DNA of 64,000 nt from Candidatus Bathyarchaeota archaeon (GTDB lineage: Archaea > Thermoproteota > Bathyarchaeia > 40CM-2-53-6 > RBG-13-38-9): positions 224,001-288,000 of the forward strand of contig CAWECG010000003.1 of NCBI GenBank assembly GCA_963807605.1, read 5' to 3'. Both the position numbers and the translations under genes were made by a program. Below the pieces are notes generated by a model, which had not been told where the DNA came from, searched no databases, and saw only the letters and a list, made by a program, of their open reading frames with translations. Below, one piece after another: positions 1 to 64,000 of the stretch. Position 1 is the first letter of the stretch, and every line of letters starts with the position of its first letter.

Positions 1-458
1 CCAGCCAAGTTCCTACCCGCCACCATAGCCCGCTCAAATATCGAAAAGACATTGTTGACGGCCTGGCCTGTTCTGATGTCCATGCCTGGCTGCCCACCTA
101 TATCGAGGAAGGGGGTTTGAGGTTTGATCTTTGAGCCGGCGTCAACAATGACAACAGGTATCATGGACATATTAATTGCGGCTTTCGTGATTAGGGCGGG
201 TGTCGGTATCCCCTCGGGGGTAACAGGCACACCGTCGATACATCTGCACCTGCCGTAGTACAGATACTCCACATCTGCGGGCGGGGTGTAGTCTGTGAGT
301 TCGGGATCTTTTCCCGCCGCGGATATTCCTTTGATCTTAGCTGTCTCTGTCGTCGCGATGGTGCAGATAAAAATTGGATCCTTGCCTTCTATTCTCTTGA
401 GGAAACTCTCTGCCTTTGATGGCTCGAAAGCCTTCAATATGTCAGGGGATTCAACCAT
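1..458 (-). CDS. cobT: Archaeal nicotinate-nucleotide:dimethylbenzimidazole phosphoribosyltransferase (5' part, runs off the window)
   Basis: Manual translation from ATG at 458: MVESPDILKAF...FICTIATTETAKIKGISAAG...YTPPADVEYL...GIPTPALITKA, typical of archaeal CobT; follows cbiB. Confidence 0.85.
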   Translation of the reverse strand, partial: MVESPDILKAFEPSKAESFLKRIEGKDPIFICTIATTETAKIKGISAAGKDPELTDYTPPADVEYLYYGRCRCIDGVPVTPEGIPTPALITKAAINMSMIPVVIVDAGSKIKPQTPFLDIGGQPGMDIRTGQAVNNVFSIFERAMVAGRNLA

Positions 459-467
459 CTTCTCAAC

Positions 468-1433
468 CTAATGTAATTGGATTATCACAATTGAAATTGT
501 CAAGGTCAAGGCAAGGAAGAGCGAGGTCGTGAGTCTCATGATTCCGATGGCGGGCTGGATATCTATGTGAGACGGCATACTGAGTCCTTCGCCCAACTGG
601 TAGGAGTTCACTTTCTCCAACCTCACTCCCAAGGCGCCAGCCATCGCGGACATAGGATAGCCGGCGTTCAGACTTTCAGTCTTGTCGTGTTCTCTTCTCA
701 TGGTAGAAAGGGAGGACTTCCAATCTCTATGGAGAATTGCTGCTGCCAAGACCATGATCAATGCTGTCAGCCTTGCCGGGACGAAGTTTGCAAGGCTATC
801 GAGTTTGGCGGAGAACCATCCTATCTGGGAATAAACCGTATCTTTGTAACCGATCGTTGAGTCTAGCGTGTTTATTGCACGGAAGGCTATCGCCCCAGGT
901 ACTCCTAAGAGGAAGAAGTAGAAGAGGGGAGAGATTATCCCGTCGACAGTACCTTCTGCCACGGATTCTATTGTTGCAGAGGCACAAAGGCCATCATCAA
1001 GTTGTTTCGTATTACGCCTTACGATCTTGCCCACTGCCTCTCTTGCTGAAACAAGATCTTTGCTTTCCAAAGCTCCTTTGATCGGTTTTGTGTGTAGCTC
1101 CATCGATCTGATGGCGAAAGACGTCTTGAGGATTAAGCCTCCTAGAATTATGTAGCCAAGTTGGCCGAGAAGTCTCCTTGCAACTTCGAGAAGAATGAAT
1201 ACCGATCCCGTAGCAGATAGCAGCACGATCAATGCCAGGATCGAGCCGAAAAACCGGCCACGTGAATTGAACCTGCCGACCTTCTGTCTTAACCACTCAG
1301 TGGTTCTTCCGATTAGGACAGTGGGATGTATGGTCTCTGGAGGCTCGCCTATTACCAAATCGAGTCCAAGGCCAAGAACTAAGATAGAAAGCTGAACGAT
1401 CAGACCTTCTGGGACTAGGTAAAGAATACTCAT
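468..1433 (-). CDS. cbiB: Adenosylcobinamide-phosphate synthase CbiB
   Basis: GEPP..IHPTVLIG, ESVAEGTVDG, INTLDSTIGY, SLNAGYPMSAMAGALG motifs; start moved to ATG 1433, just after the upstream stop. Confidence 0.92.
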   Translation of the reverse strand: MSILYLVPEGLIVQLSILVLGLGLDLVIGEPPETIHPTVLIGRTTEWLRQKVGRFNSRGRFFGSILALIVLLSATGSVFILLEVARRLLGQLGYIILGGLILKTSFAIRSMELHTKPIKGALESKDLVSAREAVGKIVRRNTKQLDDGLCASATIESVAEGTVDGIISPLFYFFLLGVPGAIAFRAINTLDSTIGYKDTVYSQIGWFSAKLDSLANFVPARLTALIMVLAAAILHRDWKSSLSTMRREHDKTESLNAGYPMSAMAGALGVRLEKVNSYQLGEGLSMPSHIDIQPAIGIMRLTTSLFLALTLTISIVIIQLH

Positions 1434-1437
1434 ATCT

Positions 1438-2580
1438 TTACAGCTTCCCTGTCCAGCAGAGGCCCTCGAGAAAATCCAGAAGAATTGTATTCTGCCTTCT
1501 CGTCTTGATTGCCACCCTGATGTGATATTCATCCAGGCCTTTGAATGAGCTACAGTCTCGAATCATGATACCCTTGTTCAGTGAATATTCTGAGATTTGA
1601 CGTGCAGTGAGGCCTGTAGCCTTGGTATCGATCAGTAAGAAATTGACCTTCGAATCGTGGATTCTCAAGCCTGGAGTCGTCCTTAACCGGTTCGTCATGT
1701 AGGTGCGTTCTCTCATTACGAGTTCCCTTACCTCTGTCGCGTACCTGAGATCCTTGAGTGCGACTTCCGCTGCGGCTTGAGCTAGGCAGTTGACATTCCA
1801 AGGTATCTTCGCCTTGCTGAGCACGTCTATTATCTCTGCAGATCCTAAGCCATACCCTATTCTAAGCCCGGGCAAGCCATGAAATTTTGTGAGACTCCGA
1901 AGAACAAAGAGGTTGTCATTCTTCCTAACCTCGGCAGCCAATGTATAGTCTTCCTGATGTTGAGCGAAATCCATGAATGCTTCATCCACGAAAACTAGAT
2001 CCCTGCGTCCAGCTGCTGACTCGATGATCCTCAACAGATCCACTCGATTGAGCAGAGCCCCTGTCGGATTGTTAGGGTTGCATATGAATACTGGACGATC
2101 CTTGTCTACCAGTTTCAGGACTGTCTGAAGATCGGTGGTCAAGTCATCTTTGGGCGTGATGTCCCTGATCCTTCCCCCTGACTTCTGTACTGCTCGTTCG
2201 TATTCGCTGAAGGTGGGGATCGGTATTATGGCGGTTGTTCTCTCTTGTACGAATACTTTGGCGAAGAGGTCAATAAGCTCGGATGATCCGTTGCCAACGA
2301 TGACGTTCTCAGCAGATAAGCCTTCATATTGCTTGGCAATGATTCGTTTTAGGTTATCCGCATCTGGCTGAGGATAGAGGCTGACTTTCCAGAGATTATT
2401 CTTGATTACGTTCAGAACCTTTTTCGAGGGTCCCAGTGGGCTGATATTTGAGCTGAAGTCCATGAGCCTTCCACGCTTAATGGTGGAGTCGTCTGCCACT
2501 AACCAGACATCTCCGCCATGGGGCTGTGATCTGAGACTCATCAACTCCTTTCTAGATATCTGCGACACCCAACTCAACAA
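1438..2580 (-). CDS. cobD: L-threonine-O-3-phosphate decarboxylase (PLP class I/II, HisC-like)
   Basis: HGG, DFSSNISP, CNPNNPTG, DEAF, RSLTKFHGLPGLRIGY; cob gene context. Confidence 0.85.
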   Translation of the reverse strand: MLSWVSQISRKELMSLRSQPHGGDVWLVADDSTIKRGRLMDFSSNISPLGPSKKVLNVIKNNLWKVSLYPQPDADNLKRIIAKQYEGLSAENVIVGNGSSELIDLFAKVFVQERTTAIIPIPTFSEYERAVQKSGGRIRDITPKDDLTTDLQTVLKLVDKDRPVFICNPNNPTGALLNRVDLLRIIESAAGRRDLVFVDEAFMDFAQHQEDYTLAAEVRKNDNLFVLRSLTKFHGLPGLRIGYGLGSAEIIDVLSKAKIPWNVNCLAQAAAEVALKDLRYATEVRELVMRERTYMTNRLRTTPGLRIHDSKVNFLLIDTKATGLTARQISEYSLNKGIMIRDCSSFKGLDEYHIRVAIKTRRQNTILLDFLEGLCWTGKL

Positions 2581-2589
2581 GAACCATCT

Positions 2590-3804
2590 CTACGCAGCTT
2601 TTCGCCTCTGCTTAATCACCATATCCATAATCTGTGATCCCAGTATTCGACCGAGTCTACCTCTTGCAGCAGCAGATTCACTGTATTCCGTTACATTGTC
2701 AGGCTCGATCTGTCTGCCTGCGATCGTTACTGGGGCTGGGTCGCAGGTATGTCGCCTTAAGATTGTTGAGGATGTGTGATCGGCCATAAGAAGAACCAGC
2801 GTATTGTCAAGTGGAAGAGTATCGAGCAAATCTCCGAGCATCAGGTCGATCTTTTTGATGATCAGGATCTTTGAGGCAACCTCACCGTCATGACTTGCTT
2901 CATCTGGGCCACCGAGGTGGAGCAACACGAAGTCGTGATCTTTGCAGGCTTCGATTGCAGACTTCGTCTTTGCTTCAATGTCTGTATCTATTCCACCGGT
3001 TGCGCCGGCGACCATGGGAACGGTCATTCCGCAAAGTCTGCCGATGCCTCGTGCCAGAGGAGCCCCGGCCACGCAGGCAGCCCTCAACCCGAATCTTGAA
3101 TAGAATGATTCAGGCGAGGATTTTCTGCCTGCGCCCCATGGGATCATAATATTGGCTTGTCTTTTGTTAGAAGATGTTGGTCCTTCAAGTTCTCTTGATA
3201 ATATCTTGTTGCTATGCTCAGTTATCGAGTTGATGATCGCAACAGTTCTTTTTGCAGCAGTTGTCTCTTCCAGTGCATATGCTCTCGACGCTCTCTCACC
3301 CTGCTTCGGTGGAGGTGTGGTTACGTTAGGGGACAATTTCTCTCCTCGAAGTATCATGACGCCTTTGAATCTCCAGGTTACTTTAAGCGATAGATCTACG
3401 CCCCAAGAATCTGAACAGTAAGCACGAAGAGATTCTGTAAATTCTGATCGGTCTGCGTCAGAGGCGTCAACCCTTTCCTTCAATACTCTGAGATCTTTGT
3501 CGACCAATGAAAAATTACATCTGAAGGCCAGATCATTGCCCTCAGGGACCAAGCCAGCTCCTAAAGCTTCTAAGGGACCTCTTGCGATTTTGGTTGAGAG
3601 GTTGGAATAGCCGAGAATGGTCATAATTGCCGCTTCGCTCTCAGCGATGAGGCCTGGGCCCAAGGGGTCAAGGAGACCAGAACTGCCTTGAGAGGCGAGT
3701 CGTGCCATATTGGCGCAACTTGCTATCTCCAGTGGTGTCTGTCCTCCGAGTTCTGGAAGAGGTAGATCTGACATTCCATCTCCGATGATCATGAGGACTG
3801 GCAT
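2590..3804 (-). CDS. ApgM-family alkaline-phosphatase-superfamily enzyme (cofactor-independent phosphoglycerate mutase-like)
   Basis: GDGMSD, GQTPLE, AFRCNF, PDEASHDG and ADH metal-ligand motifs. Confidence 0.85.
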   Translation of the reverse strand: MPVLMIIGDGMSDLPLPELGGQTPLEIASCANMARLASQGSSGLLDPLGPGLIAESEAAIMTILGYSNLSTKIARGPLEALGAGLVPEGNDLAFRCNFSLVDKDLRVLKERVDASDADRSEFTESLRAYCSDSWGVDLSLKVTWRFKGVMILRGEKLSPNVTTPPPKQGERASRAYALEETTAAKRTVAIINSITEHSNKILSRELEGPTSSNKRQANIMIPWGAGRKSSPESFYSRFGLRAACVAGAPLARGIGRLCGMTVPMVAGATGGIDTDIEAKTKSAIEACKDHDFVLLHLGGPDEASHDGEVASKILIIKKIDLMLGDLLDTLPLDNTLVLLMADHTSSTILRRHTCDPAPVTIAGRQIEPDNVTEYSESAAARGRLGRILGSQIMDMVIKQRRKAA

Positions 3805-3889
3805 GGCTTGTCGAAGGCTTATATCGCGGTCGGGTTTAAAAGGTGGCGGGATGGTCCATCCAACTGACGCTTACACAGTCAAGTGCTGA

Positions 3890-4969
3890 GTGAACTTGGA
3901 AGCAATTGAGAGCCAGGGGTTCATATCGAGGTCTTCAAGGTGGAGGCTCATTACTTCAGCGCTTCTTGCACTGCTCCTTGCTGCAATTTTTCTGTCCTTG
4001 ACTGTAGGCTTTTCAAAGTTCTCAGCTGTGAGTGTTTTTAAGGCTCTCCTTCAGTCGATGCCTCTTCTTGGTAAGGCGTTGGGTCTGGCTGGGTCTGACG
4101 AGAAGGAGATGATGATCATCACCGAAATTCGTCTACCGAGGATTCTGGTGGGTGCACTAGCGGGATCGGGGCTTGCACTTGCCGGCGTCATCTTCCAAGG
4201 AATCTTCAGAAACCCTATGGCTGATCCGTACGTTATTGGGGTTTCATCAGGAGCAGCTTTCGGCGCTGCATTAGCGATAGTTATGGGCATAGGTTACTCA
4301 GTATTCGGTATCAACGCGATATCCGTCTTGTCGTTCCTAGCGGCCACCTTGACGGTTTTGGCCGTCTACAACTTAGCCCGGGTTGGGCCGCGTGCTCCGG
4401 TCGTGACTCTTCTGCTCTCAGGGGTTGCGATCAGCATCTTTCTCTCATCACTGGTCTCTCTAATGGAGGTGTTTTCTGGATGGGAATTGCGCAGGCTCGT
4501 TTATTGGATGATGGGAGGATTCACTTACGTTGAGTGGAAGGATGTCTTTTCGATCTTTCCACTCGTCTCTGTAGGAGCAGTTCTGACATACTTCTTCGCG
4601 AGGGATTTGAATGTCATGACTTTAGGCGATGAGGAGGCGCAACACCTTGGAGTCAACGTCGACAGGTCAAGAAAGGTATTGATTGTGGTAGGGTCCCTGA
4701 TGACGGCGGCCGCCGTCTCCGTTGGGGGCCTCATCGCGTTTGTCGGCCTTGTGATACCCCACCTCACCAGGATGCTCGTCGGTCCGGATCATAGGATATT
4801 GATACCTAGCGCGTTCTTCACTGGAGCTATATTCCTGATCTTCTGTGATGCTATTGCAAGAGGTATCTCAAGCTCAGCAGAATTACCTGTTGGCATTGTG
4901 ACAGCGTTGTCCGGAGGGCCATTCTTCATCTACCTGCTTAGGAAGAGCAGGGGAAGGTACACTATGTAA
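3890..4969 (+). CDS. btuC: Cobalamin/iron-chelate ABC transporter permease (FecCD/BtuC)
   Basis: IRLPR, FRNPMADPYVIGVSSGA, FVGLVIPH, ELPVGIVT; next to cob genes. Confidence 0.88.
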   Translation: MNLEAIESQGFISRSSRWRLITSALLALLLAAIFLSLTVGFSKFSAVSVFKALLQSMPLLGKALGLAGSDEKEMMIITEIRLPRILVGALAGSGLALAGVIFQGIFRNPMADPYVIGVSSGAAFGAALAIVMGIGYSVFGINAISVLSFLAATLTVLAVYNLARVGPRAPVVTLLLSGVAISIFLSSLVSLMEVFSGWELRRLVYWMMGGFTYVEWKDVFSIFPLVSVGAVLTYFFARDLNVMTLGDEEAQHLGVNVDRSRKVLIVVGSLMTAAAVSVGGLIAFVGLVIPHLTRMLVGPDHRILIPSAFFTGAIFLIFCDAIARGISSSAELPVGIVTALSGGPFFIYLLRKSRGRYTM

Positions 4970-4981
4970 GAGGGAGCTTGC

Positions 4982-6280
4982 TTGGTCTCTATTGAGATAG
5001 ATGATGTTAGCTTCTCCTACGAGTCGCTCGATGCCCTCAAGAACGTGACATTGGAGGTGAAGCAGGGCGAGTTTATAGGGATAATAGGTCCCAACGGTGC
5101 TGGCAAATCCACTCTGCTGAGCATCATTAGCAGGATCCTCATGCCCAGATCAGGCGCCGTTCTCTTGGAGGATCTTGACATTCAACAGATGAGTCAGAAA
5201 GCCCTAGCCAGAAAGGTTGGATTTGTTGCTCAAGATAGCAATATTCCATTCAGATTCACAGCCCTAGACTTGGTCCTCATGGGGCGGAACCCTTACCTCG
5301 GCAGGTTTGAAATAGAATCTCATCAAGACCTGAAGATCGCGCAAGAGAGCATGAAGAGGACGGCGATATCCCATCTAGCACACAGGGCTGCAACAGAAAT
5401 AAGTGGTGGCGAGAGGCAACGCGTCCTGATAGCTAGAGCCCTGACACAAACCCCTAGGGTGATGTTACTAGATGAGCCGACACTGCATCTGGATGTAAGC
5501 AGTCAGATCGACATAATGGATCTCCTTCAAGATCTCTGTACAAAGAATAATCTGACAGTCGTATCTGTTTTTCATGACTTCAATCTGGCTGCAAGATACT
5601 GTGACCGAATTGTACTAATGAACAAAGGAAGGATCGAGGCAACAGGAACACCAGAGGAGGTTCTAACCAGAGAGAACATCAAGAACGTCTTCGGGATAGA
5701 CGCCCATGTAGGTCGCAACTTCCTGACAGATTCGGTATACGCCATCCCTCTGACAAACAAGAAACCAAAGGATTTGAATAAGGACTGGATCGTCCACCTG
5801 ATCTGTGGTGGCGGGTCAGGCGCCTCCATAATGCGAAGACTCGTGAATGAGGGTTGGGGTGTCACAGCAGGAGTCTTGAATCTCCTGGATACGGACCATG
5901 AGGTTGCCTATTCACTCGGGATCTCGATTGTTCCTGAAGCACCATTCTCGCCCATAACTGAGTCAGCACACAAACAGAATCTGGAGTTCATCAGCAAATC
6001 TGATACGGTATTAGTAACAGACTTCTTGGTGGGACGGGACAACATTATGAACCTCGAGGCCGCCAAGGCATCTGTGCAATCGGGTTTTCCCACAATACTG
6101 ATCAAGAGTCGCTCGATAGTAGATAGAGACTTTACGGGTGGAGCCGGAGCGGCCTTGGTGAGAGTTATGGTGAACTTAGGCGCTAAACGCGTTGAAGATT
6201 TGGAGGAAGCTTTAATCCTGCTTGAGGGTCTTAGGAAGAATCGTTTGAAGAGTTCGGAATATCTTGAGAGAAGCGCTTGA
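4982..6280 (+). CDS. btuD: Cobalamin ABC transporter ATPase with archaeal C-terminal extension
   Basis: GPNGAGKST, ISGGERQR, LLDEPT; extra ~170 aa domain beginning VHLICGGGSG. Confidence 0.85.
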   Translation: MVSIEIDDVSFSYESLDALKNVTLEVKQGEFIGIIGPNGAGKSTLLSIISRILMPRSGAVLLEDLDIQQMSQKALARKVGFVAQDSNIPFRFTALDLVLMGRNPYLGRFEIESHQDLKIAQESMKRTAISHLAHRAATEISGGERQRVLIARALTQTPRVMLLDEPTLHLDVSSQIDIMDLLQDLCTKNNLTVVSVFHDFNLAARYCDRIVLMNKGRIEATGTPEEVLTRENIKNVFGIDAHVGRNFLTDSVYAIPLTNKKPKDLNKDWIVHLICGGGSGASIMRRLVNEGWGVTAGVLNLLDTDHEVAYSLGISIVPEAPFSPITESAHKQNLEFISKSDTVLVTDFLVGRDNIMNLEAAKASVQSGFPTILIKSRSIVDRDFTGGAGAALVRVMVNLGAKRVEDLEEALILLEGLRKNRLKSSEYLERSA

Positions 6281-6893
6281 AATTGAGCGGCTAGAGAAGA
6301 GTATCGCGGCAGGTCCCCAGCCATCCTTCTCAAAGTTTGACATCATGAAGACAATCGAGGTTATGCATAGATCTGGACCACTTGGCAGAAAGAAACTTTC
6401 AAGCATCCTCCACCTAGGAGAAGGCTCGACAAGAACAATCCTGGATCACCTCCAGAGTGCGTCGATGATAGAGAAGACAAGGCATGGCTGTGAACTGACT
6501 GGTAAAGGGAGAAGAATCGCACAAAAAATGACTGCTAAAATAGCTAGACAATTTCAACTACCTGAGAATGTCTTGGTAGCCGGGAAGTTCGCCTACGGAA
6601 TATTGGTCAGAGATTCTGCCTCAAAAGTGACGAATGGAATAGAACAACGTGACGCGGCCGTAAAGGCCGGTGCGAAGAGCGCGACGACTATTGTCTGCAG
6701 AGGAGGACGTTTGGTGATGCCTCCTGAGACCAAACCGATTCCCAAGGAGTGGGATGAACCGTTGCGAGCAATATACGCCAAGTTTGAACCGAAAGAGGAT
6801 GATGTTATCGTAATCAGTGGTGCTGATGACTTGTTCTTGGCAGAGCTAGGCGCTAGGGCTGGCTCATGGATCTTTATTGACGATCAATCCTGA
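6264..6893 (+). CDS. wHTH / DUF4443-like putative regulator
   Basis: GPLGRKKLS..LHLGEGSTRTIL helix-turn-helix; GIEQRDAAVKAGA. Confidence 0.7.
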   Translation: MREALEIERLEKSIAAGPQPSFSKFDIMKTIEVMHRSGPLGRKKLSSILHLGEGSTRTILDHLQSASMIEKTRHGCELTGKGRRIAQKMTAKIARQFQLPENVLVAGKFAYGILVRDSASKVTNGIEQRDAAVKAGAKSATTIVCRGGRLVMPPETKPIPKEWDEPLRAIYAKFEPKEDDVIVISGADDLFLAELGARAGSWIFIDDQS

Positions 6894-6984
6894 GAATCGT
6901 AACACTCAACAGTGTTGTGTAATCAATCCTTTTATCTAGATCTTATGAGCGTAGCAGTGGCTCTTAGAGATGTGAGATTCTATC

Positions 6985-8280
6985 TTGTCTTTGCATGAAA
7001 GTCTTGAGAAAGCTCCCATCACATTCTTCCACTACAGGTTTCTTGGTGTAAGCTGCCTAGCTTGGGCCTTCAACGCAATGGCGGTGTTAGTAATTTCCTT
7101 CGCCGCTCCGCTCATAAGGACTGAGTGGCGTCTCTCCTTGCTGAGCCTTGGATTTCTTTTGACGGCTCACTACGTAGGCATGTTCGTGGGAGCCGCCAGC
7201 GTCGGGTCCCTCGCAGACTATATCGGGAGAAAGACGACAGTGCAGTCTGCGATAGTGCTCTACTCGATCTTTACAGGTCTCTGCGCATTTGCTTGGGACT
7301 TTAACTCACTGATGATCTTACGCTTTCTCGGAGGGCTTGGGACCGGCGGGGTGATGCCAGTCTTGAGTACCTGGATGTCCGAGTATATTCCCACACGAAG
7401 GAGAGGGACCTTTGTCGCCGTTCTTGAGAGTTCTTGGTCTTTCGGTGTACTCTTCATAAGCCTGTTCTCGTTGCTTGTTCTTCCCGCCTATGGTTGGCGA
7501 TCGATCTTTCTTGTGCTCTTCATCAGCGTGGTCTTGGTAGGACTTGTCCAGCGATACATGCCTGAGTCGATTAGGTACCTTGAGGTGAAGGGAAGACTTC
7601 AGCAAGCAAAGAGCATATTACAGGAGTATGCCTTTCCTGAACCTTCCGGACTCGTCAAACCTGAGTCTTCAAAGGTTTCCATCCGGGAGCTCTTCTCAAG
7701 TGCACTCAGACGTAGGACGGTAATGCTCTGGATCTTATGGTTCTGCATAGCTTATGCCTATCACGGGATTTTCATCTGGCTGCCGACAATCCTGAACGAA
7801 CAGGGCTTCACACTGGTAAGAGCCCTATGGTTCACCGTGCTGATAACCTCTCTCCAGATCCCTGGCTACTTGAGCGCAGCCTTCCTGATAGACCGAGTGG
7901 GAAGAAGACCGATACTGGTAAGCTACATGATCATTGCAGGGATAGCGAGTTATCTATTCGGCACCAGTAGGGCCGACTTGTCCATAATCATCTTTGGCGG
8001 GGCAATCTCCTTCTTCAACCTCGGAGCATGGGCGGTCACTTACGCCTATACCCCTGAACTCTACCCTACCAGGATCAGGGGAACAGGGTCAGGGTGGGCA
8101 GGAGCCATAGGTAGGATCGCAACAACAATCGCACCCATCGTTACCGGAATACTTGTCTCTAGCATGGGCATCTTTCAGGTTTTTCTCGGCTTCTTTGCAG
8201 TCCAATTCGTCGCCGCGGCCGCTGTGGCGGCTCTAGGCACCGAGACAGTAGGCAAGACGCTTGAGGAGATCTCAAAATAG
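6985..8280 (+). CDS. MFS transporter (sugar porter/NiaP-like)
   Basis: ADYIGRK, RFLGGLGTGG, PES, DRVGRR, PELYPTRIRGTG, ET.GKTLEEI; about 12 TM segments. Confidence 0.9.
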   Translation: MSLHESLEKAPITFFHYRFLGVSCLAWAFNAMAVLVISFAAPLIRTEWRLSLLSLGFLLTAHYVGMFVGAASVGSLADYIGRKTTVQSAIVLYSIFTGLCAFAWDFNSLMILRFLGGLGTGGVMPVLSTWMSEYIPTRRRGTFVAVLESSWSFGVLFISLFSLLVLPAYGWRSIFLVLFISVVLVGLVQRYMPESIRYLEVKGRLQQAKSILQEYAFPEPSGLVKPESSKVSIRELFSSALRRRTVMLWILWFCIAYAYHGIFIWLPTILNEQGFTLVRALWFTVLITSLQIPGYLSAAFLIDRVGRRPILVSYMIIAGIASYLFGTSRADLSIIIFGGAISFFNLGAWAVTYAYTPELYPTRIRGTGSGWAGAIGRIATTIAPIVTGILVSSMGIFQVFLGFFAVQFVAAAAVAALGTETVGKTLEEISK

Positions 8281-8562
8281 GCGAGACAGGAGGAACCCCC
8301 TCCTAAAGGAGGTAGCTCGCTTAGGCTATCGCTGAACCCCGAGACCGAGATCCTGGTTCAAAGCCATCAAGCGAGAACGAGTGGAGCACACAGTATTCAG
8401 AATAACCGATGATGTCAACGCTGGCGTCATAATTTCAGACGACGAATGCCGGTCTCGTTGGGCAGTTTTTGAATGAGCAGGAATAGTCAGTATCTTCGCT
8501 GTGCTGGAGTCTCTTGAGCGATGGCAAAATAAGGATGCTCACAACCAAAGTTAAGGGAATCA

Positions 8563-9696
8563 ATGCTGGAGGTTGAGAGAAGCGTGGAGAAGGAACTGTC
8601 TGAGGAGGAGTTTGAGTATTACTCAAGACAACTTGCTCTTGTAGACATTGGATACACTGGACAAATGAGGCTGAGAAATTCCAAAGTCTGCATTCTCGGA
8701 TGTGGAGGTATCGGTGTTCCAGGGATGCTCATGCTGACAGCTATGGGTGTCGGCCACGTGAGAATAGTTGATCGTGATATAGTCTCGAAGTCGGACCTTC
8801 ACAGGCAGTACCTCTATGATTCAGAGTCTGTTGGGAGTGTCAAGGTCGAGGTTGCAGCTGAGAAACTCACAAAGCTGAATCCGAATGTGACGATTGAACC
8901 GTTTGCTGAACCGATCATTAAAAGGAATGTCTTAGAGCTCATTGAGGGCATGGATGTCGTTGTGGATGCTCTTGACAGTATGGAGACACGCTACCTTGTG
9001 AATCGAGCTTGTTATGAACGGAAAGTGCCCTATATCTTCGCTGGAGCTATAGAATCGATCGCCAATGCCTCGACGATAATTCCAGGCAAGACACCATGCC
9101 TTGAATGCTTCTTTCCAGGCTTCGAGGATCGTTCTTTACCAAAGTGCTCGCTCGTAGGCGTACACCCAGCGGTCATTGGGATTATATCAAGCGTCCAGGT
9201 CGCTGAGGCTGTGTCGATCCTTACTGGCAAAACGCCTAATCTTGCCGGCAAACTCCTCTTAGTCAGCTTGGCCGATCTCTCCTTTGACAAGGTAGATGTC
9301 GTAAGGCAGGAGAGTTGTCCTGTCTGTGGAACTAAACCGACAGGCTTGCCGAAAAGTATCCCTGAGAGATACTTTGAGGAGGAATGCGCCAGGGACGGAA
9401 GACGTACCTTCGTCTTAACCCCACGGGAGAACGTTGAGATCAATTTGGGGATCGTATCAGATCGACTGAAGAAGAAAGGTGCAGCTGTCAAATCAGAAGG
9501 ACTTCTCGGCGTAACGTTCGATTATTCAGACGCCTTCACTATAAGCCTTCTCAAAAGTGGAACAATGATCGCTCAGGTCTCACCTGCAAAGGTCAAGACA
9601 GACCTAGGAAGAGAGATAATATCTGTCTACAAACTTATCATGGTGAACTGGCTCGGCCTCTCACCCAAGATAATTCCGGACAGTCCAATGGAGTGA
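8563..9696 (+). CDS. ThiF/MoeB/UbaA-family adenylyltransferase
   Basis: YSRQL, GCGGIG, DRD.V..SDLHRQ, PCLEC and CPVC zinc ligands. Confidence 0.88.
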   Translation: MLEVERSVEKELSEEEFEYYSRQLALVDIGYTGQMRLRNSKVCILGCGGIGVPGMLMLTAMGVGHVRIVDRDIVSKSDLHRQYLYDSESVGSVKVEVAAEKLTKLNPNVTIEPFAEPIIKRNVLELIEGMDVVVDALDSMETRYLVNRACYERKVPYIFAGAIESIANASTIIPGKTPCLECFFPGFEDRSLPKCSLVGVHPAVIGIISSVQVAEAVSILTGKTPNLAGKLLLVSLADLSFDKVDVVRQESCPVCGTKPTGLPKSIPERYFEEECARDGRRTFVLTPRENVEINLGIVSDRLKKKGAAVKSEGLLGVTFDYSDAFTISLLKSGTMIAQVSPAKVKTDLGREIISVYKLIMVNWLGLSPKIIPDSPME

Positions 9697-9760
9697 GATG
9701 GGCGTTTCATTTTTAGATCCCTATCCTGAAGACGCACGTGCGCGCAACCTGCGATCCACT

Positions 9761-10669
9761 TTAAGCACAGGACCTAATTGAAACGGCTGGTTCGGATTCA
9801 AGGATGGAAATTAGATGGGTTGAGTCGCAGGATGCTGAGCTGTTATAGGAACTGAATCCCTCTCGACATGATGCAAACTTCATCCTTTTCGCTTCTGCCA
9901 AGTGTTTTACTCGTTTGATCAGTTCAAGTCTGAGTTCCATTCGCATGTAGCGTGCACCGGCTATACTCTCACCCATGGTCCAGTAATTTTTGCGGAGCGA
10001 TTCTTCAAGCTCGGGAAATGCTTTGATGAGGCGTCTGTAGTTGTCAGGCTTCGCTTTGTAGGTTGACGCTGTGACGTGCTTGACACCGATAGCCGCCAGA
10101 GTTTCGACGAGAGAGGAGAGCTGCTCGTCCTCGCTGTTGATGCCGAGTATCATTGGATCTATGCGGACGCTGCACTGGACTCCGGCGTTGATGAGTATCT
10201 CGACTGCCCTCAATCTCTTGTCCGGTGGTGGAGCGGAGGGCTCGAGCCTTTTGGCGATCTCATCATCGAGGGTTGTTATTGTGACGCTGACGGCGGCTGA
10301 GGCTCCCCTGAGGATGTCAAGATCCCTAATGATTAGATCTGATTTTGTTACTAACAGGAATTTTGCAGACCAACCACGTAAGATCTTTAAGGTTGCTCTG
10401 GTGAGGCTGAACTTCCCTTCTAATGCGGAGTAAGGGTCCGAGCTACTCGAGATTATGATAGGGGGGCCTCTATCTACTCTCGGCATCTCCCGACTCAGTC
10501 TTTTGATGAAGTCCTTCTTTGGCCTTGCATTGAACGGATCCGGAATGTATGATGTAATGTAACAATAGAGGCATCTGTGTGAACATCCTGTGTAAGGTGA
10601 GAGGCTGTACTTCTTGGGGCAACTACAGATTTTGCTTGCCCAAGGATCAAAAGGTGTTATTAGCGCCAA
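9761..10669 (-). CDS. Radical SAM protein (SplB/Rv2578c-like)
   Basis: CSHRCLYC (CxxxCxxC), SSSDPY, TKS, LEP.APPP..RL. Confidence 0.85.
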   Translation of the reverse strand: MALITPFDPWASKICSCPKKYSLSPYTGCSHRCLYCYITSYIPDPFNARPKKDFIKRLSREMPRVDRGPPIIISSSSDPYSALEGKFSLTRATLKILRGWSAKFLLVTKSDLIIRDLDILRGASAAVSVTITTLDDEIAKRLEPSAPPPDKRLRAVEILINAGVQCSVRIDPMILGINSEDEQLSSLVETLAAIGVKHVTASTYKAKPDNYRRLIKAFPELEESLRKNYWTMGESIAGARYMRMELRLELIKRVKHLAEAKRMKFASCREGFSSYNSSASCDSTHLISILESEPAVSIRSCA

Positions 10670-10852
10670 TCTCTGGCTTCCGCTACTGCCTCAAAGGCAT
10701 GCGCGCGCGTAGGTAGGGGCCCAACTTCAAGCGATACCTTCTATGTGATCAGCACGTAGTTGCTAACATAATTCTGGAAGGGACACTGTTATCAGGAGAT
10801 CTTGCTGTAGAGATATGTTTTTCTTGGTAAAAGACGGAGACATTACACAAGT

Positions 10853-11332
10853 GTGAATGCTATGTCGTCTTTGGCGCCTCACGTCCCGACCTCTGAAGAT
10901 GTTGTGAGAAAGATGCTTGAGCTGGCTGAGCTGAAGAGTGGGGAACATCTCTATGATCTGGGATCAGGTGATGGCCGGATAATTATTATGGCTGCAAAGG
11001 ACTTCGGGGCAACTGCCGTAGGGGTCGAGTTGAGGGAGGATCTCGTTAAATATACCCGGAATAAGATTGTCGAACTTGGTCTGAACGGTAGGGCGAAGGT
11101 TATTCATGGAGATCTTTTGAAGGCGGATATCAAGGATGCGAACGTTGTCACTCTGTACCTGACTACGAGCGCAAATGAGAAGGTTGCTCCAAAGCTGGAG
11201 AGTGAGCTTAGACCTAGAACACGTGTCGTGTCTTATTGTTTCAGAATGCCAAATTGGGAACCCACAAAGATCATGAATCTTGAAACAAGGACTATCTACC
11301 TGTATACGTTACCCCTGACGAAGAAGGAATAG
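10853..11332 (+). CDS. Class I SAM-dependent methyltransferase (aKMT/FAM173-like)
   Basis: PHVPT, YDLGSGDGRI, GVE, VTLYL motifs. Confidence 0.8.
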   Translation: MNAMSSLAPHVPTSEDVVRKMLELAELKSGEHLYDLGSGDGRIIIMAAKDFGATAVGVELREDLVKYTRNKIVELGLNGRAKVIHGDLLKADIKDANVVTLYLTTSANEKVAPKLESELRPRTRVVSYCFRMPNWEPTKIMNLETRTIYLYTLPLTKKE

Positions 11333-11371
11333 CCCGCTGCCCGACGCGTAGTCCTATTCGGAGGTCCTTTA

Positions 11372-12259
11372 ATGGAAGACAGAAGTTTGGACACTGGACT
11401 TCGGCTGGAAAGAGCCTCAGCTTCAACTTACACTGCTCTAGGGATTATCGAACTGATTGTAGGTCTTTTCGCCCGTAGCATCGCTCTAACGTCTGATGGT
11501 ATAGGTTCGATTGCAGATGCTGCAGTCTCTTTCATAACTTGGTTAGGACTGAAAATGTCAAGAAAAGATCGGGATGACAAGTTTCACTTTGGATACTATA
11601 GGGTTGAGACGTTTTCCTCAATGTTGTCTGCTCTCGTCATGATAGTTATGGGATTCCTAATTCTGTACGGGTCTTATGTCACTCTGATGGGACATGTTCC
11701 GATTAAGGCTACGGCGCCGGCTGCAGCGGTAGCTTTGGTCGCAGCTGTGCCATCATTCTATTTTGGTTATAAGAAACGCCGAATTGGCAGCTCAACGAAA
11801 TGGGCCTCTATTTCACTGGATTCGTACAACTCTATCATTGGCGGCATCGCGTCAGTCATCGCCTTTGTTGGTATTCTGCTCTCGGGTTTTGGATTCTATG
11901 GAGGCGATGCAGTGGCGGGAATTCTCATAGCCGGTTTGATTTTCATCACCGCCTACTCTGCATTCAAGGAGGGCTCGCTATCTCTGATGGACGCATGCAT
12001 GTGCCCAGATGTCTTGGAAGTAGCTCACAATATAGTCAAAAGTGTCGAAGGCGTTGAGGGAATCCACGATATCCGCCTGAGACGCGCTGGTCCTTACCTC
12101 ACCGGGGAAGTTCACGCAGTAGTTGATGGAAACATTACTGTTAGTCGTGGTGACGAAATCGCGGCCCAAGTCGAGACGAGTCTAAAGAAGGCGCTTGGGG
12201 AGATCCAGATGATAACAGTGAAGGTCGAACCGAAGAAGGCGGAGGCACAAACCCAGTAA
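11372..12259 (+). CDS. Cation diffusion facilitator transporter
   Basis: SIALTSD, DDKFHFGYYRVE, C-terminal dimerisation domain (IRLRRAG, VEP). Confidence 0.88.
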   Translation: MEDRSLDTGLRLERASASTYTALGIIELIVGLFARSIALTSDGIGSIADAAVSFITWLGLKMSRKDRDDKFHFGYYRVETFSSMLSALVMIVMGFLILYGSYVTLMGHVPIKATAPAAAVALVAAVPSFYFGYKKRRIGSSTKWASISLDSYNSIIGGIASVIAFVGILLSGFGFYGGDAVAGILIAGLIFITAYSAFKEGSLSLMDACMCPDVLEVAHNIVKSVEGVEGIHDIRLRRAGPYLTGEVHAVVDGNITVSRGDEIAAQVETSLKKALGEIQMITVKVEPKKAEAQTQ

Positions 12260-12369
12260 CGACCCTAATCAAGACAGTATTTCGAACTCTCTACAACGAT
12301 GTTTTCGGTCTCAGAGCCCGCTTCACACATTGGCAAATGGCAGCGTATGTTTTTGATTCATTAGAGTAT

Positions 12370-13440
12370 TCAGATATGATTCCACAGAAATCGCCCATTC
12401 TTCTGGACAACTGTTCCATCAACAACTATCCTGCCCGGCTTCATCGTTTTTATCATGTCCCAGTGGATTGCGCTCCTGTTTCTCCCACGGCACTCCTTAT
12501 AGGCGCGTCCAATTGCCAGATGTATGGTTCCGCCGATCTTCTCGTCCAAAAGAATGTTTCGTGTGAATCGTCGGATATTCATGTTTGTACCAATGCCGAA
12601 CTCACCGATCTTCCTTGATCCGGGATCTGTTTTGATCATGATCTCAAGGAGATCTTGATTCTTCGAGGCCTTGGCGGATACTATTCTTCCGCGAGCCAGT
12701 TCCAGCTCGATGTCGCGTACTTCTTTGCCGGACTGTATTGCAGGCAGATCGAAGTATATGTAACCGTTGACGGAGTTCTCGACCGGAGCTGTAAAGATCT
12801 CTCCACCCGGAAGGTTGTGTTCGCCATTGTCTTGAATGAAGATTTTGCCTTTAACCGACATAGTAAGATCTGTGCGGTTACCCTCAAGCCTGACCTCATC
12901 TGCCCTCTCTAGGAATCTCTTCAATCGAGCGTTCTTGAGAGCTTCTTTCTTCCAGTCGAGTAGAGTTGCGGAATAGACGAAGCCTCTGTATTCATTTAGA
13001 GAGAGTTCAGCCTCCTGAGCGTAGGCCGTGGTAGGGTGTTGGGTCAGGCACCATCTCTTGGTCATCCTCTCCTCCTGTATTCTCTCTAGAACGGTTGATC
13101 TGAGACTAACCTTTGATGGGTCGACGCTTGAAAGTGCACGTGTGTTAGATTCGCTTCTGATCGATATGAAAACATCTGAGGCTTTGACGAGTTGGTATAG
13201 GTGATCGGGAAACATTTTCAGAAACCTCTTCGGTGTGACTTGGTAGTACGCCTCAGCCACCTCTGTCGGTGACATGATGATCAAGCAGGATGCGCCCAAA
13301 GCAGAAACCTGTTTATGAATCTCGACAGCGAGCTCCATTCCAAGGTCGCTAACCTGGATCAGGACATTATCTCCTCTCCTGACTCGCGTTGAGTAATCAA
13401 CGATTATCTTTGCATGTTCGACAATCCTCGGATCCACCAT
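12370..13440 (-). CDS. M29 thermophilic aminopeptidase
   Basis: NLPGGEIFTAP, GEFGIG, LDEKIGGTIHLAIG, SAIHWD. Confidence 0.92.
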   Translation of the reverse strand: MVDPRIVEHAKIIVDYSTRVRRGDNVLIQVSDLGMELAVEIHKQVSALGASCLIIMSPTEVAEAYYQVTPKRFLKMFPDHLYQLVKASDVFISIRSESNTRALSSVDPSKVSLRSTVLERIQEERMTKRWCLTQHPTTAYAQEAELSLNEYRGFVYSATLLDWKKEALKNARLKRFLERADEVRLEGNRTDLTMSVKGKIFIQDNGEHNLPGGEIFTAPVENSVNGYIYFDLPAIQSGKEVRDIELELARGRIVSAKASKNQDLLEIMIKTDPGSRKIGEFGIGTNMNIRRFTRNILLDEKIGGTIHLAIGRAYKECRGRNRSAIHWDMIKTMKPGRIVVDGTVVQKNGRFLWNHI

Positions 13441-13572
13441 TCTGTCACCTAATCTGGTTGGTCTATCTCAGCGGACCGCTTTGAAAAACGTAGTGTAAGA
13501 ATGTCGGATCTGATAATCTGCAAAACTGTTTAAAACAGTTAGACTTGAACTGTTTAGATCAAGTGAAACATT

Positions 13573-13830
13573 ATGGGCACCAGGAGTCTGGTCACAGCAG
13601 TTCTCTTCGGGATAGCCATAACCATCTTAACTGGTTTGATCTACCAAGCGCCCCCAATGCTGCTTGGGGCATCTCATTACGGCTACCCCTTTGCATGGCT
13701 CACTAGACTTATAATCGCCCCGGAATACTTCCCCTGGCGCGTAAGAATCCCAGGACTTATCGGCGACATAATCGCCTGGTCAATAATAGTCGGCCTAATC
13801 TTGCTAGTCTTAAAGAGAACTAGGAAATAG
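13573..13830 (+). CDS. Small membrane protein
   Basis: Two hydrophobic helices, YGYPFAW. Confidence 0.65.
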   Translation: MGTRSLVTAVLFGIAITILTGLIYQAPPMLLGASHYGYPFAWLTRLIIAPEYFPWRVRIPGLIGDIIAWSIIVGLILLVLKRTRK

Positions 13831-13947
13831 ATCAACATTCAACTCAAGACTCCGGAAACAATTTGAAGACTGAATACCCATGCACTCCTGAACATCCCTC
13901 GATGAATCGTTAATCAATCAATCTAAAGCGGGGCCGGTAGATTACGA

Positions 13948-14361
13948 ATGGTTCTCAATGCATGGACTGCGGTCGAGATAGTAATCGCAGCTGTAATCAT
14001 CCTACTTTTTCTTCTCTGGGTGAGCACGGCCTTCGCACGGCGGATCCGCTCTGGCCGTTACTGGGCAGCCATTTGGATTCCCATGGGCTGGCTTGCGTCA
14101 TTGGCCCTAGTGGAGTACTTTGTTAACCTGCCTGCAGGATATCCACAGTTGCATTTCACATACTGGCAGGAATACAGGCTGCTATGGATCTTCGGGTTCG
14201 GAATGATGATGCTAGGATTCCTACCTCAGCTGAGACCTCGGAACGGAAAAGACGGATTAAATCTCCTCATATTCAGCCTATCCTGGACGGGCTTTATGCT
14301 CTTGATCAACCTCTTCTGGGTCTACTTGATACTCTTCATGTCATCTGTCAGTCCGAGCTAG
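13948..14361 (+). CDS. Hypothetical 4-TM membrane protein
   Basis: Four hydrophobic segments. Confidence 0.6.
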   Translation: MVLNAWTAVEIVIAAVIILLFLLWVSTAFARRIRSGRYWAAIWIPMGWLASLALVEYFVNLPAGYPQLHFTYWQEYRLLWIFGFGMMMLGFLPQLRPRNGKDGLNLLIFSLSWTGFMLLINLFWVYLILFMSSVSPS

Positions 14362-14409
14362 GAGAATCGATTGCCATTGACTAATTAGCCGGAGTCTACA
14401 GTCCCGTAC

Positions 14410-15210
14410 TTACCTCTTCTTAGCCTTTTGCTTAGCCTTTTCCTTAGCCTTTCGGCCTGCAACGATCTTCTTTGACCTTGAGCGGCGTACTACAAGTCCC
14501 GACAGTCCGATCAAGGCCACAAGCATGATCACTGCTATTGGGATAGCATAGTTTTGGGTAGACGTAGATCTATTCTGCGAGGTCATTGAAGCGGTGGTTG
14601 TTGGCGGCGCCGTACTCTGAGGCTGGGTTTGGGTGGACGGTGTTTCAGTTGGCGAGGTCTGAGTGGCAGTGGGAGAGGGCGATGGGAACATTATCTTTAC
14701 TGCTCCTTGACGTGGTTCATAGTCAAGCCAGACCATTGATTTGCTCTGTCCGGTTGTGCCTTGGCCGGTCTCGGCAAGGGCGTAGAATGCGTATCTGTCT
14801 CCCATCATAGCGAGAGTCAAACCTCCAATCTTGAGTGTGGATCCATTAATTGTGTATTGAAGGGCTGTGACCTTGTAAGTTGCTGAATCGAAGAAATAGA
14901 CTCCATATTTCTGTTCGAAGGTTCCTAGGACGATGCTAGCGAAGCTCTGGTTCTCGCCGTAGGCGAAGAACTCAATTCCGTAGACATATTTTGATTTGAA
15001 GTTGCCGGCTATTGTATACGTTATGACGAATGATTGGTTCTCTAGGAGTTTAAAGTCCACTTCCAGAATGTTAGCATTGGGATCGGCGGCATTCCCCTTT
15101 TGTCCAATTATCTTCGTCTGTTCTTGGCAGTAGACGTAGCCAGTGACTATCACACTGACTAGAAGCAGAGACAAGCTTGCCAAACAGACTATGCGGCGCA
15201 ATGGAGTCAC
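14410..15210 (-). CDS. Secreted/surface protein with S/T/P-rich linker and C-terminal TM anchor
   Basis: Signal peptide, beta-rich domain, PSPSPTATQT linker, TM helix and basic tail. Confidence 0.7.
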   Translation of the reverse strand: MTPLRRIVCLASLSLLLVSVIVTGYVYCQEQTKIIGQKGNAADPNANILEVDFKLLENQSFVITYTIAGNFKSKYVYGIEFFAYGENQSFASIVLGTFEQKYGVYFFDSATYKVTALQYTINGSTLKIGGLTLAMMGDRYAFYALAETGQGTTGQSKSMVWLDYEPRQGAVKIMFPSPSPTATQTSPTETPSTQTQPQSTAPPTTTASMTSQNRSTSTQNYAIPIAVIMLVALIGLSGLVVRRSRSKKIVAGRKAKEKAKQKAKKR

Positions 15211-15261
15211 GGCATTAAGGCATCCGAGGTGCCCGATTTATGTTTGCTGTTCTGGGTTCTG

Positions 15262-17625
15262 TCATCTGCACGACCTCCTAGATTCACTGTTTCTGTTCAG
15301 GACAAGAGTGTATTGCGTGTATGCAGAATTAGTCTCTAATTCTAAGAGATTGAGAAGATCTCGGTGATCCTTCGGTGAATGAAACGTTAGGTTTACTGAA
15401 TCCGAATGGCGGAAGCATAGTCTCGACGGCTGAGAGAAGAAATCGACGTAGGCTTCAGAATCATACGTTTGACAGCCCATGCATAATTCCAATGGTAAGG
15501 CACGTCTGTTTGAAACTTTGCTTCTGTTATTTGTTATTATGTAGTTGACGGATTCGCCTGCATTTGGTGCAGCTCCTTCTTGCACTAGATGTTTGGCGGC
15601 TACTGCTTGGAGAACATCGTGCCTGTACTCATCCAAGCCTTGAGAGAGCCGTTTCCGAATAGCTAATTCCTCTAAGGGCACGTTTCCAGATCGCAAGGTA
15701 CTAACGAATCTGTTCACGATGTCATGAGCGGACGGCAGTTTCTCATAGAAATCCCTGGTGTCTTCAGCATCGGAGAGCATATTCATGATCTCTTGTATAC
15801 ATTGGTCGATGATTGGAGGTGTGTCCTGTCTTCTCGTGGCGATGCCACGATCCTTGATCTTTCCGTCTCTAAAGACGCCGTAGTATCGATTGAGCACTGG
15901 GATGTTCCTATGAGTCTTTGAAGACGGGAAAACGATCCATCGATAGATTCCCTCAAACGATATGGGAAGATGTGACGTTTCTTCGATCTCAGCTTGAAGT
16001 CTTCGATAGTCTTCCTCGGTTGCACCTTCCTTCTTCAGCCATAATGAGTCGACGATTCCGTGTATCAGCCTGAATCCCTTCGCCTCTGCAAGATGAGCTG
16101 CATCTTTCAGTATTCGTCGGGCAAATGCACAGGTGGCTATGTGAGCGTCGATCCTGCCGAAACGAGCGTTCTTGAATCCCAAGTATCCGAATGCGCAGAC
16201 CAGTATCCACTTCAATGCTGCCTGACGCATCTCATAGATTCCACGTAGGGCAGGGTCGGTTGTGGTCTGCTTCAACCTCTTGTATAGTCGTCTCTTCTGT
16301 AGAAGATGTTGAAGGCTTCTTGGAACGATTCCTAATCGTTTCTCGCAGATATTGTAGTCTAGTTCAGGTACACGATTCTTGGAGTCCGGACAGCATTTAC
16401 ATCGAACTGTCTCGCCGCTCAGATTCTTGGTGAGCATAATCATAGGATAGAGGGATGTGAAGTCTAGCTCACCGACTGATTCGTGTAAACCGATCGTGGA
16501 CTCGTAATAGAATCCCCCCCGGTCAGCAATGAGGAGCTCGCTGGCGGTCTTCAATTCCTCAGCGTTTGTCTTTCTCCACGGGATTAATACGCCTATACGG
16601 GTTGCTTCGTAGAGTTGTGCAGAGGTCATGCTGGTTCCAATCGTCGTATTGATTACACGTTGAAGCGGCATTCTGCATAGCCGAGCTACCTCAATTGAAC
16701 CCGGCAGCCTACAATCTCTGTAGAGCATCGAGTCCTCACAGTCAATGTGGATCCGCCCAAGTAACCGGGTCGGCGTCGCCCTGTAGTGAACTCTCCCGTA
16801 ACTCGTATAACTTTGACCACTTTCAGTAGAGGCTCTAAGTGAAGAAGGCTCGCGGCTAAGAACAAACCGATTCGCGATATCATTCACCGATGCTCTGTGA
16901 GTAAGATAGGGGAAAAGGAAGCTGTCACCACCGGTCGTGTAGATTACATCTGGATCAAGCACTCTCAGAGTCTCGACAAGCCAGAGAAGTTTCTGTCGCT
17001 CATCACATCCTTCAGAGTGATGAACCTGATCTCTTGAGGTTAGTGTAATCGCTTCAATCGCGTCAGCTTTACCCGGTAACCTCCCCTTCTTCTGGATGTT
17101 TATCGACAAGGTAATTTCTCGAAGTGGTGGGGTATCATAATCAGTTGATTCCAAGTCATCAAGCAGTTCCCAACCGATGTTTTCACGGTTAGTTGTTGCC
17201 TTAACATATGCGAACGGAAAGATTCCCTTCTCATACATGTAGAGTTGACTTGGCTTCACATCCACATTGTAAAGTTCATACCTTTTGTGGCAGCCGAAGA
17301 CCAGTATTCTTTCAGCCAATCGTTCAGCTTCACTGACATTTTTGACTGGAATCTTAAGAACTGTGGAGGGGCCCTCGTCTTCAGGTTTGACGAGTCTCTC
17401 CTCGAAACTCATTCCCTCAATACGTAGTTTGTTGGTGAGGCTGACGATATCCCTGAAATCGCCGGCGACGTAGAAGCATTGCTGCCAGCTATCAACTAAT
17501 CGAATTGCTCGGTTGTCTTTAGTCTTTAGCCAGATAGCTATGCAGCCATCTTTAGGATATAGGTCAAGTATCCACCCTTCAAGGCGGCTGGTTAAATTTT
17601 TCGAGGAGACCATGGATCTGGTCAA
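15262..17625 (-). CDS. polB2: Archaeal family B DNA polymerase, PolB2 group (probable frameshift near the C-terminus)
   Basis: ELDFTSLYP, KWILVCAFGYLG and the HGIVDSLW variant of YGDTDS typical of PolB2; degenerate exonuclease domain. Confidence 0.9.
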   Translation of the reverse strand: MTRSMVSSKNLTSRLEGWILDLYPKDGCIAIWLKTKDNRAIRLVDSWQQCFYVAGDFRDIVSLTNKLRIEGMSFEERLVKPEDEGPSTVLKIPVKNVSEAERLAERILVFGCHKRYELYNVDVKPSQLYMYEKGIFPFAYVKATTNRENIGWELLDDLESTDYDTPPLREITLSINIQKKGRLPGKADAIEAITLTSRDQVHHSEGCDERQKLLWLVETLRVLDPDVIYTTGGDSFLFPYLTHRASVNDIANRFVLSREPSSLRASTESGQSYTSYGRVHYRATPTRLLGRIHIDCEDSMLYRDCRLPGSIEVARLCRMPLQRVINTTIGTSMTSAQLYEATRIGVLIPWRKTNAEELKTASELLIADRGGFYYESTIGLHESVGELDFTSLYPMIMLTKNLSGETVRCKCCPDSKNRVPELDYNICEKRLGIVPRSLQHLLQKRRLYKRLKQTTTDPALRGIYEMRQAALKWILVCAFGYLGFKNARFGRIDAHIATCAFARRILKDAAHLAEAKGFRLIHGIVDSLWLKKEGATEEDYRRLQAEIEETSHLPISFEGIYRWIVFPSSKTHRNIPVLNRYYGVFRDGKIKDRGIATRRQDTPPIIDQCIQEIMNMLSDAEDTRDFYEKLPSAHDIVNRFVSTLRSGNVPLEELAIRKRLSQGLDEYRHDVLQAVAAKHLVQEGAAPNAGESVNYIITNNRSKVSNRRALPLELCMGCQTYDSEAYVDFFSQPSRLCFRHSDSVNLTFHSPKDHRDLLNLLELETNSAYTQYTLVLNRNSESRRSCR

Positions 17626-17860
17626 TCTTGTCGTAGAGCTCCTTCAAACGCTTGTGCTGTGAGAATAGAACTGAGAGGAACATGCCCTCTGTCTTGACTG
17701 GAAACGTGGCGGCTCCGGCAGCGGAAGCGTATCGTCGGCACTCATCCATCAGATCTTCGAAGATAGCGCGTTCATCGATGCGCAACGCCTCTTGGAACTT
17801 CTTCCAACGTTTGAACTCTTCTTCTAGCAGCATCCGCCATGAAGGAATGGTCCTACCCAT
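17579..17860 (-). CDS. PolB2-associated small protein (arCOG07300-like)
   Basis: MGRTIPSWRM..EEE..RW..F..ALR..ERAIFE.L; ATG overlaps the stop of the RadA-like gene. Confidence 0.8.
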   Translation of the reverse strand: MGRTIPSWRMLLEEEFKRWKKFQEALRIDERAIFEDLMDECRRYASAAGAATFPVKTEGMFLSVLFSQHKRLKELYDKIDQIHGLLEKFNQPP

Positions 17861-18956
17861 TGGTATCCGACTCCAAGAACTCCTCCAGTACCTTAGGCGC
17901 CGGCTGTTTGATGAGGAGGCGTTCTCCTGAACGTGTCGGATGCTTTTCAAGAACGACCCTTGTCGAGTGGCCTCGTTCCTCAAATCTTAAGACAATGTTG
18001 ACTCTTTGTTTGACCACATGTAGGAAAGAATCTGATGTTTTCTCATTGAAGCTTGTTGCTAAGACTATAGATCTTTCCAGTCTAGCTGTGGCCACTAATG
18101 AATTGAGTGCAGTCTTGAGTAGGCAGAGGCTCTCGTCGGAGCGCACATCAGGGTCACGATATAGTTTGACCATATCAGAAGCGATGATAAATTTGATCCC
18201 TAGTTTAGGGACTGCTTCAGGCAACATTTGAGCGATAAGTGAGGTTAACTGGTGACAAGTGAATGCACGTGAAACAAATATGTGATCCAGAACTAGGTCT
18301 TGATCTAGTGAGAACCGTTCCGCATACTCCGCTGCGAGATGAGGATCGAAGGTGTTTCCTCCATCGATAAAAATGGCTTTGGAGTCGAGTCCATCATAGC
18401 GAGGGCCAAGCTGCGTTCTGACGCACAGGAGTAAGGAGGCAGCCAGACACTGCCATGAGCCGTAGAGAAACACCACATGTCCAAGGCGTAGCCCTCCTAG
18501 GAATCGGTCGAGTCTAGGATCGCCAAACAATAGAGAAGGTTCAACCTGGAGCTCACTCGCTTTGCGAAAGGTCACTGGAAACTTAAGCTTGGGGAGAGAA
18601 TATTCAACGGTAAGCAGGTCAGCGAATTGAGGATCATCCGACTCAACCTGGCACCATCCAATATTATTCAAGAGGTTCGCTCTGCATGTTGGACAGGTTG
18701 AATTTAGTGACAATCGGATCCTGACAGGATCCACCGAGCTCAGTGATCTTAGAAGGCATGAGCCACATTCATTGCAGACGTATTGATAGAGAATCAAGAT
18801 CTTCAGCCCTATTAACCGTGAACGGGGAGGTTTTCGGCCTCCAGAGTTAGGCGCAGCGCTAGATACGCTTGTAAAAGCGGGAGGATAATCTCCCGCTGAT
18901 GAAAGAGCGACAGACACTTCTGCATAGACATCCCCAAAGAACAGAGGCGCCTTCAA
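17853..18956 (-). CDS. Inactivated RadA/Rad51-like protein with N-terminal Zn ribbon (start uncertain, probably near 18800)
   Basis: LDRFLGGL, FIDGGNTFDP, LDHIFVSRAFTCHQL; Walker A degenerate; CNEC...CPTC. Confidence 0.8.
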   Translation of the reverse strand: MKAPLFFGDVYAEVSVALSSAGDYPPAFTSVSSAAPNSGGRKPPRSRLIGLKILILYQYVCNECGSCLLRSLSSVDPVRIRLSLNSTCPTCRANLLNNIGWCQVESDDPQFADLLTVEYSLPKLKFPVTFRKASELQVEPSLLFGDPRLDRFLGGLRLGHVVFLYGSWQCLAASLLLCVRTQLGPRYDGLDSKAIFIDGGNTFDPHLAAEYAERFSLDQDLVLDHIFVSRAFTCHQLTSLIAQMLPEAVPKLGIKFIIASDMVKLYRDPDVRSDESLCLLKTALNSLVATARLERSIVLATSFNEKTSDSFLHVVKQRVNIVLRFEERGHSTRVVLEKHPTRSGERLLIKQPAPKVLEEFLESDTNG

Positions 18957-19053
18957 ACTAAAACGAGAGAGATCTGCAAAACTATTCAGCCAAATTCTTC
19001 CTACCCGCTTGACGATATCAACGCTTAAGTTTCCGCAGACAAATTTTTGATCG

Positions 19054-20244
19054 TTGTTCTGTATGCCACAGATTTTGTTTGGAACGTGTGGTTGGAGCTA
19101 TGCAGAATGGGAGGGCATCCTTTATCCGCATAAGCAGAGCAAGCTCAAGCAATACTCCTCGATATTCCCAACTGTAGAGATCGACTCCACATTCTACTCC
19201 CTTCCGAGAGATGGCATCGTTCTAGGCTGGGTTAGGTATACACCTCCGAGTTTCGTATTCTCAGCAAAACTCTCCCAGACCATAACCCACAAGAAGGCAC
19301 TTGACACCGCACGAGGAATCGAACCAGATCTGGATCAATTCTTGGAGACTATGGGCCCAGCCATCGAGGCAGGAAAGCTGACCTGTGTCCTCGTTCAACT
19401 TCCACCATTCTTGAGGTTCAACGCACAGAGGCTCGAGGCATTTCTAAATCTGTTGCCTGACCGACCAAGTTTCGCAGTTGAGTTCAGACACCAATCTTGG
19501 CTGCGCGACGAGACCTTCAAGCTCCTAGAGAGATACAAAACGGCCTACACCATTGTTGATGAACCTGCACTTCCTCCAGAAATCCATGTGACATCAAATC
19601 TTGCATACGTACGGTGGCATGGCAGAGGCAACAGACCCTGGTTCAACTATAGATACTCAAAGGAACAACTGCAAGAATGGGTTCCAAAAATCAAAGAGGT
19701 AACTGAAAAGACAGAGCGGATTCTAGGTTATTTCAATAACCATTTTCACGGATACGCTCCTGAGAACTGTCTGCAGATTATGCAGATGCTCGACATTCAG
19801 ACGCCAAGGGGATCCGAAGCTCTCAACAAAATAACTTCACACAAAGAGGACAGAGAACCTGCAAAAACCAGCCTTGAGGCATGGACAGGACCGGTCGCTG
19901 AGAGGACAGTCGAGAAGCTGCTCCTGAAGTTTACAGAGGCAGATATCATCAAGAACGCCCGAGCTATACCCGATAAGGATCTGTCTCTTCGCCAGGATAA
20001 CAAGCGAGGTTTAGCAGCCTACATCGGACAAACAAACGTGACCATAGATCTTGAAGAGCACACAATTATCCACCGCTGCCCATTTTTTTTCAAAAGCAGT
20101 TCTCAAAAACGCTTCTGCCCGCACATAGCTAAACTGTTCTTAGCTATCAGCCCCGAGAGGGCCAGAACTGTCTTATCACTTATCAAATCGAACGTAGAAA
20201 GTTGGAAGTTTGAGTCCAAATTCTCGGTTGAGTTTCCAAAATAG
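19054..20244 (+). CDS. DUF72 (YecE-like) protein with C-terminal SWIM-like zinc finger
   Basis: GTCGWSY, VEIDSTFY, QLPP, AVEFRH.SW, YVRWHGR, YFNNH; C-terminal HRCP...FCPH. Confidence 0.85.
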   Translation: MFCMPQILFGTCGWSYAEWEGILYPHKQSKLKQYSSIFPTVEIDSTFYSLPRDGIVLGWVRYTPPSFVFSAKLSQTITHKKALDTARGIEPDLDQFLETMGPAIEAGKLTCVLVQLPPFLRFNAQRLEAFLNLLPDRPSFAVEFRHQSWLRDETFKLLERYKTAYTIVDEPALPPEIHVTSNLAYVRWHGRGNRPWFNYRYSKEQLQEWVPKIKEVTEKTERILGYFNNHFHGYAPENCLQIMQMLDIQTPRGSEALNKITSHKEDREPAKTSLEAWTGPVAERTVEKLLLKFTEADIIKNARAIPDKDLSLRQDNKRGLAAYIGQTNVTIDLEEHTIIHRCPFFFKSSSQKRFCPHIAKLFLAISPERARTVLSLIKSNVESWKFESKFSVEFPK

Positions 20245-20286
20245 GAGCACGCTTGATTCAACTGTTGCTTGAATTTGCGTTGTGTG

Positions 20287-20475
20287 TTATTTCCACTCCG
20301 TAGCGGGTAGACCGCCTTTGGCCAAATCGTGTCTGGCCAGATCGTTGAAGATGACAGTGACTCTGTCTTTGTCGACACCGAGTATCCTGACAATGTCTCC
20401 TGTTATTGCTTCCGCTAGTTTCTTTTTCTGTTCAGGGGTGCGTCCTTCAATAAGATCAATTTTTACCGTTGGCAT
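20287..20475 (-). CDS. 4-oxalocrotonate tautomerase family protein
   Basis: MP start with catalytic Pro, EGRTPEQKKKL, terminal GG. Confidence 0.9.
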   Translation of the reverse strand: MPTVKIDLIEGRTPEQKKKLAEAITGDIVRILGVDKDRVTVIFNDLARHDLAKGGLPATEWK

Positions 20476-20875
20476 CTTTCTTTCAAACCTCGTTCTGAGT
20501 CTCTCATTGTTGCTTAATAAATCTCTCTCTGTCGTTAACGAAAACTTCGACAGGATTGAGAATGAACAAGTTCACGAGATTTTCGTGGCCTAAGTGTCGA
20601 TCAGTCAGTAATGAATGTGACTTACCACTAGTTATTAGTTGCTTGAACCATTATTTAGTGTGGCAGCAGCTCCTTCGACTGCCACCTTCACTCAGTAGAC
20701 CACCCTCAGAGCAGTAGGTGCTATGAAGAGGGACCCTTATTCTGAAGCATTGCTCTTTCGGATTACTCAAGGATCCAAGCCGCGATTCAGAGCTAACCTC
20801 TCGCGTTTTGAATATCGCTTACGACCTACCGGGCTGATAGACTGAAAACCTGAACTCTTATAGCTCGTTGAGGAG

Positions 20876-21976
20876 ATGACAATCTTAAGAGCCGGCCGCC
20901 ATCATTGCACCTGTGCAATTGATGTGAAAAAGACTACTTTTGCTCTGATTTTCATATTCCTACAGTTTGCTTCTACGGTCCAACTCAATGGAACACTGCA
21001 AGTGAGGACCTCGGACACTCTGGAGAAATCACGTGACCCCAAGCTCATTGCCTTGGAAGATTTTCTTCTCGCCCAGTATAATCCTAGTCTTGGCCTTGTC
21101 AAGGAATCACCCGACCCATCGATAAATCAGACATACTGGCTATTGGGCGATAACCTCTTGGCTTATCATGCGTTAAAAGATCGACACCCAGAGATCGCAA
21201 ACCGAATCTACCAGACGATAATACGATACGGATATGGATTGCAGGACGGTCTACATGAAGCCCTCTTCGGAAACGAAATCCCATTGCCACCCTACACCCC
21301 CAAGGACAAAATAGTCGAGCAGGGCACTGCGTACACTGTAAAGGTTGAGTATCGTAACCCAAGTGAAGCCAAGGTCATGGATGACTGGGTAGACTACGCG
21401 GATATCCTTCTCTACGCCTCTTTAGGATTCTATAATCAGCCATCCCAAGTCAAACAGGTCAACAAAGCGCTGTATTACTTCAACATGGCCAAGGATATGT
21501 GGAACGAGGCTGGACTTTACGACAAGCCAACTAGACTGGATGGATATTACACTACTTACAAGTTGGCGCTACTGCTCTTCGCCAGTCTAGTCTTGAATCA
21601 GACCTTACCCTTCAGATCGACTTTGGAGGACAGGATCTGGAGGATGCAGAGAGACGATGGGGGTGTAAGAAGCCACTACCTCGGCAACCTAACCAGCGAT
21701 AGAGAGGCGAATACCGAGACTGCCAGTCTGATCCTCATCGCTTACAACTATCAGGAGGCGGAGCTTTCGAGGGAGAGGTCAACCCTTGAGCAGAGAGAGG
21801 TTGAGCAGAAAGCCAGCGAAGAACGAGAACTGCTCACGCAGACGATTGTCCTTGTGGTGCTTGTTGCAGGTGCTAGCGTCATTGCAGTTATTGCAGTGAA
21901 GTTGCCGAATCGGAGATCGAAAAAGGAACTAGTCACCAAAAGCAGAATCGAAAGGCTTCACAGGCTTCCTATCTGA
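20876..21976 (+). CDS. Membrane-anchored secreted protein, helical-repeat-like
   Basis: N-terminal signal/TM, MQRDDGG, NTET, C-terminal TM. Confidence 0.65.
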   Translation: MTILRAGRHHCTCAIDVKKTTFALIFIFLQFASTVQLNGTLQVRTSDTLEKSRDPKLIALEDFLLAQYNPSLGLVKESPDPSINQTYWLLGDNLLAYHALKDRHPEIANRIYQTIIRYGYGLQDGLHEALFGNEIPLPPYTPKDKIVEQGTAYTVKVEYRNPSEAKVMDDWVDYADILLYASLGFYNQPSQVKQVNKALYYFNMAKDMWNEAGLYDKPTRLDGYYTTYKLALLLFASLVLNQTLPFRSTLEDRIWRMQRDDGGVRSHYLGNLTSDREANTETASLILIAYNYQEAELSRERSTLEQREVEQKASEERELLTQTIVLVVLVAGASVIAVIAVKLPNRRSKKELVTKSRIERLHRLPI

Positions 21977-22077
21977 ACTCTGTAACAATCGATTTCTAGC
22001 GCTCCCTAACCAAGCAAATTATGCCTCACTTGAGAGTACTGCTTGACATCACCAGTGTTGATCCAAGTCAGAATTTC

Positions 22078-22293
22078 TCACCCTAATACGAAGAATTGGC
22101 TCATCCTGCACTCATCACAGCGATACGTCTTGAAGCCGGCGCTTGTGTGCGCCAGTCGCATGGGTTTCTTGCACACAAGGCATGATGGAGGCTCTTGCGC
22201 CTCTTCAACTTTTGGATTAACCTCCGGAGCTTGTACTGCTTCAGTCGCGATTTTCTTTCCGACTCCTGAGCCGCTCCCCTTTTCTACGCTCAA
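22078..22293 (-). CDS. Small zinc-ribbon protein
   Basis: CLVC...CDEC. Confidence 0.55.
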   Translation of the reverse strand: MSVEKGSGSGVGKKIATEAVQAPEVNPKVEEAQEPPSCLVCKKPMRLAHTSAGFKTYRCDECRMSQFFVLG

Positions 22294-22506
22294 TACGAGA
22301 TTACTCCTGTCAAATCGGAAAATGTCCGCATGGCTAGGTTCTACAGTTGTTCGCGCCAGGGCTAAAGTTCAACGAAGCAGACATTTAGACCTTGAGACAA
22401 CAAACTTTTGGAGATACGTAGGTCGCGGACTCGTGTAGAACAAGCGATGGTGTGCTGCCGCTCGGGTTCATACGAGTGCACAGGGAGAGCCTTCGTTAGC
22501 CAACGC

Positions 22507-23632
22507 TAGCCTCTTGCAATATTCTTGGGCTTAACATGAAGATGTATACGTGTTTTTGATCATAAGATCGATGAGCTTTACACCCACTCATGCCGTTTCT
22601 GGTGAAAAAGAAGTGAGCGAGTGTAAGGCTCTGTATGATCTGTTTCAGGCTTTGGATTTAACGTTTGTAGAACAAGTCTTAGAAAGAAGCTATGGAAGAA
22701 GAAGCAGCGTCGGCAGACCCCATAGAAATTTACTTGGAATGTTCAAAGCAGAGCTTGTCAAACGGCTAAGACACATAGAAAGCTACGAGGAACTATACCG
22801 ACTTCTATGGAGCGACGGTGAACTCTGCAAACTCTGCGACATCAAGGAATCAGAGAATCCATATCACCCATCAATACTTCTGAGGTTTCGACGTAGAATA
22901 GGCCCTCAAGGATTTCACCGCCTCATGAACCGTCTGATCAAACAGCTTGACCACATGGACATTCTGGACTCTGAAATCCTAGCGTTAGACGTCACATTCA
23001 TCAAAGCTTACAGTCGAAGAGATCCTCACAATACCCAGTGTGGATTATCCGATTCTGAAGCCAGATTACGAAAACAAGGTAGAAACGTAATCTTAGGCTA
23101 CGGCATACACCTTGCTGTAGACACCATCAGCGAGATGCCGCGGGCAGTCACCATAGAACCTGCAAATGTAAATGAGAAAAAAGTTGCACCCCACCTCCTC
23201 CATAAAGCATTGAAGAAGAAACATAGGTGGAAGAGCATGACTGCAGACTCACAATACTCCAGCGAAGCTTTCAGAGACAAGGCAAGATCTATGGGCATAG
23301 AACCAATCATACCTTACCCTAGAAACCAGATGAAGGGCAAACAGGTTCTACGAATCGACCGGAAGTTCCGCTCACACGGACCTGCCCGTCTGAAACAACT
23401 GTATAAACGTCGATCCTCAGTGGAGAGAACATTCTCAAGACTCAAGACACACTTCGGATTGTCTCAGCTTCGAACACGCGGCCTAAGAAACGTCATATCA
23501 CATGTACTTCTCTGTCTGCTGGCTCTACTGGCAACTGCCTTATCCGCGATCAAGCACGGACACATCGATAAAATGCGGTCACCAATCCAGTTCACAAAAT
23601 TAACACAGAAAATATAATATTGCAAGAAGCTC
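22507..23632 (+). mobile_element. IS5-like insertion sequence, 1126 bp
   Basis: 17-bp TIRs TAGCCTCTTGCAATATT / GAGCTTCTTGCAATATT (15/17 match); ACGC direct repeat at 22503-22506 and 23633-23636. Confidence 0.88.
22550..23617 (+). CDS. DDE transposase (IS4/IS5 type)
   Basis: LALDVT, GYGIHL.VD, ADSQY, YKRRSSVERTFSRLK. Confidence 0.92.
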   Translation: MFLIIRSMSFTPTHAVSGEKEVSECKALYDLFQALDLTFVEQVLERSYGRRSSVGRPHRNLLGMFKAELVKRLRHIESYEELYRLLWSDGELCKLCDIKESENPYHPSILLRFRRRIGPQGFHRLMNRLIKQLDHMDILDSEILALDVTFIKAYSRRDPHNTQCGLSDSEARLRKQGRNVILGYGIHLAVDTISEMPRAVTIEPANVNEKKVAPHLLHKALKKKHRWKSMTADSQYSSEAFRDKARSMGIEPIIPYPRNQMKGKQVLRIDRKFRSHGPARLKQLYKRRSSVERTFSRLKTHFGLSQLRTRGLRNVISHVLLCLLALLATALSAIKHGHIDKMRSPIQFTKLTQKI

Positions 23633-23691
23633 ACGCGCGGTATGATCCTTAAATCGCACGGCTCCCAAATATTAGATGTGAGTGATAGCTC

Positions 23692-24021
23692 TTGCCGAGA
23701 GTGCAATTCATCTCTACTGAGCAACTTCTCGAGATGAAGGCCAATAACAAGAAATTCAAACTTGTAGAGGTCTTACCGGAAGAAGAGTTCAAGAACGGAC
23801 ATATCCCTGGAGCCGTCAACTTGCCTCTTGACAAGTTAGAGACTCTTGCAAAACAGCATCTAAGGAAGGCCGATACGATTGTTGTTTACTGTGGAAGCTA
23901 CCAATGCCAAGCAAGCACAAACGCGGCTAGAACTCTCTTGAACATGGGTTTTAGGAAAACGCTTGATTATAAAGCAGGCAAGAAAGGATGGCTTCATACG
24001 GGCTTCGAATTAGAGAAATAA
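23692..24021 (+). CDS. Rhodanese-like domain protein
   Basis: GHIPGAVNLP, IVVYCGS. Confidence 0.88.
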   Translation: MPRVQFISTEQLLEMKANNKKFKLVEVLPEEEFKNGHIPGAVNLPLDKLETLAKQHLRKADTIVVYCGSYQCQASTNAARTLLNMGFRKTLDYKAGKKGWLHTGFELEK

Positions 24022-24077
24022 CTTGTGCATGGGTCGTAGCGCGCGCTAGACTAGGTTCCAGCGCGTGCGTCGTCAAT

Positions 24078-24446
24078 CTAGAAGGTAATCACTCTGCAAG
24101 AATTGTTCTTGAGAAACTGTGTTAAAGGCTCTCCCATGTACTTGACTTCTATCCCCAACGCTTCGAGATCGTCGGAGACTCCATACATGTCTGAACACCT
24201 TTTGCAAGCCATTAATTTAACACCGATCTCTTTCATCTTGGGTAAATAGGCCTGCAGTTCTGTATCGACTGACATGAGTTTGGAAGAAGGACCCCATACA
24301 ATCAGGTTGACTTCTTTCCACCATCCCTTCAGCTTGGAGTTCAAGGTATACATGAACACCATCTTCATTGCTACTTCCCTATCTCCACTACTCCATACCA
24401 CTACAAGTTCTGATGGCTCTGTTGACTCTCTATCCATGTTTGACAT
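24078..24446 (-). CDS. DsrE-family protein
   Basis: LIVWGPS, ACKRCSD.YG. Confidence 0.85.
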   Translation of the reverse strand: MSNMDRESTEPSELVVVWSSGDREVAMKMVFMYTLNSKLKGWWKEVNLIVWGPSSKLMSVDTELQAYLPKMKEIGVKLMACKRCSDMYGVSDDLEALGIEVKYMGEPLTQFLKNNSCRVITF

Positions 24447-24650
24447 CTCCCTCTTGTTCTCAATCTCCGAGGTTGTTGAACGTTGACTCTAAGTTCATAT
24501 TTAGTATTTCGCACGGCCTCTAAAGACTCGTGACCGCCTAGCCTGCCTATGTTCTTCTCAATCTTCAATCTATAGCGGAGGCTTTCTAAGCGCGCGCTGT
24601 CCATCTCAAAAGACTCTTAAGTTTCTCTACAATAGTGAGACCGAGTCGTT

Positions 24651-25052
24651 TTGACTATCGAGAAGGGTTTTGGTCCAGAATTTCAGGAAGTCGGTTCGCG
24701 TCTTTATCGAGCCGAGTATGGTGTGATCTCTATCGCAATTATCGGGTATCTTGCTTGGCGGGGCCTCTTCCTCGGCGGGATTAACGTCTTTCAAACAGTA
24801 TTTTGGGCGCTCTTTCCTGATTTGGTAGCCTTCATACCAATCGGTTTGTTGTCGAAGCGGCGAGAATGGCCCGAGTGGGGTGCCTACCTCTACAACGCGA
24901 TTCACAATGTGATCGCTTGGGGGCTTGTGTTTACGGTGATCTGGATTGTCCTCGGGGTTACAAGTTGGCCTCTATTTGGCTGGTTGGGACACATCACGGT
25001 CGATCGCACGATTGGTTACGGCTTGAGGAAGCTCCCTCCCAAGAAGTCGTAG
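24651..25052 (+). CDS. DUF4260-like membrane protein
   Basis: FPDL, YNAIHN, HITVDRTIGYGL. Confidence 0.8.
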   Translation: MTIEKGFGPEFQEVGSRLYRAEYGVISIAIIGYLAWRGLFLGGINVFQTVFWALFPDLVAFIPIGLLSKRREWPEWGAYLYNAIHNVIAWGLVFTVIWIVLGVTSWPLFGWLGHITVDRTIGYGLRKLPPKKS

Positions 25053-25232
25053 CCTCATTCTTTCTTTGCTAGGCCAAATGTTGCGCTAGGTCAAATCTTA
25101 CGCACAAGCAAGAGCGCGCGCTGAAATACGGTGCGCTCCATCTGACCATGATATTGAGATATGCATAGAGAGAGGAAAGGTTCGAACGAAGCCGTGGAGT
25201 CAACTTATTCATAACCGAACAAGTAGCGCGCT

Positions 25233-26348
25233 TCACATAGTCCGCTTTGACAGCAATGTCGCTATGGGCAAGAATATGATAATGCTGATTACGAGTATCA
25301 AGAGATCTACGGATACCGCATTAAAGTTCAATCCAAGATACATGATTCGTCTTAGAGCTTCGTTGCCGTAAGTCCATGGAAGCATTCTTGATATGAGTCT
25401 ACCACCGGCTGGCAGTATCTCAGGCGTCGTAAAGGCCCCTGACAATTGAAATAGCGGAAAGGTTATCGCAATTTCCATAATCGTCAAAGTCGCGGAACTC
25501 CGAATTCTCGAGGATATCATTAGACCTAATGATAATGTGAACATAGAGATCAGAGATGTGGTGAGATAAATCAGTAATATGTTGCCTTTGATAACCAAGC
25601 CATCAAGTATGAAAATTATGAGTACGAATGATGTCCTCATTGAGTTGATGACGAGAGCTGCGGCCATCTTGCCTCCATACATTGAGAAAAGATTCATGGG
25701 GGTCAGCACAAGCCGAGTAAAGGTGCCTCGCTCACGTTCTCTTGTTACAGCATTGACTGCATCATCAAAGGCGCCTAGAATTGTTATTATCCCGAGAAAT
25801 CCAGGCAATATATAATCCCCGTTGGCAGGGCGACCTGAAACTGGTTTCGGTTCCACATCAACAGATACTAACCTTAGATTATATTGAGCGTTTAGACTTC
25901 TCAATAGTTCTTGCGATCGCTCAAGGACCGCTCGATAAACCAAAAGACTTGCCGTAACTTTTGAGTTATCGGTTTGCAGCAAGACAAAAGCCACCTGAGA
26001 GGTGAGGAGCCTATTGCCAAAACCTTCCGGTATAGTCACTGATCCGATAGCTTCACCTGCTTGAACGATTTCCAAAGCCCGTTCCTGAGTTTGCACAAGC
26101 TGATCAACTCGAATATATTTGGAAATAGAAAGTTCATCGATGAACATTTTCGATTGAGCTGATTCATCTAGATCAGCTACGACAATGGGGACTGCATGCG
26201 GATCACGGAATGCTCCCGTGATCACAATAAACATACTTATCAAGAGTATAGGAAACATTATCGTCAGAGCTAGGGACAGTGGATCTCGGCGCAGCTGCTT
26301 CAGTTCTTTTTTTGCGATTGCGGCGGAGTCGCGAATAAGAGAATTCAT
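25233..26348 (-). CDS. ABC-2 type exporter permease
   Basis: KELKQLRRD, RERERGTFTRL..TP. Confidence 0.88.
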   Translation of the reverse strand: MNSLIRDSAAIAKKELKQLRRDPLSLALTIMFPILLISMFIVITGAFRDPHAVPIVVADLDESAQSKMFIDELSISKYIRVDQLVQTQERALEIVQAGEAIGSVTIPEGFGNRLLTSQVAFVLLQTDNSKVTASLLVYRAVLERSQELLRSLNAQYNLRLVSVDVEPKPVSGRPANGDYILPGFLGIITILGAFDDAVNAVTRERERGTFTRLVLTPMNLFSMYGGKMAAALVINSMRTSFVLIIFILDGLVIKGNILLIYLTTSLISMFTLSLGLMISSRIRSSATLTIMEIAITFPLFQLSGAFTTPEILPAGGRLISRMLPWTYGNEALRRIMYLGLNFNAVSVDLLILVISIIIFLPIATLLSKRTM

Positions 26349-27508
26349 GCAACGAGCCTCTCGCGGGCTGCCTTGAGGATGAGATATGCTAGAGCGTAGA
26401 AAAGCACTATAGATAATCCGACGAATTGCAGCTGATAGGTTAGGCTTGTCAAGGGCTGACCTATAAGTACTGTAAGTTTTAAGATATCAATTGCGTACGC
26501 CCAGGGCAAGTAATTTGAAATTATTAAAGGAAGTCCTTTCATCAATACCTTATCTATAATAGAACCGCTGAAGGCAAACAGAAAGAGGACTAAGAAGAAC
26601 TCGATAATTACCACCGCGCGAATCCCGATCCCTAGCGATGATATGAGCAAGCCGAATCCCATTGTTAGGAGTGCAATCAGAACAGTAATGGCTAACAAGG
26701 TCAAGAGATCAGTGTTGATACGAGCACCGTATGCGAAAACAGCCAAGCTGAGAACAATAATTGTCCGAATTATGTTCAGACCCAAGTCGTACAGTGTCTT
26801 CCCAATCATTATGGCTCCAAGACTGACGGGACTTACGAGTAACCGCGAATAGGTACCTTCTTCATGTTCTCGAGACATGCCTCCAGCTATCTCATAGAAG
26901 GTTGCAAAGACTATTACTAACGACATGGTAATCGTCAATCCTAGTGCGAAGCCAGAAAACTGGGTTCCCTTCTGAATGACTTGAATTGTTGAGAAACCTT
27001 CTACTTCTATGTACGGAGACGGTGGAATTTGTGTTGCAGGATTGAAGGTTTGGACAGTTGCATTTACAGCTGAGAGAACTGCGGCGGAAACTCCCGGCGA
27101 ACCATCATCAATATACACAACAATGGTGCCTGTCTGATTTCTCATTAATCTATCTTGAAATCCCTGTGGGATGATGACGGCAGCATAAATCGAGCCTTTT
27201 CCCATGGCCTCAAAGGCGTTATCTTCACGGTATCCTTGAATTAACCTATTGAATTTATCTGACCTAACTAATGTTTCATACAGGCGACTTGAAGCAACAG
27301 AGTGATCTTCGTCAACAAACGCCATAGGAAGCGCGGCTGTCGGTTTGAAAGTCGTTCCTGCTCTTCCTTGTCCAGCTCCCAACGAGGCGGTGAAAAAAAA
27401 GGGGATAACTACAAGTGAGATAAGAATTGCGGATCGGTTACGCCTAAAGACCCAAAATTCATTAGTCATTACAGCAAATATGTCTCTTAATATTTGCATT
27501 TTAGTCAT
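26345..27508 (-). CDS. ABC-2 type exporter permease
   Basis: REHEEGTYSRLLVSP, six TM segments plus extracellular domain. Confidence 0.88.
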   Translation of the reverse strand: MTKMQILRDIFAVMTNEFWVFRRNRSAILISLVVIPFFFTASLGAGQGRAGTTFKPTAALPMAFVDEDHSVASSRLYETLVRSDKFNRLIQGYREDNAFEAMGKGSIYAAVIIPQGFQDRLMRNQTGTIVVYIDDGSPGVSAAVLSAVNATVQTFNPATQIPPSPYIEVEGFSTIQVIQKGTQFSGFALGLTITMSLVIVFATFYEIAGGMSREHEEGTYSRLLVSPVSLGAIMIGKTLYDLGLNIIRTIIVLSLAVFAYGARINTDLLTLLAITVLIALLTMGFGLLISSLGIGIRAVVIIEFFLVLFLFAFSGSIIDKVLMKGLPLIISNYLPWAYAIDILKLTVLIGQPLTSLTYQLQFVGLSIVLFYALAYLILKAARERLVA

Positions 27509-27556
27509 GCTACTTGCAATCCATTGAGGTATTACATTATGAGCCGTTTAGGTAGT

Positions 27557-28585
27557 TCATGTTCTTCGACGAGATTTCTCCGCAAAACGATCTATTTCGG
27601 CTTCACCCCCTGTTAACGAAATGAATGCTTCCTCAAGCGTCGGATCCTTCTTACCAATAGCTCTAATTCTTGCTCCTGAACTGACAAGCAAGCCTACAAC
27701 TTTGTCTTCAATCTCTTCGTCTTCTTTTCTGATACAAGTGATTCTGAGCATTGGGTCATCATACGTTACTTTACATACGCTAGCCAGATTCTGAATCTTC
27801 TCAATCGTGACGGAGTCAAGACGTGGTGAATCGGCTTCTATCACAGCCTGTTCAGACACAGTTTGTCTCAAATCAGCCGGCGTGCCTATCTGTATCAACC
27901 CGCCCTCAAATATTATTCCTACACGATCACAAATCATCTCAGGTTCTTGCATGTAGTGTGTGGTCCAGATGACTGTCACACCCTGATCGCAAAGATTCCT
28001 AGTAAACTCCCGGAGCGCCACCGCTGATTGAGGATCCAGACCAGAAGTTACCTCATCAAGGAAGAGGATCTTTGGATCATGGACAAGTGCTGCAATGATC
28101 ATTGCTTTTTTCGTCCAACCGCTGGAAAGCTCCCTTACTAGCAGCTTTGATCTCTCTCGGAAATTGAACATCTCCAAGAGCTCTCTTATCCTCTTCTGAC
28201 CCACCTCACTTGGTAGACCGTATAGTGTGCTGAGCAACTTCAGGTTCTCCTCGATGGTTAGATCCTTGTAGAGTGACACACCATCAGATACTACTCCGAT
28301 TCGGCGTCTAATTTCGGCGGCTTCCCGTCTGAGATCATACCCCGCTACTGTTGCGGTTCCTCTTGTCGGCTCAAGAAGAGTGCAGAGCATACGCACGCAG
28401 GTCGTCTTTCCTGCACCATTAGGACCCAGTAGGCCGAACAGTTCACCGGATTCAATATTGAGGTTTAGACTATCGACTGCGGTAAAATGTCCAAAGACTT
28501 TTGTCAGATCGACTGTTGTGATTGCGTTCTTTGGCAAAAAAAATCCCGTAGTTAAATCGACTTTGAGCCACTTTCCTGTGAACAC
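27557..28585 (-). CDS. ABC-2 exporter ATP-binding protein
   Basis: GPNGAGKTT, LSSG, FLDE..SGLDP, TTHYM. Confidence 0.92.
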   Translation of the reverse strand: MFTGKWLKVDLTTGFFLPKNAITTVDLTKVFGHFTAVDSLNLNIESGELFGLLGPNGAGKTTCVRMLCTLLEPTRGTATVAGYDLRREAAEIRRRIGVVSDGVSLYKDLTIEENLKLLSTLYGLPSEVGQKRIRELLEMFNFRERSKLLVRELSSGWTKKAMIIAALVHDPKILFLDEVTSGLDPQSAVALREFTRNLCDQGVTVIWTTHYMQEPEMICDRVGIIFEGGLIQIGTPADLRQTVSEQAVIEADSPRLDSVTIEKIQNLASVCKVTYDDPMLRITCIRKEDEEIEDKVVGLLVSSGARIRAIGKKDPTLEEAFISLTGGEAEIDRFAEKSRRRT

Positions 28586-28688
28586 TCTTAAACTTTTCTA
28601 GAAATAGTAAACAATGCGTTTGTTAAGAAAATCGCACATCCTACTCAAGACGGAGAGCACAAGCGCGCGCTATAACGTTTCCTTCACG

Positions 28689-29237
28689 TTACGGTGGTGG
28701 CAGGTTTTTTGAGACTGGACCGATATTGATCTGAACATATGTGCCTCCATCAGTGCCGTCTCCAGATGTAGTTATGGCAAGCCAGAATACGCGAGGATTG
28801 GCAGATGGAGAAATCGCAACGGTGAGCGTGCTCCTATAAAAGGTCACTCCGACTGGAGTTGGAATAAGCAATACGGCTACAGGAGAAAATCTTGTGATCA
28901 TAACTGGCAATTGAGTTCCTGCCACTGTTACTGGAGTCGCTTTCAGAGATAACTCAAGGGGATTACCGTGGAATATGCGTCCATACGTACCTGTTGTTAT
29001 CGTTATGTTAATGTCTTGAGTGCCACCTGAAAGTGGAAATGTGAGAGAAGGTTCTGACGCGACGGAATAGTTGAGATTTGCAAATGGGGCTAATGCAGGC
29101 ATTTGCGGCACCGATTCCTTCTTTTCCGTTAGGGTTCTAATGCTTGAGAATGAAAACAAAGAGACGGCTAAGGCGACACAACAGACGACAATCAGCGTCT
29201 TTCTACCAAGAAACATTCTTGCGGACACGTCGAGCAC
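28689..29237 (-). CDS. Hypothetical secreted beta-rich protein
   Basis: Signal peptide; bounded by GCGC boxes at 28662 and 29270. Confidence 0.55.
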   Translation of the reverse strand: MLDVSARMFLGRKTLIVVCCVALAVSLFSFSSIRTLTEKKESVPQMPALAPFANLNYSVASEPSLTFPLSGGTQDINITITTGTYGRIFHGNPLELSLKATPVTVAGTQLPVMITRFSPVAVLLIPTPVGVTFYRSTLTVAISPSANPRVFWLAITTSGDGTDGGTYVQINIGPVSKNLPPP

Positions 29238-29474
29238 ACGTTGCTGTAACTATTAAATAAAAGCTACGTAGCGCGCGCTCAAAAGAGAAGGCTTGACATA
29301 CTTTATGATGAATCTTCTCAAGCTTCTCCTTAATCTCGCCTAGCTCCTTGATGATCTTGCCTTGATTCGTATTTAGCATCTCAATTTCCGAATGGATACT
29401 ATCGAGACACCTCATCAAGCGCACGCTTGTCAAAAGCAGTCTTGAGAAGTGGGAAGTCTAGCGCACGCGTTCTA

Positions 29475-29627
29475 TCAGTAGATTTTTTCTACAACAGCTG
29501 ACAAAATGCAGAGACCTGCACCCAGGATGATAATTCTGAACAGAAAATTCTCAACTGCCAACAGCAATCCGACCCAAGCAAGAAAGAAGCCAACCCACCC
29601 AACTACATGAAATATCCACTTTTCCAA
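29475..29627 (-). CDS. Unannotated 50-aa two-TM protein
   Basis: TTG start after GGGGTGA; MEKWIFHVVGWVGFFLAWVGLLLAVENFLFRIIILGAGLCILSAVVEKIY. Confidence 0.55.
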   Translation of the reverse strand: MEKWIFHVVGWVGFFLAWVGLLLAVENFLFRIIILGAGLCILSAVVEKIY

Positions 29628-29910
29628 CTGTATGATCACCCCCTATTCTACCAGTGCAGCGCGCGCTCAACATCCTGCATCGTCAAGTGGGTGTAGACCC
29701 TGACCATATGTGGTCTACGTCAGCCGAATAACTTCATAAATTCTCGGTCAGTAAAGAGCTTACAATCAATCGCTCGCGTATGCCTCATCATACGGGTCAT
29801 CGTCCTCTTCTTAAGGACCTTCCGGCCCATCCGCTTGACAAGCGCGCGCTACGGAAACTAGAGAGAGACCTCTGAAACCTGAGAAATCTTCTCGAGGAGG
29901 CTACTGAATA

Positions 29911-30480
29911 CTAAGGTGGCGCAGTCACTGTGATCGTCCATTGACAATTTGCCGAGTAGATTCTCAAGAAGTATGTTCCCGGTCCATCATAGACCATTAT
30001 GTGGTCTTCACCATAGCCGTCGTACGATGCCCCATCAATGAAAGCTCCTTTGCTGGCACCTTGCGGATAGACGAAAATCTCAAGGTTTACAGCCCGGGGG
30101 TCTGCTTTCCCACTTGTATTGAATTGGATCTTCCAGTAATCAGTTGGTATCGTGAAATTTTCAGTCATCTTTTCACCCGTTCCACTGAATGAGTATTTGA
30201 CTGGGGTCGAGGGCGGAGAAGCTGTTGGGATAACAAGAGGTGAAACAGTTGGTGTTTGAGTGACTGCTGGCCCGGAGACGGTTTGGGTGACTGTCTGTAA
30301 AACTACCACTTGACCTCGGGGAGCAAAACCGACGCCTACTGCAACTCCTATGAAAAATGCGATAAAGATGATTGCTAGAAGTTTCACCGTCATCTTTGAA
30401 GTTGAGGAGTTCCTCTGTGTGGTAGCTGTTACAGATGGTGTTGGGGAATCTGTCGGTGTCTTAGCTTCAGTCATGCACAA
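29911..30480 (-). CDS. Membrane-anchored protein with extracellular beta-sandwich
   Basis: TM helix, T/P-rich linker, FSGTG..T..F.I...W, GTYFLRI...WTITV. Confidence 0.65.
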   Translation of the reverse strand: MCMTEAKTPTDSPTPSVTATTQRNSSTSKMTVKLLAIIFIAFFIGVAVGVGFAPRGQVVVLQTVTQTVSGPAVTQTPTVSPLVIPTASPPSTPVKYSFSGTGEKMTENFTIPTDYWKIQFNTSGKADPRAVNLEIFVYPQGASKGAFIDGASYDGYGEDHIMVYDGPGTYFLRIYSANCQWTITVTAPP

Positions 30481-30688
30481 TACCGATTAACTAACTTAAC
30501 CAATAAAGACGATTTAGGATTTGTCATATCAGCAGAAGAAGAAGTCGGCGTGAGCTAGCAGCTTCCTTTGTTAAGATTCTCTAGTTGTTTCAGCTTCGCA
30601 AGCAGGTCGGGTCTGCAGCTGCACGGTTACTCAACCCGTGGTACTCTCTATCAACCACTTTGAAGCGGTTAAGCTTCAGGATACCCTC

Positions 30689-31702
30689 TCACGTGGAACC
30701 CTGCGTTTCCTTGATTACGTGCCGGATGTCATCTGCTGATAGGAATTCGCCGGTCTGCTCGACCTGGTGCACGAGTTCCACCAAGTGAGCATTCAACGGT
30801 GTCGGCACTCCCAACCGTCGACCCAACTGCACCACTTCTCCATTCAGGTAATCTATCTCCGTCGGTCGGCCACGTCGCAAGCTTTGCAGCGTTGAGCCTA
30901 ACAGCGTCCCATAGGGATCCATCCTTCGACCCATGCCTGCGAAGAAACGCGTAGCCAACCCCTCTGGAAGCCAAGCAAGCAATCGGAACAGAGTAACTGG
31001 CATTCCTGGTAGCGATTCCAGACGAACACCAGCCCTGTCGGTGACTCGAAAGCCCTCACGCATCAGGCCCACTGCAAGCCGGCGCAAGAAGGGGTCGGCA
31101 AAAACCTGACTCACGGGGTTGTTGGTTAAAGCGGGCAGAGCGTTATTCAGGTTAGCAATGAGCTTGAGCCAATGAGCCCCGCGCATATTGTCTGATACAT
31201 GGGTGGGGACAGCCTCGTTCAAAACAGAAGCGACTCTATCAACCTGCGCGTCCCGTGGCCCCATAGGGCGACCGATAACCAATGCCCCTTCATCAAGCAG
31301 CGTCACCCTACCAGCTGTGAGATACGTAGCTGCCAGCACCACTACGCCGCTGAGGATTTGGGGTTGAGGTAGCTGCGCAGCGACAAGTTCATCGCTGCGA
31401 ACTCCGTTCTGAAGCGTCACCAGCGGTACATCACTCAGAAAGGCCAAATTATCACGCATGGCGGTCATCACATCCTGAGTCTTAACAGTCAGAAGAACGA
31501 GGTCGGGTGTAAAGTCAAGCCTTTCGGCAGCCTTTACGTGAACAGTGAATTCCCCTCGGCAACCATCTACAAATAGCCCATTCCGGGAGATAGCATCTAC
31601 ATGCGAAGCGCGGCCAATGAGGACTACCTCCTGGCCCCTTTGAGCAAGCAGAGCTCCCAGTGCGCTGCCGATAGCGCCTGCACCGATTATTGAAATCCTC
31701 AC
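30689..31702 (-). CDS. panE: 2-dehydropantoate 2-reductase
   Basis: IIGAGAIG, TVK, LQNG, WLKLIAN, STLQ...GRPTEIDYLNG. Confidence 0.88.
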   Translation of the reverse strand: MRISIIGAGAIGSALGALLAQRGQEVVLIGRASHVDAISRNGLFVDGCRGEFTVHVKAAERLDFTPDLVLLTVKTQDVMTAMRDNLAFLSDVPLVTLQNGVRSDELVAAQLPQPQILSGVVVLAATYLTAGRVTLLDEGALVIGRPMGPRDAQVDRVASVLNEAVPTHVSDNMRGAHWLKLIANLNNALPALTNNPVSQVFADPFLRRLAVGLMREGFRVTDRAGVRLESLPGMPVTLFRLLAWLPEGLATRFFAGMGRRMDPYGTLLGSTLQSLRRGRPTEIDYLNGEVVQLGRRLGVPTPLNAHLVELVHQVEQTGEFLSADDIRHVIKETQGST

Positions 31703-31954
31703 GATCCAGCTCCCTTCGATACGACGAAATAGAAGACCTTGCTAACTATATGAGTTCGCCACCAACCCTTGACGATGCGATTTTGCTTGCGGTGCAAGCG
31801 ACGCGCGCGTAGAATGGTTCTTCAAGACAGGAGAAGAAAGAGAGCCAGAACTTAAGATCAAGCGCGCGCTAAGTTTTCTATCCTCCTAACACTTTCTTCG
31901 ATTGACGCTAAGCGTCAGTCATCGGGCCTAGCAAGACGTCAGATTCTGTTGGTG

Positions 31955-32017
31955 TTGTGTGTGCTCACCAGCTATGGCGCACACACAAAAAATCTAACGA
32001 TTCAAATAGCGCGCTAG
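31955..32017. repeat. ~60-bp hairpin repeat, copy 1
   Basis: TTGTGTGTGC...GCACACACAA stem, then TCTAACGATTCAAATAGCGCGCTAG. Confidence 0.85.
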
Positions 32018-32059
32018 AGGCTGATCGAGTAACAGGTACGAGCAAAGGGGAGTTAAGAG

Positions 32060-32611
32060 TTGACTATAAGAAACCTGAGCAAAGCAAAAGAAGCCTCTAT
32101 AATCGCAATATCAGCAGCCATTTATTCTGTATTCTTTTCTTTATCAGTTGTTCTAACACTACCGGGATTCACCATCCTCTACCTCCCCGTAATTTTGCTA
32201 GGAGTCTTTCCTCTTTGGTTTGGATGGAGCGGGTTAGCTGGCAGCATGATTGGAGCCTTCATTGGAGGTGCCTTCGTCGAGGGTTTAGGCTTTACTGGTG
32301 TAATAGAGTCGGTTACTGCTTTGATCATTTATGGCCTTAATAGGATTCTTATTCCCCAGAAAGCTACTGAGTTAAAGACAAAAAGGGATCTATTTCTGCT
32401 CTTAGTCGTGTATGCTGTGAGCCTCTTTGTGGGCACAAGTTACATCTTTTGGCAATATGTAATTTTGGGAGTGTTTAGCGCAAGAACCGCTGAACTATTC
32501 TTCTTGCCAACGTTTGGTCTTAACCTAGCTATCCAATGGATCATCTGCCCAGTTCTGATTAAGAGATTGTCGCCAAAACTGAAAAGCTTAGGAATCTATT
32601 CCGGAAAATAG
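32060..32611 (+). CDS. QueT/ECF S-component-like membrane protein
   Basis: AISAAIY, PLWFG..G.AG..IGAFIG; five to six TM segments. Confidence 0.6.
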   Translation: MTIRNLSKAKEASIIAISAAIYSVFFSLSVVLTLPGFTILYLPVILLGVFPLWFGWSGLAGSMIGAFIGGAFVEGLGFTGVIESVTALIIYGLNRILIPQKATELKTKRDLFLLLVVYAVSLFVGTSYIFWQYVILGVFSARTAELFFLPTFGLNLAIQWIICPVLIKRLSPKLKSLGIYSGK

Positions 32612-32772
32612 GTTACCCATCAGCTAGACCAATATGTTGGACTGGCCTACATTCCACGATCAGTTCCACGCCAAAAGCATCACAACAACGTGGAATTCCA
32701 GTGGAGCCAGTTATCTATATCTCATATCTCCTGGTGCGGTCGCCAAAAACCGGCCCGTTAGGCCAAGGCAAT

Positions 32773-32830
32773 TTGTGTGTGCTCACCAGCTATAGCGCGC
32801 ACACACAATCTAACGATTCAAATAGCGCGC
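32773..32830. repeat. ~60-bp hairpin repeat, copy 2 (terminal GCGC box interrupted by an IS)
   Basis: Near-identical to 31955-32017. Confidence 0.85.
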
Positions 32831-33935
32831 GGGGTTGTCCCGTTATTAGCGTTTTCATGTTAGGTTTGTCCAGTAGGTTATGCTTCTGGTTTTGGTGGGT
32901 TGTTTGGTGTTGTGTGAGGCTTCTATGGTGTAGAGGAGGCATAGTATGCAGTAGCTGATGTGGATGGTGATGTTTTCTAGTCCTCGTGTCTTGTGGTTGT
33001 TGAGGTTGAGGTGTTCTTTGAGTGATGCGAAGACCAACTCGATGATGGAGCGTTTATTGTAGATGTGTTTGAGGTTTTCTGGGCCGTGTGTTTTGAAGTC
33101 GCTGGTTACTCTGAGGATGTTTTGTCTTTCAGGTTTCTGGTTGGCTGGGTAGGGTATCGCGGTCTTGATTCTGTGTTTTTTAGCGGTCTCTCTGAGTCTG
33201 TTGCTGGAGTATTGACTGTCAGCGGTTAGCTGTCGGATTCTGGTTGCTGTGGTTTTAACTGTCATTTTGAGGAGTGGTATGCTCGGTTTCTTCTCGTTAG
33301 TGTTTGCTGGTGTCACTAGGAATGTTAGGGGTGTGGCTGTGTCTGTATCGACTGTTAGGTGTAGTTTGTAGCCTAACCCGTATGTGCGGTAGGCTCTTCC
33401 TACACGTGCTTGAGGGTCACTGAAGCCTGTTCTATTGTTTATGTTTCGTCTGCTGTAGGCTTTGATGAAGGTGGCGTCCATAGCAACTATTCTTGGTGTT
33501 ACATAGCGCTTCTTCAGTAATTTCTTGACCTGTTTGTTTACTATGCGTCTTAGTCTTCTTGTTCCTAGTCGCTGGTTGAATCTTGAGAGTACCGTCCTAC
33601 CGTAGGCTGGCTCCTCATATCTTATGTCGCATATGTCACGTAGCCGCTCATCGATCCATAAGCGACGTTCAAGCTCACGCAGACTGTTTATTCTGAGGTA
33701 GCGTCTGGCAAGGTGTGCCTTGAAGAGTCCTAGAGGGTTACGTGGAGGTTTACCTGGACCTTCTTGATGATAGCAACTAACAACTAGACGTTCAACAAAT
33801 GATAAATCCAGATTACTCAGCAGTGACTCCAGAGTCTCGTACCCTTCTATCTGGAATCTCCTCCAAGTAGAAGGGTGCGGGGCTCAACCCTTATGGATCT
33901 TTCCGTGTCAACTCAAAGAATATCGGGACAACCCT
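32831..33935 (-). mobile_element. IS5-like insertion sequence, 1105 bp
   Basis: TIRs GGGGTTGTCCCGTTATT / AGGGTTGTCCCGATATT; flanked by GCGCGC at 32825-32830 and 33936-33941. Confidence 0.9.
32855..33850 (-). CDS. DDE transposase (IS4/IS5 type); frame open upstream of the ATG at 33481, start non-canonical or frameshifted
   Basis: Manual translation gives IEGYETLESLLSNLDLSFVERLV...GKPPRNPLGLFKAHL, continuous with MDATFIKAYS; paralogous to 22550-23617. Confidence 0.82.
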   Translation of the reverse strand: MEGYETLESLLSNLDLSFVERLVVSCYHQEGPGKPPRNPLGLFKAHLARRYLRINSLRELERRLWIDERLRDICDIRYEEPAYGRTVLSRFNQRLGTRRLRRIVNKQVKKLLKKRYVTPRIVAMDATFIKAYSRRNINNRTGFSDPQARVGRAYRTYGLGYKLHLTVDTDTATPLTFLVTPANTNEKKPSIPLLKMTVKTTATRIRQLTADSQYSSNRLRETAKKHRIKTAIPYPANQKPERQNILRVTSDFKTHGPENLKHIYNKRSIIELVFASLKEHLNLNNHKTRGLENITIHISYCILCLLYTIEASHNTKQPTKTRSITYWTNLT

Positions 33936-34040
33936 GCGCGCTAGATTGTTGATGTTGCTGCGCCTCGCGTGCTCAGGACTGGTCATTGAAACCGTGAACG
34001 TTCCCGCCCTACCGCGCACGGGAAGATACACGCTTGCAGG

Positions 34041-34439
34041 CTAGGCCGCTGTGGCACCTTTACCGAAGAAGCTTCTAACTTTCGGCGTGTTCAGGTAGAA
34101 TAATGCCACCAGATCAAGGATCAGTGTGATGAGGCCCCAGATGTGTCCTCGTGCCATGTTGACAACTGCGAAGATGGCGCCTATTACTGTGAGGATGAGT
34201 GTCCATTTCCACGCCCAACCTTGAGCAGTCCACAACCCATAAGCCATGAGAAACTGAACGAATCCTATTATCATGAAGATTAAACTGAGAATCGTCAGGA
34301 TCGCTTCCAGCCTGACTCGGAATACTATCATTTCAGCAAGACCGAGTAGAAATGCGCCTCCGACAATTCGTAGTATTCCGGAAACCACTTCAAGAATCGT
34401 CAGAATTGTTACGCCGACAGGTCTAGTTTGACTCGACAT
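34041..34439 (-). CDS. Conserved archaeal 4-TM membrane protein
   Basis: RPVGVTIL, YGLW..QGWAW, YLNTPKVRSFF. Confidence 0.75.
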   Translation of the reverse strand: MSSQTRPVGVTILTILEVVSGILRIVGGAFLLGLAEMIVFRVRLEAILTILSLIFMIIGFVQFLMAYGLWTAQGWAWKWTLILTVIGAIFAVVNMARGHIWGLITLILDLVALFYLNTPKVRSFFGKGATAA

Positions 34440-34497
34440 ACGACTCAGTTACCCCTCTAGTCACCCGTTCCGGTTCTTAAAAAAGCGCGCGCTATTT

Positions 34498-35454
34498 CTA
34501 TATGTACTCGCCGGCGTTTATCAGCAGCACTTGACCATTGATGTAGTTGCCTTCCTCCGCGAGGAAGACGACCAACTTGGCAACTTCTTCAGGTTCTCCT
34601 CTCCTTCCAAGAGGTATCTTAGAGACTCTTTCCTGCAAGAGGCCTGGAGGAATGGCATCTGTCATCCTCGTGTGAATGAATCCGGGAGCTATAGCGTTGC
34701 ACAGTATGTCGTATTGCGCATATTCTCTTGCAATGACTTTTGTGAGCGAGATGACACCACCCTTGGCAGCAGCGTAGTTGGCTTGGCCAACAGGTCCGTC
34801 TAGCGCGCCTTGGGAACTCATGTTTATTATCCTTCCCCTACCCGCCTCGATCATGTGAGGAATAACTGCCTTGGTGCAGTTGAAGACTCCTGTTAGGTTT
34901 ACGTTAATCACGCTCTGCCAATCCTGAGGACTCATGTTTGTGACGAGTCTGTCAATAGTTATTCCTGCGTTGTTTACCAGTACATCTATTCGGCCGAATT
35001 CCCTTAGCACTTGATCGGTCATCCGTTGGACATCATCGTACTTGGAGACATCAGCATTCACGAATACTGATCTCCCTCCCAGACTCTCGATCTGTTTCAT
35101 TACATCTTTGCCTTCCTCAGAGAGCTCCAGGTCATTTATTGCAACTTCATAGCCTTTCCTTGCTAGTTCGATTGCTATTGCTTTGCCTATGCCCCGTGTC
35201 GCGCCGGTTACCAGAGCAGCTTTTCTCTTTCCAGCTTCCGCCGTTTTTGGAACGAAGTAGGCGAAATCGCCGAAGTCTGTCCGTTTCGTCTGGATTGTTC
35301 CAGACATGCCGATCTTCAAGATCTCGAAATGGGACCGTTCTATTCTGACAGGCTTTCTCTTTCCTTCGTCGTCTTCCGCTATTCCTACTACATATTCTGT
35401 CTTGAATGGCGGGGGCACAATCGATACTAGTGAGAACGAGACCAGTCTGGCCAT
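34498..35454 (-). CDS. DUF35-type OB-fold fused to FabG/PhaB-like ketoacyl reductase (SDR)
   Basis: N-terminal ~72 aa (SFSLVSIVPPPF..EYVVGIAE) then TGATRGIG, NNAG, YAAAK, PG. Confidence 0.8.
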   Translation of the reverse strand: MARLVSFSLVSIVPPPFKTEYVVGIAEDDEGKRKPVRIERSHFEILKIGMSGTIQTKRTDFGDFAYFVPKTAEAGKRKAALVTGATRGIGKAIAIELARKGYEVAINDLELSEEGKDVMKQIESLGGRSVFVNADVSKYDDVQRMTDQVLREFGRIDVLVNNAGITIDRLVTNMSPQDWQSVINVNLTGVFNCTKAVIPHMIEAGRGRIINMSSQGALDGPVGQANYAAAKGGVISLTKVIAREYAQYDILCNAIAPGFIHTRMTDAIPPGLLQERVSKIPLGRRGEPEEVAKLVVFLAEEGNYINGQVLLINAGEYI

Positions 35455-35458
35455 CTTT

Positions 35459-36616
35459 TCATCTCCCCAGAATAGTCACTATAGATGTTGCGCCGGTTCC
35501 TCCATGATTTTCAACCAGGCCTGAGTTCACGTCAGGAAGTTGTCTTTCACCAGCTTCACCCCGAAGCTGCAGAAATACCTCGATCATCATTCCGATTCCG
35601 GTGGCTCCCACAGGATGGCCTTTTCCCTTCAAACCGCCACTTACATTGACAGGTAGTTCTCCATTGAATTCTACGGTACCTTCCCTGATCAGCTGGTAGC
35701 CTTTGCCCTTCTCAGCAAATCCAAGATCTTCATAAAGCATCAGTTCCACAGGTGTGAAGGGTTCATGAACCTCGGCAAAATCAATCTTCTTCGCGTCAGT
35801 TTCCGCCTCTTTGAATGCTTTCAAAGCGGCTTTCTTGCTGGCGACGACTGAGGTGGGGTCAGCGCGTTCGAATACACCCATTGTATCGTGTGCTAGACCC
35901 ATTCCTTTGATGTAGACAGGCATGTCAGTGTACTGCTTTGGTTTTCTGCTCAGCAATATTGCTGTGGCCCCGTCACTGATTGGACTGGAGTGAAGAAGCC
36001 GTATTGGTGAGGCAATCAGACGTGAATTCTTGACGTCATCAATACTGATCTTCTTATGGAATTGAGCCCACGGGTTTCTTAGCGCATTATTATGATTCTT
36101 GACGGAGACTGAAGCGAAATCATCTTCGGTGGCACCATACTTGTCCATATACATCTGGGCCATCATTGCGTATGCAGCGGGCTGCGTTATGCCCATTGCG
36201 TTTTCTTCTGGTGAGCCACCCCGTATCAATACTGACGTCGTAGTCGCAGTGGATAGTCGGGTCATCTTCTCAAATCCAACCACAAGAATGTTGTCGGCAT
36301 ATCCGGCAATCAGCATCTTTCTTGCCAGATACGCAGCCATGCTGCCGCTAGCACAGGCTGCCTCGACTCGAAACGCTTCAGCATCAAAGTTATTGAGATA
36401 TCTTAAGGCCAATGCTCCGGTCTGATGTTGATTGGAGAATTGATTATCTACACAACTCACTATCACGATTCCTATGTCCTTAGGATCTATTCCTTTCTCA
36501 ACCCCGTTGATGCAATCCCGTACGACGCATTCTATCAGCTGGGGAGTATTCTCCTTCAGAACACCATACTTTGTATGGCTGAAAGATACAATGGCGACGT
36601 CGTTCACATCTCTCAC
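35459..36616 (-). CDS. Archaeal-type thiolase (acetyl-CoA acetyltransferase)
   Basis: EAACASG catalytic Cys, GFEKM, NVSGGL...GHPVGATG. Confidence 0.92.
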   Translation of the reverse strand: MRDVNDVAIVSFSHTKYGVLKENTPQLIECVVRDCINGVEKGIDPKDIGIVIVSCVDNQFSNQHQTGALALRYLNNFDAEAFRVEAACASGSMAAYLARKMLIAGYADNILVVGFEKMTRLSTATTTSVLIRGGSPEENAMGITQPAAYAMMAQMYMDKYGATEDDFASVSVKNHNNALRNPWAQFHKKISIDDVKNSRLIASPIRLLHSSPISDGATAILLSRKPKQYTDMPVYIKGMGLAHDTMGVFERADPTSVVASKKAALKAFKEAETDAKKIDFAEVHEPFTPVELMLYEDLGFAEKGKGYQLIREGTVEFNGELPVNVSGGLKGKGHPVGATGIGMMIEVFLQLRGEAGERQLPDVNSGLVENHGGTGATSIVTILGR

Positions 36617-36822
36617 CTCTTCAGGCTAGCAGGAGATGAATGCCCGCGAAAATAAGTCTAGCGCACTGAGCGCACAAGGAGTGCCACGCTAGCGACCTCT
36701 CGATCTACCAACCCCGGGGGCCGACTTGAAGACTCTATGCGCGCGTTTGTCTGACGCTAGCATCTGCTAGCCCAATTTCGCATACTTAAATCAAATTTCC
36801 TTTATTGTTTCTGATCGGTCTA

Positions 36823-37182
36823 TTACTGAGCTTTTTCCGGTTTGAATTCCCCTCGCAATAGGTCTGTTCTGGGCGGGGAGAACGACTCCAAGCAGATGTA
36901 TTCTTCGTCGCCAGTGATCTTGCCTGAGTGCGCTATGTTTGCTGGGATGAGAAAACTGTAGCCCTTCTTGATGAGGAATGTTTTATCTCCTATTTTGAAT
37001 GTGGCCTCACCCTGAAGGCAGTACGCGATCTGCTCCTGAGGATGCTTGTGCTCAGGTATTTCAGAGCCAGGTTTGATTCTGGAGTAGACCATAGTCATCT
37101 TCTCTCCGCTCCTCACAACCTTCATGCGGGCTCCTGGATGTCCTTCCCAGAATGCGAGTTGCTCCGTATCTACTGCTGACAT
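36823..37182 (-). CDS. Cupin domain protein
   Basis: PEHKHPQEQ, IPANIAHS, FSPPR; start taken at MSAVD. Confidence 0.85.
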   Translation of the reverse strand: MSAVDTEQLAFWEGHPGARMKVVRSGEKMTMVYSRIKPGSEIPEHKHPQEQIAYCLQGEATFKIGDKTFLIKKGYSFLIPANIAHSGKITGDEEYICLESFSPPRTDLLRGEFKPEKAQ

Positions 37183-37324
37183 GATTCTTCTCTTGAAGAT
37201 GTGGCGGGGTAAATTCTTAAGAGTTATGTCATACCTGATGTGCTGCGAATAGCTCGGTTTGGAATGACTGCTGTTCATAAAGTCAAGAACTAGAACTGTA
37301 TGCGGCTGACTTGGTGTATTATCT

Positions 37325-38419
37325 TTGGGACTACCCGAGAAGATCAAAGCAATAGAAGAAGAGATGAGTAAGACCCAGATCCACAAACACACTGAGCATC
37401 ATATCGGACTTTTGAAGGCAAAGCTTGCAAGGCTGAGGGCTGAGCAAGAGAAGATACAGAGCTCTAGGAAAGGCGGCGGCGTTGGCTTTGAACTGAAAAA
37501 AGGCGGCGACTGCACCGTTGTCCTTATAGGCCTACCAAGCGTTGGAAAATCCACGATACTGAACAGACTGACTAATGCAAAGTCAAAAGTCGCGCCCTAC
37601 GCCTTCACCACTCTAACCGTTATTCCTGGTCTGCTTGAATACAAAGGTGCAAAGATACAGATCCTTGATCTTCCAGGCATAATTGCTGGCGCAGCAACTG
37701 GAAGCGGCAGGGGAAAAAGAGTCCTCTCCGTCGCCAGAAATGCAGACCTAATAATGCTGATTGTCGACGTATTTCAGCCCGCCCAGATAGAAGTCTTGAA
37801 GAAAGAACTTCACACGATGGGCATCAGACTCAATACTCATCCACCTAACATCAGTATTGATAGATCATCCCAAGGCGAGCTCGGTGTAACAGCAGCCTGC
37901 AAGCTGACTAAACTGTCCAAACCCACGGCCAAAGCGATACTGAACATTTACGGGATCCATCATGGAAACGTCATCATAAGAGAGGACATCACTGACGACG
38001 ATCTCATCGATATTGTGGCTGGAAACAGGCGATATGTGCCGGCAGTCAGTGTCCTGAATAAGATCGACCTAGTCAGTCACGAGTACGTGGCTGAAGCCAG
38101 AAAGCAGACACGCGAAGACTTCGTACCGATATCTGCTGACCGAAACATCAACCTTGAAAGCCTAAAGGAGGCCATCTACGACCGTCTGAATTTTGTCAGG
38201 GTCTTTCTTAAGCCGCGCAATGGTGAACCAGACTTTGACGAGCCACTCATACTCACAGCAGGATCCACCATATCAGATGTTTGCGCCAAGATTCATCGAA
38301 GAATTGCTGACGAAGCGAAGTATGCACTGGTTTCTGGAACCAGCGTGAAGTTCAGTCCTCAACGCGTTGGAATGGACCATGTCATACGCGACCGAGACAT
38401 AGTGACAGTCGTAACCTAA
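37325..38419 (+). CDS. DRG/Rbg-family GTPase with TGS domain
   Basis: GLPSVGKST, YAFTT, DLPG, NKID, C-terminal TGS domain. Confidence 0.93.
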   Translation: MGLPEKIKAIEEEMSKTQIHKHTEHHIGLLKAKLARLRAEQEKIQSSRKGGGVGFELKKGGDCTVVLIGLPSVGKSTILNRLTNAKSKVAPYAFTTLTVIPGLLEYKGAKIQILDLPGIIAGAATGSGRGKRVLSVARNADLIMLIVDVFQPAQIEVLKKELHTMGIRLNTHPPNISIDRSSQGELGVTAACKLTKLSKPTAKAILNIYGIHHGNVIIREDITDDDLIDIVAGNRRYVPAVSVLNKIDLVSHEYVAEARKQTREDFVPISADRNINLESLKEAIYDRLNFVRVFLKPRNGEPDFDEPLILTAGSTISDVCAKIHRRIADEAKYALVSGTSVKFSPQRVGMDHVIRDRDIVTVVT

Positions 38420-38516
38420 GCGCGCGCTCTCTCGCTGACGCACACGTCAGGCTGTTCAATCTCTCGTATATTGATTGGTCGAAGGTGTCACAGATACGCA
38501 CGCGTGGAGAAATCTC

Positions 38517-39086
38517 TCATTTCTGAGGAGATTCACCAAGGATTTCCGCTGCAGCTTCCTCGTAAGTTTGCAGGTCGGATGCACTGAATAGGACGAAATT
38601 AACCTGTTCGAGAAAGTCTTTCCTCTCCAGGAATTCTTTAACAGTCTTTAATGCTATTCTCGCTGCTTCCCTGATGGGATACCTATATGCTCCGGTACTT
38701 ATCGAGGGAAAAGACACTCGCTTCAATCCGTTTCGCATTGCCAGTTCGAGCGAGTTATGATAGGCGTCAGAAAGTAGTTGCGGTTCCCCATGATTTCCAC
38801 CACTCCATATTGGGCCTACCGTATGGATCACATATCGGGCTTTGAGGTTGCCGCCCGTGGTTATCACAGCTCTACCTGTTGGCAGTCCCTCACGCCATTC
38901 GCTGGCCCTTATCTTCTTACATTCCTTTAGTATCTTGGGGCCGCCTATCCGGTGGATAGCGCCATCTACTCCACCACCACCCAGCAGACTTGAATTCGCA
39001 GCATTTACTATGGCATCAACATCTTGATCTGTTATATCGCCTTGAACAAGGCAGAGCTTAGCTCCACCCACCAGTCTCTCCGTCAC
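38517..39086 (-). CDS. Macro domain (YmdB-like) O-acetyl-ADP-ribose deacetylase
   Basis: GDIT, AIVNAAN..L.GGGGVDGAIH, HTVGP, PSISTG. Confidence 0.93.
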   Translation of the reverse strand: MTERLVGGAKLCLVQGDITDQDVDAIVNAANSSLLGGGGVDGAIHRIGGPKILKECKKIRASEWREGLPTGRAVITTGGNLKARYVIHTVGPIWSGGNHGEPQLLSDAYHNSLELAMRNGLKRVSFPSISTGAYRYPIREAARIALKTVKEFLERKDFLEQVNFVLFSASDLQTYEEAAAEILGESPQK

Positions 39087-39212
39087 CTTTTACAAACCTC
39101 CACTTCTTGGTTTCTCAAGTCACTAATTGTTGAAGAATAGTGTCTCTTAAACAACTATTTCTCTCACCTAATAGGAGAGTCGAGTCTTCTTGGGATCTTA
39201 TTGTCATTCGTA

Positions 39213-39815
39213 TCAGTACTGGTAGTGTATCTGATATGTTCGTGCGTGGGCTGAAAGATTTCTGCGGTAAAGGCCGTATAAGACGCCAACAAATAGGCCT
39301 GCAAGGTGAGCTCCATGAGCGATTTCAGAAGGACCGAAGAGTCCTGTGAAGTCAAGAAAAGCCCAGAGAACTGCGGCGGCTATCATGGGCAACGGCAAGA
39401 GTCCATATATGTATACTAGCATGAATGGTGCAAGAGTTGCCAAGGCTCCCATAACTCCGTAGATCGCTCCAGACGCACCTATGGCTGGAGTGTAAGGATC
39501 CGGGCTCGTCAGCATGTATCCAACGTTTCCGATTATTCCCGACAAGAAAAAGAGTGCTAGGAAGGCTCGACCCCCGATCATTCTTTCTAGACTCGTGCCA
39601 AAGAAGAACAGGGCTATCATGTTGAAGAAGAGATGGGACAGATCAGCATGCAGAAAAATCGATGTCACAAACATCCACGGCGCGCTTAACGCCACTCCTG
39701 GGAAGAAAGCCAGATAAATCCATGAGTCGGTGATATTCTGGAAGACAAAGGCTACCACACAAATACCGATGAGTATCAGAGTCCACTTTGAAAAGTAATC
39801 CATGGTCTTCTCCAC
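39213..39815 (-). CDS. Rhomboid intramembrane serine protease
   Basis: HLFFNM, GASGA, AHLAG. Confidence 0.92.
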   Translation of the reverse strand: MEKTMDYFSKWTLILIGICVVAFVFQNITDSWIYLAFFPGVALSAPWMFVTSIFLHADLSHLFFNMIALFFFGTSLERMIGGRAFLALFFLSGIIGNVGYMLTSPDPYTPAIGASGAIYGVMGALATLAPFMLVYIYGLLPLPMIAAAVLWAFLDFTGLFGPSEIAHGAHLAGLFVGVLYGLYRRNLSAHARTYQIHYQY

Positions 39816-40044
39816 ATATTGCCTTCACAAGAAGGCCGATGATCTTCTTTAAGATTTATGAAATCCTTAGCTTAATCATTCCAAAGGATGAGTGGGAGTG
39901 ATGAGCAACCTAGTTTTGCGAGAAGTCGATGGACTGGAAATCAAGAATCATTGATAATTTTACAGACATATTGATGTCCGAGTCGGCTGGTGCTGAGCGA
40001 GCGCCTTTTGGCAAGGATGAGGTCATGAGACCGGCAGTGCGCGC

Positions 40045-40845
40045 TTACTTATTCTTCCATCTTGGTGTTCTTTTTTCCAGAAGTGCTTTAATTCCCTCTT
40101 CCGTGTCTTCAGATGTGGATGCGAGGGCAATTAGATCTTTTGCGTAGTGCATCGCCTTCACATATTCCATGTCTCCCATCATGTAGAAGGCCGGTTTCCC
40201 TATACCATAGGCTAACCTGCTCTTGCTCGAGATCTTCTCTCCAAGTTCAACAGCAACCTCGACATGCTTTCCTTTAGGAACGACCTTATTGACTAGGCCA
40301 AGCTTCTCAGCTTCGGCTGCGCTTATGGGATCTCCAGTGACCAACATCTACAGCGCTTTCTTCCGTCCAACGGATCTCTGAAGAGGTATCATAGGCGTTA
40401 GACAGAATAATCCTATGTTGACTCCGGGAGTCTGAAATACCGCATCCTCAGCGGCAACAATCATGTCACACGCCGCGGCCAAGCCACATCCTGCAGCAGT
40501 TGTATACCCGTGAGCCGCGGCGATCACGGGTTTACTCATTCGAGCAATATTTTCATAGACCATTATCGATTTTGTGAAGAGGTCTCTTTTTTCAAGCGGA
40601 CTGGCTTTCAAGATCTCTCTTAGGTCATGGCCGCTGCAGAAGGCTTTGCCTTCCCCTGCTATCACAGCGGCACCTAACCCGTCGTTCTCTTCAACATATT
40701 CTAATCTATCAAGAATATTGTCGATCATGGGCTCGTTAAGGGCATTCAACACGTGAGGTCTGTTCAACGTGAACAAACCAACGCTGCCTTTCTTCTCAAA
40801 CTTTAATGGCTCACTCTCCAAACTAAATCCTCTCTGTAAGGTCAT
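40045..40845 (-). pseudogene. Enoyl-CoA hydratase/crotonase interrupted by an in-frame TAG at 40348-40350
   Basis: Two abutting same-frame ORFs ...RKKAL*MLVTGD...; FCSGHDL, AAGCGLAAACD. Confidence 0.8.
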
Positions 40846-40927
40846 AATTGGTCTATGAAATGGCAGAGCAATCAGGCTGAAGACTTAACTGTATCGCCCA
40901 ATCATGCTCATCTATTCTGTCAGACCG

Positions 40928-41317
40928 TCAGCCGTGAATTAGGCTCGGTATACATTTGGCGCATACCCATTCGCTTTTCCCCTTGGATCTGACAGGGAAC
41001 AGGACTATGTCCTTCTCTGTCTTCCCACACTTGAAACACATTGCAACTATCTGAGGAGAGGTGTGTGCCTCCTCTGCTAATTCCTTGTGGAAATTCACAG
41101 TCTCTCGCTCCTCAACTGTAAGAGCTCCAGTGGGACATATTCCTATACAAAACCCTAGACCGTCACATAGATCTTCTCTCATTACCTTTGCCTTGCCATT
41201 TGCTATGGTTATGGCTCCCTCAACGCAAGGAACGACGCATTTCCCGCAACCGTTGCAGAGTTTCTGATCTATCTTGACTATGCTTCTTCGCACCTTCGCT
41301 CTTTTCAAATCTTGCAT
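40928..41317 (-). CDS. 2x[4Fe-4S] ferredoxin-domain protein with C-terminal zinc finger
   Basis: CNGCGKCVVPC, CDGLGFCIGICP, CFKC...CAKC. Confidence 0.85.
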   Translation of the reverse strand: MQDLKRAKVRRSIVKIDQKLCNGCGKCVVPCVEGAITIANGKAKVMREDLCDGLGFCIGICPTGALTVEERETVNFHKELAEEAHTSPQIVAMCFKCGKTEKDIVLFPVRSKGKSEWVCAKCIPSLIHG

Positions 41318-41593
41318 TTGACAAAACCACTGATGTACCGACGGTATTTCCCCAGGATCTTCGTGACAATGACTTTGTACCGTGTCTATTAAAGGGTAAA
41401 GATTCTTAGCACGCGAATATGAACTCAAGATCTCATATGATTGTTCTTAACCAAACAATCGGGAACATATTGAATTAGAAAATCGTATTACAAGCAAGTC
41501 AGATCAGCGCGCGCTAAAGTAAAGTATTATATTCGATTTAACAATTCCCGTTAACATTGGACTCTGAATACAAGCCTCTGCAAGTAAAGAACT

Positions 41594-42685
41594 ATGAACA
41601 TTGATCTCAGTTTGCCCTACATTACTGCCGACTTACCGGGTATCGGCGGACAGTTGCGAACAACGCCCAATAACTTCGTCGTTGAAGAGCTGTCTCTTTA
41701 CGAGCCTGAGGGACAAGGGGAACACCTCTATGTCAATCTGACCAGAGAAGGCATGACAACGAGAGAGGTCCAATACAGGCTAGCTGACATATTCGGCATA
41801 ACCCCACGTGATGTCGGCTTTGCTGGTTTGAAGGATAAGTACGCCTGCACAACCCAGACCTTCAGCTTGTTAGTCGGCAAAGTAGATGATAATTTTATTA
41901 ACCAAGCCGCTGAGCGCATCAGAACCAATCTACCTGTGACGGTCAACTGGACGCGACTACACAAGAACAAACTCAAACCAGGACATCTATTGGGTAATCG
42001 ATTCACAATAACCGTGACTAATCCAAAGATCCCACCGGATAAGGCGTTATCCCGAGTCCAAGCGATCGGTACCCGTCTGCAAGAGAGAGGCCTGCCGAAC
42101 TTCTTCGGCCCTCAACGTTTCGGGTTCAATGGCGATAACGTTCAGCGTGGTCTGGAGATTATTCTGGGTCAGCTGCAGAATGTAGATCTGTGGTTGCGAC
42201 GCTTTCTAATCTCCAGCTACCAGAGCTATCTGTGTAACCGTTACTTGGTTCGTAGGTTTGAATCAGGCACTTTTGACCGCATCCTGCTAGGAGACATTGC
42301 TAAGAAATACGCGACCGGGGGCCTGTTCCAAGTGAAAGACGATAGAAAAGAACAACCACGCTATGAAAATCATGAGATTAGCTTCACCGCTCCCATCTAT
42401 GGCCCAAGGATGTGGTCGGCTACGGGTCCAGCAGGAGAACTGGAGGCAGAAATACTTGCTGAGGCTGGGCTAAGCTTGAAACAGTTCGGTGCTGTGCGGG
42501 TTGAAGGTACCAGACGCCTTGGAAGACTGCTAGTCCCAGATCTGAATGTGAGCTTGGAGCCGCAGGGATTGCGTGCGCGTTTTTCCCTGCCCAAAGGAGC
42601 CTTTGCGACCACTATCCTGCGTGAGATCATGAAGGTTGATCTTCAAGATTCCTTAAGTTCTTTCTCCAGCAATACGGAATATTGA
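41594..42685 (+). CDS. truD: tRNA pseudouridine(13) synthase TruD
   Basis: FVVEE, GEHLY, FAGLKDK, GNRF, NFFGPQRFG, LPKGAFAT. Confidence 0.92.
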   Translation: MNIDLSLPYITADLPGIGGQLRTTPNNFVVEELSLYEPEGQGEHLYVNLTREGMTTREVQYRLADIFGITPRDVGFAGLKDKYACTTQTFSLLVGKVDDNFINQAAERIRTNLPVTVNWTRLHKNKLKPGHLLGNRFTITVTNPKIPPDKALSRVQAIGTRLQERGLPNFFGPQRFGFNGDNVQRGLEIILGQLQNVDLWLRRFLISSYQSYLCNRYLVRRFESGTFDRILLGDIAKKYATGGLFQVKDDRKEQPRYENHEISFTAPIYGPRMWSATGPAGELEAEILAEAGLSLKQFGAVRVEGTRRLGRLLVPDLNVSLEPQGLRARFSLPKGAFATTILREIMKVDLQDSLSSFSSNTEY

Positions 42686-42765
42686 TTATGATATTCGGGG
42701 GAAATCGAGATCTCCATAAGCTATTTGAGAAATCCTGCATGGCTTGATGAATGAAGAGATGGCGA

Positions 42766-42886
42766 ATGAAAAAGGTCTCTCTCAAGAGAGAGCTTCGACA
42801 TCTTTACAGCCCCTCAGCGAAAAAGGTCCAGACTCTTGAAGTCCCTGAGATGACTTTTCTGATGATGGACGGTCAAGGCGATCCAA
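42766..42886 (+). pseudogene. N-terminal fragment of a GyrI-like protein, ending at a GCGC box
   Basis: MKKVSLKRELRHLYSPSAKKVQTLEVPEMTFLMMDGQGDP followed directly by AGCGCGCGCT. Confidence 0.7.
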
Positions 42887-42984
42887 AGCGCGCGCTTAGA
42901 ATACACTGGGACGGCCACAGTCAATTCTTGATAATTGAAATGTAGGTTTAAACGGGAGAATTTAGATCGTAGACGTCTACACTA

Positions 42985-43173
42985 CTATTCTTGTGATCTG
43001 TTGCATTGTGGACAGAAAACTTCTCCCAAAGGCATGCCCTTCCCACAGAATCGACAGCTACTAGAAGATTTGATATTAATTGACCCGTCCTTTGAGATGT
43101 CAAGATTAAGTTGTTTCCCCACTTCACCCATTATCTTATTCTCAATAGCTTTAGTGATCCACGACCAAGACAT
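42985..43173 (-). CDS. Small zinc-ribbon protein
   Basis: CRFCG...FCPQC. Confidence 0.6.
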   Translation of the reverse strand: MSWSWITKAIENKIMGEVGKQLNLDISKDGSINIKSSSSCRFCGKGMPLGEVFCPQCNRSQE

Positions 43174-43347
43174 TCATGGATTCCCCCTATACATGTGAGA
43201 GGAGTAACTACTGCCATTTGCAGCTACATTAGGTATCCGGTTCATGTCGCTTAAGTATAACCTTTCCGTTGACGATACTCAACCGAGATAAGCTGAGGAT
43301 AGTCTATATCGATTCAATTTTCCAGAAATGAGAAACCGTGTGAAGTT

Positions 43348-43818
43348 ATGACAGACAACCGAACTCTCATAGCGTACGGATCGAAGATGGGTGCAACCGA
43401 AGAAACTGCTTCTGAAATTGCATCTGTCCTGCGCGAGAAATATCGCTTTGAAGTTGATGTAGTCGATCTTAAGAAAAATCCAACCCCCGATCTCACTCAA
43501 TACAGAAATATCGTGATCGGAAGTGGCGTCAGGATCGGTTCATGGAATGGAAGAGCTTTAAAGTTTCTACATAACGAGTTTGAGGGAAAGAAAGTAGCCG
43601 TGTTCGTCTCTTCCATGATGGCCGGCAATCCAAATACGTACGACGGAGCTTTCACTAAATTCATCAAAGACGTCTTAGGAACTCACGCTCGTTTTGAACC
43701 TGTGGCAACAGCTGCATTTGGAGGGCGCCTGAAGATCCTAGGAATGACTTTGTCGGACAACCGTGACACAGAGAAAATTAGGGCTTGGGCAGACGAGCTG
43801 GGTAAGAAGCTTAGCTAA
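43348..43818 (+). CDS. Flavodoxin-like protein (HemG/Flavodoxin_5)
   Basis: YGSKMGATEE, IGSGV, FGG, D.RD...IRAW. Confidence 0.87.
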   Translation: MTDNRTLIAYGSKMGATEETASEIASVLREKYRFEVDVVDLKKNPTPDLTQYRNIVIGSGVRIGSWNGRALKFLHNEFEGKKVAVFVSSMMAGNPNTYDGAFTKFIKDVLGTHARFEPVATAAFGGRLKILGMTLSDNRDTEKIRAWADELGKKLS

Positions 43819-43844
43819 TCTGCTCACTATCAAATACACTGACT

Positions 43845-44402
43845 CTATTCATTTTTCGAAAAGCCATAGACGCCTATTTTCTTTTGAAGACTCCAGTATT
43901 CGTCTTGGTTGTAGACGAAGGGAGATGCTTTGGTGAAGTCTATCTTCTCCGTCTTATCTAGGATTCGTTGGTCCACGTGAACGCGCACAACCTTGCCGAG
44001 GAAGAGATGATGAGAACCCAAAGGAACCTTCTTTGTGACGACACATTCAATGTTGACAGGACATTCTTTGATAAGTGGGGGTTTAACCTTCTCCGCCGGT
44101 TCAGGTGTAAGCCCCGTTTCAGAAAACTTATTCACATCTCTTCCTGAGACAAATCCGCAGAAGTCTGATATCTTCAGAAGTTCCGTCGTTGGAATGTTGA
44201 CAACGAACTCTCCAGAATCCTCAATCAGTTTACAAGAATATCTGTGAGGACGTATACCCAGTCCCAGCATGGGTGGTTCCGAACACACAACTCCCGCCCA
44301 GGCCAGAGTGATTATGTTAGGCTTTCCTTTAGAGTCTACGCAAGTTACAAGAACGACAGGGCAAGGATAAAGAGCGGTCGAGGGCTCTTTTGCTAGTTTC
44401 AT
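43845..44402 (-). CDS. Flavin reductase-like (flavoredoxin) protein
   Basis: YPCPVVLV, NIITLAW, GEFVVN, ECPVNIEC, GSHHLFLG. Confidence 0.9.
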   Translation of the reverse strand: MKLAKEPSTALYPCPVVLVTCVDSKGKPNIITLAWAGVVCSEPPMLGLGIRPHRYSCKLIEDSGEFVVNIPTTELLKISDFCGFVSGRDVNKFSETGLTPEPAEKVKPPLIKECPVNIECVVTKKVPLGSHHLFLGKVVRVHVDQRILDKTEKIDFTKASPFVYNQDEYWSLQKKIGVYGFSKNE

Positions 44403-44800
44403 AAGCGAGCGTCTCCGATCTTTGCATTTAACCTTTGCGAACTAGCCTCTTTGAATGTAGAACTAACTTATCCATTAACTACGGACTAGAATCTCACGCG
44501 CACTTTTCTGGAATAACTCGAGGTGCGGGGAGTTAGATGACAATTCACGTTTTGAACCAACGAAATTATGATGGAGAAATCATACGCTATGGTTCCGCCT
44601 CAATCGGACAAAAATACGCAAAATATCCTCAAAATGGCCTAATGCAATGGTGCGGGGGGATTCGCGCACCAGTTTACCAGTACATATAAGCCTTCTACAG
44701 ATCTGCGGTGATCCGGTAATTCGAATGATGAATTATAGAGATCCTTGTCGCTGCTGTGGGTCGAATCATTCGTGTGTGCATCAAGTTATGCGTACAGAAT

Positions 44801-46042
44801 CTACTTCAAAACCTGAGGAAGACTCAGGAGGAAAAGAGACGTCACAATGATGATGGTTGCCAAGGCGAGTGTGGTTACAGTTTTTCCCAACTTGTAGCCT
44901 CCCATGATCTTCTGATTCCTCGCAAGAAGCAGTAAAGGTACAAGCACAAATGGTAGCAGCGCTCCATTCAAATACTGTGTAAAGACCATGATCTCAATTT
45001 GGTTTGGCAAAAGGGAAAAAACTGCTGCGACAATTACCCACAAGATAAACAGGAGCCTAAACCTTTTTGCCTTAATTCTTTCTTCGATACCCAAAAAGCC
45101 AAAACTGTTGTAAACACTCCCAAGACCTACTGTAATAACTGCTGAAATACCCGCGCATGCGAAAGCGACACCAAACAATATTACCCCGATATTTCCGAGT
45201 CTATCGTAGAATGGGAGCGCAATATCTAGAAAAGTTTCTATTTGTCTACCCCTGACAAGAATGGCCGCGGTCGCTATGATAACGATATTCAAAATGGTTC
45301 CCATGAGCAGGCTTATAATAGAGTCAATCCTTTGGTTGACTACGGCTTCGTGTTGATAACGAACCAATTCTTCAAGACCGCGATGATGATCGTGAATTAA
45401 TCCCTTCTCGAAAACTAGGCCACTATGTAGTACGACATACGTAGGCATTATCGAAGCTCCTATCAGAGCTTCAGCATAGTAAAGCGACTTTCCACTCATA
45501 GACGGCACAATTGAACTAAAGATGACACTTGTGTAGGAAGGATTCAATTGAACAAACAAATATGCATAAACAAGGAAAACAGCTGTTGCAAGAAAGATTA
45601 CAGTCTTTTCCACTTTACTATAAGATCCCAAGAAAACTAGAAAGACGGTAAGTGAAATTGTTGCGAGTACTCCCAAAATGTAAGGTATCTTAAAGAGAAA
45701 GGATAGGGCAAGACTCAGCCCAATAATCTCGGCAGTCAAAGTGGACAAGTCCAAGAAAAGATATGTAACAAAAAGAAAGCTAGAATAGTTTCTTCCATAT
45801 GTGCGATGAATATTCTCTGCTAGAGTCTTGCGCGTTACAACTCCAAGCCTCGCACTGATCTCCTCTACTATGATTAGAAGTATACCAGAGTAAAACGCGG
45901 CCCACAGAACCTCAAATCCCAATGCTGATCCTGAGGCTGTGGCGGTCACAATACTCGCCGGATCAAAGAGTTCTACTGAGATTAGAACAGCAGGTCCTAT
46001 GACGCCCAAAGTCCTGATTATTTGCTTCAATCTGGGTGACAA
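44801..46042 (-). CDS. NRAMP-like divalent metal transporter
   Basis: DPASI variant of DPGN, ARLGVVT, IGASIMP. Confidence 0.82.
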   Translation of the reverse strand: MSPRLKQIIRTLGVIGPAVLISVELFDPASIVTATASGSALGFEVLWAAFYSGILLIIVEEISARLGVVTRKTLAENIHRTYGRNYSSFLFVTYLFLDLSTLTAEIIGLSLALSFLFKIPYILGVLATISLTVFLVFLGSYSKVEKTVIFLATAVFLVYAYLFVQLNPSYTSVIFSSIVPSMSGKSLYYAEALIGASIMPTYVVLHSGLVFEKGLIHDHHRGLEELVRYQHEAVVNQRIDSIISLLMGTILNIVIIATAAILVRGRQIETFLDIALPFYDRLGNIGVILFGVAFACAGISAVITVGLGSVYNSFGFLGIEERIKAKRFRLLFILWVIVAAVFSLLPNQIEIMVFTQYLNGALLPFVLVPLLLLARNQKIMGGYKLGKTVTTLALATIIIVTSLFLLSLPQVLK

Positions 46043-46207
46043 TTTGGAACCTGCTGAAACACAGCCTAAGACGTAAAAGCAGAAAAAACTACCGGAAGAC
46101 TCACTCGTAATTTAAGCTACCAGATCAAAGGCATATTAATTGCCTCCACATAACCAACGATTTGCGCGTCCCAAAATAGAAGGGAAGATTGAGTTCAAGC
46201 GCGCGCT

Positions 46208-46364
46208 ACACAAGAGCGAGCTGAACCAGAAAATAGACGGTTGGATCAAACGCTTGAAGAAGTATCGTGGCCATCCAAGGTTTTACGAATTATTGGAAGA
46301 ATTGAAGGAGCTGCACGGCCGCAAGAATGCAGATTACAGCAAGGAGGAGGACTCGCTGAGTTGA
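46208..46364 (+). pseudogene. Fragment resembling a viral nucleotide-modification-associated (DUF1599-like) protein
   Basis: GHPRFYELLEELKELHGRKNADYS; begins at the GCGC box at 46198 and stops early. Confidence 0.45.
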
Positions 46365-46394
46365 ACATTACGGTTACTATGAATCACTTGGGAG

Positions 46395-48050
46395 TCATGC
46401 TGCATAGACCCCTTCCTCCACGACATACTTTCTTCGGGCCAGGTCCATGAGATTTCGTGTGAATACTATTCCGTAGATTGCTACGACAATGGCGAAGAGC
46501 AACGATACCCATGCCGCGTTTTCCACATGTCCATTGGATATGTTAAGGCCGATGTATCTCATCATCCCATCACGGACTTCAAGTGAATGGGTCCCATCGA
46601 TGTTAGGCCAGAATTCTCCAATCTCTATTCCAGCCCAAGCACTGTTGATTGTACTCGAAAGGCCTGTTACTAGGTATGGGAATGTTCCGGGAATAATTAT
46701 GCGTCTCATGCGAGCTCCCCAACCGAGATCGTAATTACGCATGATTTCCCAGAACTGTGTTGGGATGGCCTGAACTCCAATCCAGAAATCGAAGAGCACG
46801 TAATAGAAGCAGCTCAGAAAACCCAAGGTGAATACATAGATCTCGGTCGAGTATGCCGCTGGGAATATTGAGTTGAATAAGGGGAATGTTGCTATGAAGA
46901 CAAGTGGAAAATAGGTTGGAGCTGGAAAAGCAGCTATCGCCTGAATGATGGGTGCAAATGTCAAACTTGCCTTATGGTGTATTGCCATAACATATCCTAA
47001 GGACACAGCCACGCCAAACGCGGCAGCAGTTACGGCTAATACCCTGACATAATCAATTCCCATCGAATACAGAAGATACGGGGTTGACCCCAGGAAAGTT
47101 CTCCATCGTTCTCCAGGAACCGCAAATGCGATCAGCAAAGAAGAGTAAACTAGGTACACCAAGACCATAATGCCCAAACAGAACGTTAACGACTTCGCAG
47201 CTACATTCAAGAGATGCCGAAAAGGTGACGGACCTTCAGCTTCGCCTTCAAATTCACTGCGATGCGAAGGGCGGGTAAACCGTCCGGCAAAGCGCGCTAG
47301 CGCGCGCGCGCTTCGGATACGACTACGGAAGACGTCTAACGCCCTGAAACGACGACTAAGTGGACTACGCCGTTTGATTTCAATCGTCGAATCGACGCTA
47401 TACTTGGCTACGAAATGCCTGCTCATAGTGGTAAGTAGCAATGTAACTCCGATCACGCCAACGGCGATGCATAAAAGCGAATAGTACACGTCAATGATGT
47501 CGCCTTGTTGGGTGAAGAGCGCTATTTTGGTGCCAATCCCAAATGTCTGATAGGTTTTAACACCAACCGTGAATACTTCACTAACAGCTATGTAGAAGAA
47601 CCCATCTGCGAAACTTGAAAAGAGATTCGCCGTAACACGCGGAATTGAATGCGGAATGTAAAGCTTCCACATTCTCCAGCCGAAACTGAAGCCATAGTTC
47701 TCAGACACCTCCAGGAGATGAGCTGGAACTGTCTTGAAAGCCTGATAGGCTCCGATCCAAACGTTCCATACAACAGCGTCCCAAACTAGAAAGTCAACCG
47801 CCACCTCTGTGCCCAGAGAGCCTCCTAAGCCCTGAATGAAAATTAAGAGGACGATTGGAAGGAACGCGATAACAGGGATGGATTCCAGTACGTTAACAAG
47901 AGGAACGTAAGCATTCTCGAATCTTCTACTCTTCACGGCAAGATATGCTAAACCCCATCCGCTCAGTACAGAGAGAAGCATAAGCAAAAGAATTCTGCTG
48001 ATCGTTGCGAGAGTAGCGAGCGCTATTATGGTAATGTCCATGCGTCTCAC
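46395..48050 (-). CDS. Nitrate/sulfonate-type ABC transporter permease, duplicated domain
   Basis: Two permease repeats; LESIPVIAFLP, IIPGTFPYLVTG. Confidence 0.87.
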   Translation of the reverse strand: MRRMDITIIALATLATISRILLLMLLSVLSGWGLAYLAVKSRRFENAYVPLVNVLESIPVIAFLPIVLLIFIQGLGGSLGTEVAVDFLVWDAVVWNVWIGAYQAFKTVPAHLLEVSENYGFSFGWRMWKLYIPHSIPRVTANLFSSFADGFFYIAVSEVFTVGVKTYQTFGIGTKIALFTQQGDIIDVYYSLLCIAVGVIGVTLLLTTMSRHFVAKYSVDSTIEIKRRSPLSRRFRALDVFRSRIRSARALARFAGRFTRPSHRSEFEGEAEGPSPFRHLLNVAAKSLTFCLGIMVLVYLVYSSLLIAFAVPGERWRTFLGSTPYLLYSMGIDYVRVLAVTAAAFGVAVSLGYVMAIHHKASLTFAPIIQAIAAFPAPTYFPLVFIATFPLFNSIFPAAYSTEIYVFTLGFLSCFYYVLFDFWIGVQAIPTQFWEIMRNYDLGWGARMRRIIIPGTFPYLVTGLSSTINSAWAGIEIGEFWPNIDGTHSLEVRDGMMRYIGLNISNGHVENAAWVSLLFAIVVAIYGIVFTRNLMDLARRKYVVEEGVYAA

Positions 48051-48058
48051 CCAACCAG

Positions 48059-48859
48059 TTACTGCTTCAGGCTTGGACTCAAATGATTATAGAGTCTGTC
48101 AACATAGTTGAAGAAGACTGGTTCTCGTTGCGATCGTGGTCTAGGAATGTCGATCTTGACTTCGTCAACAAGAGTTGCTGGTGTTCCGTTCATAACGTAG
48201 ACCCTGTCAGCCAACTGAACAACTTCCTGCAGGTTATGTGAGACCAAAACAACTGATTTAAGGCTGGTTTCAGGATTAAAGACAAGATCGTAGATTTCTT
48301 GCCGCATGCCTGTTGCGGTGAGTTCGTCAAGGTGCACGAAGGGTTCATCCATCAAGAGTATCTCTGGGGATGCGGCTAGTGCTCTTGCAATGGCAATCTT
48401 CTGTCGCATTCCTCCACTCATTTCCTTTGGATAATAGGCTTCAACCCCGCTAAGCCCGACGAGTTCCAGCATTTCTCTAGCTATTCGATTGGCTTCATCC
48501 TGTTCGATCTTTTTGCTGATCAATGACAGTTTTACGTTCTCTAGCGCTGTCATCCAGGGGAATGTGGCTATTGATTGGTGGATCAGCGAGATTTTGGAAG
48601 AAGGTTTCCTGACTTCTTTACCGTCCAAGAAGACTTGGCCTTTTGTCGGAGGCGTTAAGTATCCTAGGTTTCTGATGAGTGTCGATTTTCCGCATCCTGT
48701 TGGGCCGACGACTGCTACTAGCTCGTTTTCGTAGGTTTTCAGGTTTACGTGGTCGTAAACCATTTTCAATTTATTGTAACTGTAACCGAGATCTCGACAC
48801 TCTAGCTCAGATTGGGTTTTCTGTCTGCAGAAGTTTTCTGAGGTTGTTACACCACTCAT
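48059..48859 (-). CDS. Nitrate/sulfonate-type ABC ATPase
   Basis: GPTGCGKST, MSGGMRQK, MDEPF. Confidence 0.92.
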   Translation of the reverse strand: MSGVTTSENFCRQKTQSELECRDLGYSYNKLKMVYDHVNLKTYENELVAVVGPTGCGKSTLIRNLGYLTPPTKGQVFLDGKEVRKPSSKISLIHQSIATFPWMTALENVKLSLISKKIEQDEANRIAREMLELVGLSGVEAYYPKEMSGGMRQKIAIARALAASPEILLMDEPFVHLDELTATGMRQEIYDLVFNPETSLKSVVLVSHNLQEVVQLADRVYVMNGTPATLVDEVKIDIPRPRSQREPVFFNYVDRLYNHLSPSLKQ

Positions 48860-48949
48860 AGGCCTCTCTGCCTAGCACCGTTAAGGACTATATACGGCTA
48901 TCCACTCCAGGGGGATGGCGGTCTGATTTTGAGGGAGAAAAACAGGTGA

Positions 48950-49245
48950 ATGACCCCCCGACCGATTCTCATGACAAAAATAGAGAACTTCTCCGGCTTA
49001 CTCTGATGGGAGCTGCAGCACTATTCAGTTGGCTCGGCCTGTGGCGGGCCTTTCTCCCAGTAGATCTAGTAGGCTTGGACTAAGCACTGATTGGTGGTTA
49101 TCCGATCTGCAAAGAAACGCTACAATCTTTGACCCATAAGAAGATCAACATGGAAGTCTCGATGTCTTTAGCGATCCTGGCATCACTTCTAATCGGTCAG
49201 TTCACCGCTGCTGCGGTTTCTTTGTTTTTCATCGAGGTCACAGAA
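48950..49245 (+). pseudogene. Degraded N-terminal fragment of a P1B heavy-metal ATPase
   Basis: ...VGLD*ALIGGYPICKE...KKINMEVSMSLAILASLLIGQF; internal TAA at 49081; truncated before the tRNA. Confidence 0.7.
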
Positions 49246-49314
49246 AGCACGTCATACCCCACGACAATAAGGCTTGCTCGAGTCATGGAGTTCTCTCGGA
49301 TCACTCTAGTGAGT

Positions 49315-49483
49315 TGGTGCGGGGAGTGGGACATTCGCCGACCTTGGACGCATTTCCAAAGGCCAGGATTCGAACCCACGTAGGGCTACCCCACGGGATG
49401 ACTCATCCTGTGAGGTGATCTTGAGTCTCACGCGCACACGCTTTGTGCGTCCCGCGCATTTGACCTGGCTCTGCCATCCCCGC
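49315..49483 (-). tRNA. tRNA-Leu(CAA) with three BHB introns (30/31, 37/38, 59/60), CCA encoded
   Basis: Removing 24+20+37 nt gives an 88-nt cloverleaf GCGGGGA...CGGGA CTCAAGA TCCCG...GTGGG TTCGAAT CCCAC TCCCCGC ACCA. Confidence 0.92.
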
Positions 49484-49619
49484 CTATAGAACAGACCGAT
49501 CAACTAGAGTGACAATAAAGCTTTCCAACAATCTCGTCGGGGCCCAAGATAGCACCGACTCTTGATAACATCACATACGGGACAAAATTTTAGAAATAGT
49601 CTGTCAGGAATCGCTGAGA

Positions 49620-49928
49620 TTATAGAAGTTCGATCTCGACGAAGACATCATCGGGTGTCCGGATTCTCATCAGACGTTTCATAAATCGCTCGTTAGGGTC
49701 GACGTCGATTAGCCGCTTGTGGATCCTCATCTCAAATTTGTCCCACGTATGAGTTCCCTGCCCGCAAGGCGTCTTTCTTGTTGGGACGATCAGCTTCTTG
49801 GTCGGGAGCGGGATTGGTCCACGGAGCTTAACCGCGGTTCTCTCCGCGATCTTCTTTATCTCATCACACATTGAGATTAGATGTTCAGGCTCCGTGCTTG
49901 AGAGTCTTATCCGTGCTTTGCCTGGCAT
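49620..49928 (-). CDS. rps10: 30S ribosomal protein uS10
   Basis: [31 protein letters not shown]. Confidence 0.97.
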
Positions 49929-50022
49929 GTGAGCGATGTCCCAACCTAACCATAAACGGGTACACACTAGGAAACGTGTGGATTTTAAAAAGGTTTAGGT
50001 AAAGAATCGGATGGGTGGAGGC

Positions 50023-51321
50023 TTAACCTTTCTCTGTAATTTCCTTTACTACTCCAACCGCGATGGTCATGCCCATGTCTCTTACGGCGAATCTTCCTAG
50101 TTGTGGGATCTCGCTGTAGGGCTCAAGGACTATCGGGCTGAGCGGTCTCAACTTTACTAGCGCACCGTCACCAGCCTTTAGGAATGCAGGCTTCTCCTCG
50201 ATGACTTGGCCTGTTCGAGGATCGATCTTAGCGACGAGCTCTGTGAAGGTAGCTGCCATCGTAACTGTGTGGGCATGGAGTACAGGGGTGTATCCTTGCG
50301 CTATCGCTGTTGGATGGTAGATAATTATTATCTGGCCTGTGAACTCCTTTGCTACCGTTGGAGGTTTGTCTGGATGGCCGACCACGTCTCCACGGTGGAC
50401 GGTTCCTCTGTCGACTCCTTTGATGTTGAATCCTATGTTGTCTCCAGGCTCAGCCTGCGGCATCTTTGTGTGGTGGGTCTCTATAGTCTTGCACTCACCG
50501 GGTACGTTTCCGGGCATGATGACGACCTTGTCACCCTCTTTGAGAATGCCTGTCTCGACTCTGCCAACAGGAACCGTTCCTATTCCTGTTATCGAGTATA
50601 CGTCTTGAACAGGGATCCTTAGTGGTTTGTCTACAGGCTTGGGTGGTTGTGTGAAACCGTCCAGTACCTGCAAGAGTGTTGGGCCTTTATACCATGGCAT
50701 CTTGTCACTCTGTTTGGCAAGGTTGTCTCCTGTCCAGCCTGAGACCGGCACGAAGGCTATCTTGCTGGTGTCGTAACCAACGACCTTAAGCAAGGATTCT
50801 AGCTCTTTCTTGCATTCCTCGTATCTTGCCTGAGAATACTTGACAGTATCATCATCCATCTTCGTTATGGCTACAGCCAGCTGGTTGACCCCTAAAGTTC
50901 TTGCAAGATAGGCATGCTCTCTTGCTTGGCCTCCAGGCCCGACGCCTACCTCAAACTCGCCCTTCCTCGCGGAGACGGTGAGAATTGCGCAGTCCGCCTG
51001 GCTTGTGCCTGTGATCATGTTCTTGATGAAGTCTCTGTGTCCAGGTGCATCTATTATCGTGTAGAAGATCTTGGGTGTCTCAAACTTCTGAAAGCTGAGG
51101 TCTATTGTGACCCCTCGTTCACGTTCCTCTTTGAGGCTGTCAAGGACCCAAGCAAACTTGAAAGTCTCTCCAGCCCCAGTCTTCTCTGACTCTTTAGCGT
51201 ACTCGTCAATCTTCTTTGCATCGATGTAGCCGGTCTGATAGAGGAGGTTTCCGGTCATCGTGCTCTTTCCGTGGTCAACATGGCCGATGACTATCAAATT
51301 CAGATGGGGCTTTGTACTCAA
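50023..51321 (-). CDS. tuf: Elongation factor 1-alpha
   Basis: GHVDHGKST, ERERGVTI, DAPGHRDF, LGRFAVRDMG; TTG start taken at 51321. Confidence 0.97.
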   Translation of the reverse strand: MSTKPHLNLIVIGHVDHGKSTMTGNLLYQTGYIDAKKIDEYAKESEKTGAGETFKFAWVLDSLKEERERGVTIDLSFQKFETPKIFYTIIDAPGHRDFIKNMITGTSQADCAILTVSARKGEFEVGVGPGGQAREHAYLARTLGVNQLAVAITKMDDDTVKYSQARYEECKKELESLLKVVGYDTSKIAFVPVSGWTGDNLAKQSDKMPWYKGPTLLQVLDGFTQPPKPVDKPLRIPVQDVYSITGIGTVPVGRVETGILKEGDKVVIMPGNVPGECKTIETHHTKMPQAEPGDNIGFNIKGVDRGTVHRGDVVGHPDKPPTVAKEFTGQIIIIYHPTAIAQGYTPVLHAHTVTMAATFTELVAKIDPRTGQVIEEKPAFLKAGDGALVKLRPLSPIVLEPYSEIPQLGRFAVRDMGMTIAVGVVKEITEKG

Positions 51322-51391
51322 GATCTTAACCTCTCGATTCCGCAATTCGTAGAGTTGGGGCTCGCAAATATTTAAGGATTAGAGTCCCGCG

Positions 51392-51979
51392 CTACCTTGA
51401 TGCTTGGGCGACTCTCTCCATCTCATCGCGCTTCTTTATCGCAAAGCTCTTACTATCTCTGGAGGCGGCGTGGATGATCTCGTCAGCGAGAGCTTCATCC
51501 ACGGTCTTGGGGTTGCTGAAGGCTGCCTGTCTTGCTCCCTCAGCTAGATGGCGAAGAGCTAAGTCGACTCTCCGCTGAGGACCGATATCCACTGAGACCG
51601 GGTAGACGACGCCACCGTACGCTACACGAGTGATGTCCTCACATGGAGCTGACTTGGTAACAGCTTCTACAAGGACCTCGACCGGATTCTTCCCTGTCCT
51701 AAGGTGAACAATCTCAAGCGCATTCTTGACTATTCCTGTAGCCTTGGCCTTCTTTCCACCACATCTTCCGTGACGCATCATATTGTTCAGCAAACGTTCA
51801 ACGATATTGACATTAGACTTCATGAACCTCTGATGTTCATGCCTTCCACCGCTATGGGGGTTCTCGATGGGTTTGAGACCAATGTAACGCTGCAATCCAG
51901 CATCGTGAACCTCAATCCCTTCGAAGCTCCACTTGCCGAAGAGCTGAAAGGTAGGGCGAGCCTTCTCATCCTTACTCAA
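51392..51979 (-). CDS. rps7: 30S ribosomal protein uS7
   Basis: LFGKW, PHSGGRH, IVERL, KKRDEMERVAQASR. Confidence 0.97.
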   Translation of the reverse strand: MSKDEKARPTFQLFGKWSFEGIEVHDAGLQRYIGLKPIENPHSGGRHEHQRFMKSNVNIVERLLNNMMRHGRCGGKKAKATGIVKNALEIVHLRTGKNPVEVLVEAVTKSAPCEDITRVAYGGVVYPVSVDIGPQRRVDLALRHLAEGARQAAFSNPKTVDEALADEIIHAASRDSKSFAIKKRDEMERVAQASR

Positions 51980-52083
51980 ACTATTCTAACACCAAACCTT
52001 GCGCGACTCCTATGAGAACTTGAAAACTCGATAATAAGGCTTTAGATTCACTCTGACAACAGTGGAGTCGTCATCTTTTTGAA

Positions 52084-52411
52084 AGGCGGCGGCGGCATCC
52101 CCAGAGGATTAGTACTCATCACAACAACGGAGTCCCAACGGCTTTCTGGACCCTGTTCTCCTGCCAGCGCCAAACCGTCCGCCTTACGATTGCTCTCTTC
52201 CGAGCCTCACCGGGTTCGACGGCAAAGAGATAGGTAACCTCCCTTCAGAGGCACCCCCTCCTCCGTCGGCCCAACAGGGCAGAGTTTCATCGTTAGCAAC
52301 TGGGCCCGATTGTTGGTCAGCAGCACCTTACCCCCAAGTTAACGGATCCCTGCGTGTAGCCGATTTCAGGTGACAAGGAACGGCTGGCTCCCCAATCCCC
52401 CGCCACCGCCA
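52084..52411 (-). ncRNA. ffs: Signal recognition particle (7S) RNA
   Basis: Paired ends GGCGGTGGCG/CGCCGCCGCC; helix 8 CGGTGAGGCTCGGAAGAGAGCAATCG with GGAA tetraloop. Confidence 0.88.
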
Positions 52412-52436
52412 GTGATAAACGCGCTTAAGCTCCCAA

Positions 52437-53369
52437 TTAAGCTTCCCGAGGAAGACACTCAATATCTCCGTTCCGCTCAAGGATCTCACATACTTTGCAT
52501 AGATCTCTACTTGTCCATTCGCCGCAGATCCTGCACGAATTAAGTTCTATCTTACGCCCGGCAAGTAGACTGCTCAACTTCATCTTTGAAGAGTAGGCTG
52601 TATGCTTCAAACCCGGATGCTTCTCCTCCAACCTGTTGAAGATCTCCCTCACCTCATTTCTCAAGGCTCTACTCCTATATGGACATGGGATACTCTGAAA
52701 CTCAAGACCTGTCAAATAGGCGTAGAGCGTTGTCTCACGTTCATAGATTTCGCTGAGAGGTTTGACTCTTGGGATGAATCTCCGGTTCGGATCGATAAGT
52801 ACAGGTCCTGTCCTCACCAACCTCTCAACGCCGCCGTGGAGAATGTTCAAGAGTGCAGTTTGAACCTCATCATCAAGATTATGTCCGGTAGCGATCTTGT
52901 CAGCTCCGATTGTTCTTGCAGCCTTCTCAAGGCCGCGTCTGCGAAGTACACCACAGTAGGAGCATGGAGCTAACTTCTTCTGTCTTTCAACGATCTCGTC
53001 AAGAGTCATCTGGAAAAGATCCTTGAATGAGAAGACCCAATGTTCCAACTTCAGAGAGTCAGCAAGGGTCTTGGCAAGGGATATAGCCTCGTCTCTGTAT
53101 TCTCTGATTCCTTCATCAATGGTTACAGCTGTGAGCCTTGACAGCGGAAATCTAGTCTTAAGTTTGCTCAGTATCAAGAGAAGGCTTAGGCTATCTTTGC
53201 CCCCTGAGACCGCGACAGCTATGTGGTCTCTAGGGTTAAACATCTGGTACTTGGAGATGGTGGATTGAACTTTATCTTCGACGCTTCGCCTAAAACATCT
53301 CTGGCAGAGATTAACCCCTTCATGCTCTCGTCTGTAGAAGGCTAACGACCCACAGAAGTTGCACAGCAA
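52437..53369 (-). CDS. ncsA: tRNA 2-thiolation protein NcsA/Ncs6/TtuA
   Basis: N- and C-terminal zinc fingers, SGGKDS, CSYCGVLRR, TGHNLDD. Confidence 0.9.
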   Translation of the reverse strand: MLCNFCGSLAFYRREHEGVNLCQRCFRRSVEDKVQSTISKYQMFNPRDHIAVAVSGGKDSLSLLLILSKLKTRFPLSRLTAVTIDEGIREYRDEAISLAKTLADSLKLEHWVFSFKDLFQMTLDEIVERQKKLAPCSYCGVLRRRGLEKAARTIGADKIATGHNLDDEVQTALLNILHGGVERLVRTGPVLIDPNRRFIPRVKPLSEIYERETTLYAYLTGLEFQSIPCPYRSRALRNEVREIFNRLEEKHPGLKHTAYSSKMKLSSLLAGRKIELNSCRICGEWTSRDLCKVCEILERNGDIECLPREA

Positions 53370-53378
53370 CGGATTTCA

Positions 53379-54536
53379 CTAGATCCTTACTAAACCGAAG
53401 TTAAAGTATGATAGAACTAGGTTCAAGCCCAAGACAGTCAGAAACACTATACTCAGAGCGATCCTGACATACTTGGCGGCTGCCTCTGATCTTGAGCTTA
53501 TGAGAGAGTGGACTATCTTATCGCCATCGAGTGGGTACAAGGGCAATGTGTTGAATATGGCAATCCAGACCAACAGGGCAGACGTCCAGTATTCTGACCA
53601 ATAAATATGGTAAGGTAAGTCTTTGGGGAGAAAAATCAAATTCGGCGCGAAGTAATTGAACGGATAGACGCCTAGCAGAGCTCTACTCAAATTCTGGGGG
53701 TTGGGTTGAGCCGTAACATCGATAGAACCGCGATCGGTTCTCAAAGATAGGACTGTTCCCGGCCTGACATTAAGCATGAAAGCTCCCAGTTCAGCGACGT
53801 TACGAATAGGCTGGTTGTTGATGGCGTAGATGACGTCCCATTTTCTTATTCCGGCCTTTTCGGAACCCCCGTTTTCAACCACTCCAGAGACCAGAATCCC
53901 TGTTGGACCATGGTACAGTGGGCTGATTGTTAGAGCAAAGTTGGCCAGCAGAAGTATGACAACCCCCCAGGCTACGATATTTGCTGAGGAGCCCGCTGCG
54001 AAGACCCTCAGCTTGGTAGCGAGTCTCGATTTCTCAAGCTTCTCATCATCTAATTCACACGCCCCTCCAGGAATAAGGACGGCAAAGAAGACCGCAACAG
54101 ACTTGATCGAAACACCATCTACCAAGCTTGCGATCGCGTGAGCGAATTCATGAGTTATAAGAACAACAGCCAAGGCCACGATGATGTACGGCAACGTTTC
54201 CAAACTGACCGTTACCCCCGGAATAAGTAAGACCATACCTGCTGCCTGTGGAGCTCTGGTGGTTAGGTCAAGCAAGTTATGTGATAGAAAATAGATTATG
54301 AAACCCATCTGACCAAAAGCTAAGACCACACCGAGATTCCATATGATTCTCCAAATTCGCACCCTCTTCTGAGAAAGCGAATTCAGGCTCTCATTAAGAC
54401 GAGACGTTCTAATCATCAAGAAGAGAGGCTCGACAGTTACACCTCTCTTCTCCCAAACGAATATCCTTGACAGTATGTAAAGCAAAGCCCAAGCAGCAAG
54501 ATAGACCAAGACTGTGAAGATGATGTCAGGCATCAC
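53379..54536 (-). CDS. Site-2 protease (M50) with PDZ domain
   Basis: HEFAH, AGSSAN, FNTLPLYPLDG. Confidence 0.92.
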   Translation of the reverse strand: MMPDIIFTVLVYLAAWALLYILSRIFVWEKRGVTVEPLFLMIRTSRLNESLNSLSQKRVRIWRIIWNLGVVLAFGQMGFIIYFLSHNLLDLTTRAPQAAGMVLLIPGVTVSLETLPYIIVALAVVLITHEFAHAIASLVDGVSIKSVAVFFAVLIPGGACELDDEKLEKSRLATKLRVFAAGSSANIVAWGVVILLLANFALTISPLYHGPTGILVSGVVENGGSEKAGIRKWDVIYAINNQPIRNVAELGAFMLNVRPGTVLSLRTDRGSIDVTAQPNPQNLSRALLGVYPFNYFAPNLIFLPKDLPYHIYWSEYWTSALLVWIAIFNTLPLYPLDGDKIVHSLISSRSEAAAKYVRIALSIVFLTVLGLNLVLSYFNFGLVRI

Positions 54537-54715
54537 AGTCCCTCAATATCCGGCAACTGTCTCTGAGCGAACTCATAGTGCATGATGACACCGACAACTC
54601 TGATTATCTGCGATTCTTAGCATGTGATGGATAATCATCTATTAAACTTGTAGAAAGAACACGACTATTGTGTTGACGAGAGCGCGCTTATGACGGACCC
54701 AGCCCTAATCAGCCT

Positions 54716-55795
54716 CTAGGCCTCTCGATGCTTAGCATACCTCAGTAGACCAGCTACTCCGCCGAGCGATTCGAGTTTTCTTCCTCCCTCGTGGCCTGTG
54801 CTAATGATCACTACTTTTCCTCCTTTGGTCTCAACCGTTCGTAATGTCTCCTCCAGCTTTCGCCTATCCTCTCCCTCAAGACCTCTCAAGGTTTGATCAG
54901 AGACGAGTATCGTTTCAACAGCACCTGAGGCTGCATCCTCTGAGACTTCATCAACACCGTAAGAGATATCGCCGGTCGAGGCACCCAGTCTGGACAGAAC
55001 CTCCTCGACAAGTTCGAGCTCCCTCATGCTTCTTGCGCTGCGTAAAACCTTGCTTATGAGACCGACTCGAAGAGCCTCGAAGACCCCTGCAGACCCCCCG
55101 CTGCTGACACTCTTGACCGCAGCAACATCATCAGCGAGGCTTGGGAAGTTGTTCTTTAAGTACCTCGCAAGATGCTCTTTTGCAAAGGCAGGCCCGACTA
55201 TCACTATCTGACCTGCTACACTGAATTTGATCCTCGCCAAAGCGCTTGATATCTCTGATAGATATTTCGCCATGGCTTGTTCACGTTTCTCAGCCTCACG
55301 CTTGCCGGGCATTCTAGAATTGAGTTCAATCTTAATCTCAACACCCAGTCTGCGTGAGACTCCTATCGCGCACTCTTCATTGTCGAGTGCGACAATTATC
55401 ACGGGAAACTCTAAGGTAGCAGCCTTCTTTATACTCTCAAGTTCGTGCCGCGCCCAACTCTTCTTGATGATCTTGACTGTGCCCCCCGGAGAGAGGCTGA
55501 GGGTATGGTGTGAACTTAGGATGCCTAGATCATCAGGAGCTTCCATCACAACTCCGTGGATGCGCAACCGGACAAGATCTTTGTCGAAGTAGACTTTCTC
55601 AACCTTTATACCGAGAGTCGCGGGGACCCGTCTACTGGAAGGTCTGCTGGCGTCCTCGGTCTTCACTTCACGCGTCGTCTTGGAAAAGACGACATCATCC
55701 TTTCTCACTATGTTGTAGAGTGTCCAAAGATCATCCAGATCATCAAGAGAGACCTGAATGGTCTCGTGTTTGAGATCCTCCGACAGAATCCTCAA
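54716..55795 (-). CDS. pelA: Pelota/Dom34 ribosome rescue factor
   Basis: DDLWTLYN, RLRIHG, HHTL, LESLGGVAGLLRY. Confidence 0.95.
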   Translation of the reverse strand: MRILSEDLKHETIQVSLDDLDDLWTLYNIVRKDDVVFSKTTREVKTEDASRPSSRRVPATLGIKVEKVYFDKDLVRLRIHGVVMEAPDDLGILSSHHTLSLSPGGTVKIIKKSWARHELESIKKAATLEFPVIIVALDNEECAIGVSRRLGVEIKIELNSRMPGKREAEKREQAMAKYLSEISSALARIKFSVAGQIVIVGPAFAKEHLARYLKNNFPSLADDVAAVKSVSSGGSAGVFEALRVGLISKVLRSARSMRELELVEEVLSRLGASTGDISYGVDEVSEDAASGAVETILVSDQTLRGLEGEDRRKLEETLRTVETKGGKVVIISTGHEGGRKLESLGGVAGLLRYAKHREA

Positions 55796-56049
55796 GAATC
55801 TACCAGATCCATCTCAGTTCAAATCTCAGTTGAAGCATTGGCCTCTATACCTAGACTATTTGTATGAAGATGTGTGTTTGAATCATAAATTATCATATTC
55901 CAGAGGATAAGATTGTTGATGAATTAGACAACTGCTTATCAGCCACACGATGAGGCAGTAGCGTGTCTGCTGCTTTATCTATGAGTCCCTAGCGGAAGAA
56001 TTTAAGCGATTGTCGGATGCAAATCTCGAATGAAACAGCTGACTTTGTG

Positions 56050-56340
56050 TTACAGTGCTTTGATCTTGGCGTAAAAATCGATTAGCACCTTTGTCCTCTC
56101 GGAGATCTCGTTCAAACTGATTATTTTCATACCCTGGTCAAATCTATCTGATAGGACTATCTGTTCCTTTATCAGCGGCTCGATAACCCTCGCTATTGTT
56201 GATGGCGAGAGCCCAAGGATGTTGGCAAGAAGCGACTGATTGAAAATCTTACCTCTATTCTCCAACATATATTCAAGGAGCTTCACAGTCGCCCAAGACT
56301 GGAAAATATCTGTGAGTCTTACCAACTTAACCTTCCACAC
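56050..56340 (-). CDS. Winged-helix DNA-binding protein
   Basis: FNQSLLANILGLSPSTIARVIEPL. Confidence 0.75.
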   Translation of the reverse strand: MWKVKLVRLTDIFQSWATVKLLEYMLENRGKIFNQSLLANILGLSPSTIARVIEPLIKEQIVLSDRFDQGMKIISLNEISERTKVLIDFYAKIKAL

Positions 56341-56347
56341 GAATTAG

Positions 56348-57028
56348 TTAGAAGATCACTTTTGTGCCGACCTTCTTTCCTTCAACTGCGCGTATCAGGT
56401 TTTCAGGATTCTCAGCATTGAGGATTAACGTTGGAATTTTTGAGCGGCCAATTATCTTGACTGCCACTGGGTCCAAGAGTTTGTATCCGCCAGCTGAAGT
56501 TCCCTCCCTTAGGACGAGTTTAAGCAGATCTTCAACACTCACCTCTTCCAGCCTCTTTGCACTTGGATCGAGTTTGGGGTCGCTGGTGTATACTCCATCA
56601 ACGTCGGTAGCATTTATCAACATCTCAGCGCCAGCAACTTCCGCTGCAACAGCGGCAACGGCATTCGTCGACTGACCTGGTTGAAGACCCCCTATCACAA
56701 CAATTTTGCCAGACTGACAGAAACTTCTCAGCTCCTCAACATTTTCAGGAACTTGGGGATAAGCATCATTGCCAAGCGCAGATATGAGCAAATTAGCATT
56801 GAGCCGTGCGAAACGAATTCCAACCTCATCACAATAAGACTCATCACCGCCAAGTCGCCTAGCCGCCTCGATGTACGTTCTAGCGTTTACGCCGCCGCCT
56901 GTCACGACGACAAGACTGTGACCATTATTCCTCAATCTCTTCAAGACGGCGGAGAATTCCTGGATCCTCTCGATATTGAGTCCAGATGGGAAGAGATAGC
57001 CGCCAAGCTTGATAACTAATCTCATCAC
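56348..57028 (-). CDS. pyrH: UMP kinase
   Basis: VIKLGG, VTGGG..AR.YI, PGQSTNAVA, TDVDGVY. Confidence 0.95.
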   Translation of the reverse strand: MMRLVIKLGGYLFPSGLNIERIQEFSAVLKRLRNNGHSLVVVTGGGVNARTYIEAARRLGGDESYCDEVGIRFARLNANLLISALGNDAYPQVPENVEELRSFCQSGKIVVIGGLQPGQSTNAVAAVAAEVAGAEMLINATDVDGVYTSDPKLDPSAKRLEEVSVEDLLKLVLREGTSAGGYKLLDPVAVKIIGRSKIPTLILNAENPENLIRAVEGKKVGTKVIF

Positions 57029-57415
57029 TCTTTACCCGAACAAGTGAAGGAATCGATTCTCCACTTATTTAAGACCGATACACTGTCGACAGGATCCAAT
57101 GCTTCTTGCCTGTCATCGATGTACTAATCGCCTTTTCGTGAATGTGCCTCTTCTATCAGGAGTATGCCTAGGAGTCCTGCTAGGACTAGAACAGAGGCTG
57201 TTCTCAGTTAGTTGCGTAGGTTGCATCACAGCCATAGTGCCTGCGAGGCCGGAGCCTAGTGCCATGGCTATGTCTGATGTCGACCAGATGAGGGTTGAAA
57301 CTAAACCAGTACGCGCGCGCGTCTCGACATACCAGTATTGTCAGGACGCCTTTTGAAGGAGTCAAGACTTTGTTTTGTTTCCGGCAAAAAATCAGGGGGG
57401 CTTGAACTCAGATCG

Positions 57416-57509
57416 TGGTGGGCCGGGGGAGATTTGAACTCCCGACCTTGCGGCCTTTCAGGTTTCCGCGTGTAAGGCGGACGTTCTAGCCAAGCTGAAC
57501 TACCGACCC
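57416..57509 (-). tRNA. tRNA-Val(TAC) with a 16-nt intron at 44/45, CCA encoded
   Basis: TCCGC CTTACAC GCGGA anticodon arm; BHB GCGG-AAA...CCGC-AAG; mature length 78 nt. Confidence 0.92.
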
Positions 57510-57622
57510 AGCAAAGTTCTCTGTTATTTCCCCTGTCTTGATATAGGTTTCTGGCCTATACCCTTCCTCACACTGTTCGGATGTGATAAGACCTGACCGT
57601 CGACAAAGAGATTTCACCACTA

Positions 57623-58366
57623 TTGAATACGATCCTTGAAAGACGGAGTATACGACGCTTTGCCAAAAGACCGGTCTCTCAAAAGACACTCAAGACTATA
57701 ATAAACGCTGGGCAACGAGCACCAACATCCTGCGGAACCCAGTTCTACAGCTTCATAGAAGTCAGAAGCATGACGAAGAGGAGAGCAATCACGGAACTTG
57801 TTGGCGAGAACCAAGCCTTGGAATCGGCTCCAATCTGGCTATTCGTGTGCTGCGATGCAGCGCGCCCGATGAAGATATTTGAGATGCTTAACATAGACTG
57901 TCACCTGGGTGAGGTGACGAGGCTTGTTCACAGCCTGATAGACGCATCACTTGCAGCCCAGAACATAGTGATCGCCTCGGAGGCACTCGGCCTCGCTTCG
58001 GTCTTTACAATCTATCATTGGATGGCTCTTGGAGAAATTGCTGGTCTTTTGCGCCTACCAGATAATGTTCTGCCACTCCTACTATTGTGCATAGGCTATC
58101 CGGCGGAGAAGCCCCCTCTTCGACCGAGATGGGGAACTGAGATTGTTTTTCATGTGAATAGGTACGGGCTGCCAGCCAAGGAGACTATGCTGAGACATTA
58201 CAGCAAGAGCAACACGTCCCTTGTCAGAATGGGTTATTTCAGTAAAGGAGTCGAGAGTCTTGCCCAACACTGGCAAAGGAAATTCTTAACAAATGACATG
58301 ATTCTTCGCGAAAGGAAATTAAGGAGAGAACTTAAGAAACTAGGCTTCCTTCCAAAGACGCTTTGA
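57623..58366 (+). CDS. Nitroreductase (NfsA/Frp-like)
   Basis: RRSIRRF, APTS, DASLAAQN..IASEALGL, LCIGYP...P..RPR. Confidence 0.9.
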   Translation: MNTILERRSIRRFAKRPVSQKTLKTIINAGQRAPTSCGTQFYSFIEVRSMTKRRAITELVGENQALESAPIWLFVCCDAARPMKIFEMLNIDCHLGEVTRLVHSLIDASLAAQNIVIASEALGLASVFTIYHWMALGEIAGLLRLPDNVLPLLLLCIGYPAEKPPLRPRWGTEIVFHVNRYGLPAKETMLRHYSKSNTSLVRMGYFSKGVESLAQHWQRKFLTNDMILRERKLRRELKKLGFLPKTL

Positions 58367-58388
58367 ATAAGAAGGTTACGGGAAAACA

Positions 58389-59129
58389 TTGCCAAAAGCC
58401 AAAAAGCGAAACGTGACCAGAACCAAGGCGGTGCTGTTCGATCTTGACGAGACTCTGATAGATTCTATCCAAGGTCACACCGGAGCCCATGCCACTGTAT
58501 GCAGGATCCTCGCCCAGTTCTTGGCAAGGAAAAAGGTCATGATCGACGAAAGAGAACTGCTCCCAAAGATGTCAACCCTTGATGACGAAATGAATAAGAA
58601 ATTCATTTATGATCGTGATGTGTGGTGGCCTAGACTCATCAAGACGATCGCGCCAAAGGTATCGCTTCCTAGAAGTCTAGTCAAGAGACTGACTAGGGCC
58701 TACTGGCTGGCGTACGCTTCAGATGCGAAACCTTACTCAGATACAGTATCGACGCTCAATTGCCTGAAGAAGAAAGGATACCTGCTCGGTCTATTGTCAG
58801 ATACGGATCACCTCCCAGGAATGAAGCGGTACAGAATAGAGATACAACCGTTCAAACATCTCTTCAACCTCACCTTGGTCTCAGGGGAAGAGACAAAAGA
58901 GACGAAGCCAAGTTCTGAACCCTTCTTGGTTGCGGCAGATAAACTCGGTGTGAAACCCGAGGAGTGCATCTTTGTGGGCGACAAACCCTTCGCAGATGTA
59001 AAAGGTGCGAAGAAAGCAAGAATGAAGACAGTTCTCATTCATAGACGCGAATGGGGATCCACGATCAAGGCGGATTACACAATAAAGTCGCTGAGCGAGC
59101 TCAAAAACATTCTACGAAATGAGTCATGA
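58389..59129 (+). CDS. HAD-superfamily hydrolase
   Basis: FDLDETL, KP, VGD...DV.GA. Confidence 0.9.
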   Translation: MPKAKKRNVTRTKAVLFDLDETLIDSIQGHTGAHATVCRILAQFLARKKVMIDERELLPKMSTLDDEMNKKFIYDRDVWWPRLIKTIAPKVSLPRSLVKRLTRAYWLAYASDAKPYSDTVSTLNCLKKKGYLLGLLSDTDHLPGMKRYRIEIQPFKHLFNLTLVSGEETKETKPSSEPFLVAADKLGVKPEECIFVGDKPFADVKGAKKARMKTVLIHRREWGSTIKADYTIKSLSELKNILRNES

Positions 59130-59182
59130 ATCGCCAAATCCCTTCCGGGAATTTGATGTATCTTCTCCCAGTGACTGGTTTG

Positions 59183-60292
59183 TTAGACGACGGTTAACTC
59201 AGTTGGATATTTCGTCAGGGGTCTGCAGCCATTCTTGGTTATAACTACAACATCCTCTATCCTTATGCCGAGTCTACCTGGAACGTATAGCCCCGGCTCT
59301 ATGCTGAAGGCCATGCCTTGTTCAAGCGTGGTCTTATCGCCTTCGCGTATGTATGGGGACTCATGTACCTCCAAACCGACGCCGTGACCAGTTCTGTGAA
59401 CAAGATACTTGCCATATCCCGCCTTCATAATGGCTCTCCTAGCTATGTGATCGATGGTCCCAGCAGCCACTCCTGGACGAACAGTGTTTATCGCCTCTTC
59501 GTGTGCCTCACGAACCGCATCATAGATTCTGCCCATCTTTGAGGCTAATCTTTTGACTACAAGTGTCCTTGTAAAGTCGGCGCAGTAACGGCCATATGTG
59601 GCTCCAAGGTCAAAGACAACGAAGTCGCCTTCTCTAATCTTCCTATCGCTGCTTGTATGATGTGGGAAGGCACCATTCGGTCCTGAACCCACAATAGTCT
59701 CAAAGGCTGTTCCCTCGGAGCCTCTTACACGCATCTCATACTCAAGTCGAGCGGTTAACTCAAACTCCCTCTTTCCTCCTCTTAGTTCAGGAAGCGTCGT
59801 TTCCAGTGCTATTTCGGAAAGCTTTGCTGCTTTCTCCATAAGACCGATCTCATTCTCCGACTTGTATATCCTCATCTGGTTCAGTATTGTTGAAGTTGAT
59901 GTGAATCTGGCCTTTGGCGCAGCCTCCTGAAAGAGTCTGAAACTGCTCACTGGTAGCCGATCATGAACCGCAATGTTTCCGGTGAGCAATCGGAACTCAC
60001 GAAGTATCTTCTTGAGTTGGTTCATCAACTTGATGTTTTCAGCCCATATCCTGACATTCTTTATCCAAGATTCCGTCTTGACCTGACCGGCGTAGAGCTT
60101 TGGGACTATGAACAATGGAGGATCCGTTTGCGAGATTATGCAAAGAAGCAGTCGTTCAAGTGGGGCTGTCCAGAATCCTGTCAAGTAATACATGTCCGCC
60201 GAAGGGGAGAGACAAAGCGCATCAACACCCTTTTCATCCATTACCTTCTTTGCTCGAAGGCAGCGTTCTCTGAATTCGTCTTGGCTTATCAT
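59183..60292 (-). CDS. Xaa-Pro peptidase (M24B)
   Basis: PHH, DLG, DFTRT, HRTGHGVGLEVHE, EPG, RIED. Confidence 0.93.
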   Translation of the reverse strand: MISQDEFRERCLRAKKVMDEKGVDALCLSPSADMYYLTGFWTAPLERLLLCIISQTDPPLFIVPKLYAGQVKTESWIKNVRIWAENIKLMNQLKKILREFRLLTGNIAVHDRLPVSSFRLFQEAAPKARFTSTSTILNQMRIYKSENEIGLMEKAAKLSEIALETTLPELRGGKREFELTARLEYEMRVRGSEGTAFETIVGSGPNGAFPHHTSSDRKIREGDFVVFDLGATYGRYCADFTRTLVVKRLASKMGRIYDAVREAHEEAINTVRPGVAAGTIDHIARRAIMKAGYGKYLVHRTGHGVGLEVHESPYIREGDKTTLEQGMAFSIEPGLYVPGRLGIRIEDVVVITKNGCRPLTKYPTELTVV

Positions 60293-60380
60293 TTGTCAAT
60301 CCTATCCTAGCTTGTCCAGTAATAGGCATCGCCTTGTCGCAGGCATAGGCGTAATCTGCATAGTGTGAGGCATCAGCTCG

Positions 60381-60614
60381 TCATCGAAGATATCTACTTA
60401 ATACGAAAAGGAGCAGGGACACTATAGAAATTATGATGAGTATTGGTGAGGTTGCGAAGTAAAAGTTGTCGCTTCGGTAGGTCCACCAGATTATTGGTGG
60501 AATCTTCTCGAGAGACGGGAAGGATCTAGAGACAACCGGGATCATAATCAATAGGAATCCGAGAAGGATGAGGAGTAAACCAAGTACTGTAAATGCCCCG
60601 TATTCTTCCGGCAT
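60381..60614 (-). CDS. Small two-TM membrane protein
   Basis: Two hydrophobic helices, FYFATSPI. Confidence 0.65.
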   Translation of the reverse strand: MPEEYGAFTVLGLLLILLGFLLIMIPVVSRSFPSLEKIPPIIWWTYRSDNFYFATSPILIIISIVSLLLFVLSRYLR

Positions 60615-60888
60615 TCTCTACACCTTTCCTGGTTCATTCTGTGACGTTTACTCTTGCGGATCGGTGGGCTCAGACTTGCTCTGACTATCCCACATTATCT
60701 TCTGTACTCCTAATCTATATATGCAGACGATCATAGAGTCATCGTTGAGCCTAAAAAAGACGAGAAAGCGCAGGAAGGCGTAAAAGCGTAAAGTAAAAGT
60801 CATCAAAGCAAGAATAAGAGATAATATGGATAGATTTTTAGTAATCCATACTGAGCTCTGGAGAATCGCTTACTCACGTCGGACTGTC

Positions 60889-60950
60889 TTATCCCTTAAG
60901 GGATAAACCTTTATCCTTAAAGGGATAATTACTTATCCCAAAGGGGATAA
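60889..60950. promoter_or_regulatory. Three 18-bp palindromes TTATCC-N6-GGATAA at 22-bp period, putative operator
   Basis: 60889-60906, 60911-60928 and 60933-60950; ATG at 60953. Confidence 0.8.
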
Positions 60951-60952
60951 AC

Positions 60953-61564
60953 ATGGAGTCGCCGCTGTCGAAAACAGATATAGCGATACTAAAGTTCCTC
61001 ACAGCCAACTTGACCAAGGACTTCACGATTCTAAAGATAGCTGAGAATACTGGCAAGACCATTAGGCTAACTTACGCAGCGGTTAGGAAACTCGTAGAGA
61101 GGAGAATCATCATCAGGGAGGAGAAAGCCAACCTTAAGCTATGCAGATTAAATCTCAAGTTACCTCAAATAATATCTTACGTTGAGTCTATTCGTTGGCA
61201 TGACTTTGCCAAAAAAAATGGAGAAGTCAATCTCGTCGTATCCGACATAATCGAAAAATCCAGTCTTCCTTATTTCACGATATTGGTCTTCGGTTCTTAT
61301 GCGAGAGGTGTTGCGACGAAAGCCTCAGATGTGGATCTTCTCATCATAATACCTGACAAGAAGTTCGAGGATATCTTTGAAGTAGCCGTCAAATCTGCCA
61401 AATCCCTTACCACAATTACATTACACCATATCATTGTGTCTTACCAAGAGTTTCTGGCGATGCTTAGTGAGAAGAAGACTAATGTAGCCAAGGAGGTTCT
61501 GGAAACAAGATACATAACTTACGGCGCAGAGCAATTCTACACTATAGTAGGACGAGGATTATGA
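60953..61564 (+). CDS. wHTH-MNT minimal nucleotidyltransferase (antitoxin-like)
   Basis: N-terminal HTH; FGSYARG...SDVDLL. Confidence 0.88.
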   Translation: MESPLSKTDIAILKFLTANLTKDFTILKIAENTGKTIRLTYAAVRKLVERRIIIREEKANLKLCRLNLKLPQIISYVESIRWHDFAKKNGEVNLVVSDIIEKSSLPYFTILVFGSYARGVATKASDVDLLIIIPDKKFEDIFEVAVKSAKSLTTITLHHIIVSYQEFLAMLSEKKTNVAKEVLETRYITYGAEQFYTIVGRGL

Positions 61565-62172
61565 TTGAGGAACGGAGAATCAAAGAAGCCGACAGGAACA
61601 TCAAACAATATCTCTCAGACGGACTGTTGAGAATCAAAGACGATAAACACAAGAAGTTTGCTCCATTTTTCATAGAACAGGCCGAGAAATCACTCCATAC
61701 AGCGAACTTGATCTACGATGTTTCAAGTACTGATGATACGAAACAGGCTCTCCGAATGGAGAAGTCATTTGAGTCATATATTTGGGTAATTGTAACCTCA
61801 TACTACTCGATGTTTTATGCTGCTCTAGCATTGCTTTCAAATGAGGGAATAAGAGTAGGCAACCAGATAGTTCACAAAGTGACTTCAGATGCTCTCATAC
61901 ATTTCTTTATATCCAATAGACGCCTAGCCAAGATGCTTGAAGATTATGAGGAAGTCCGAGATGCAACATTGCAGCTCATTGGAAGAGAGGAATTGATGAA
62001 GAGATTTGAGAAACGTGCCGACGAACTAATTATTTCCTACGAACAGGAGATGAAGAAAAGAAGCAGATTCCAATATGACACAGGTGAAATGGCAAGAAAG
62101 AGCTATGCAGAGACAAGCTTGAACCGAGCAAGAGAATTCTTCTCTGAAGTAAGAAAGATCCTGTCAGAATGA
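61561..62172 (+). CDS. HEPN domain protein (UPF0332-like)
   Basis: YYSMFYAALALL, HK, RSRFQY; ATGA overlap with the MNT gene. Confidence 0.85.
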   Translation: MIEERRIKEADRNIKQYLSDGLLRIKDDKHKKFAPFFIEQAEKSLHTANLIYDVSSTDDTKQALRMEKSFESYIWVIVTSYYSMFYAALALLSNEGIRVGNQIVHKVTSDALIHFFISNRRLAKMLEDYEEVRDATLQLIGREELMKRFEKRADELIISYEQEMKKRSRFQYDTGEMARKSYAETSLNRAREFFSEVRKILSE

Positions 62173-62855
62173 GTTTGCCGCCGGCCACTAATTCAATATT
62201 GATAGGTTATTCTAGCCTCAATACTGAGCTATGGGTCTAGGATGCATCTTCAATCGGTCTTATCCAGCACCTGACATTGAGCGTTTTCTGTCCCTGACTT
62301 TTCCTCACATGTCATATCGACTTCACGCATTATTTGCTGCTGTGTCAGGCTCCTTGTTCATCGCTTTCAATGGTTGATTCCGAATCTTGCCCCGCCTCAC
62401 GTTTGAGTTCTCGCTCAAACTCGTAGATACTCTGGTTCCTCTGCCCTGTTTCAGACAGGATCTCTTGCGCCTTCTCAGGCGTCTTCCAAATATCGTCTAG
62501 GTGCTCTCACTTCTTTCTCATCTTTTGCAACTCTGCATAGATATGGGTGAACAATCGAAACTGGAAGCGCTTCAGCTACTGGCTGGTTTGACTGAGAAGG
62601 CCTCTTCACCAAATTGTGTTAAGTCTGTCTTGAAGACTTGAAAGGGACTTTGGGAAGCGATAAGAAACGTCGACTTGATATCGAAGACAGTGTCAATTAT
62701 TTGGCCTGTCATTGAGCGATCGTGGTCGTAGCTTAGAATAATGCTCTTGCGGGCTGGCCTAATCCAAGCCAAGAATGATCGGATGTATGATCTCCGAGTT
62801 CATTCACTGCGCAAGTTCTTCATATTCAAAATGTACTTTCAATTTCTAATTATTT

Positions 62856-63542
62856 CTATTGAACTCCTAGCCATATAACAATTAAGAGAATAAAACCGAT
62901 AGTAGTCATTATGATTCCGAGGAGAAGGCTTGCCTTGGCCGCATTCGTGGTTAGCATCTTTCTGAAGTATAGCATAGCCTGCTTACTCGAAAAGGCCAAA
63001 AGAATTGCTGTTAGTGGAATAACAAAGATGATGTTGTATGCAAGTAGATACGCGACCTTGAAAGGTGAATCAGCTATGAGGGACAGGAACGTCATGTAGA
63101 TGCCTCCTGTACAAGCACATGGGAAGTTGTGAAGACCAATGAGAATACCTGCTGCCAAAACTGCGGGCACGCCGCCAAACTTCATGAAACGTACGGCCCT
63201 TGAGCTGAGTGTCTTTGAGATAGATTCGATTCTGAGTGGGATCGTTTCAGGTCGGAAATAATTGATTATGTTAGCCATGCCGACTAGCAGCATTCCAGTT
63301 GCAGCAATTCTAGCTAGAAAGTGAGGTATTGTTGGCAACGTGATGAAAAGCAAAGTTACTCCAAGCCCAACCATGAAGTAAGAGAAAAAAACACTGCTGA
63401 TGTAAATAGCCCCGTATCCCAAAATTACCTTGCGGTCGGTCTGAGTTGCATACATAAGGCTCAGGAATAAGCCCAGAAGCCCCAACGAACATATGTTTAG
63501 CCCGTCAGCGAGTCCCATAGGAATAAGAGGCAATGGGTTCAA
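62856..63542 (-). CDS. CcdA/DsbD-like transmembrane disulfide transporter
   Basis: GLADGLNIC, FPCACTGGIY, YNIIFVIPL. Confidence 0.75.
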   Translation of the reverse strand: MNPLPLIPMGLADGLNICSLGLLGLFLSLMYATQTDRKVILGYGAIYISSVFFSYFMVGLGVTLLFITLPTIPHFLARIAATGMLLVGMANIINYFRPETIPLRIESISKTLSSRAVRFMKFGGVPAVLAAGILIGLHNFPCACTGGIYMTFLSLIADSPFKVAYLLAYNIIFVIPLTAILLAFSSKQAMLYFRKMLTTNAAKASLLLGIIMTTIGFILLIVIWLGVQ

Positions 63543-63549
63543 CAGTACT

Positions 63550-63984
63550 CTATCCTCGTACGACTTTGATGATCCCTGTGTTAAGAAGAGTAATGCTTAC
63601 TTTGTTCCCTGACGAGAGACAGCCCTGCTCTGTCATGTCGTGCTTATAGTTGAAGTGTAATTCAGTCCCATCGGCGGCTATTATGATAGCAATGCAGTTG
63701 GTTAGACCAGCCTCCACTTGCCTACAGTTAGTGTCGGCTTTTACGATACCAGTCGTTTGACCTTTGAAGGGAACATTCTCGATCTTACCGTAGAATTCAT
63801 CATTACTTTGAGTAGACGAATTGAGCTTCTTAACGGGGTAGGCGCCTTTGCTTTCGTTAGACATGCTGCTCTCAGCGGGGGGTGCTTCCAGACGTTGAAT
63901 AGGAGGGTTAAGTTTACCACCCATATGTGATGTGGGCGATGGAATAAGGAAAGCAATTCCGCCTATGAGCACAACAAGAGTCAT
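63550..63984 (-). CDS. Secreted Cys-containing hypothetical protein (may extend past the window)
   Basis: N-terminal hydrophobic segment; DTNC...TNC...HDM...CL. Confidence 0.6.
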   Translation of the reverse strand: MTLVVLIGGIAFLIPSPTSHMGGKLNPPIQRLEAPPAESSMSNESKGAYPVKKLNSSTQSNDEFYGKIENVPFKGQTTGIVKADTNCRQVEAGLTNCIAIIIAADGTELHFNYKHDMTEQGCLSSGNKVSITLLNTGIIKVVRG

Positions 63985-64000
63985 TAGAATAAAAAGTCCG

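What the first reader, a model, noticed from the sequence alone, without database searches (positions are those of the whole stretch)
24037..46207. GCGC-box system: AGCGCGCGCT palindromes punctuate an array of cargo genes
Seen: 13 intact AGCGCGCGCT copies (24038, 24589, 25113, 28662, 29270, 29658, 29841, 31861, 34484, 38419, 41506, 42887, 46198) against about 0.06 expected in 64 kb at uniform composition. None lies inside an intact recognisable gene, and all fall in a 22-kb accessory stretch. AGCGCGCT 8-mers (25225, 32008, 54681) and variants (10700, 24060, 29418, 29460, 31801, 38496, ~57310) add to the set. Consecutive boxes often bracket one gene or operon: dsrE, DUF4260, the ABC-2 operon, a secreted protein, the QueT-like gene. 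Inference: the box is a recombination or insertion junction that builds a gene-cassette array, like integron cassettes or cyanobacterial HIP1 but with a different site and no integrase in the window. I do not know of a description of this in archaea.
Basis: partly seen in the sequence, partly recalled or inferred. Interest (0 to 1): 0.92.

Follow-up and report, generated by a model that had tools for sequence, protein, structure and literature searches.

The report
GC-palindrome scars at rejoined DNA breaks
The repeated 10-letter palindrome AGCGCGCGCT is a scar newly written wherever this uncultured archaeon lost, gained or swapped a piece of DNA, which points to an undescribed way of sealing broken DNA whose enzyme I could not identify.

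Summary
All 13 AGCGCGCGCT copies are present (0.04 expected), the genome holds 106, and this window contains the densest cluster.

The boxes mark DNA joints, but they are not recombination sites of a cassette system. Three near-identical metagenome contigs show that the source DNA has no box where the window has one:
- Box 41506 replaces a 1.29-kb, two-gene deletion.
- Box 42887 ends a GyrI-like gene at codon 41.
- Boxes 24589 and 25113 bound exactly a 515-bp DUF4260 segment that runs on, without boxes, into other DNA in the relative.
- The relative itself carries AGCGCGCT where it lacks the window's flavodoxin gene.

Genome-wide, 53 of 320 (GC)4-or-longer runs sit on a low-copy repeat breakpoint (4.7 expected), and only 1 of 106 lies in conserved coding DNA.

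Best reading: a self-complementary (GC)4 filler is added to broken ends before they are rejoined.

The enzyme is unknown. Ku, LigD polymerase, PolX, a PolB paralogue and three primase-like proteins do not track the trait, and reverse transcriptase was absent from the five box-rich genomes searched.

This scan reported the same phenomenon before, on other stretches of this genome and in other genomes. I could not reproduce the primase-plus-RNA claim made in those notes.

The parts
24038..24047 (.). Box between the rhodanese gene and the DsrE-like gene. Its origin was not resolved.
   Evidence: no informative relative found
24589..24598 (.). Box at the left joint of the DUF4260 segment
   Evidence: Homology of about 96% to contigs L252/L253 starts exactly at the base after the box. 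The relatives have unrelated DNA and no box there.
24599..25112 (+). Captured 515-bp segment carrying the DUF4260 gene, bounded by two boxes
25113..25122 (.). Box at the right joint of the DUF4260 segment, and left limit of the ABC-2 operon block
   Evidence: Homology to L252/L253 ends exactly at ..GCAAG, just before the box. In same-genus genome G001 the ABC-2 operon has different neighbours.
28662..28671 (.). Box at the right limit of the ABC-2 operon block
   Evidence: Nucleotide homology to G001 ends at 28599. G001's neighbouring genes map to C3:968-973 kb in this genome.
29270..29279 (.). Box left of a 132-bp fragment (29288-29418) that is 97% identical to C1:135178-135309
29418..29427 (.). 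Decayed box AGCGCACGCT at the right end of that fragment. The C1 copy continues without a box.
29658..29667 (.). Box replacing 252 bp that are present in the paralogous copy C3:49267-49518. The inserted sequence is exactly GCGCGCGC.
29841..29850 (.). Box upstream of the 189-aa gene. Its origin was not resolved.
31861..31870 (.). Box at the left limit of an 84-87-bp segment that is also found at C3:555617 and C4:447674, where there is no box
32824..33945 (-). IS5-like element inserted into a box: AGCGCGC | IS | GCGCGCT. This is the pattern expected for a 4-bp GCGC target duplication within a (GC)4 box.
   Evidence: All 7 copies in the genome have these flanks. Pfam family DDE_Tnp_1.
34484..34493 (.). 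Box between the 132-aa membrane gene and the SDR-thiolase operon. Its origin was not resolved.
38419..38505 (.). Box, about 67 bp of foreign DNA, and a decayed box ACGCACGCGT, all lying in the DRG-macro spacer
   Evidence: The spacer is 98 bp here, against 23 and 26 bp with no GC run in G012 and G014.
41506..41515 (.). Box replacing about 1.29 kb (a GT2 gene and a 163-aa gene) that lie between the ferredoxin gene and TruD in contig L247
   Evidence: L247 is about 90% identical to the window on both sides and has no box at either breakpoint.
42766..42886 (+). The first 41 codons of a GyrI-like gene, cut off at the box
   Evidence: 85% identical to residues 1-41 of 206-aa PF06445 proteins. The gene is intact in L247.
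42887..42896 (.). Box sealing the roughly 0.5-kb deletion of the rest of the GyrI-like gene. At the right breakpoint L247 already has a short box (AGCGCGCAT).
43296..43830 (+). Flavodoxin gene segment that is missing in L247 and replaced there by AGCGCGCT. This is the reciprocal case: a deletion in the relative sealed by a box.
46198..46207 (.). Box between the Nramp gene and the ABC permease gene. Its origin was not resolved.

Best explanation
The boxes are scars of break-and-rejoin events. When DNA was broken in this lineage, the ends were rejoined to each other (giving a deletion) or to an unrelated DNA piece (capture of a gene, gene fragment or snippet). At the joint, a short self-complementary run was written de novo, most often GCGCGCGC with A before and T after. 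Up to this point the account is shown by sequence comparison. The following step is inferred. Each 3' end receives the same (GC)n tail, aligned on a terminal A or TA. Because the tail pairs with itself, any two tailed ends can anneal and be ligated, which yields a palindromic joint of nearly fixed length. Joints inside genes are mostly lost by selection, so the survivors sit between genes and give the appearance of a cassette array. Existing boxes then become preferred landing sites for two IS5-like elements. The writing enzyme is not identified. The patchy distribution among related genomes, and the different motifs in other lineages, suggest a dedicated and transferable determinant that is templated by a protein or an RNA.
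For: Near-isogenic comparisons:
- Box 41506 stands in for 1.29 kb, and the relative has no GC run at either breakpoint.
- Box 42887 truncates the GyrI-like gene at codon 41.
- The relative L247 has AGCGCGCT where the window has a flavodoxin gene without flanking GC runs.
- Boxes 24589 and 25113 delimit, to the base, a 515-bp segment shared at about 96% identity with L252/L253, which lack boxes there.

Paralogue comparisons:
- Exactly GCGCGCGC replaces 252 bp.
- A 132-bp snippet and an 85-bp snippet end at boxes.
- Small patches, a few parental bases replaced by a (GC)n run, occur inside otherwise collinear repeats.

Statistics:
- 70 of 320 boxes lie within 6 bp of a self-BLAST alignment end, against 5.3 for random positions and 11.2 for a local-shift control.
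- After removing multi-copy (IS) alignments, 53 of 320 remain, against 4.7 (maximum 11).
- Four boxes join segments whose other copies lie at two different places in the genome, one of them the 252-bp deletion.
- The result replicates in a distant genome, G107: 27 of 432 against 6.3.

Joint fine structure:
- Where homology runs right up to the GC run, the last parental base is A in 6 of 6 left ends and the first parental base is T in 5 of 5 right ends.
- Where T is extra, the next parental base is A in 6 of 7 cases.
- This is the pattern expected for 1-2 nt of alignment on a TA(GC)4TA unit.

Selection: 1 of 106 boxes lies in conserved coding DNA against 30.5 expected, and 10 of 106 lie in ORFs of 150 aa or more against 81 expected.

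Distribution:
- Counts are patchy even within one genus (83 against 0-10 in genus g16). They reach 119, 131 and 94 in scattered families.
- G107 also has 104 runs of (GC)5 and has (TAGC)3-5 arrays, which this genome lacks.
- Several genomes of family f22 are enriched instead in TCGCGCGCGA (control column).
Against: No enzyme or template was found. Ku, LigD polymerase, PolX, a PolB paralogue and three primase-like proteins do not co-occur with the trait, and reverse transcriptase was absent from the five box-rich genomes searched. No conserved box-bearing non-coding element is shared with G107. Four of the 13 boxes (24038, 29841, 34484, 46198) have no informative comparison. One breakpoint, the 3' end of the PanE gene compared with L248, has no box. 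At 42887 the relative already carries a short box at one breakpoint, so some events re-use or re-break existing boxes. The tailing-and-annealing step is an inference from symmetry and length, not an observation. My phyletic tests scored only AGCGCGCGCT, so genomes that use another motif were counted as negative.
Confidence: 0.78

Rival explanations
1. A telomerase-like system: a primase-family enzyme copies a template in a small partner RNA onto DNA ends. This is the claim of earlier notes from this scan. It is a specific version of the writing step, not a rival to the scar reading.
For: The filler has a defined sequence and a nearly fixed length. Ends appear to align on A or TA. Motifs are lineage-specific. 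RNA-templated and protein-templated repeat synthesis is known in bacteria: DRT10 (PMC12632851) and DRT3 (PMC13174585).
Against: I could not find it. The genome has only canonical PriS, two PriS-like paralogues, a LigD polymerase and one tiny casposon AEP. None of them tracks box-rich genomes. Three of the four box-rich genomes of other lineages searched (G293, G107, G113) show only canonical PriS with PF01896, and there is no GC run near it. Regions downstream of the PriS-like gene at C3:72237-73133 are not conserved between its homologues. No box-bearing element is shared between this genome and G107; the only short hits are tRNA genes.
Confidence: 0.17
2. Transposon footprints. An IS5-like element inserts at GCGC with a 4-bp duplication, and its excision leaves GCGC+GCGC. 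IS-mediated rearrangements would then place these footprints at breakpoints.
For: All 7 copies of one IS5-like family, and nearly all of the 7 full-length copies of a second, are flanked by AGCGCGC ... GCGCGCT. A core of 8 nt equals two 4-nt duplications. Relatives with few boxes also have IS ends next to GCGC.
Against: The IS flanks are 6+6 nt, meaning insertion into an already existing 8-nt box rather than into plain GCGC. Parental breakpoints at 41506, 24589, 25113 and 29658 contain no GCGC. After removing IS alignments, 53 boxes still coincide with breakpoints. Box-rich genera such as g3 gave no DNA match to this IS. Snippets of 30-130 bp lying between boxes would each need two IS events.
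Confidence: 0.06
3. A site-specific recombination or cassette system. The box would be the crossover site of an unseen recombinase that assembles gene cassettes.
For: Boxes bracket single genes or operons. The cluster is dense. One breakpoint coincides with a pre-existing short box in the relative.
Against: Donor contexts lack boxes. Boxes also seal deletions and sit beside gene fragments. There is no conserved sequence beyond about 12 bp. No integrase turned up among the ORFs scanned in the window. Gene orientation is mixed.
Confidence: 0.04
4. A functional intergenic motif kept by selection, such as a regulator binding site, a terminator or promoter element, or a Z-DNA or restriction-modification related site.
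For: The motif is strongly intergenic and palindromic.
Against: Boxes are not conserved at orthologous spacers in relatives. They occur at both 5' and 3' gene ends and inside gene wrecks. They coincide with homology breaks. GCGC, CGCG and CTAG are not notably avoided elsewhere in the genome.
Confidence: 0.03

Closest known systems
Filler or added nucleotides at end-joining junctions (bacterial Ku-LigD NHEJ, PMC8656161; archaeal PriS-PriL-PriX primase-mediated break repair, PMC12019639, and its synthesis across discontinuous templates, PMC3333859)
   Same: Deletions and captured DNA are sealed with a few extra bases, with 0-2 nt of microhomology at the ends.
   Different: Here the filler is one constant, self-complementary word of nearly fixed length rather than random or locally templated bases. 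Ku and LigD are not found in most of the box-rich genomes searched.
Chromosome healing by telomerase, and bacterial DRT10 (PMC12632851)
   Same: A defined repeat is written onto a DNA 3' end that pairs with the template by a few bases.
   Different: No reverse transcriptase was found in the five box-rich genomes searched, and no template RNA was found. The product is a single short palindromic unit that joins two ends rather than a long cap.
DRT3 dinucleotide-repeat synthesis (PMC13174585, PMC13314766)
   Same: An enzyme produces alternating purine-pyrimidine dinucleotide DNA, in part dictated by the protein itself.
   Different: DRT3 makes long poly(GT/AC) as an antiviral product and uses reverse transcriptases. 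Here 8-10 nt of (GC)n are fixed in the chromosome at joints.
REP elements as insertion-sequence targets (PMC1525189) and cyanobacterial HIP1 (own knowledge)
   Same: These are short, highly iterated palindromes. Like REPs, the boxes are preferred IS landing sites.
   Different: REPs are 20-40 bp with conserved heads and a cognate transposase. HIP1 is common inside genes. The box is 10-12 bp, is depleted 30-fold from conserved coding DNA, and arises de novo at breakpoints.
Integron attC cassettes
   Same: Single genes are bracketed by a repeated imperfect palindrome.
   Different: There is no integrase, no 57-141-bp attC structure and no common orientation, and donor contexts lack the site.

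Membership tests
Integron / attC cassette array | Adjacent IntI-type tyrosine recombinase and attI site | tested here: not met
   No integrase family appeared among 57 window ORFs scanned with Pfam. The scan did not cover small ORFs exhaustively.
Integron / attC cassette array | Recombination site already present on the mobile cassette and at the acceptor | tested here: not met
   The donor-type contexts L252/L253, L247 and C3:49 kb have no box at the breakpoints.
Integron / attC cassette array | An extended structured site (57-141 bp) with conserved cores | tested here: not met
   Flanks beyond about 2 nt have background composition.
HIP1-like highly iterated palindrome | Spread through coding and non-coding DNA alike | tested here: not met
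   1 of 106 in conserved coding DNA against 30.5 expected.
REP/BIME with RAYT transposase | 20-40-bp imperfect palindrome with a conserved GTAG/CGTC head | tested here: not met
   Only a 10-12-bp perfect palindrome is conserved. A RAYT gene was not searched for.
Ku-LigD non-homologous end joining | Ku and the LigD polymerase domain present wherever the scars occur | tested here: not met
   Ku was found in 0 of the 14 other genomes of family f1, including one with 119 boxes, but in 26 of 44 genomes of the box-poor family f2. The LigD polymerase domain was found in 5 of 25 box-rich genomes of a 50-genome panel, one of them a weak partial match.
Microhomology-mediated end joining by replicative primase | The joint is formed from parental microhomology, without a constant insert | tested here: not met
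   A constant GCGCGCGC insert lies at joints whose parental sequences share no homology. PriS is present in all genomes, so its involvement could not be tested by presence or absence.
Telomerase / DRT10-type RNA-templated repeat addition | A reverse transcriptase catalytic subunit | tested here: not met
   PF00078 was not found in 5 box-rich genomes.
Telomerase / DRT10-type RNA-templated repeat addition | A partner RNA containing the repeat template | tested here: inconclusive
   No shared box-bearing non-coding element was found between this genome and G107. The search was by BLAST only, and there are no transcript data.
Transposon excision footprint | The footprint sits at a former target site, with collinear flanks | tested here: not met
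   Flanks are non-collinear at 53 boxes, and the parental breakpoints lack GCGC.

The most novel reading that the evidence does not exclude
Some Bathyarchaeia carry a dedicated, horizontally transferable end-tailing activity that writes a defined self-complementary oligonucleotide onto any broken DNA end. The motif is (GC)4-5 in this genome; (TAGC)n in G107 and T(CG)4A in family f22 may be counterparts, though their link to joints was not shown or tested. This would give all ends universal sticky tails. It would drive deletion, gene capture and mosaic islands, and would be a prokaryotic counterpart of chromosome healing, built from a polymerase that has not yet been recognised (protein- or RNA-templated).
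Probability: 0.45. Interest if true: 0.93.

Novelty: categorically new. Interest (0 to 1): 0.85.

Why it matters
How most archaea repair double-strand breaks without Ku, and how their genomes acquire foreign genes away from integrase sites, are open questions. A constant, readable scar gives a genome-wide record of every surviving rejoining event: deletions, captures and micro-patches. It makes rates and preferences measurable from sequence alone. It also implies an enzyme that writes a defined DNA word without an obvious template, which would be of interest for DNA-writing tools. The scars further explain why two IS families home to these sites, and why MAGs of these lineages show mosaic 'cassette-like' islands.

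Tried and rejected
Candidate enzymes, tested for co-occurrence with box-rich genomes:
- Across a 300-genome class sample: the PriS-like protein at C3:72237-73133, the PriS-like protein at C3:316908-317684, Ku and PolX-PHP at C1:345080-346909. PolX-PHP looked promising because it is 67-74% identical to copies in distant lineages and has a box 6 nt downstream.
- Across a 50-genome panel: the tiny casposon AEP, the LigD polymerase domain and the window's PolB paralogue.
- Reverse transcriptase in five box-rich genomes.
None tracks the trait.

Search for a template RNA:
- Pairs of boxes separated by short loops share no common core.
- Repeats with internal boxes are ordinary genes or patches.
- The only hits between this genome's and G107's box flanks are tRNA genes.
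- Genes with a box nearby in both genomes are ordinary metabolic, transport or ribosomal genes.

Other checks:
- A restriction-modification origin: GCGC, CGCG and CTAG are not notably avoided.
An artefact is nevertheless unlikely. Boxes occur in independent assemblies from different sources. They decay by point mutation. They carry IS insertions with flanks as expected for target duplications.
- Literature: the word AGCGCGCGCT returns only primers and unrelated constructs.
Full report
**Observation.** All 13 AGCGCGCGCT copies are at the stated positions; shuffles give 0.04. The window is C3:224001-288000 of a 2.65-Mb, 5-contig genome, which earlier notes assign to Bathyarchaeia.
- The genome holds 106 copies, against 5 of the reversed word.
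- Window 26000-51000 is the densest 25-kb bin in the genome, with 10 copies against a mean of 0.97.
- Flanks are unconserved beyond a preference for (T)A before and T(A) after.
- Alternating G/C runs show a sharp peak at GCGCGCGC (147 runs, 106 of them with A..T flanks) rather than a smooth microsatellite-like decay.
- The boxes are almost excluded from genes. One of 106 lies in coding DNA conserved with G107 (30.5 expected), and 10 of 106 lie in ORFs of 150 aa or more (81 expected). None of the 13 in the window lies in either.

**Gene content.** The 22-kb stretch mixes accessory and core genes:
- two IS5-like transposases;
- rhodanese, DsrE-like and DUF4260 genes;
- an ABC-2 operon and PanE;
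- an SDR-thiolase operon and a cupin gene;
- DRG GTPase, macro domain, rhomboid, enoyl-CoA hydratase, ferredoxin and TruD genes;
- a GyrI-like fragment, flavodoxin, flavin reductase, Nramp and an ABC permease.
The block from cupin to TruD is collinear in relatives.

**Decisive comparisons with near-identical DNA.** A 46-aa reading frame that ends at box 42887 matches residues 1-41 of 206-aa GyrI-like proteins at 85% identity. The contig that encodes the best match, L247, is about 90% identical to window 40.0-44.4 kb. Its alignment with the window shows three indels, each with a GC run at the joint.
- Between the ferredoxin gene and TruD, L247 has a glycosyltransferase gene and a 163-aa gene. 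The window has AGCGCGCGCT (41506) in their place. L247 reads ..CAGATC|ACTCC.. and ..CCTAAG|AAAGTAAAG.. at the breakpoints, so it has no box at either.
- The window lacks the GyrI-like gene from codon 42 to the stop codon and has box 42887 there. L247 has a short AGCGCGCAT just past the stop codon, at the right breakpoint.
- L247 lacks the window's flavodoxin gene and has AGCGCGCT there, while the window has no GC run on either side of that gene.

A second set of contigs, L252 and L253, is about 96% identical to the window across the DUF4260 gene. Homology begins at the first base after box 24589 and ends at the last base before box 25113. Both contigs run on into unrelated DNA without boxes. 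So a 515-bp piece was cut out of another context and pasted here, with a box at each joint.

For PanE, contig L248 (86% identical) shares only the gene itself. Both lineages carry a (GC)4 run in their different upstream DNA, and the 3' breakpoint has no box.

**Paralogue evidence inside the genome.**
- Window 29466-29658 and 29667-29746 match C3:49070-49266 and 49519-49598. The intervening 252 bp are replaced by exactly GCGCGCGC, and the other copy has no GC run at either point.
- A 132-bp piece (29288-29418) is 97% identical to C1:135178-135309 and ends at a decayed box.
- An 84-87-bp piece starting at box 31861 recurs at two other loci that have no box.
- The DRG-macro spacer is 23 and 26 bp in two relatives but 98 bp here. 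It consists of a box, about 67 bp of foreign DNA and a decayed box.
- In same-genus genome G001 the ABC-2 operon lies between quite different genes. The window's operon is bounded by boxes 25113 and 28662.

**Statistics.**
- Of 320 runs of (GC)4 or longer, 70 lie within 6 bp of a self-BLAST alignment end, against 5.3 for random positions and 11.2 for positions shifted locally by 40-400 bp.
- After discarding multi-copy (IS) alignments, 53 remain, against 4.7 with a maximum of 11.
- Four boxes have a low-copy alignment ending on each side. Three join segments whose other copies lie at unrelated loci; the fourth is the 252-bp deletion above.
- In G107, a member of another family, 27 of 432 runs sit on breakpoints against 6.3.
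- Inside otherwise collinear repeats, a few parental bases are sometimes replaced by a (GC)n patch.

**Fine structure of joints.**
- Where homology reaches the GC run, the last parental base is A (6 of 6 left ends) and the first parental base is T (5 of 5 right ends).
- Where the T is extra, the next parental base is A (6 of 7).
- Some joints use 2-4 nt of parental GC.
This fits alignment of the broken end by 1-2 nt on a unit TA(GC)4TA.

The palindromic symmetry and the nearly fixed 8-nt core are what one expects if both 3' ends receive the same self-complementary tail and the tails then anneal. That step is inference.

**Insertion sequences.** All seven copies of the IS at 32824-33945 are flanked by AGCGCGC ... 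GCGCGCT. So are nearly all of the seven full-length copies of the IS at 22504-23641; its window copy has only CGC on the left. This is the pattern of insertion into a (GC)4 box with a 4-bp GCGC duplication. Copies in box-poor relatives sit next to plain GCGC. The IS elements therefore home to the boxes; they do not create them. The flanks are 6+6 nt, not 4+4, and many parental breakpoints have no GCGC.

**Distribution.** In a sample of 300 genomes of the class, high counts are patchy:
- 119, 63, 40, 32, 30, 29 and 28 in family f1, while two of its genera have 0-4;
- 83 against 0-10 within genus g16;
- 131, 94 and 65 in family f27;
- 60 and 24 in family f10;
- 40, 35 and 30 in family f17.
G107 also has 104 (GC)5 runs and about 50 (TAGC)3-5 arrays, which this genome lacks. 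Several f22 genomes are enriched in TCGCGCGCGA rather than AGCGCGCGCT. This suggests a gained or lost determinant with lineage-specific output.

**Search for the writer.** The genome encodes:
- canonical PriS and two PriS-like paralogues;
- a Ku-LigD operon;
- a PolX-PHP polymerase that is unusually similar to copies in distant lineages;
- at least three PolBs;
- a tiny AEP inside a casposon-like element.
None co-occurs with box-rich genomes. Reverse transcriptase was not found in five box-rich genomes.

Earlier notes of this scan claim a primase-like gene followed by a template RNA. I found no such pair, no conserved box-bearing non-coding element, and no extra primase in box-rich genomes of other families. 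That claim stays unverified here. One caveat: my presence/absence tests scored a single motif.

**Verdict.** The boxes are de novo joint scars, not crossover sites of a cassette system. I found no description of this in the literature held. The nearest analogues are end-joining filler, telomerase-type healing and DRT3/DRT10 repeat synthesis, and the boxes fail the defining features of each. The same phenomenon has already been reported by this scan for other stretches of this genome and for other genomes.

Noticed in passing
window 40045-40845 (- strand): The enoyl-CoA hydratase gene is split by an in-frame stop at 40348-40350 into ORFs of 165 and 100 aa. The orthologue on contig L247 is one 266-aa protein, so this is probably a recent nonsense mutation.
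   Followed up: partly
window 31955-32014 and 32773-32830; 72 copies genome-wide: The motif TCACCAGCTA follows GGTTCAAAT..GCTC, which looks like the 3' end of a tRNA gene (T-arm plus acceptor plus CCA). It is flanked by interchangeable simple-repeat arms: (TG)n/(CA)n, (GTC)n/(GAC)n or (GGT)n/(ACC)n. Two copies bracket the 183-aa membrane gene at 32060-32611. The same motif ends a Cas1-bearing element at C3:796410-805470.
   Followed up: partly
window 47292-47315, inside ORF 46395-48050 (-): GCGCGC-TA-(GC)6 lies in frame in the linker between the two BPD_transp_1 domains of a 551-aa ABC permease, where it encodes ..SARALARFAG... It is a rare box tolerated inside a gene, or possibly a joint that fused two permease genes.
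   Followed up: partly
window 22504-23641 and 32824-33945: Two different IS5-like (DDE_Tnp_1) families, each with 7 near-full-length copies, are nearly always inserted in (GC)4 boxes with flanks as expected for a 4-bp GCGC duplication. This is comparable to IS elements that target REP sequences.
   Followed up: yes
G000 C1:345080-346909 (locus L205): A PolX-PHP DNA polymerase is 61-74% identical to copies in other families (G107, G004, G038, G297), while the median protein identity between this genome and G107 is 40%. This suggests horizontal transfer. A box lies 6 nt after its reading frame, and an IS lies upstream.
   Followed up: yes
G000 C1:590162-593347 (locus L030): A histone-deacetylase, LigD-polymerase, Ku and ligase gene cluster. 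Ku was found in no other genome of the 14 sampled from this family. AGCGCGCGCT lies 42 nt upstream of the LigD polymerase gene.
   Followed up: partly
window 15262-18956 (- strand): A 787-aa family-B DNA polymerase paralogue lies next to a Rad51/RadA-like gene. In three related genomes (G002, G003, G015) the polymerase orthologue is interrupted by a TAA stop at about residue 479.
   Followed up: partly
genome G107 (loci L106-L204): This record is 307 pieces joined by 100-N linkers, not a closed genome. It carries about 50 arrays of (TAGC)3-5, which are absent from the window's genome. Only 3 of its 52 arrays lie on low-copy repeat breakpoints, against 0.8 expected, so a link to joints is not shown.
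   Followed up: partly
window 52089-52409 and 57419-57509: An archaeal SRP RNA and a tRNA gene (Rfam). A (CG)5 run at 57312-57321 lies between the tRNA gene and a nitroreductase gene.
   Followed up: no
G000 C3:1131785: One AGCGCGCGCT sits 8 nt from the ribosomal protein L22 gene inside the ribosomal protein cluster, so boxes are not confined to accessory islands.
   Followed up: no
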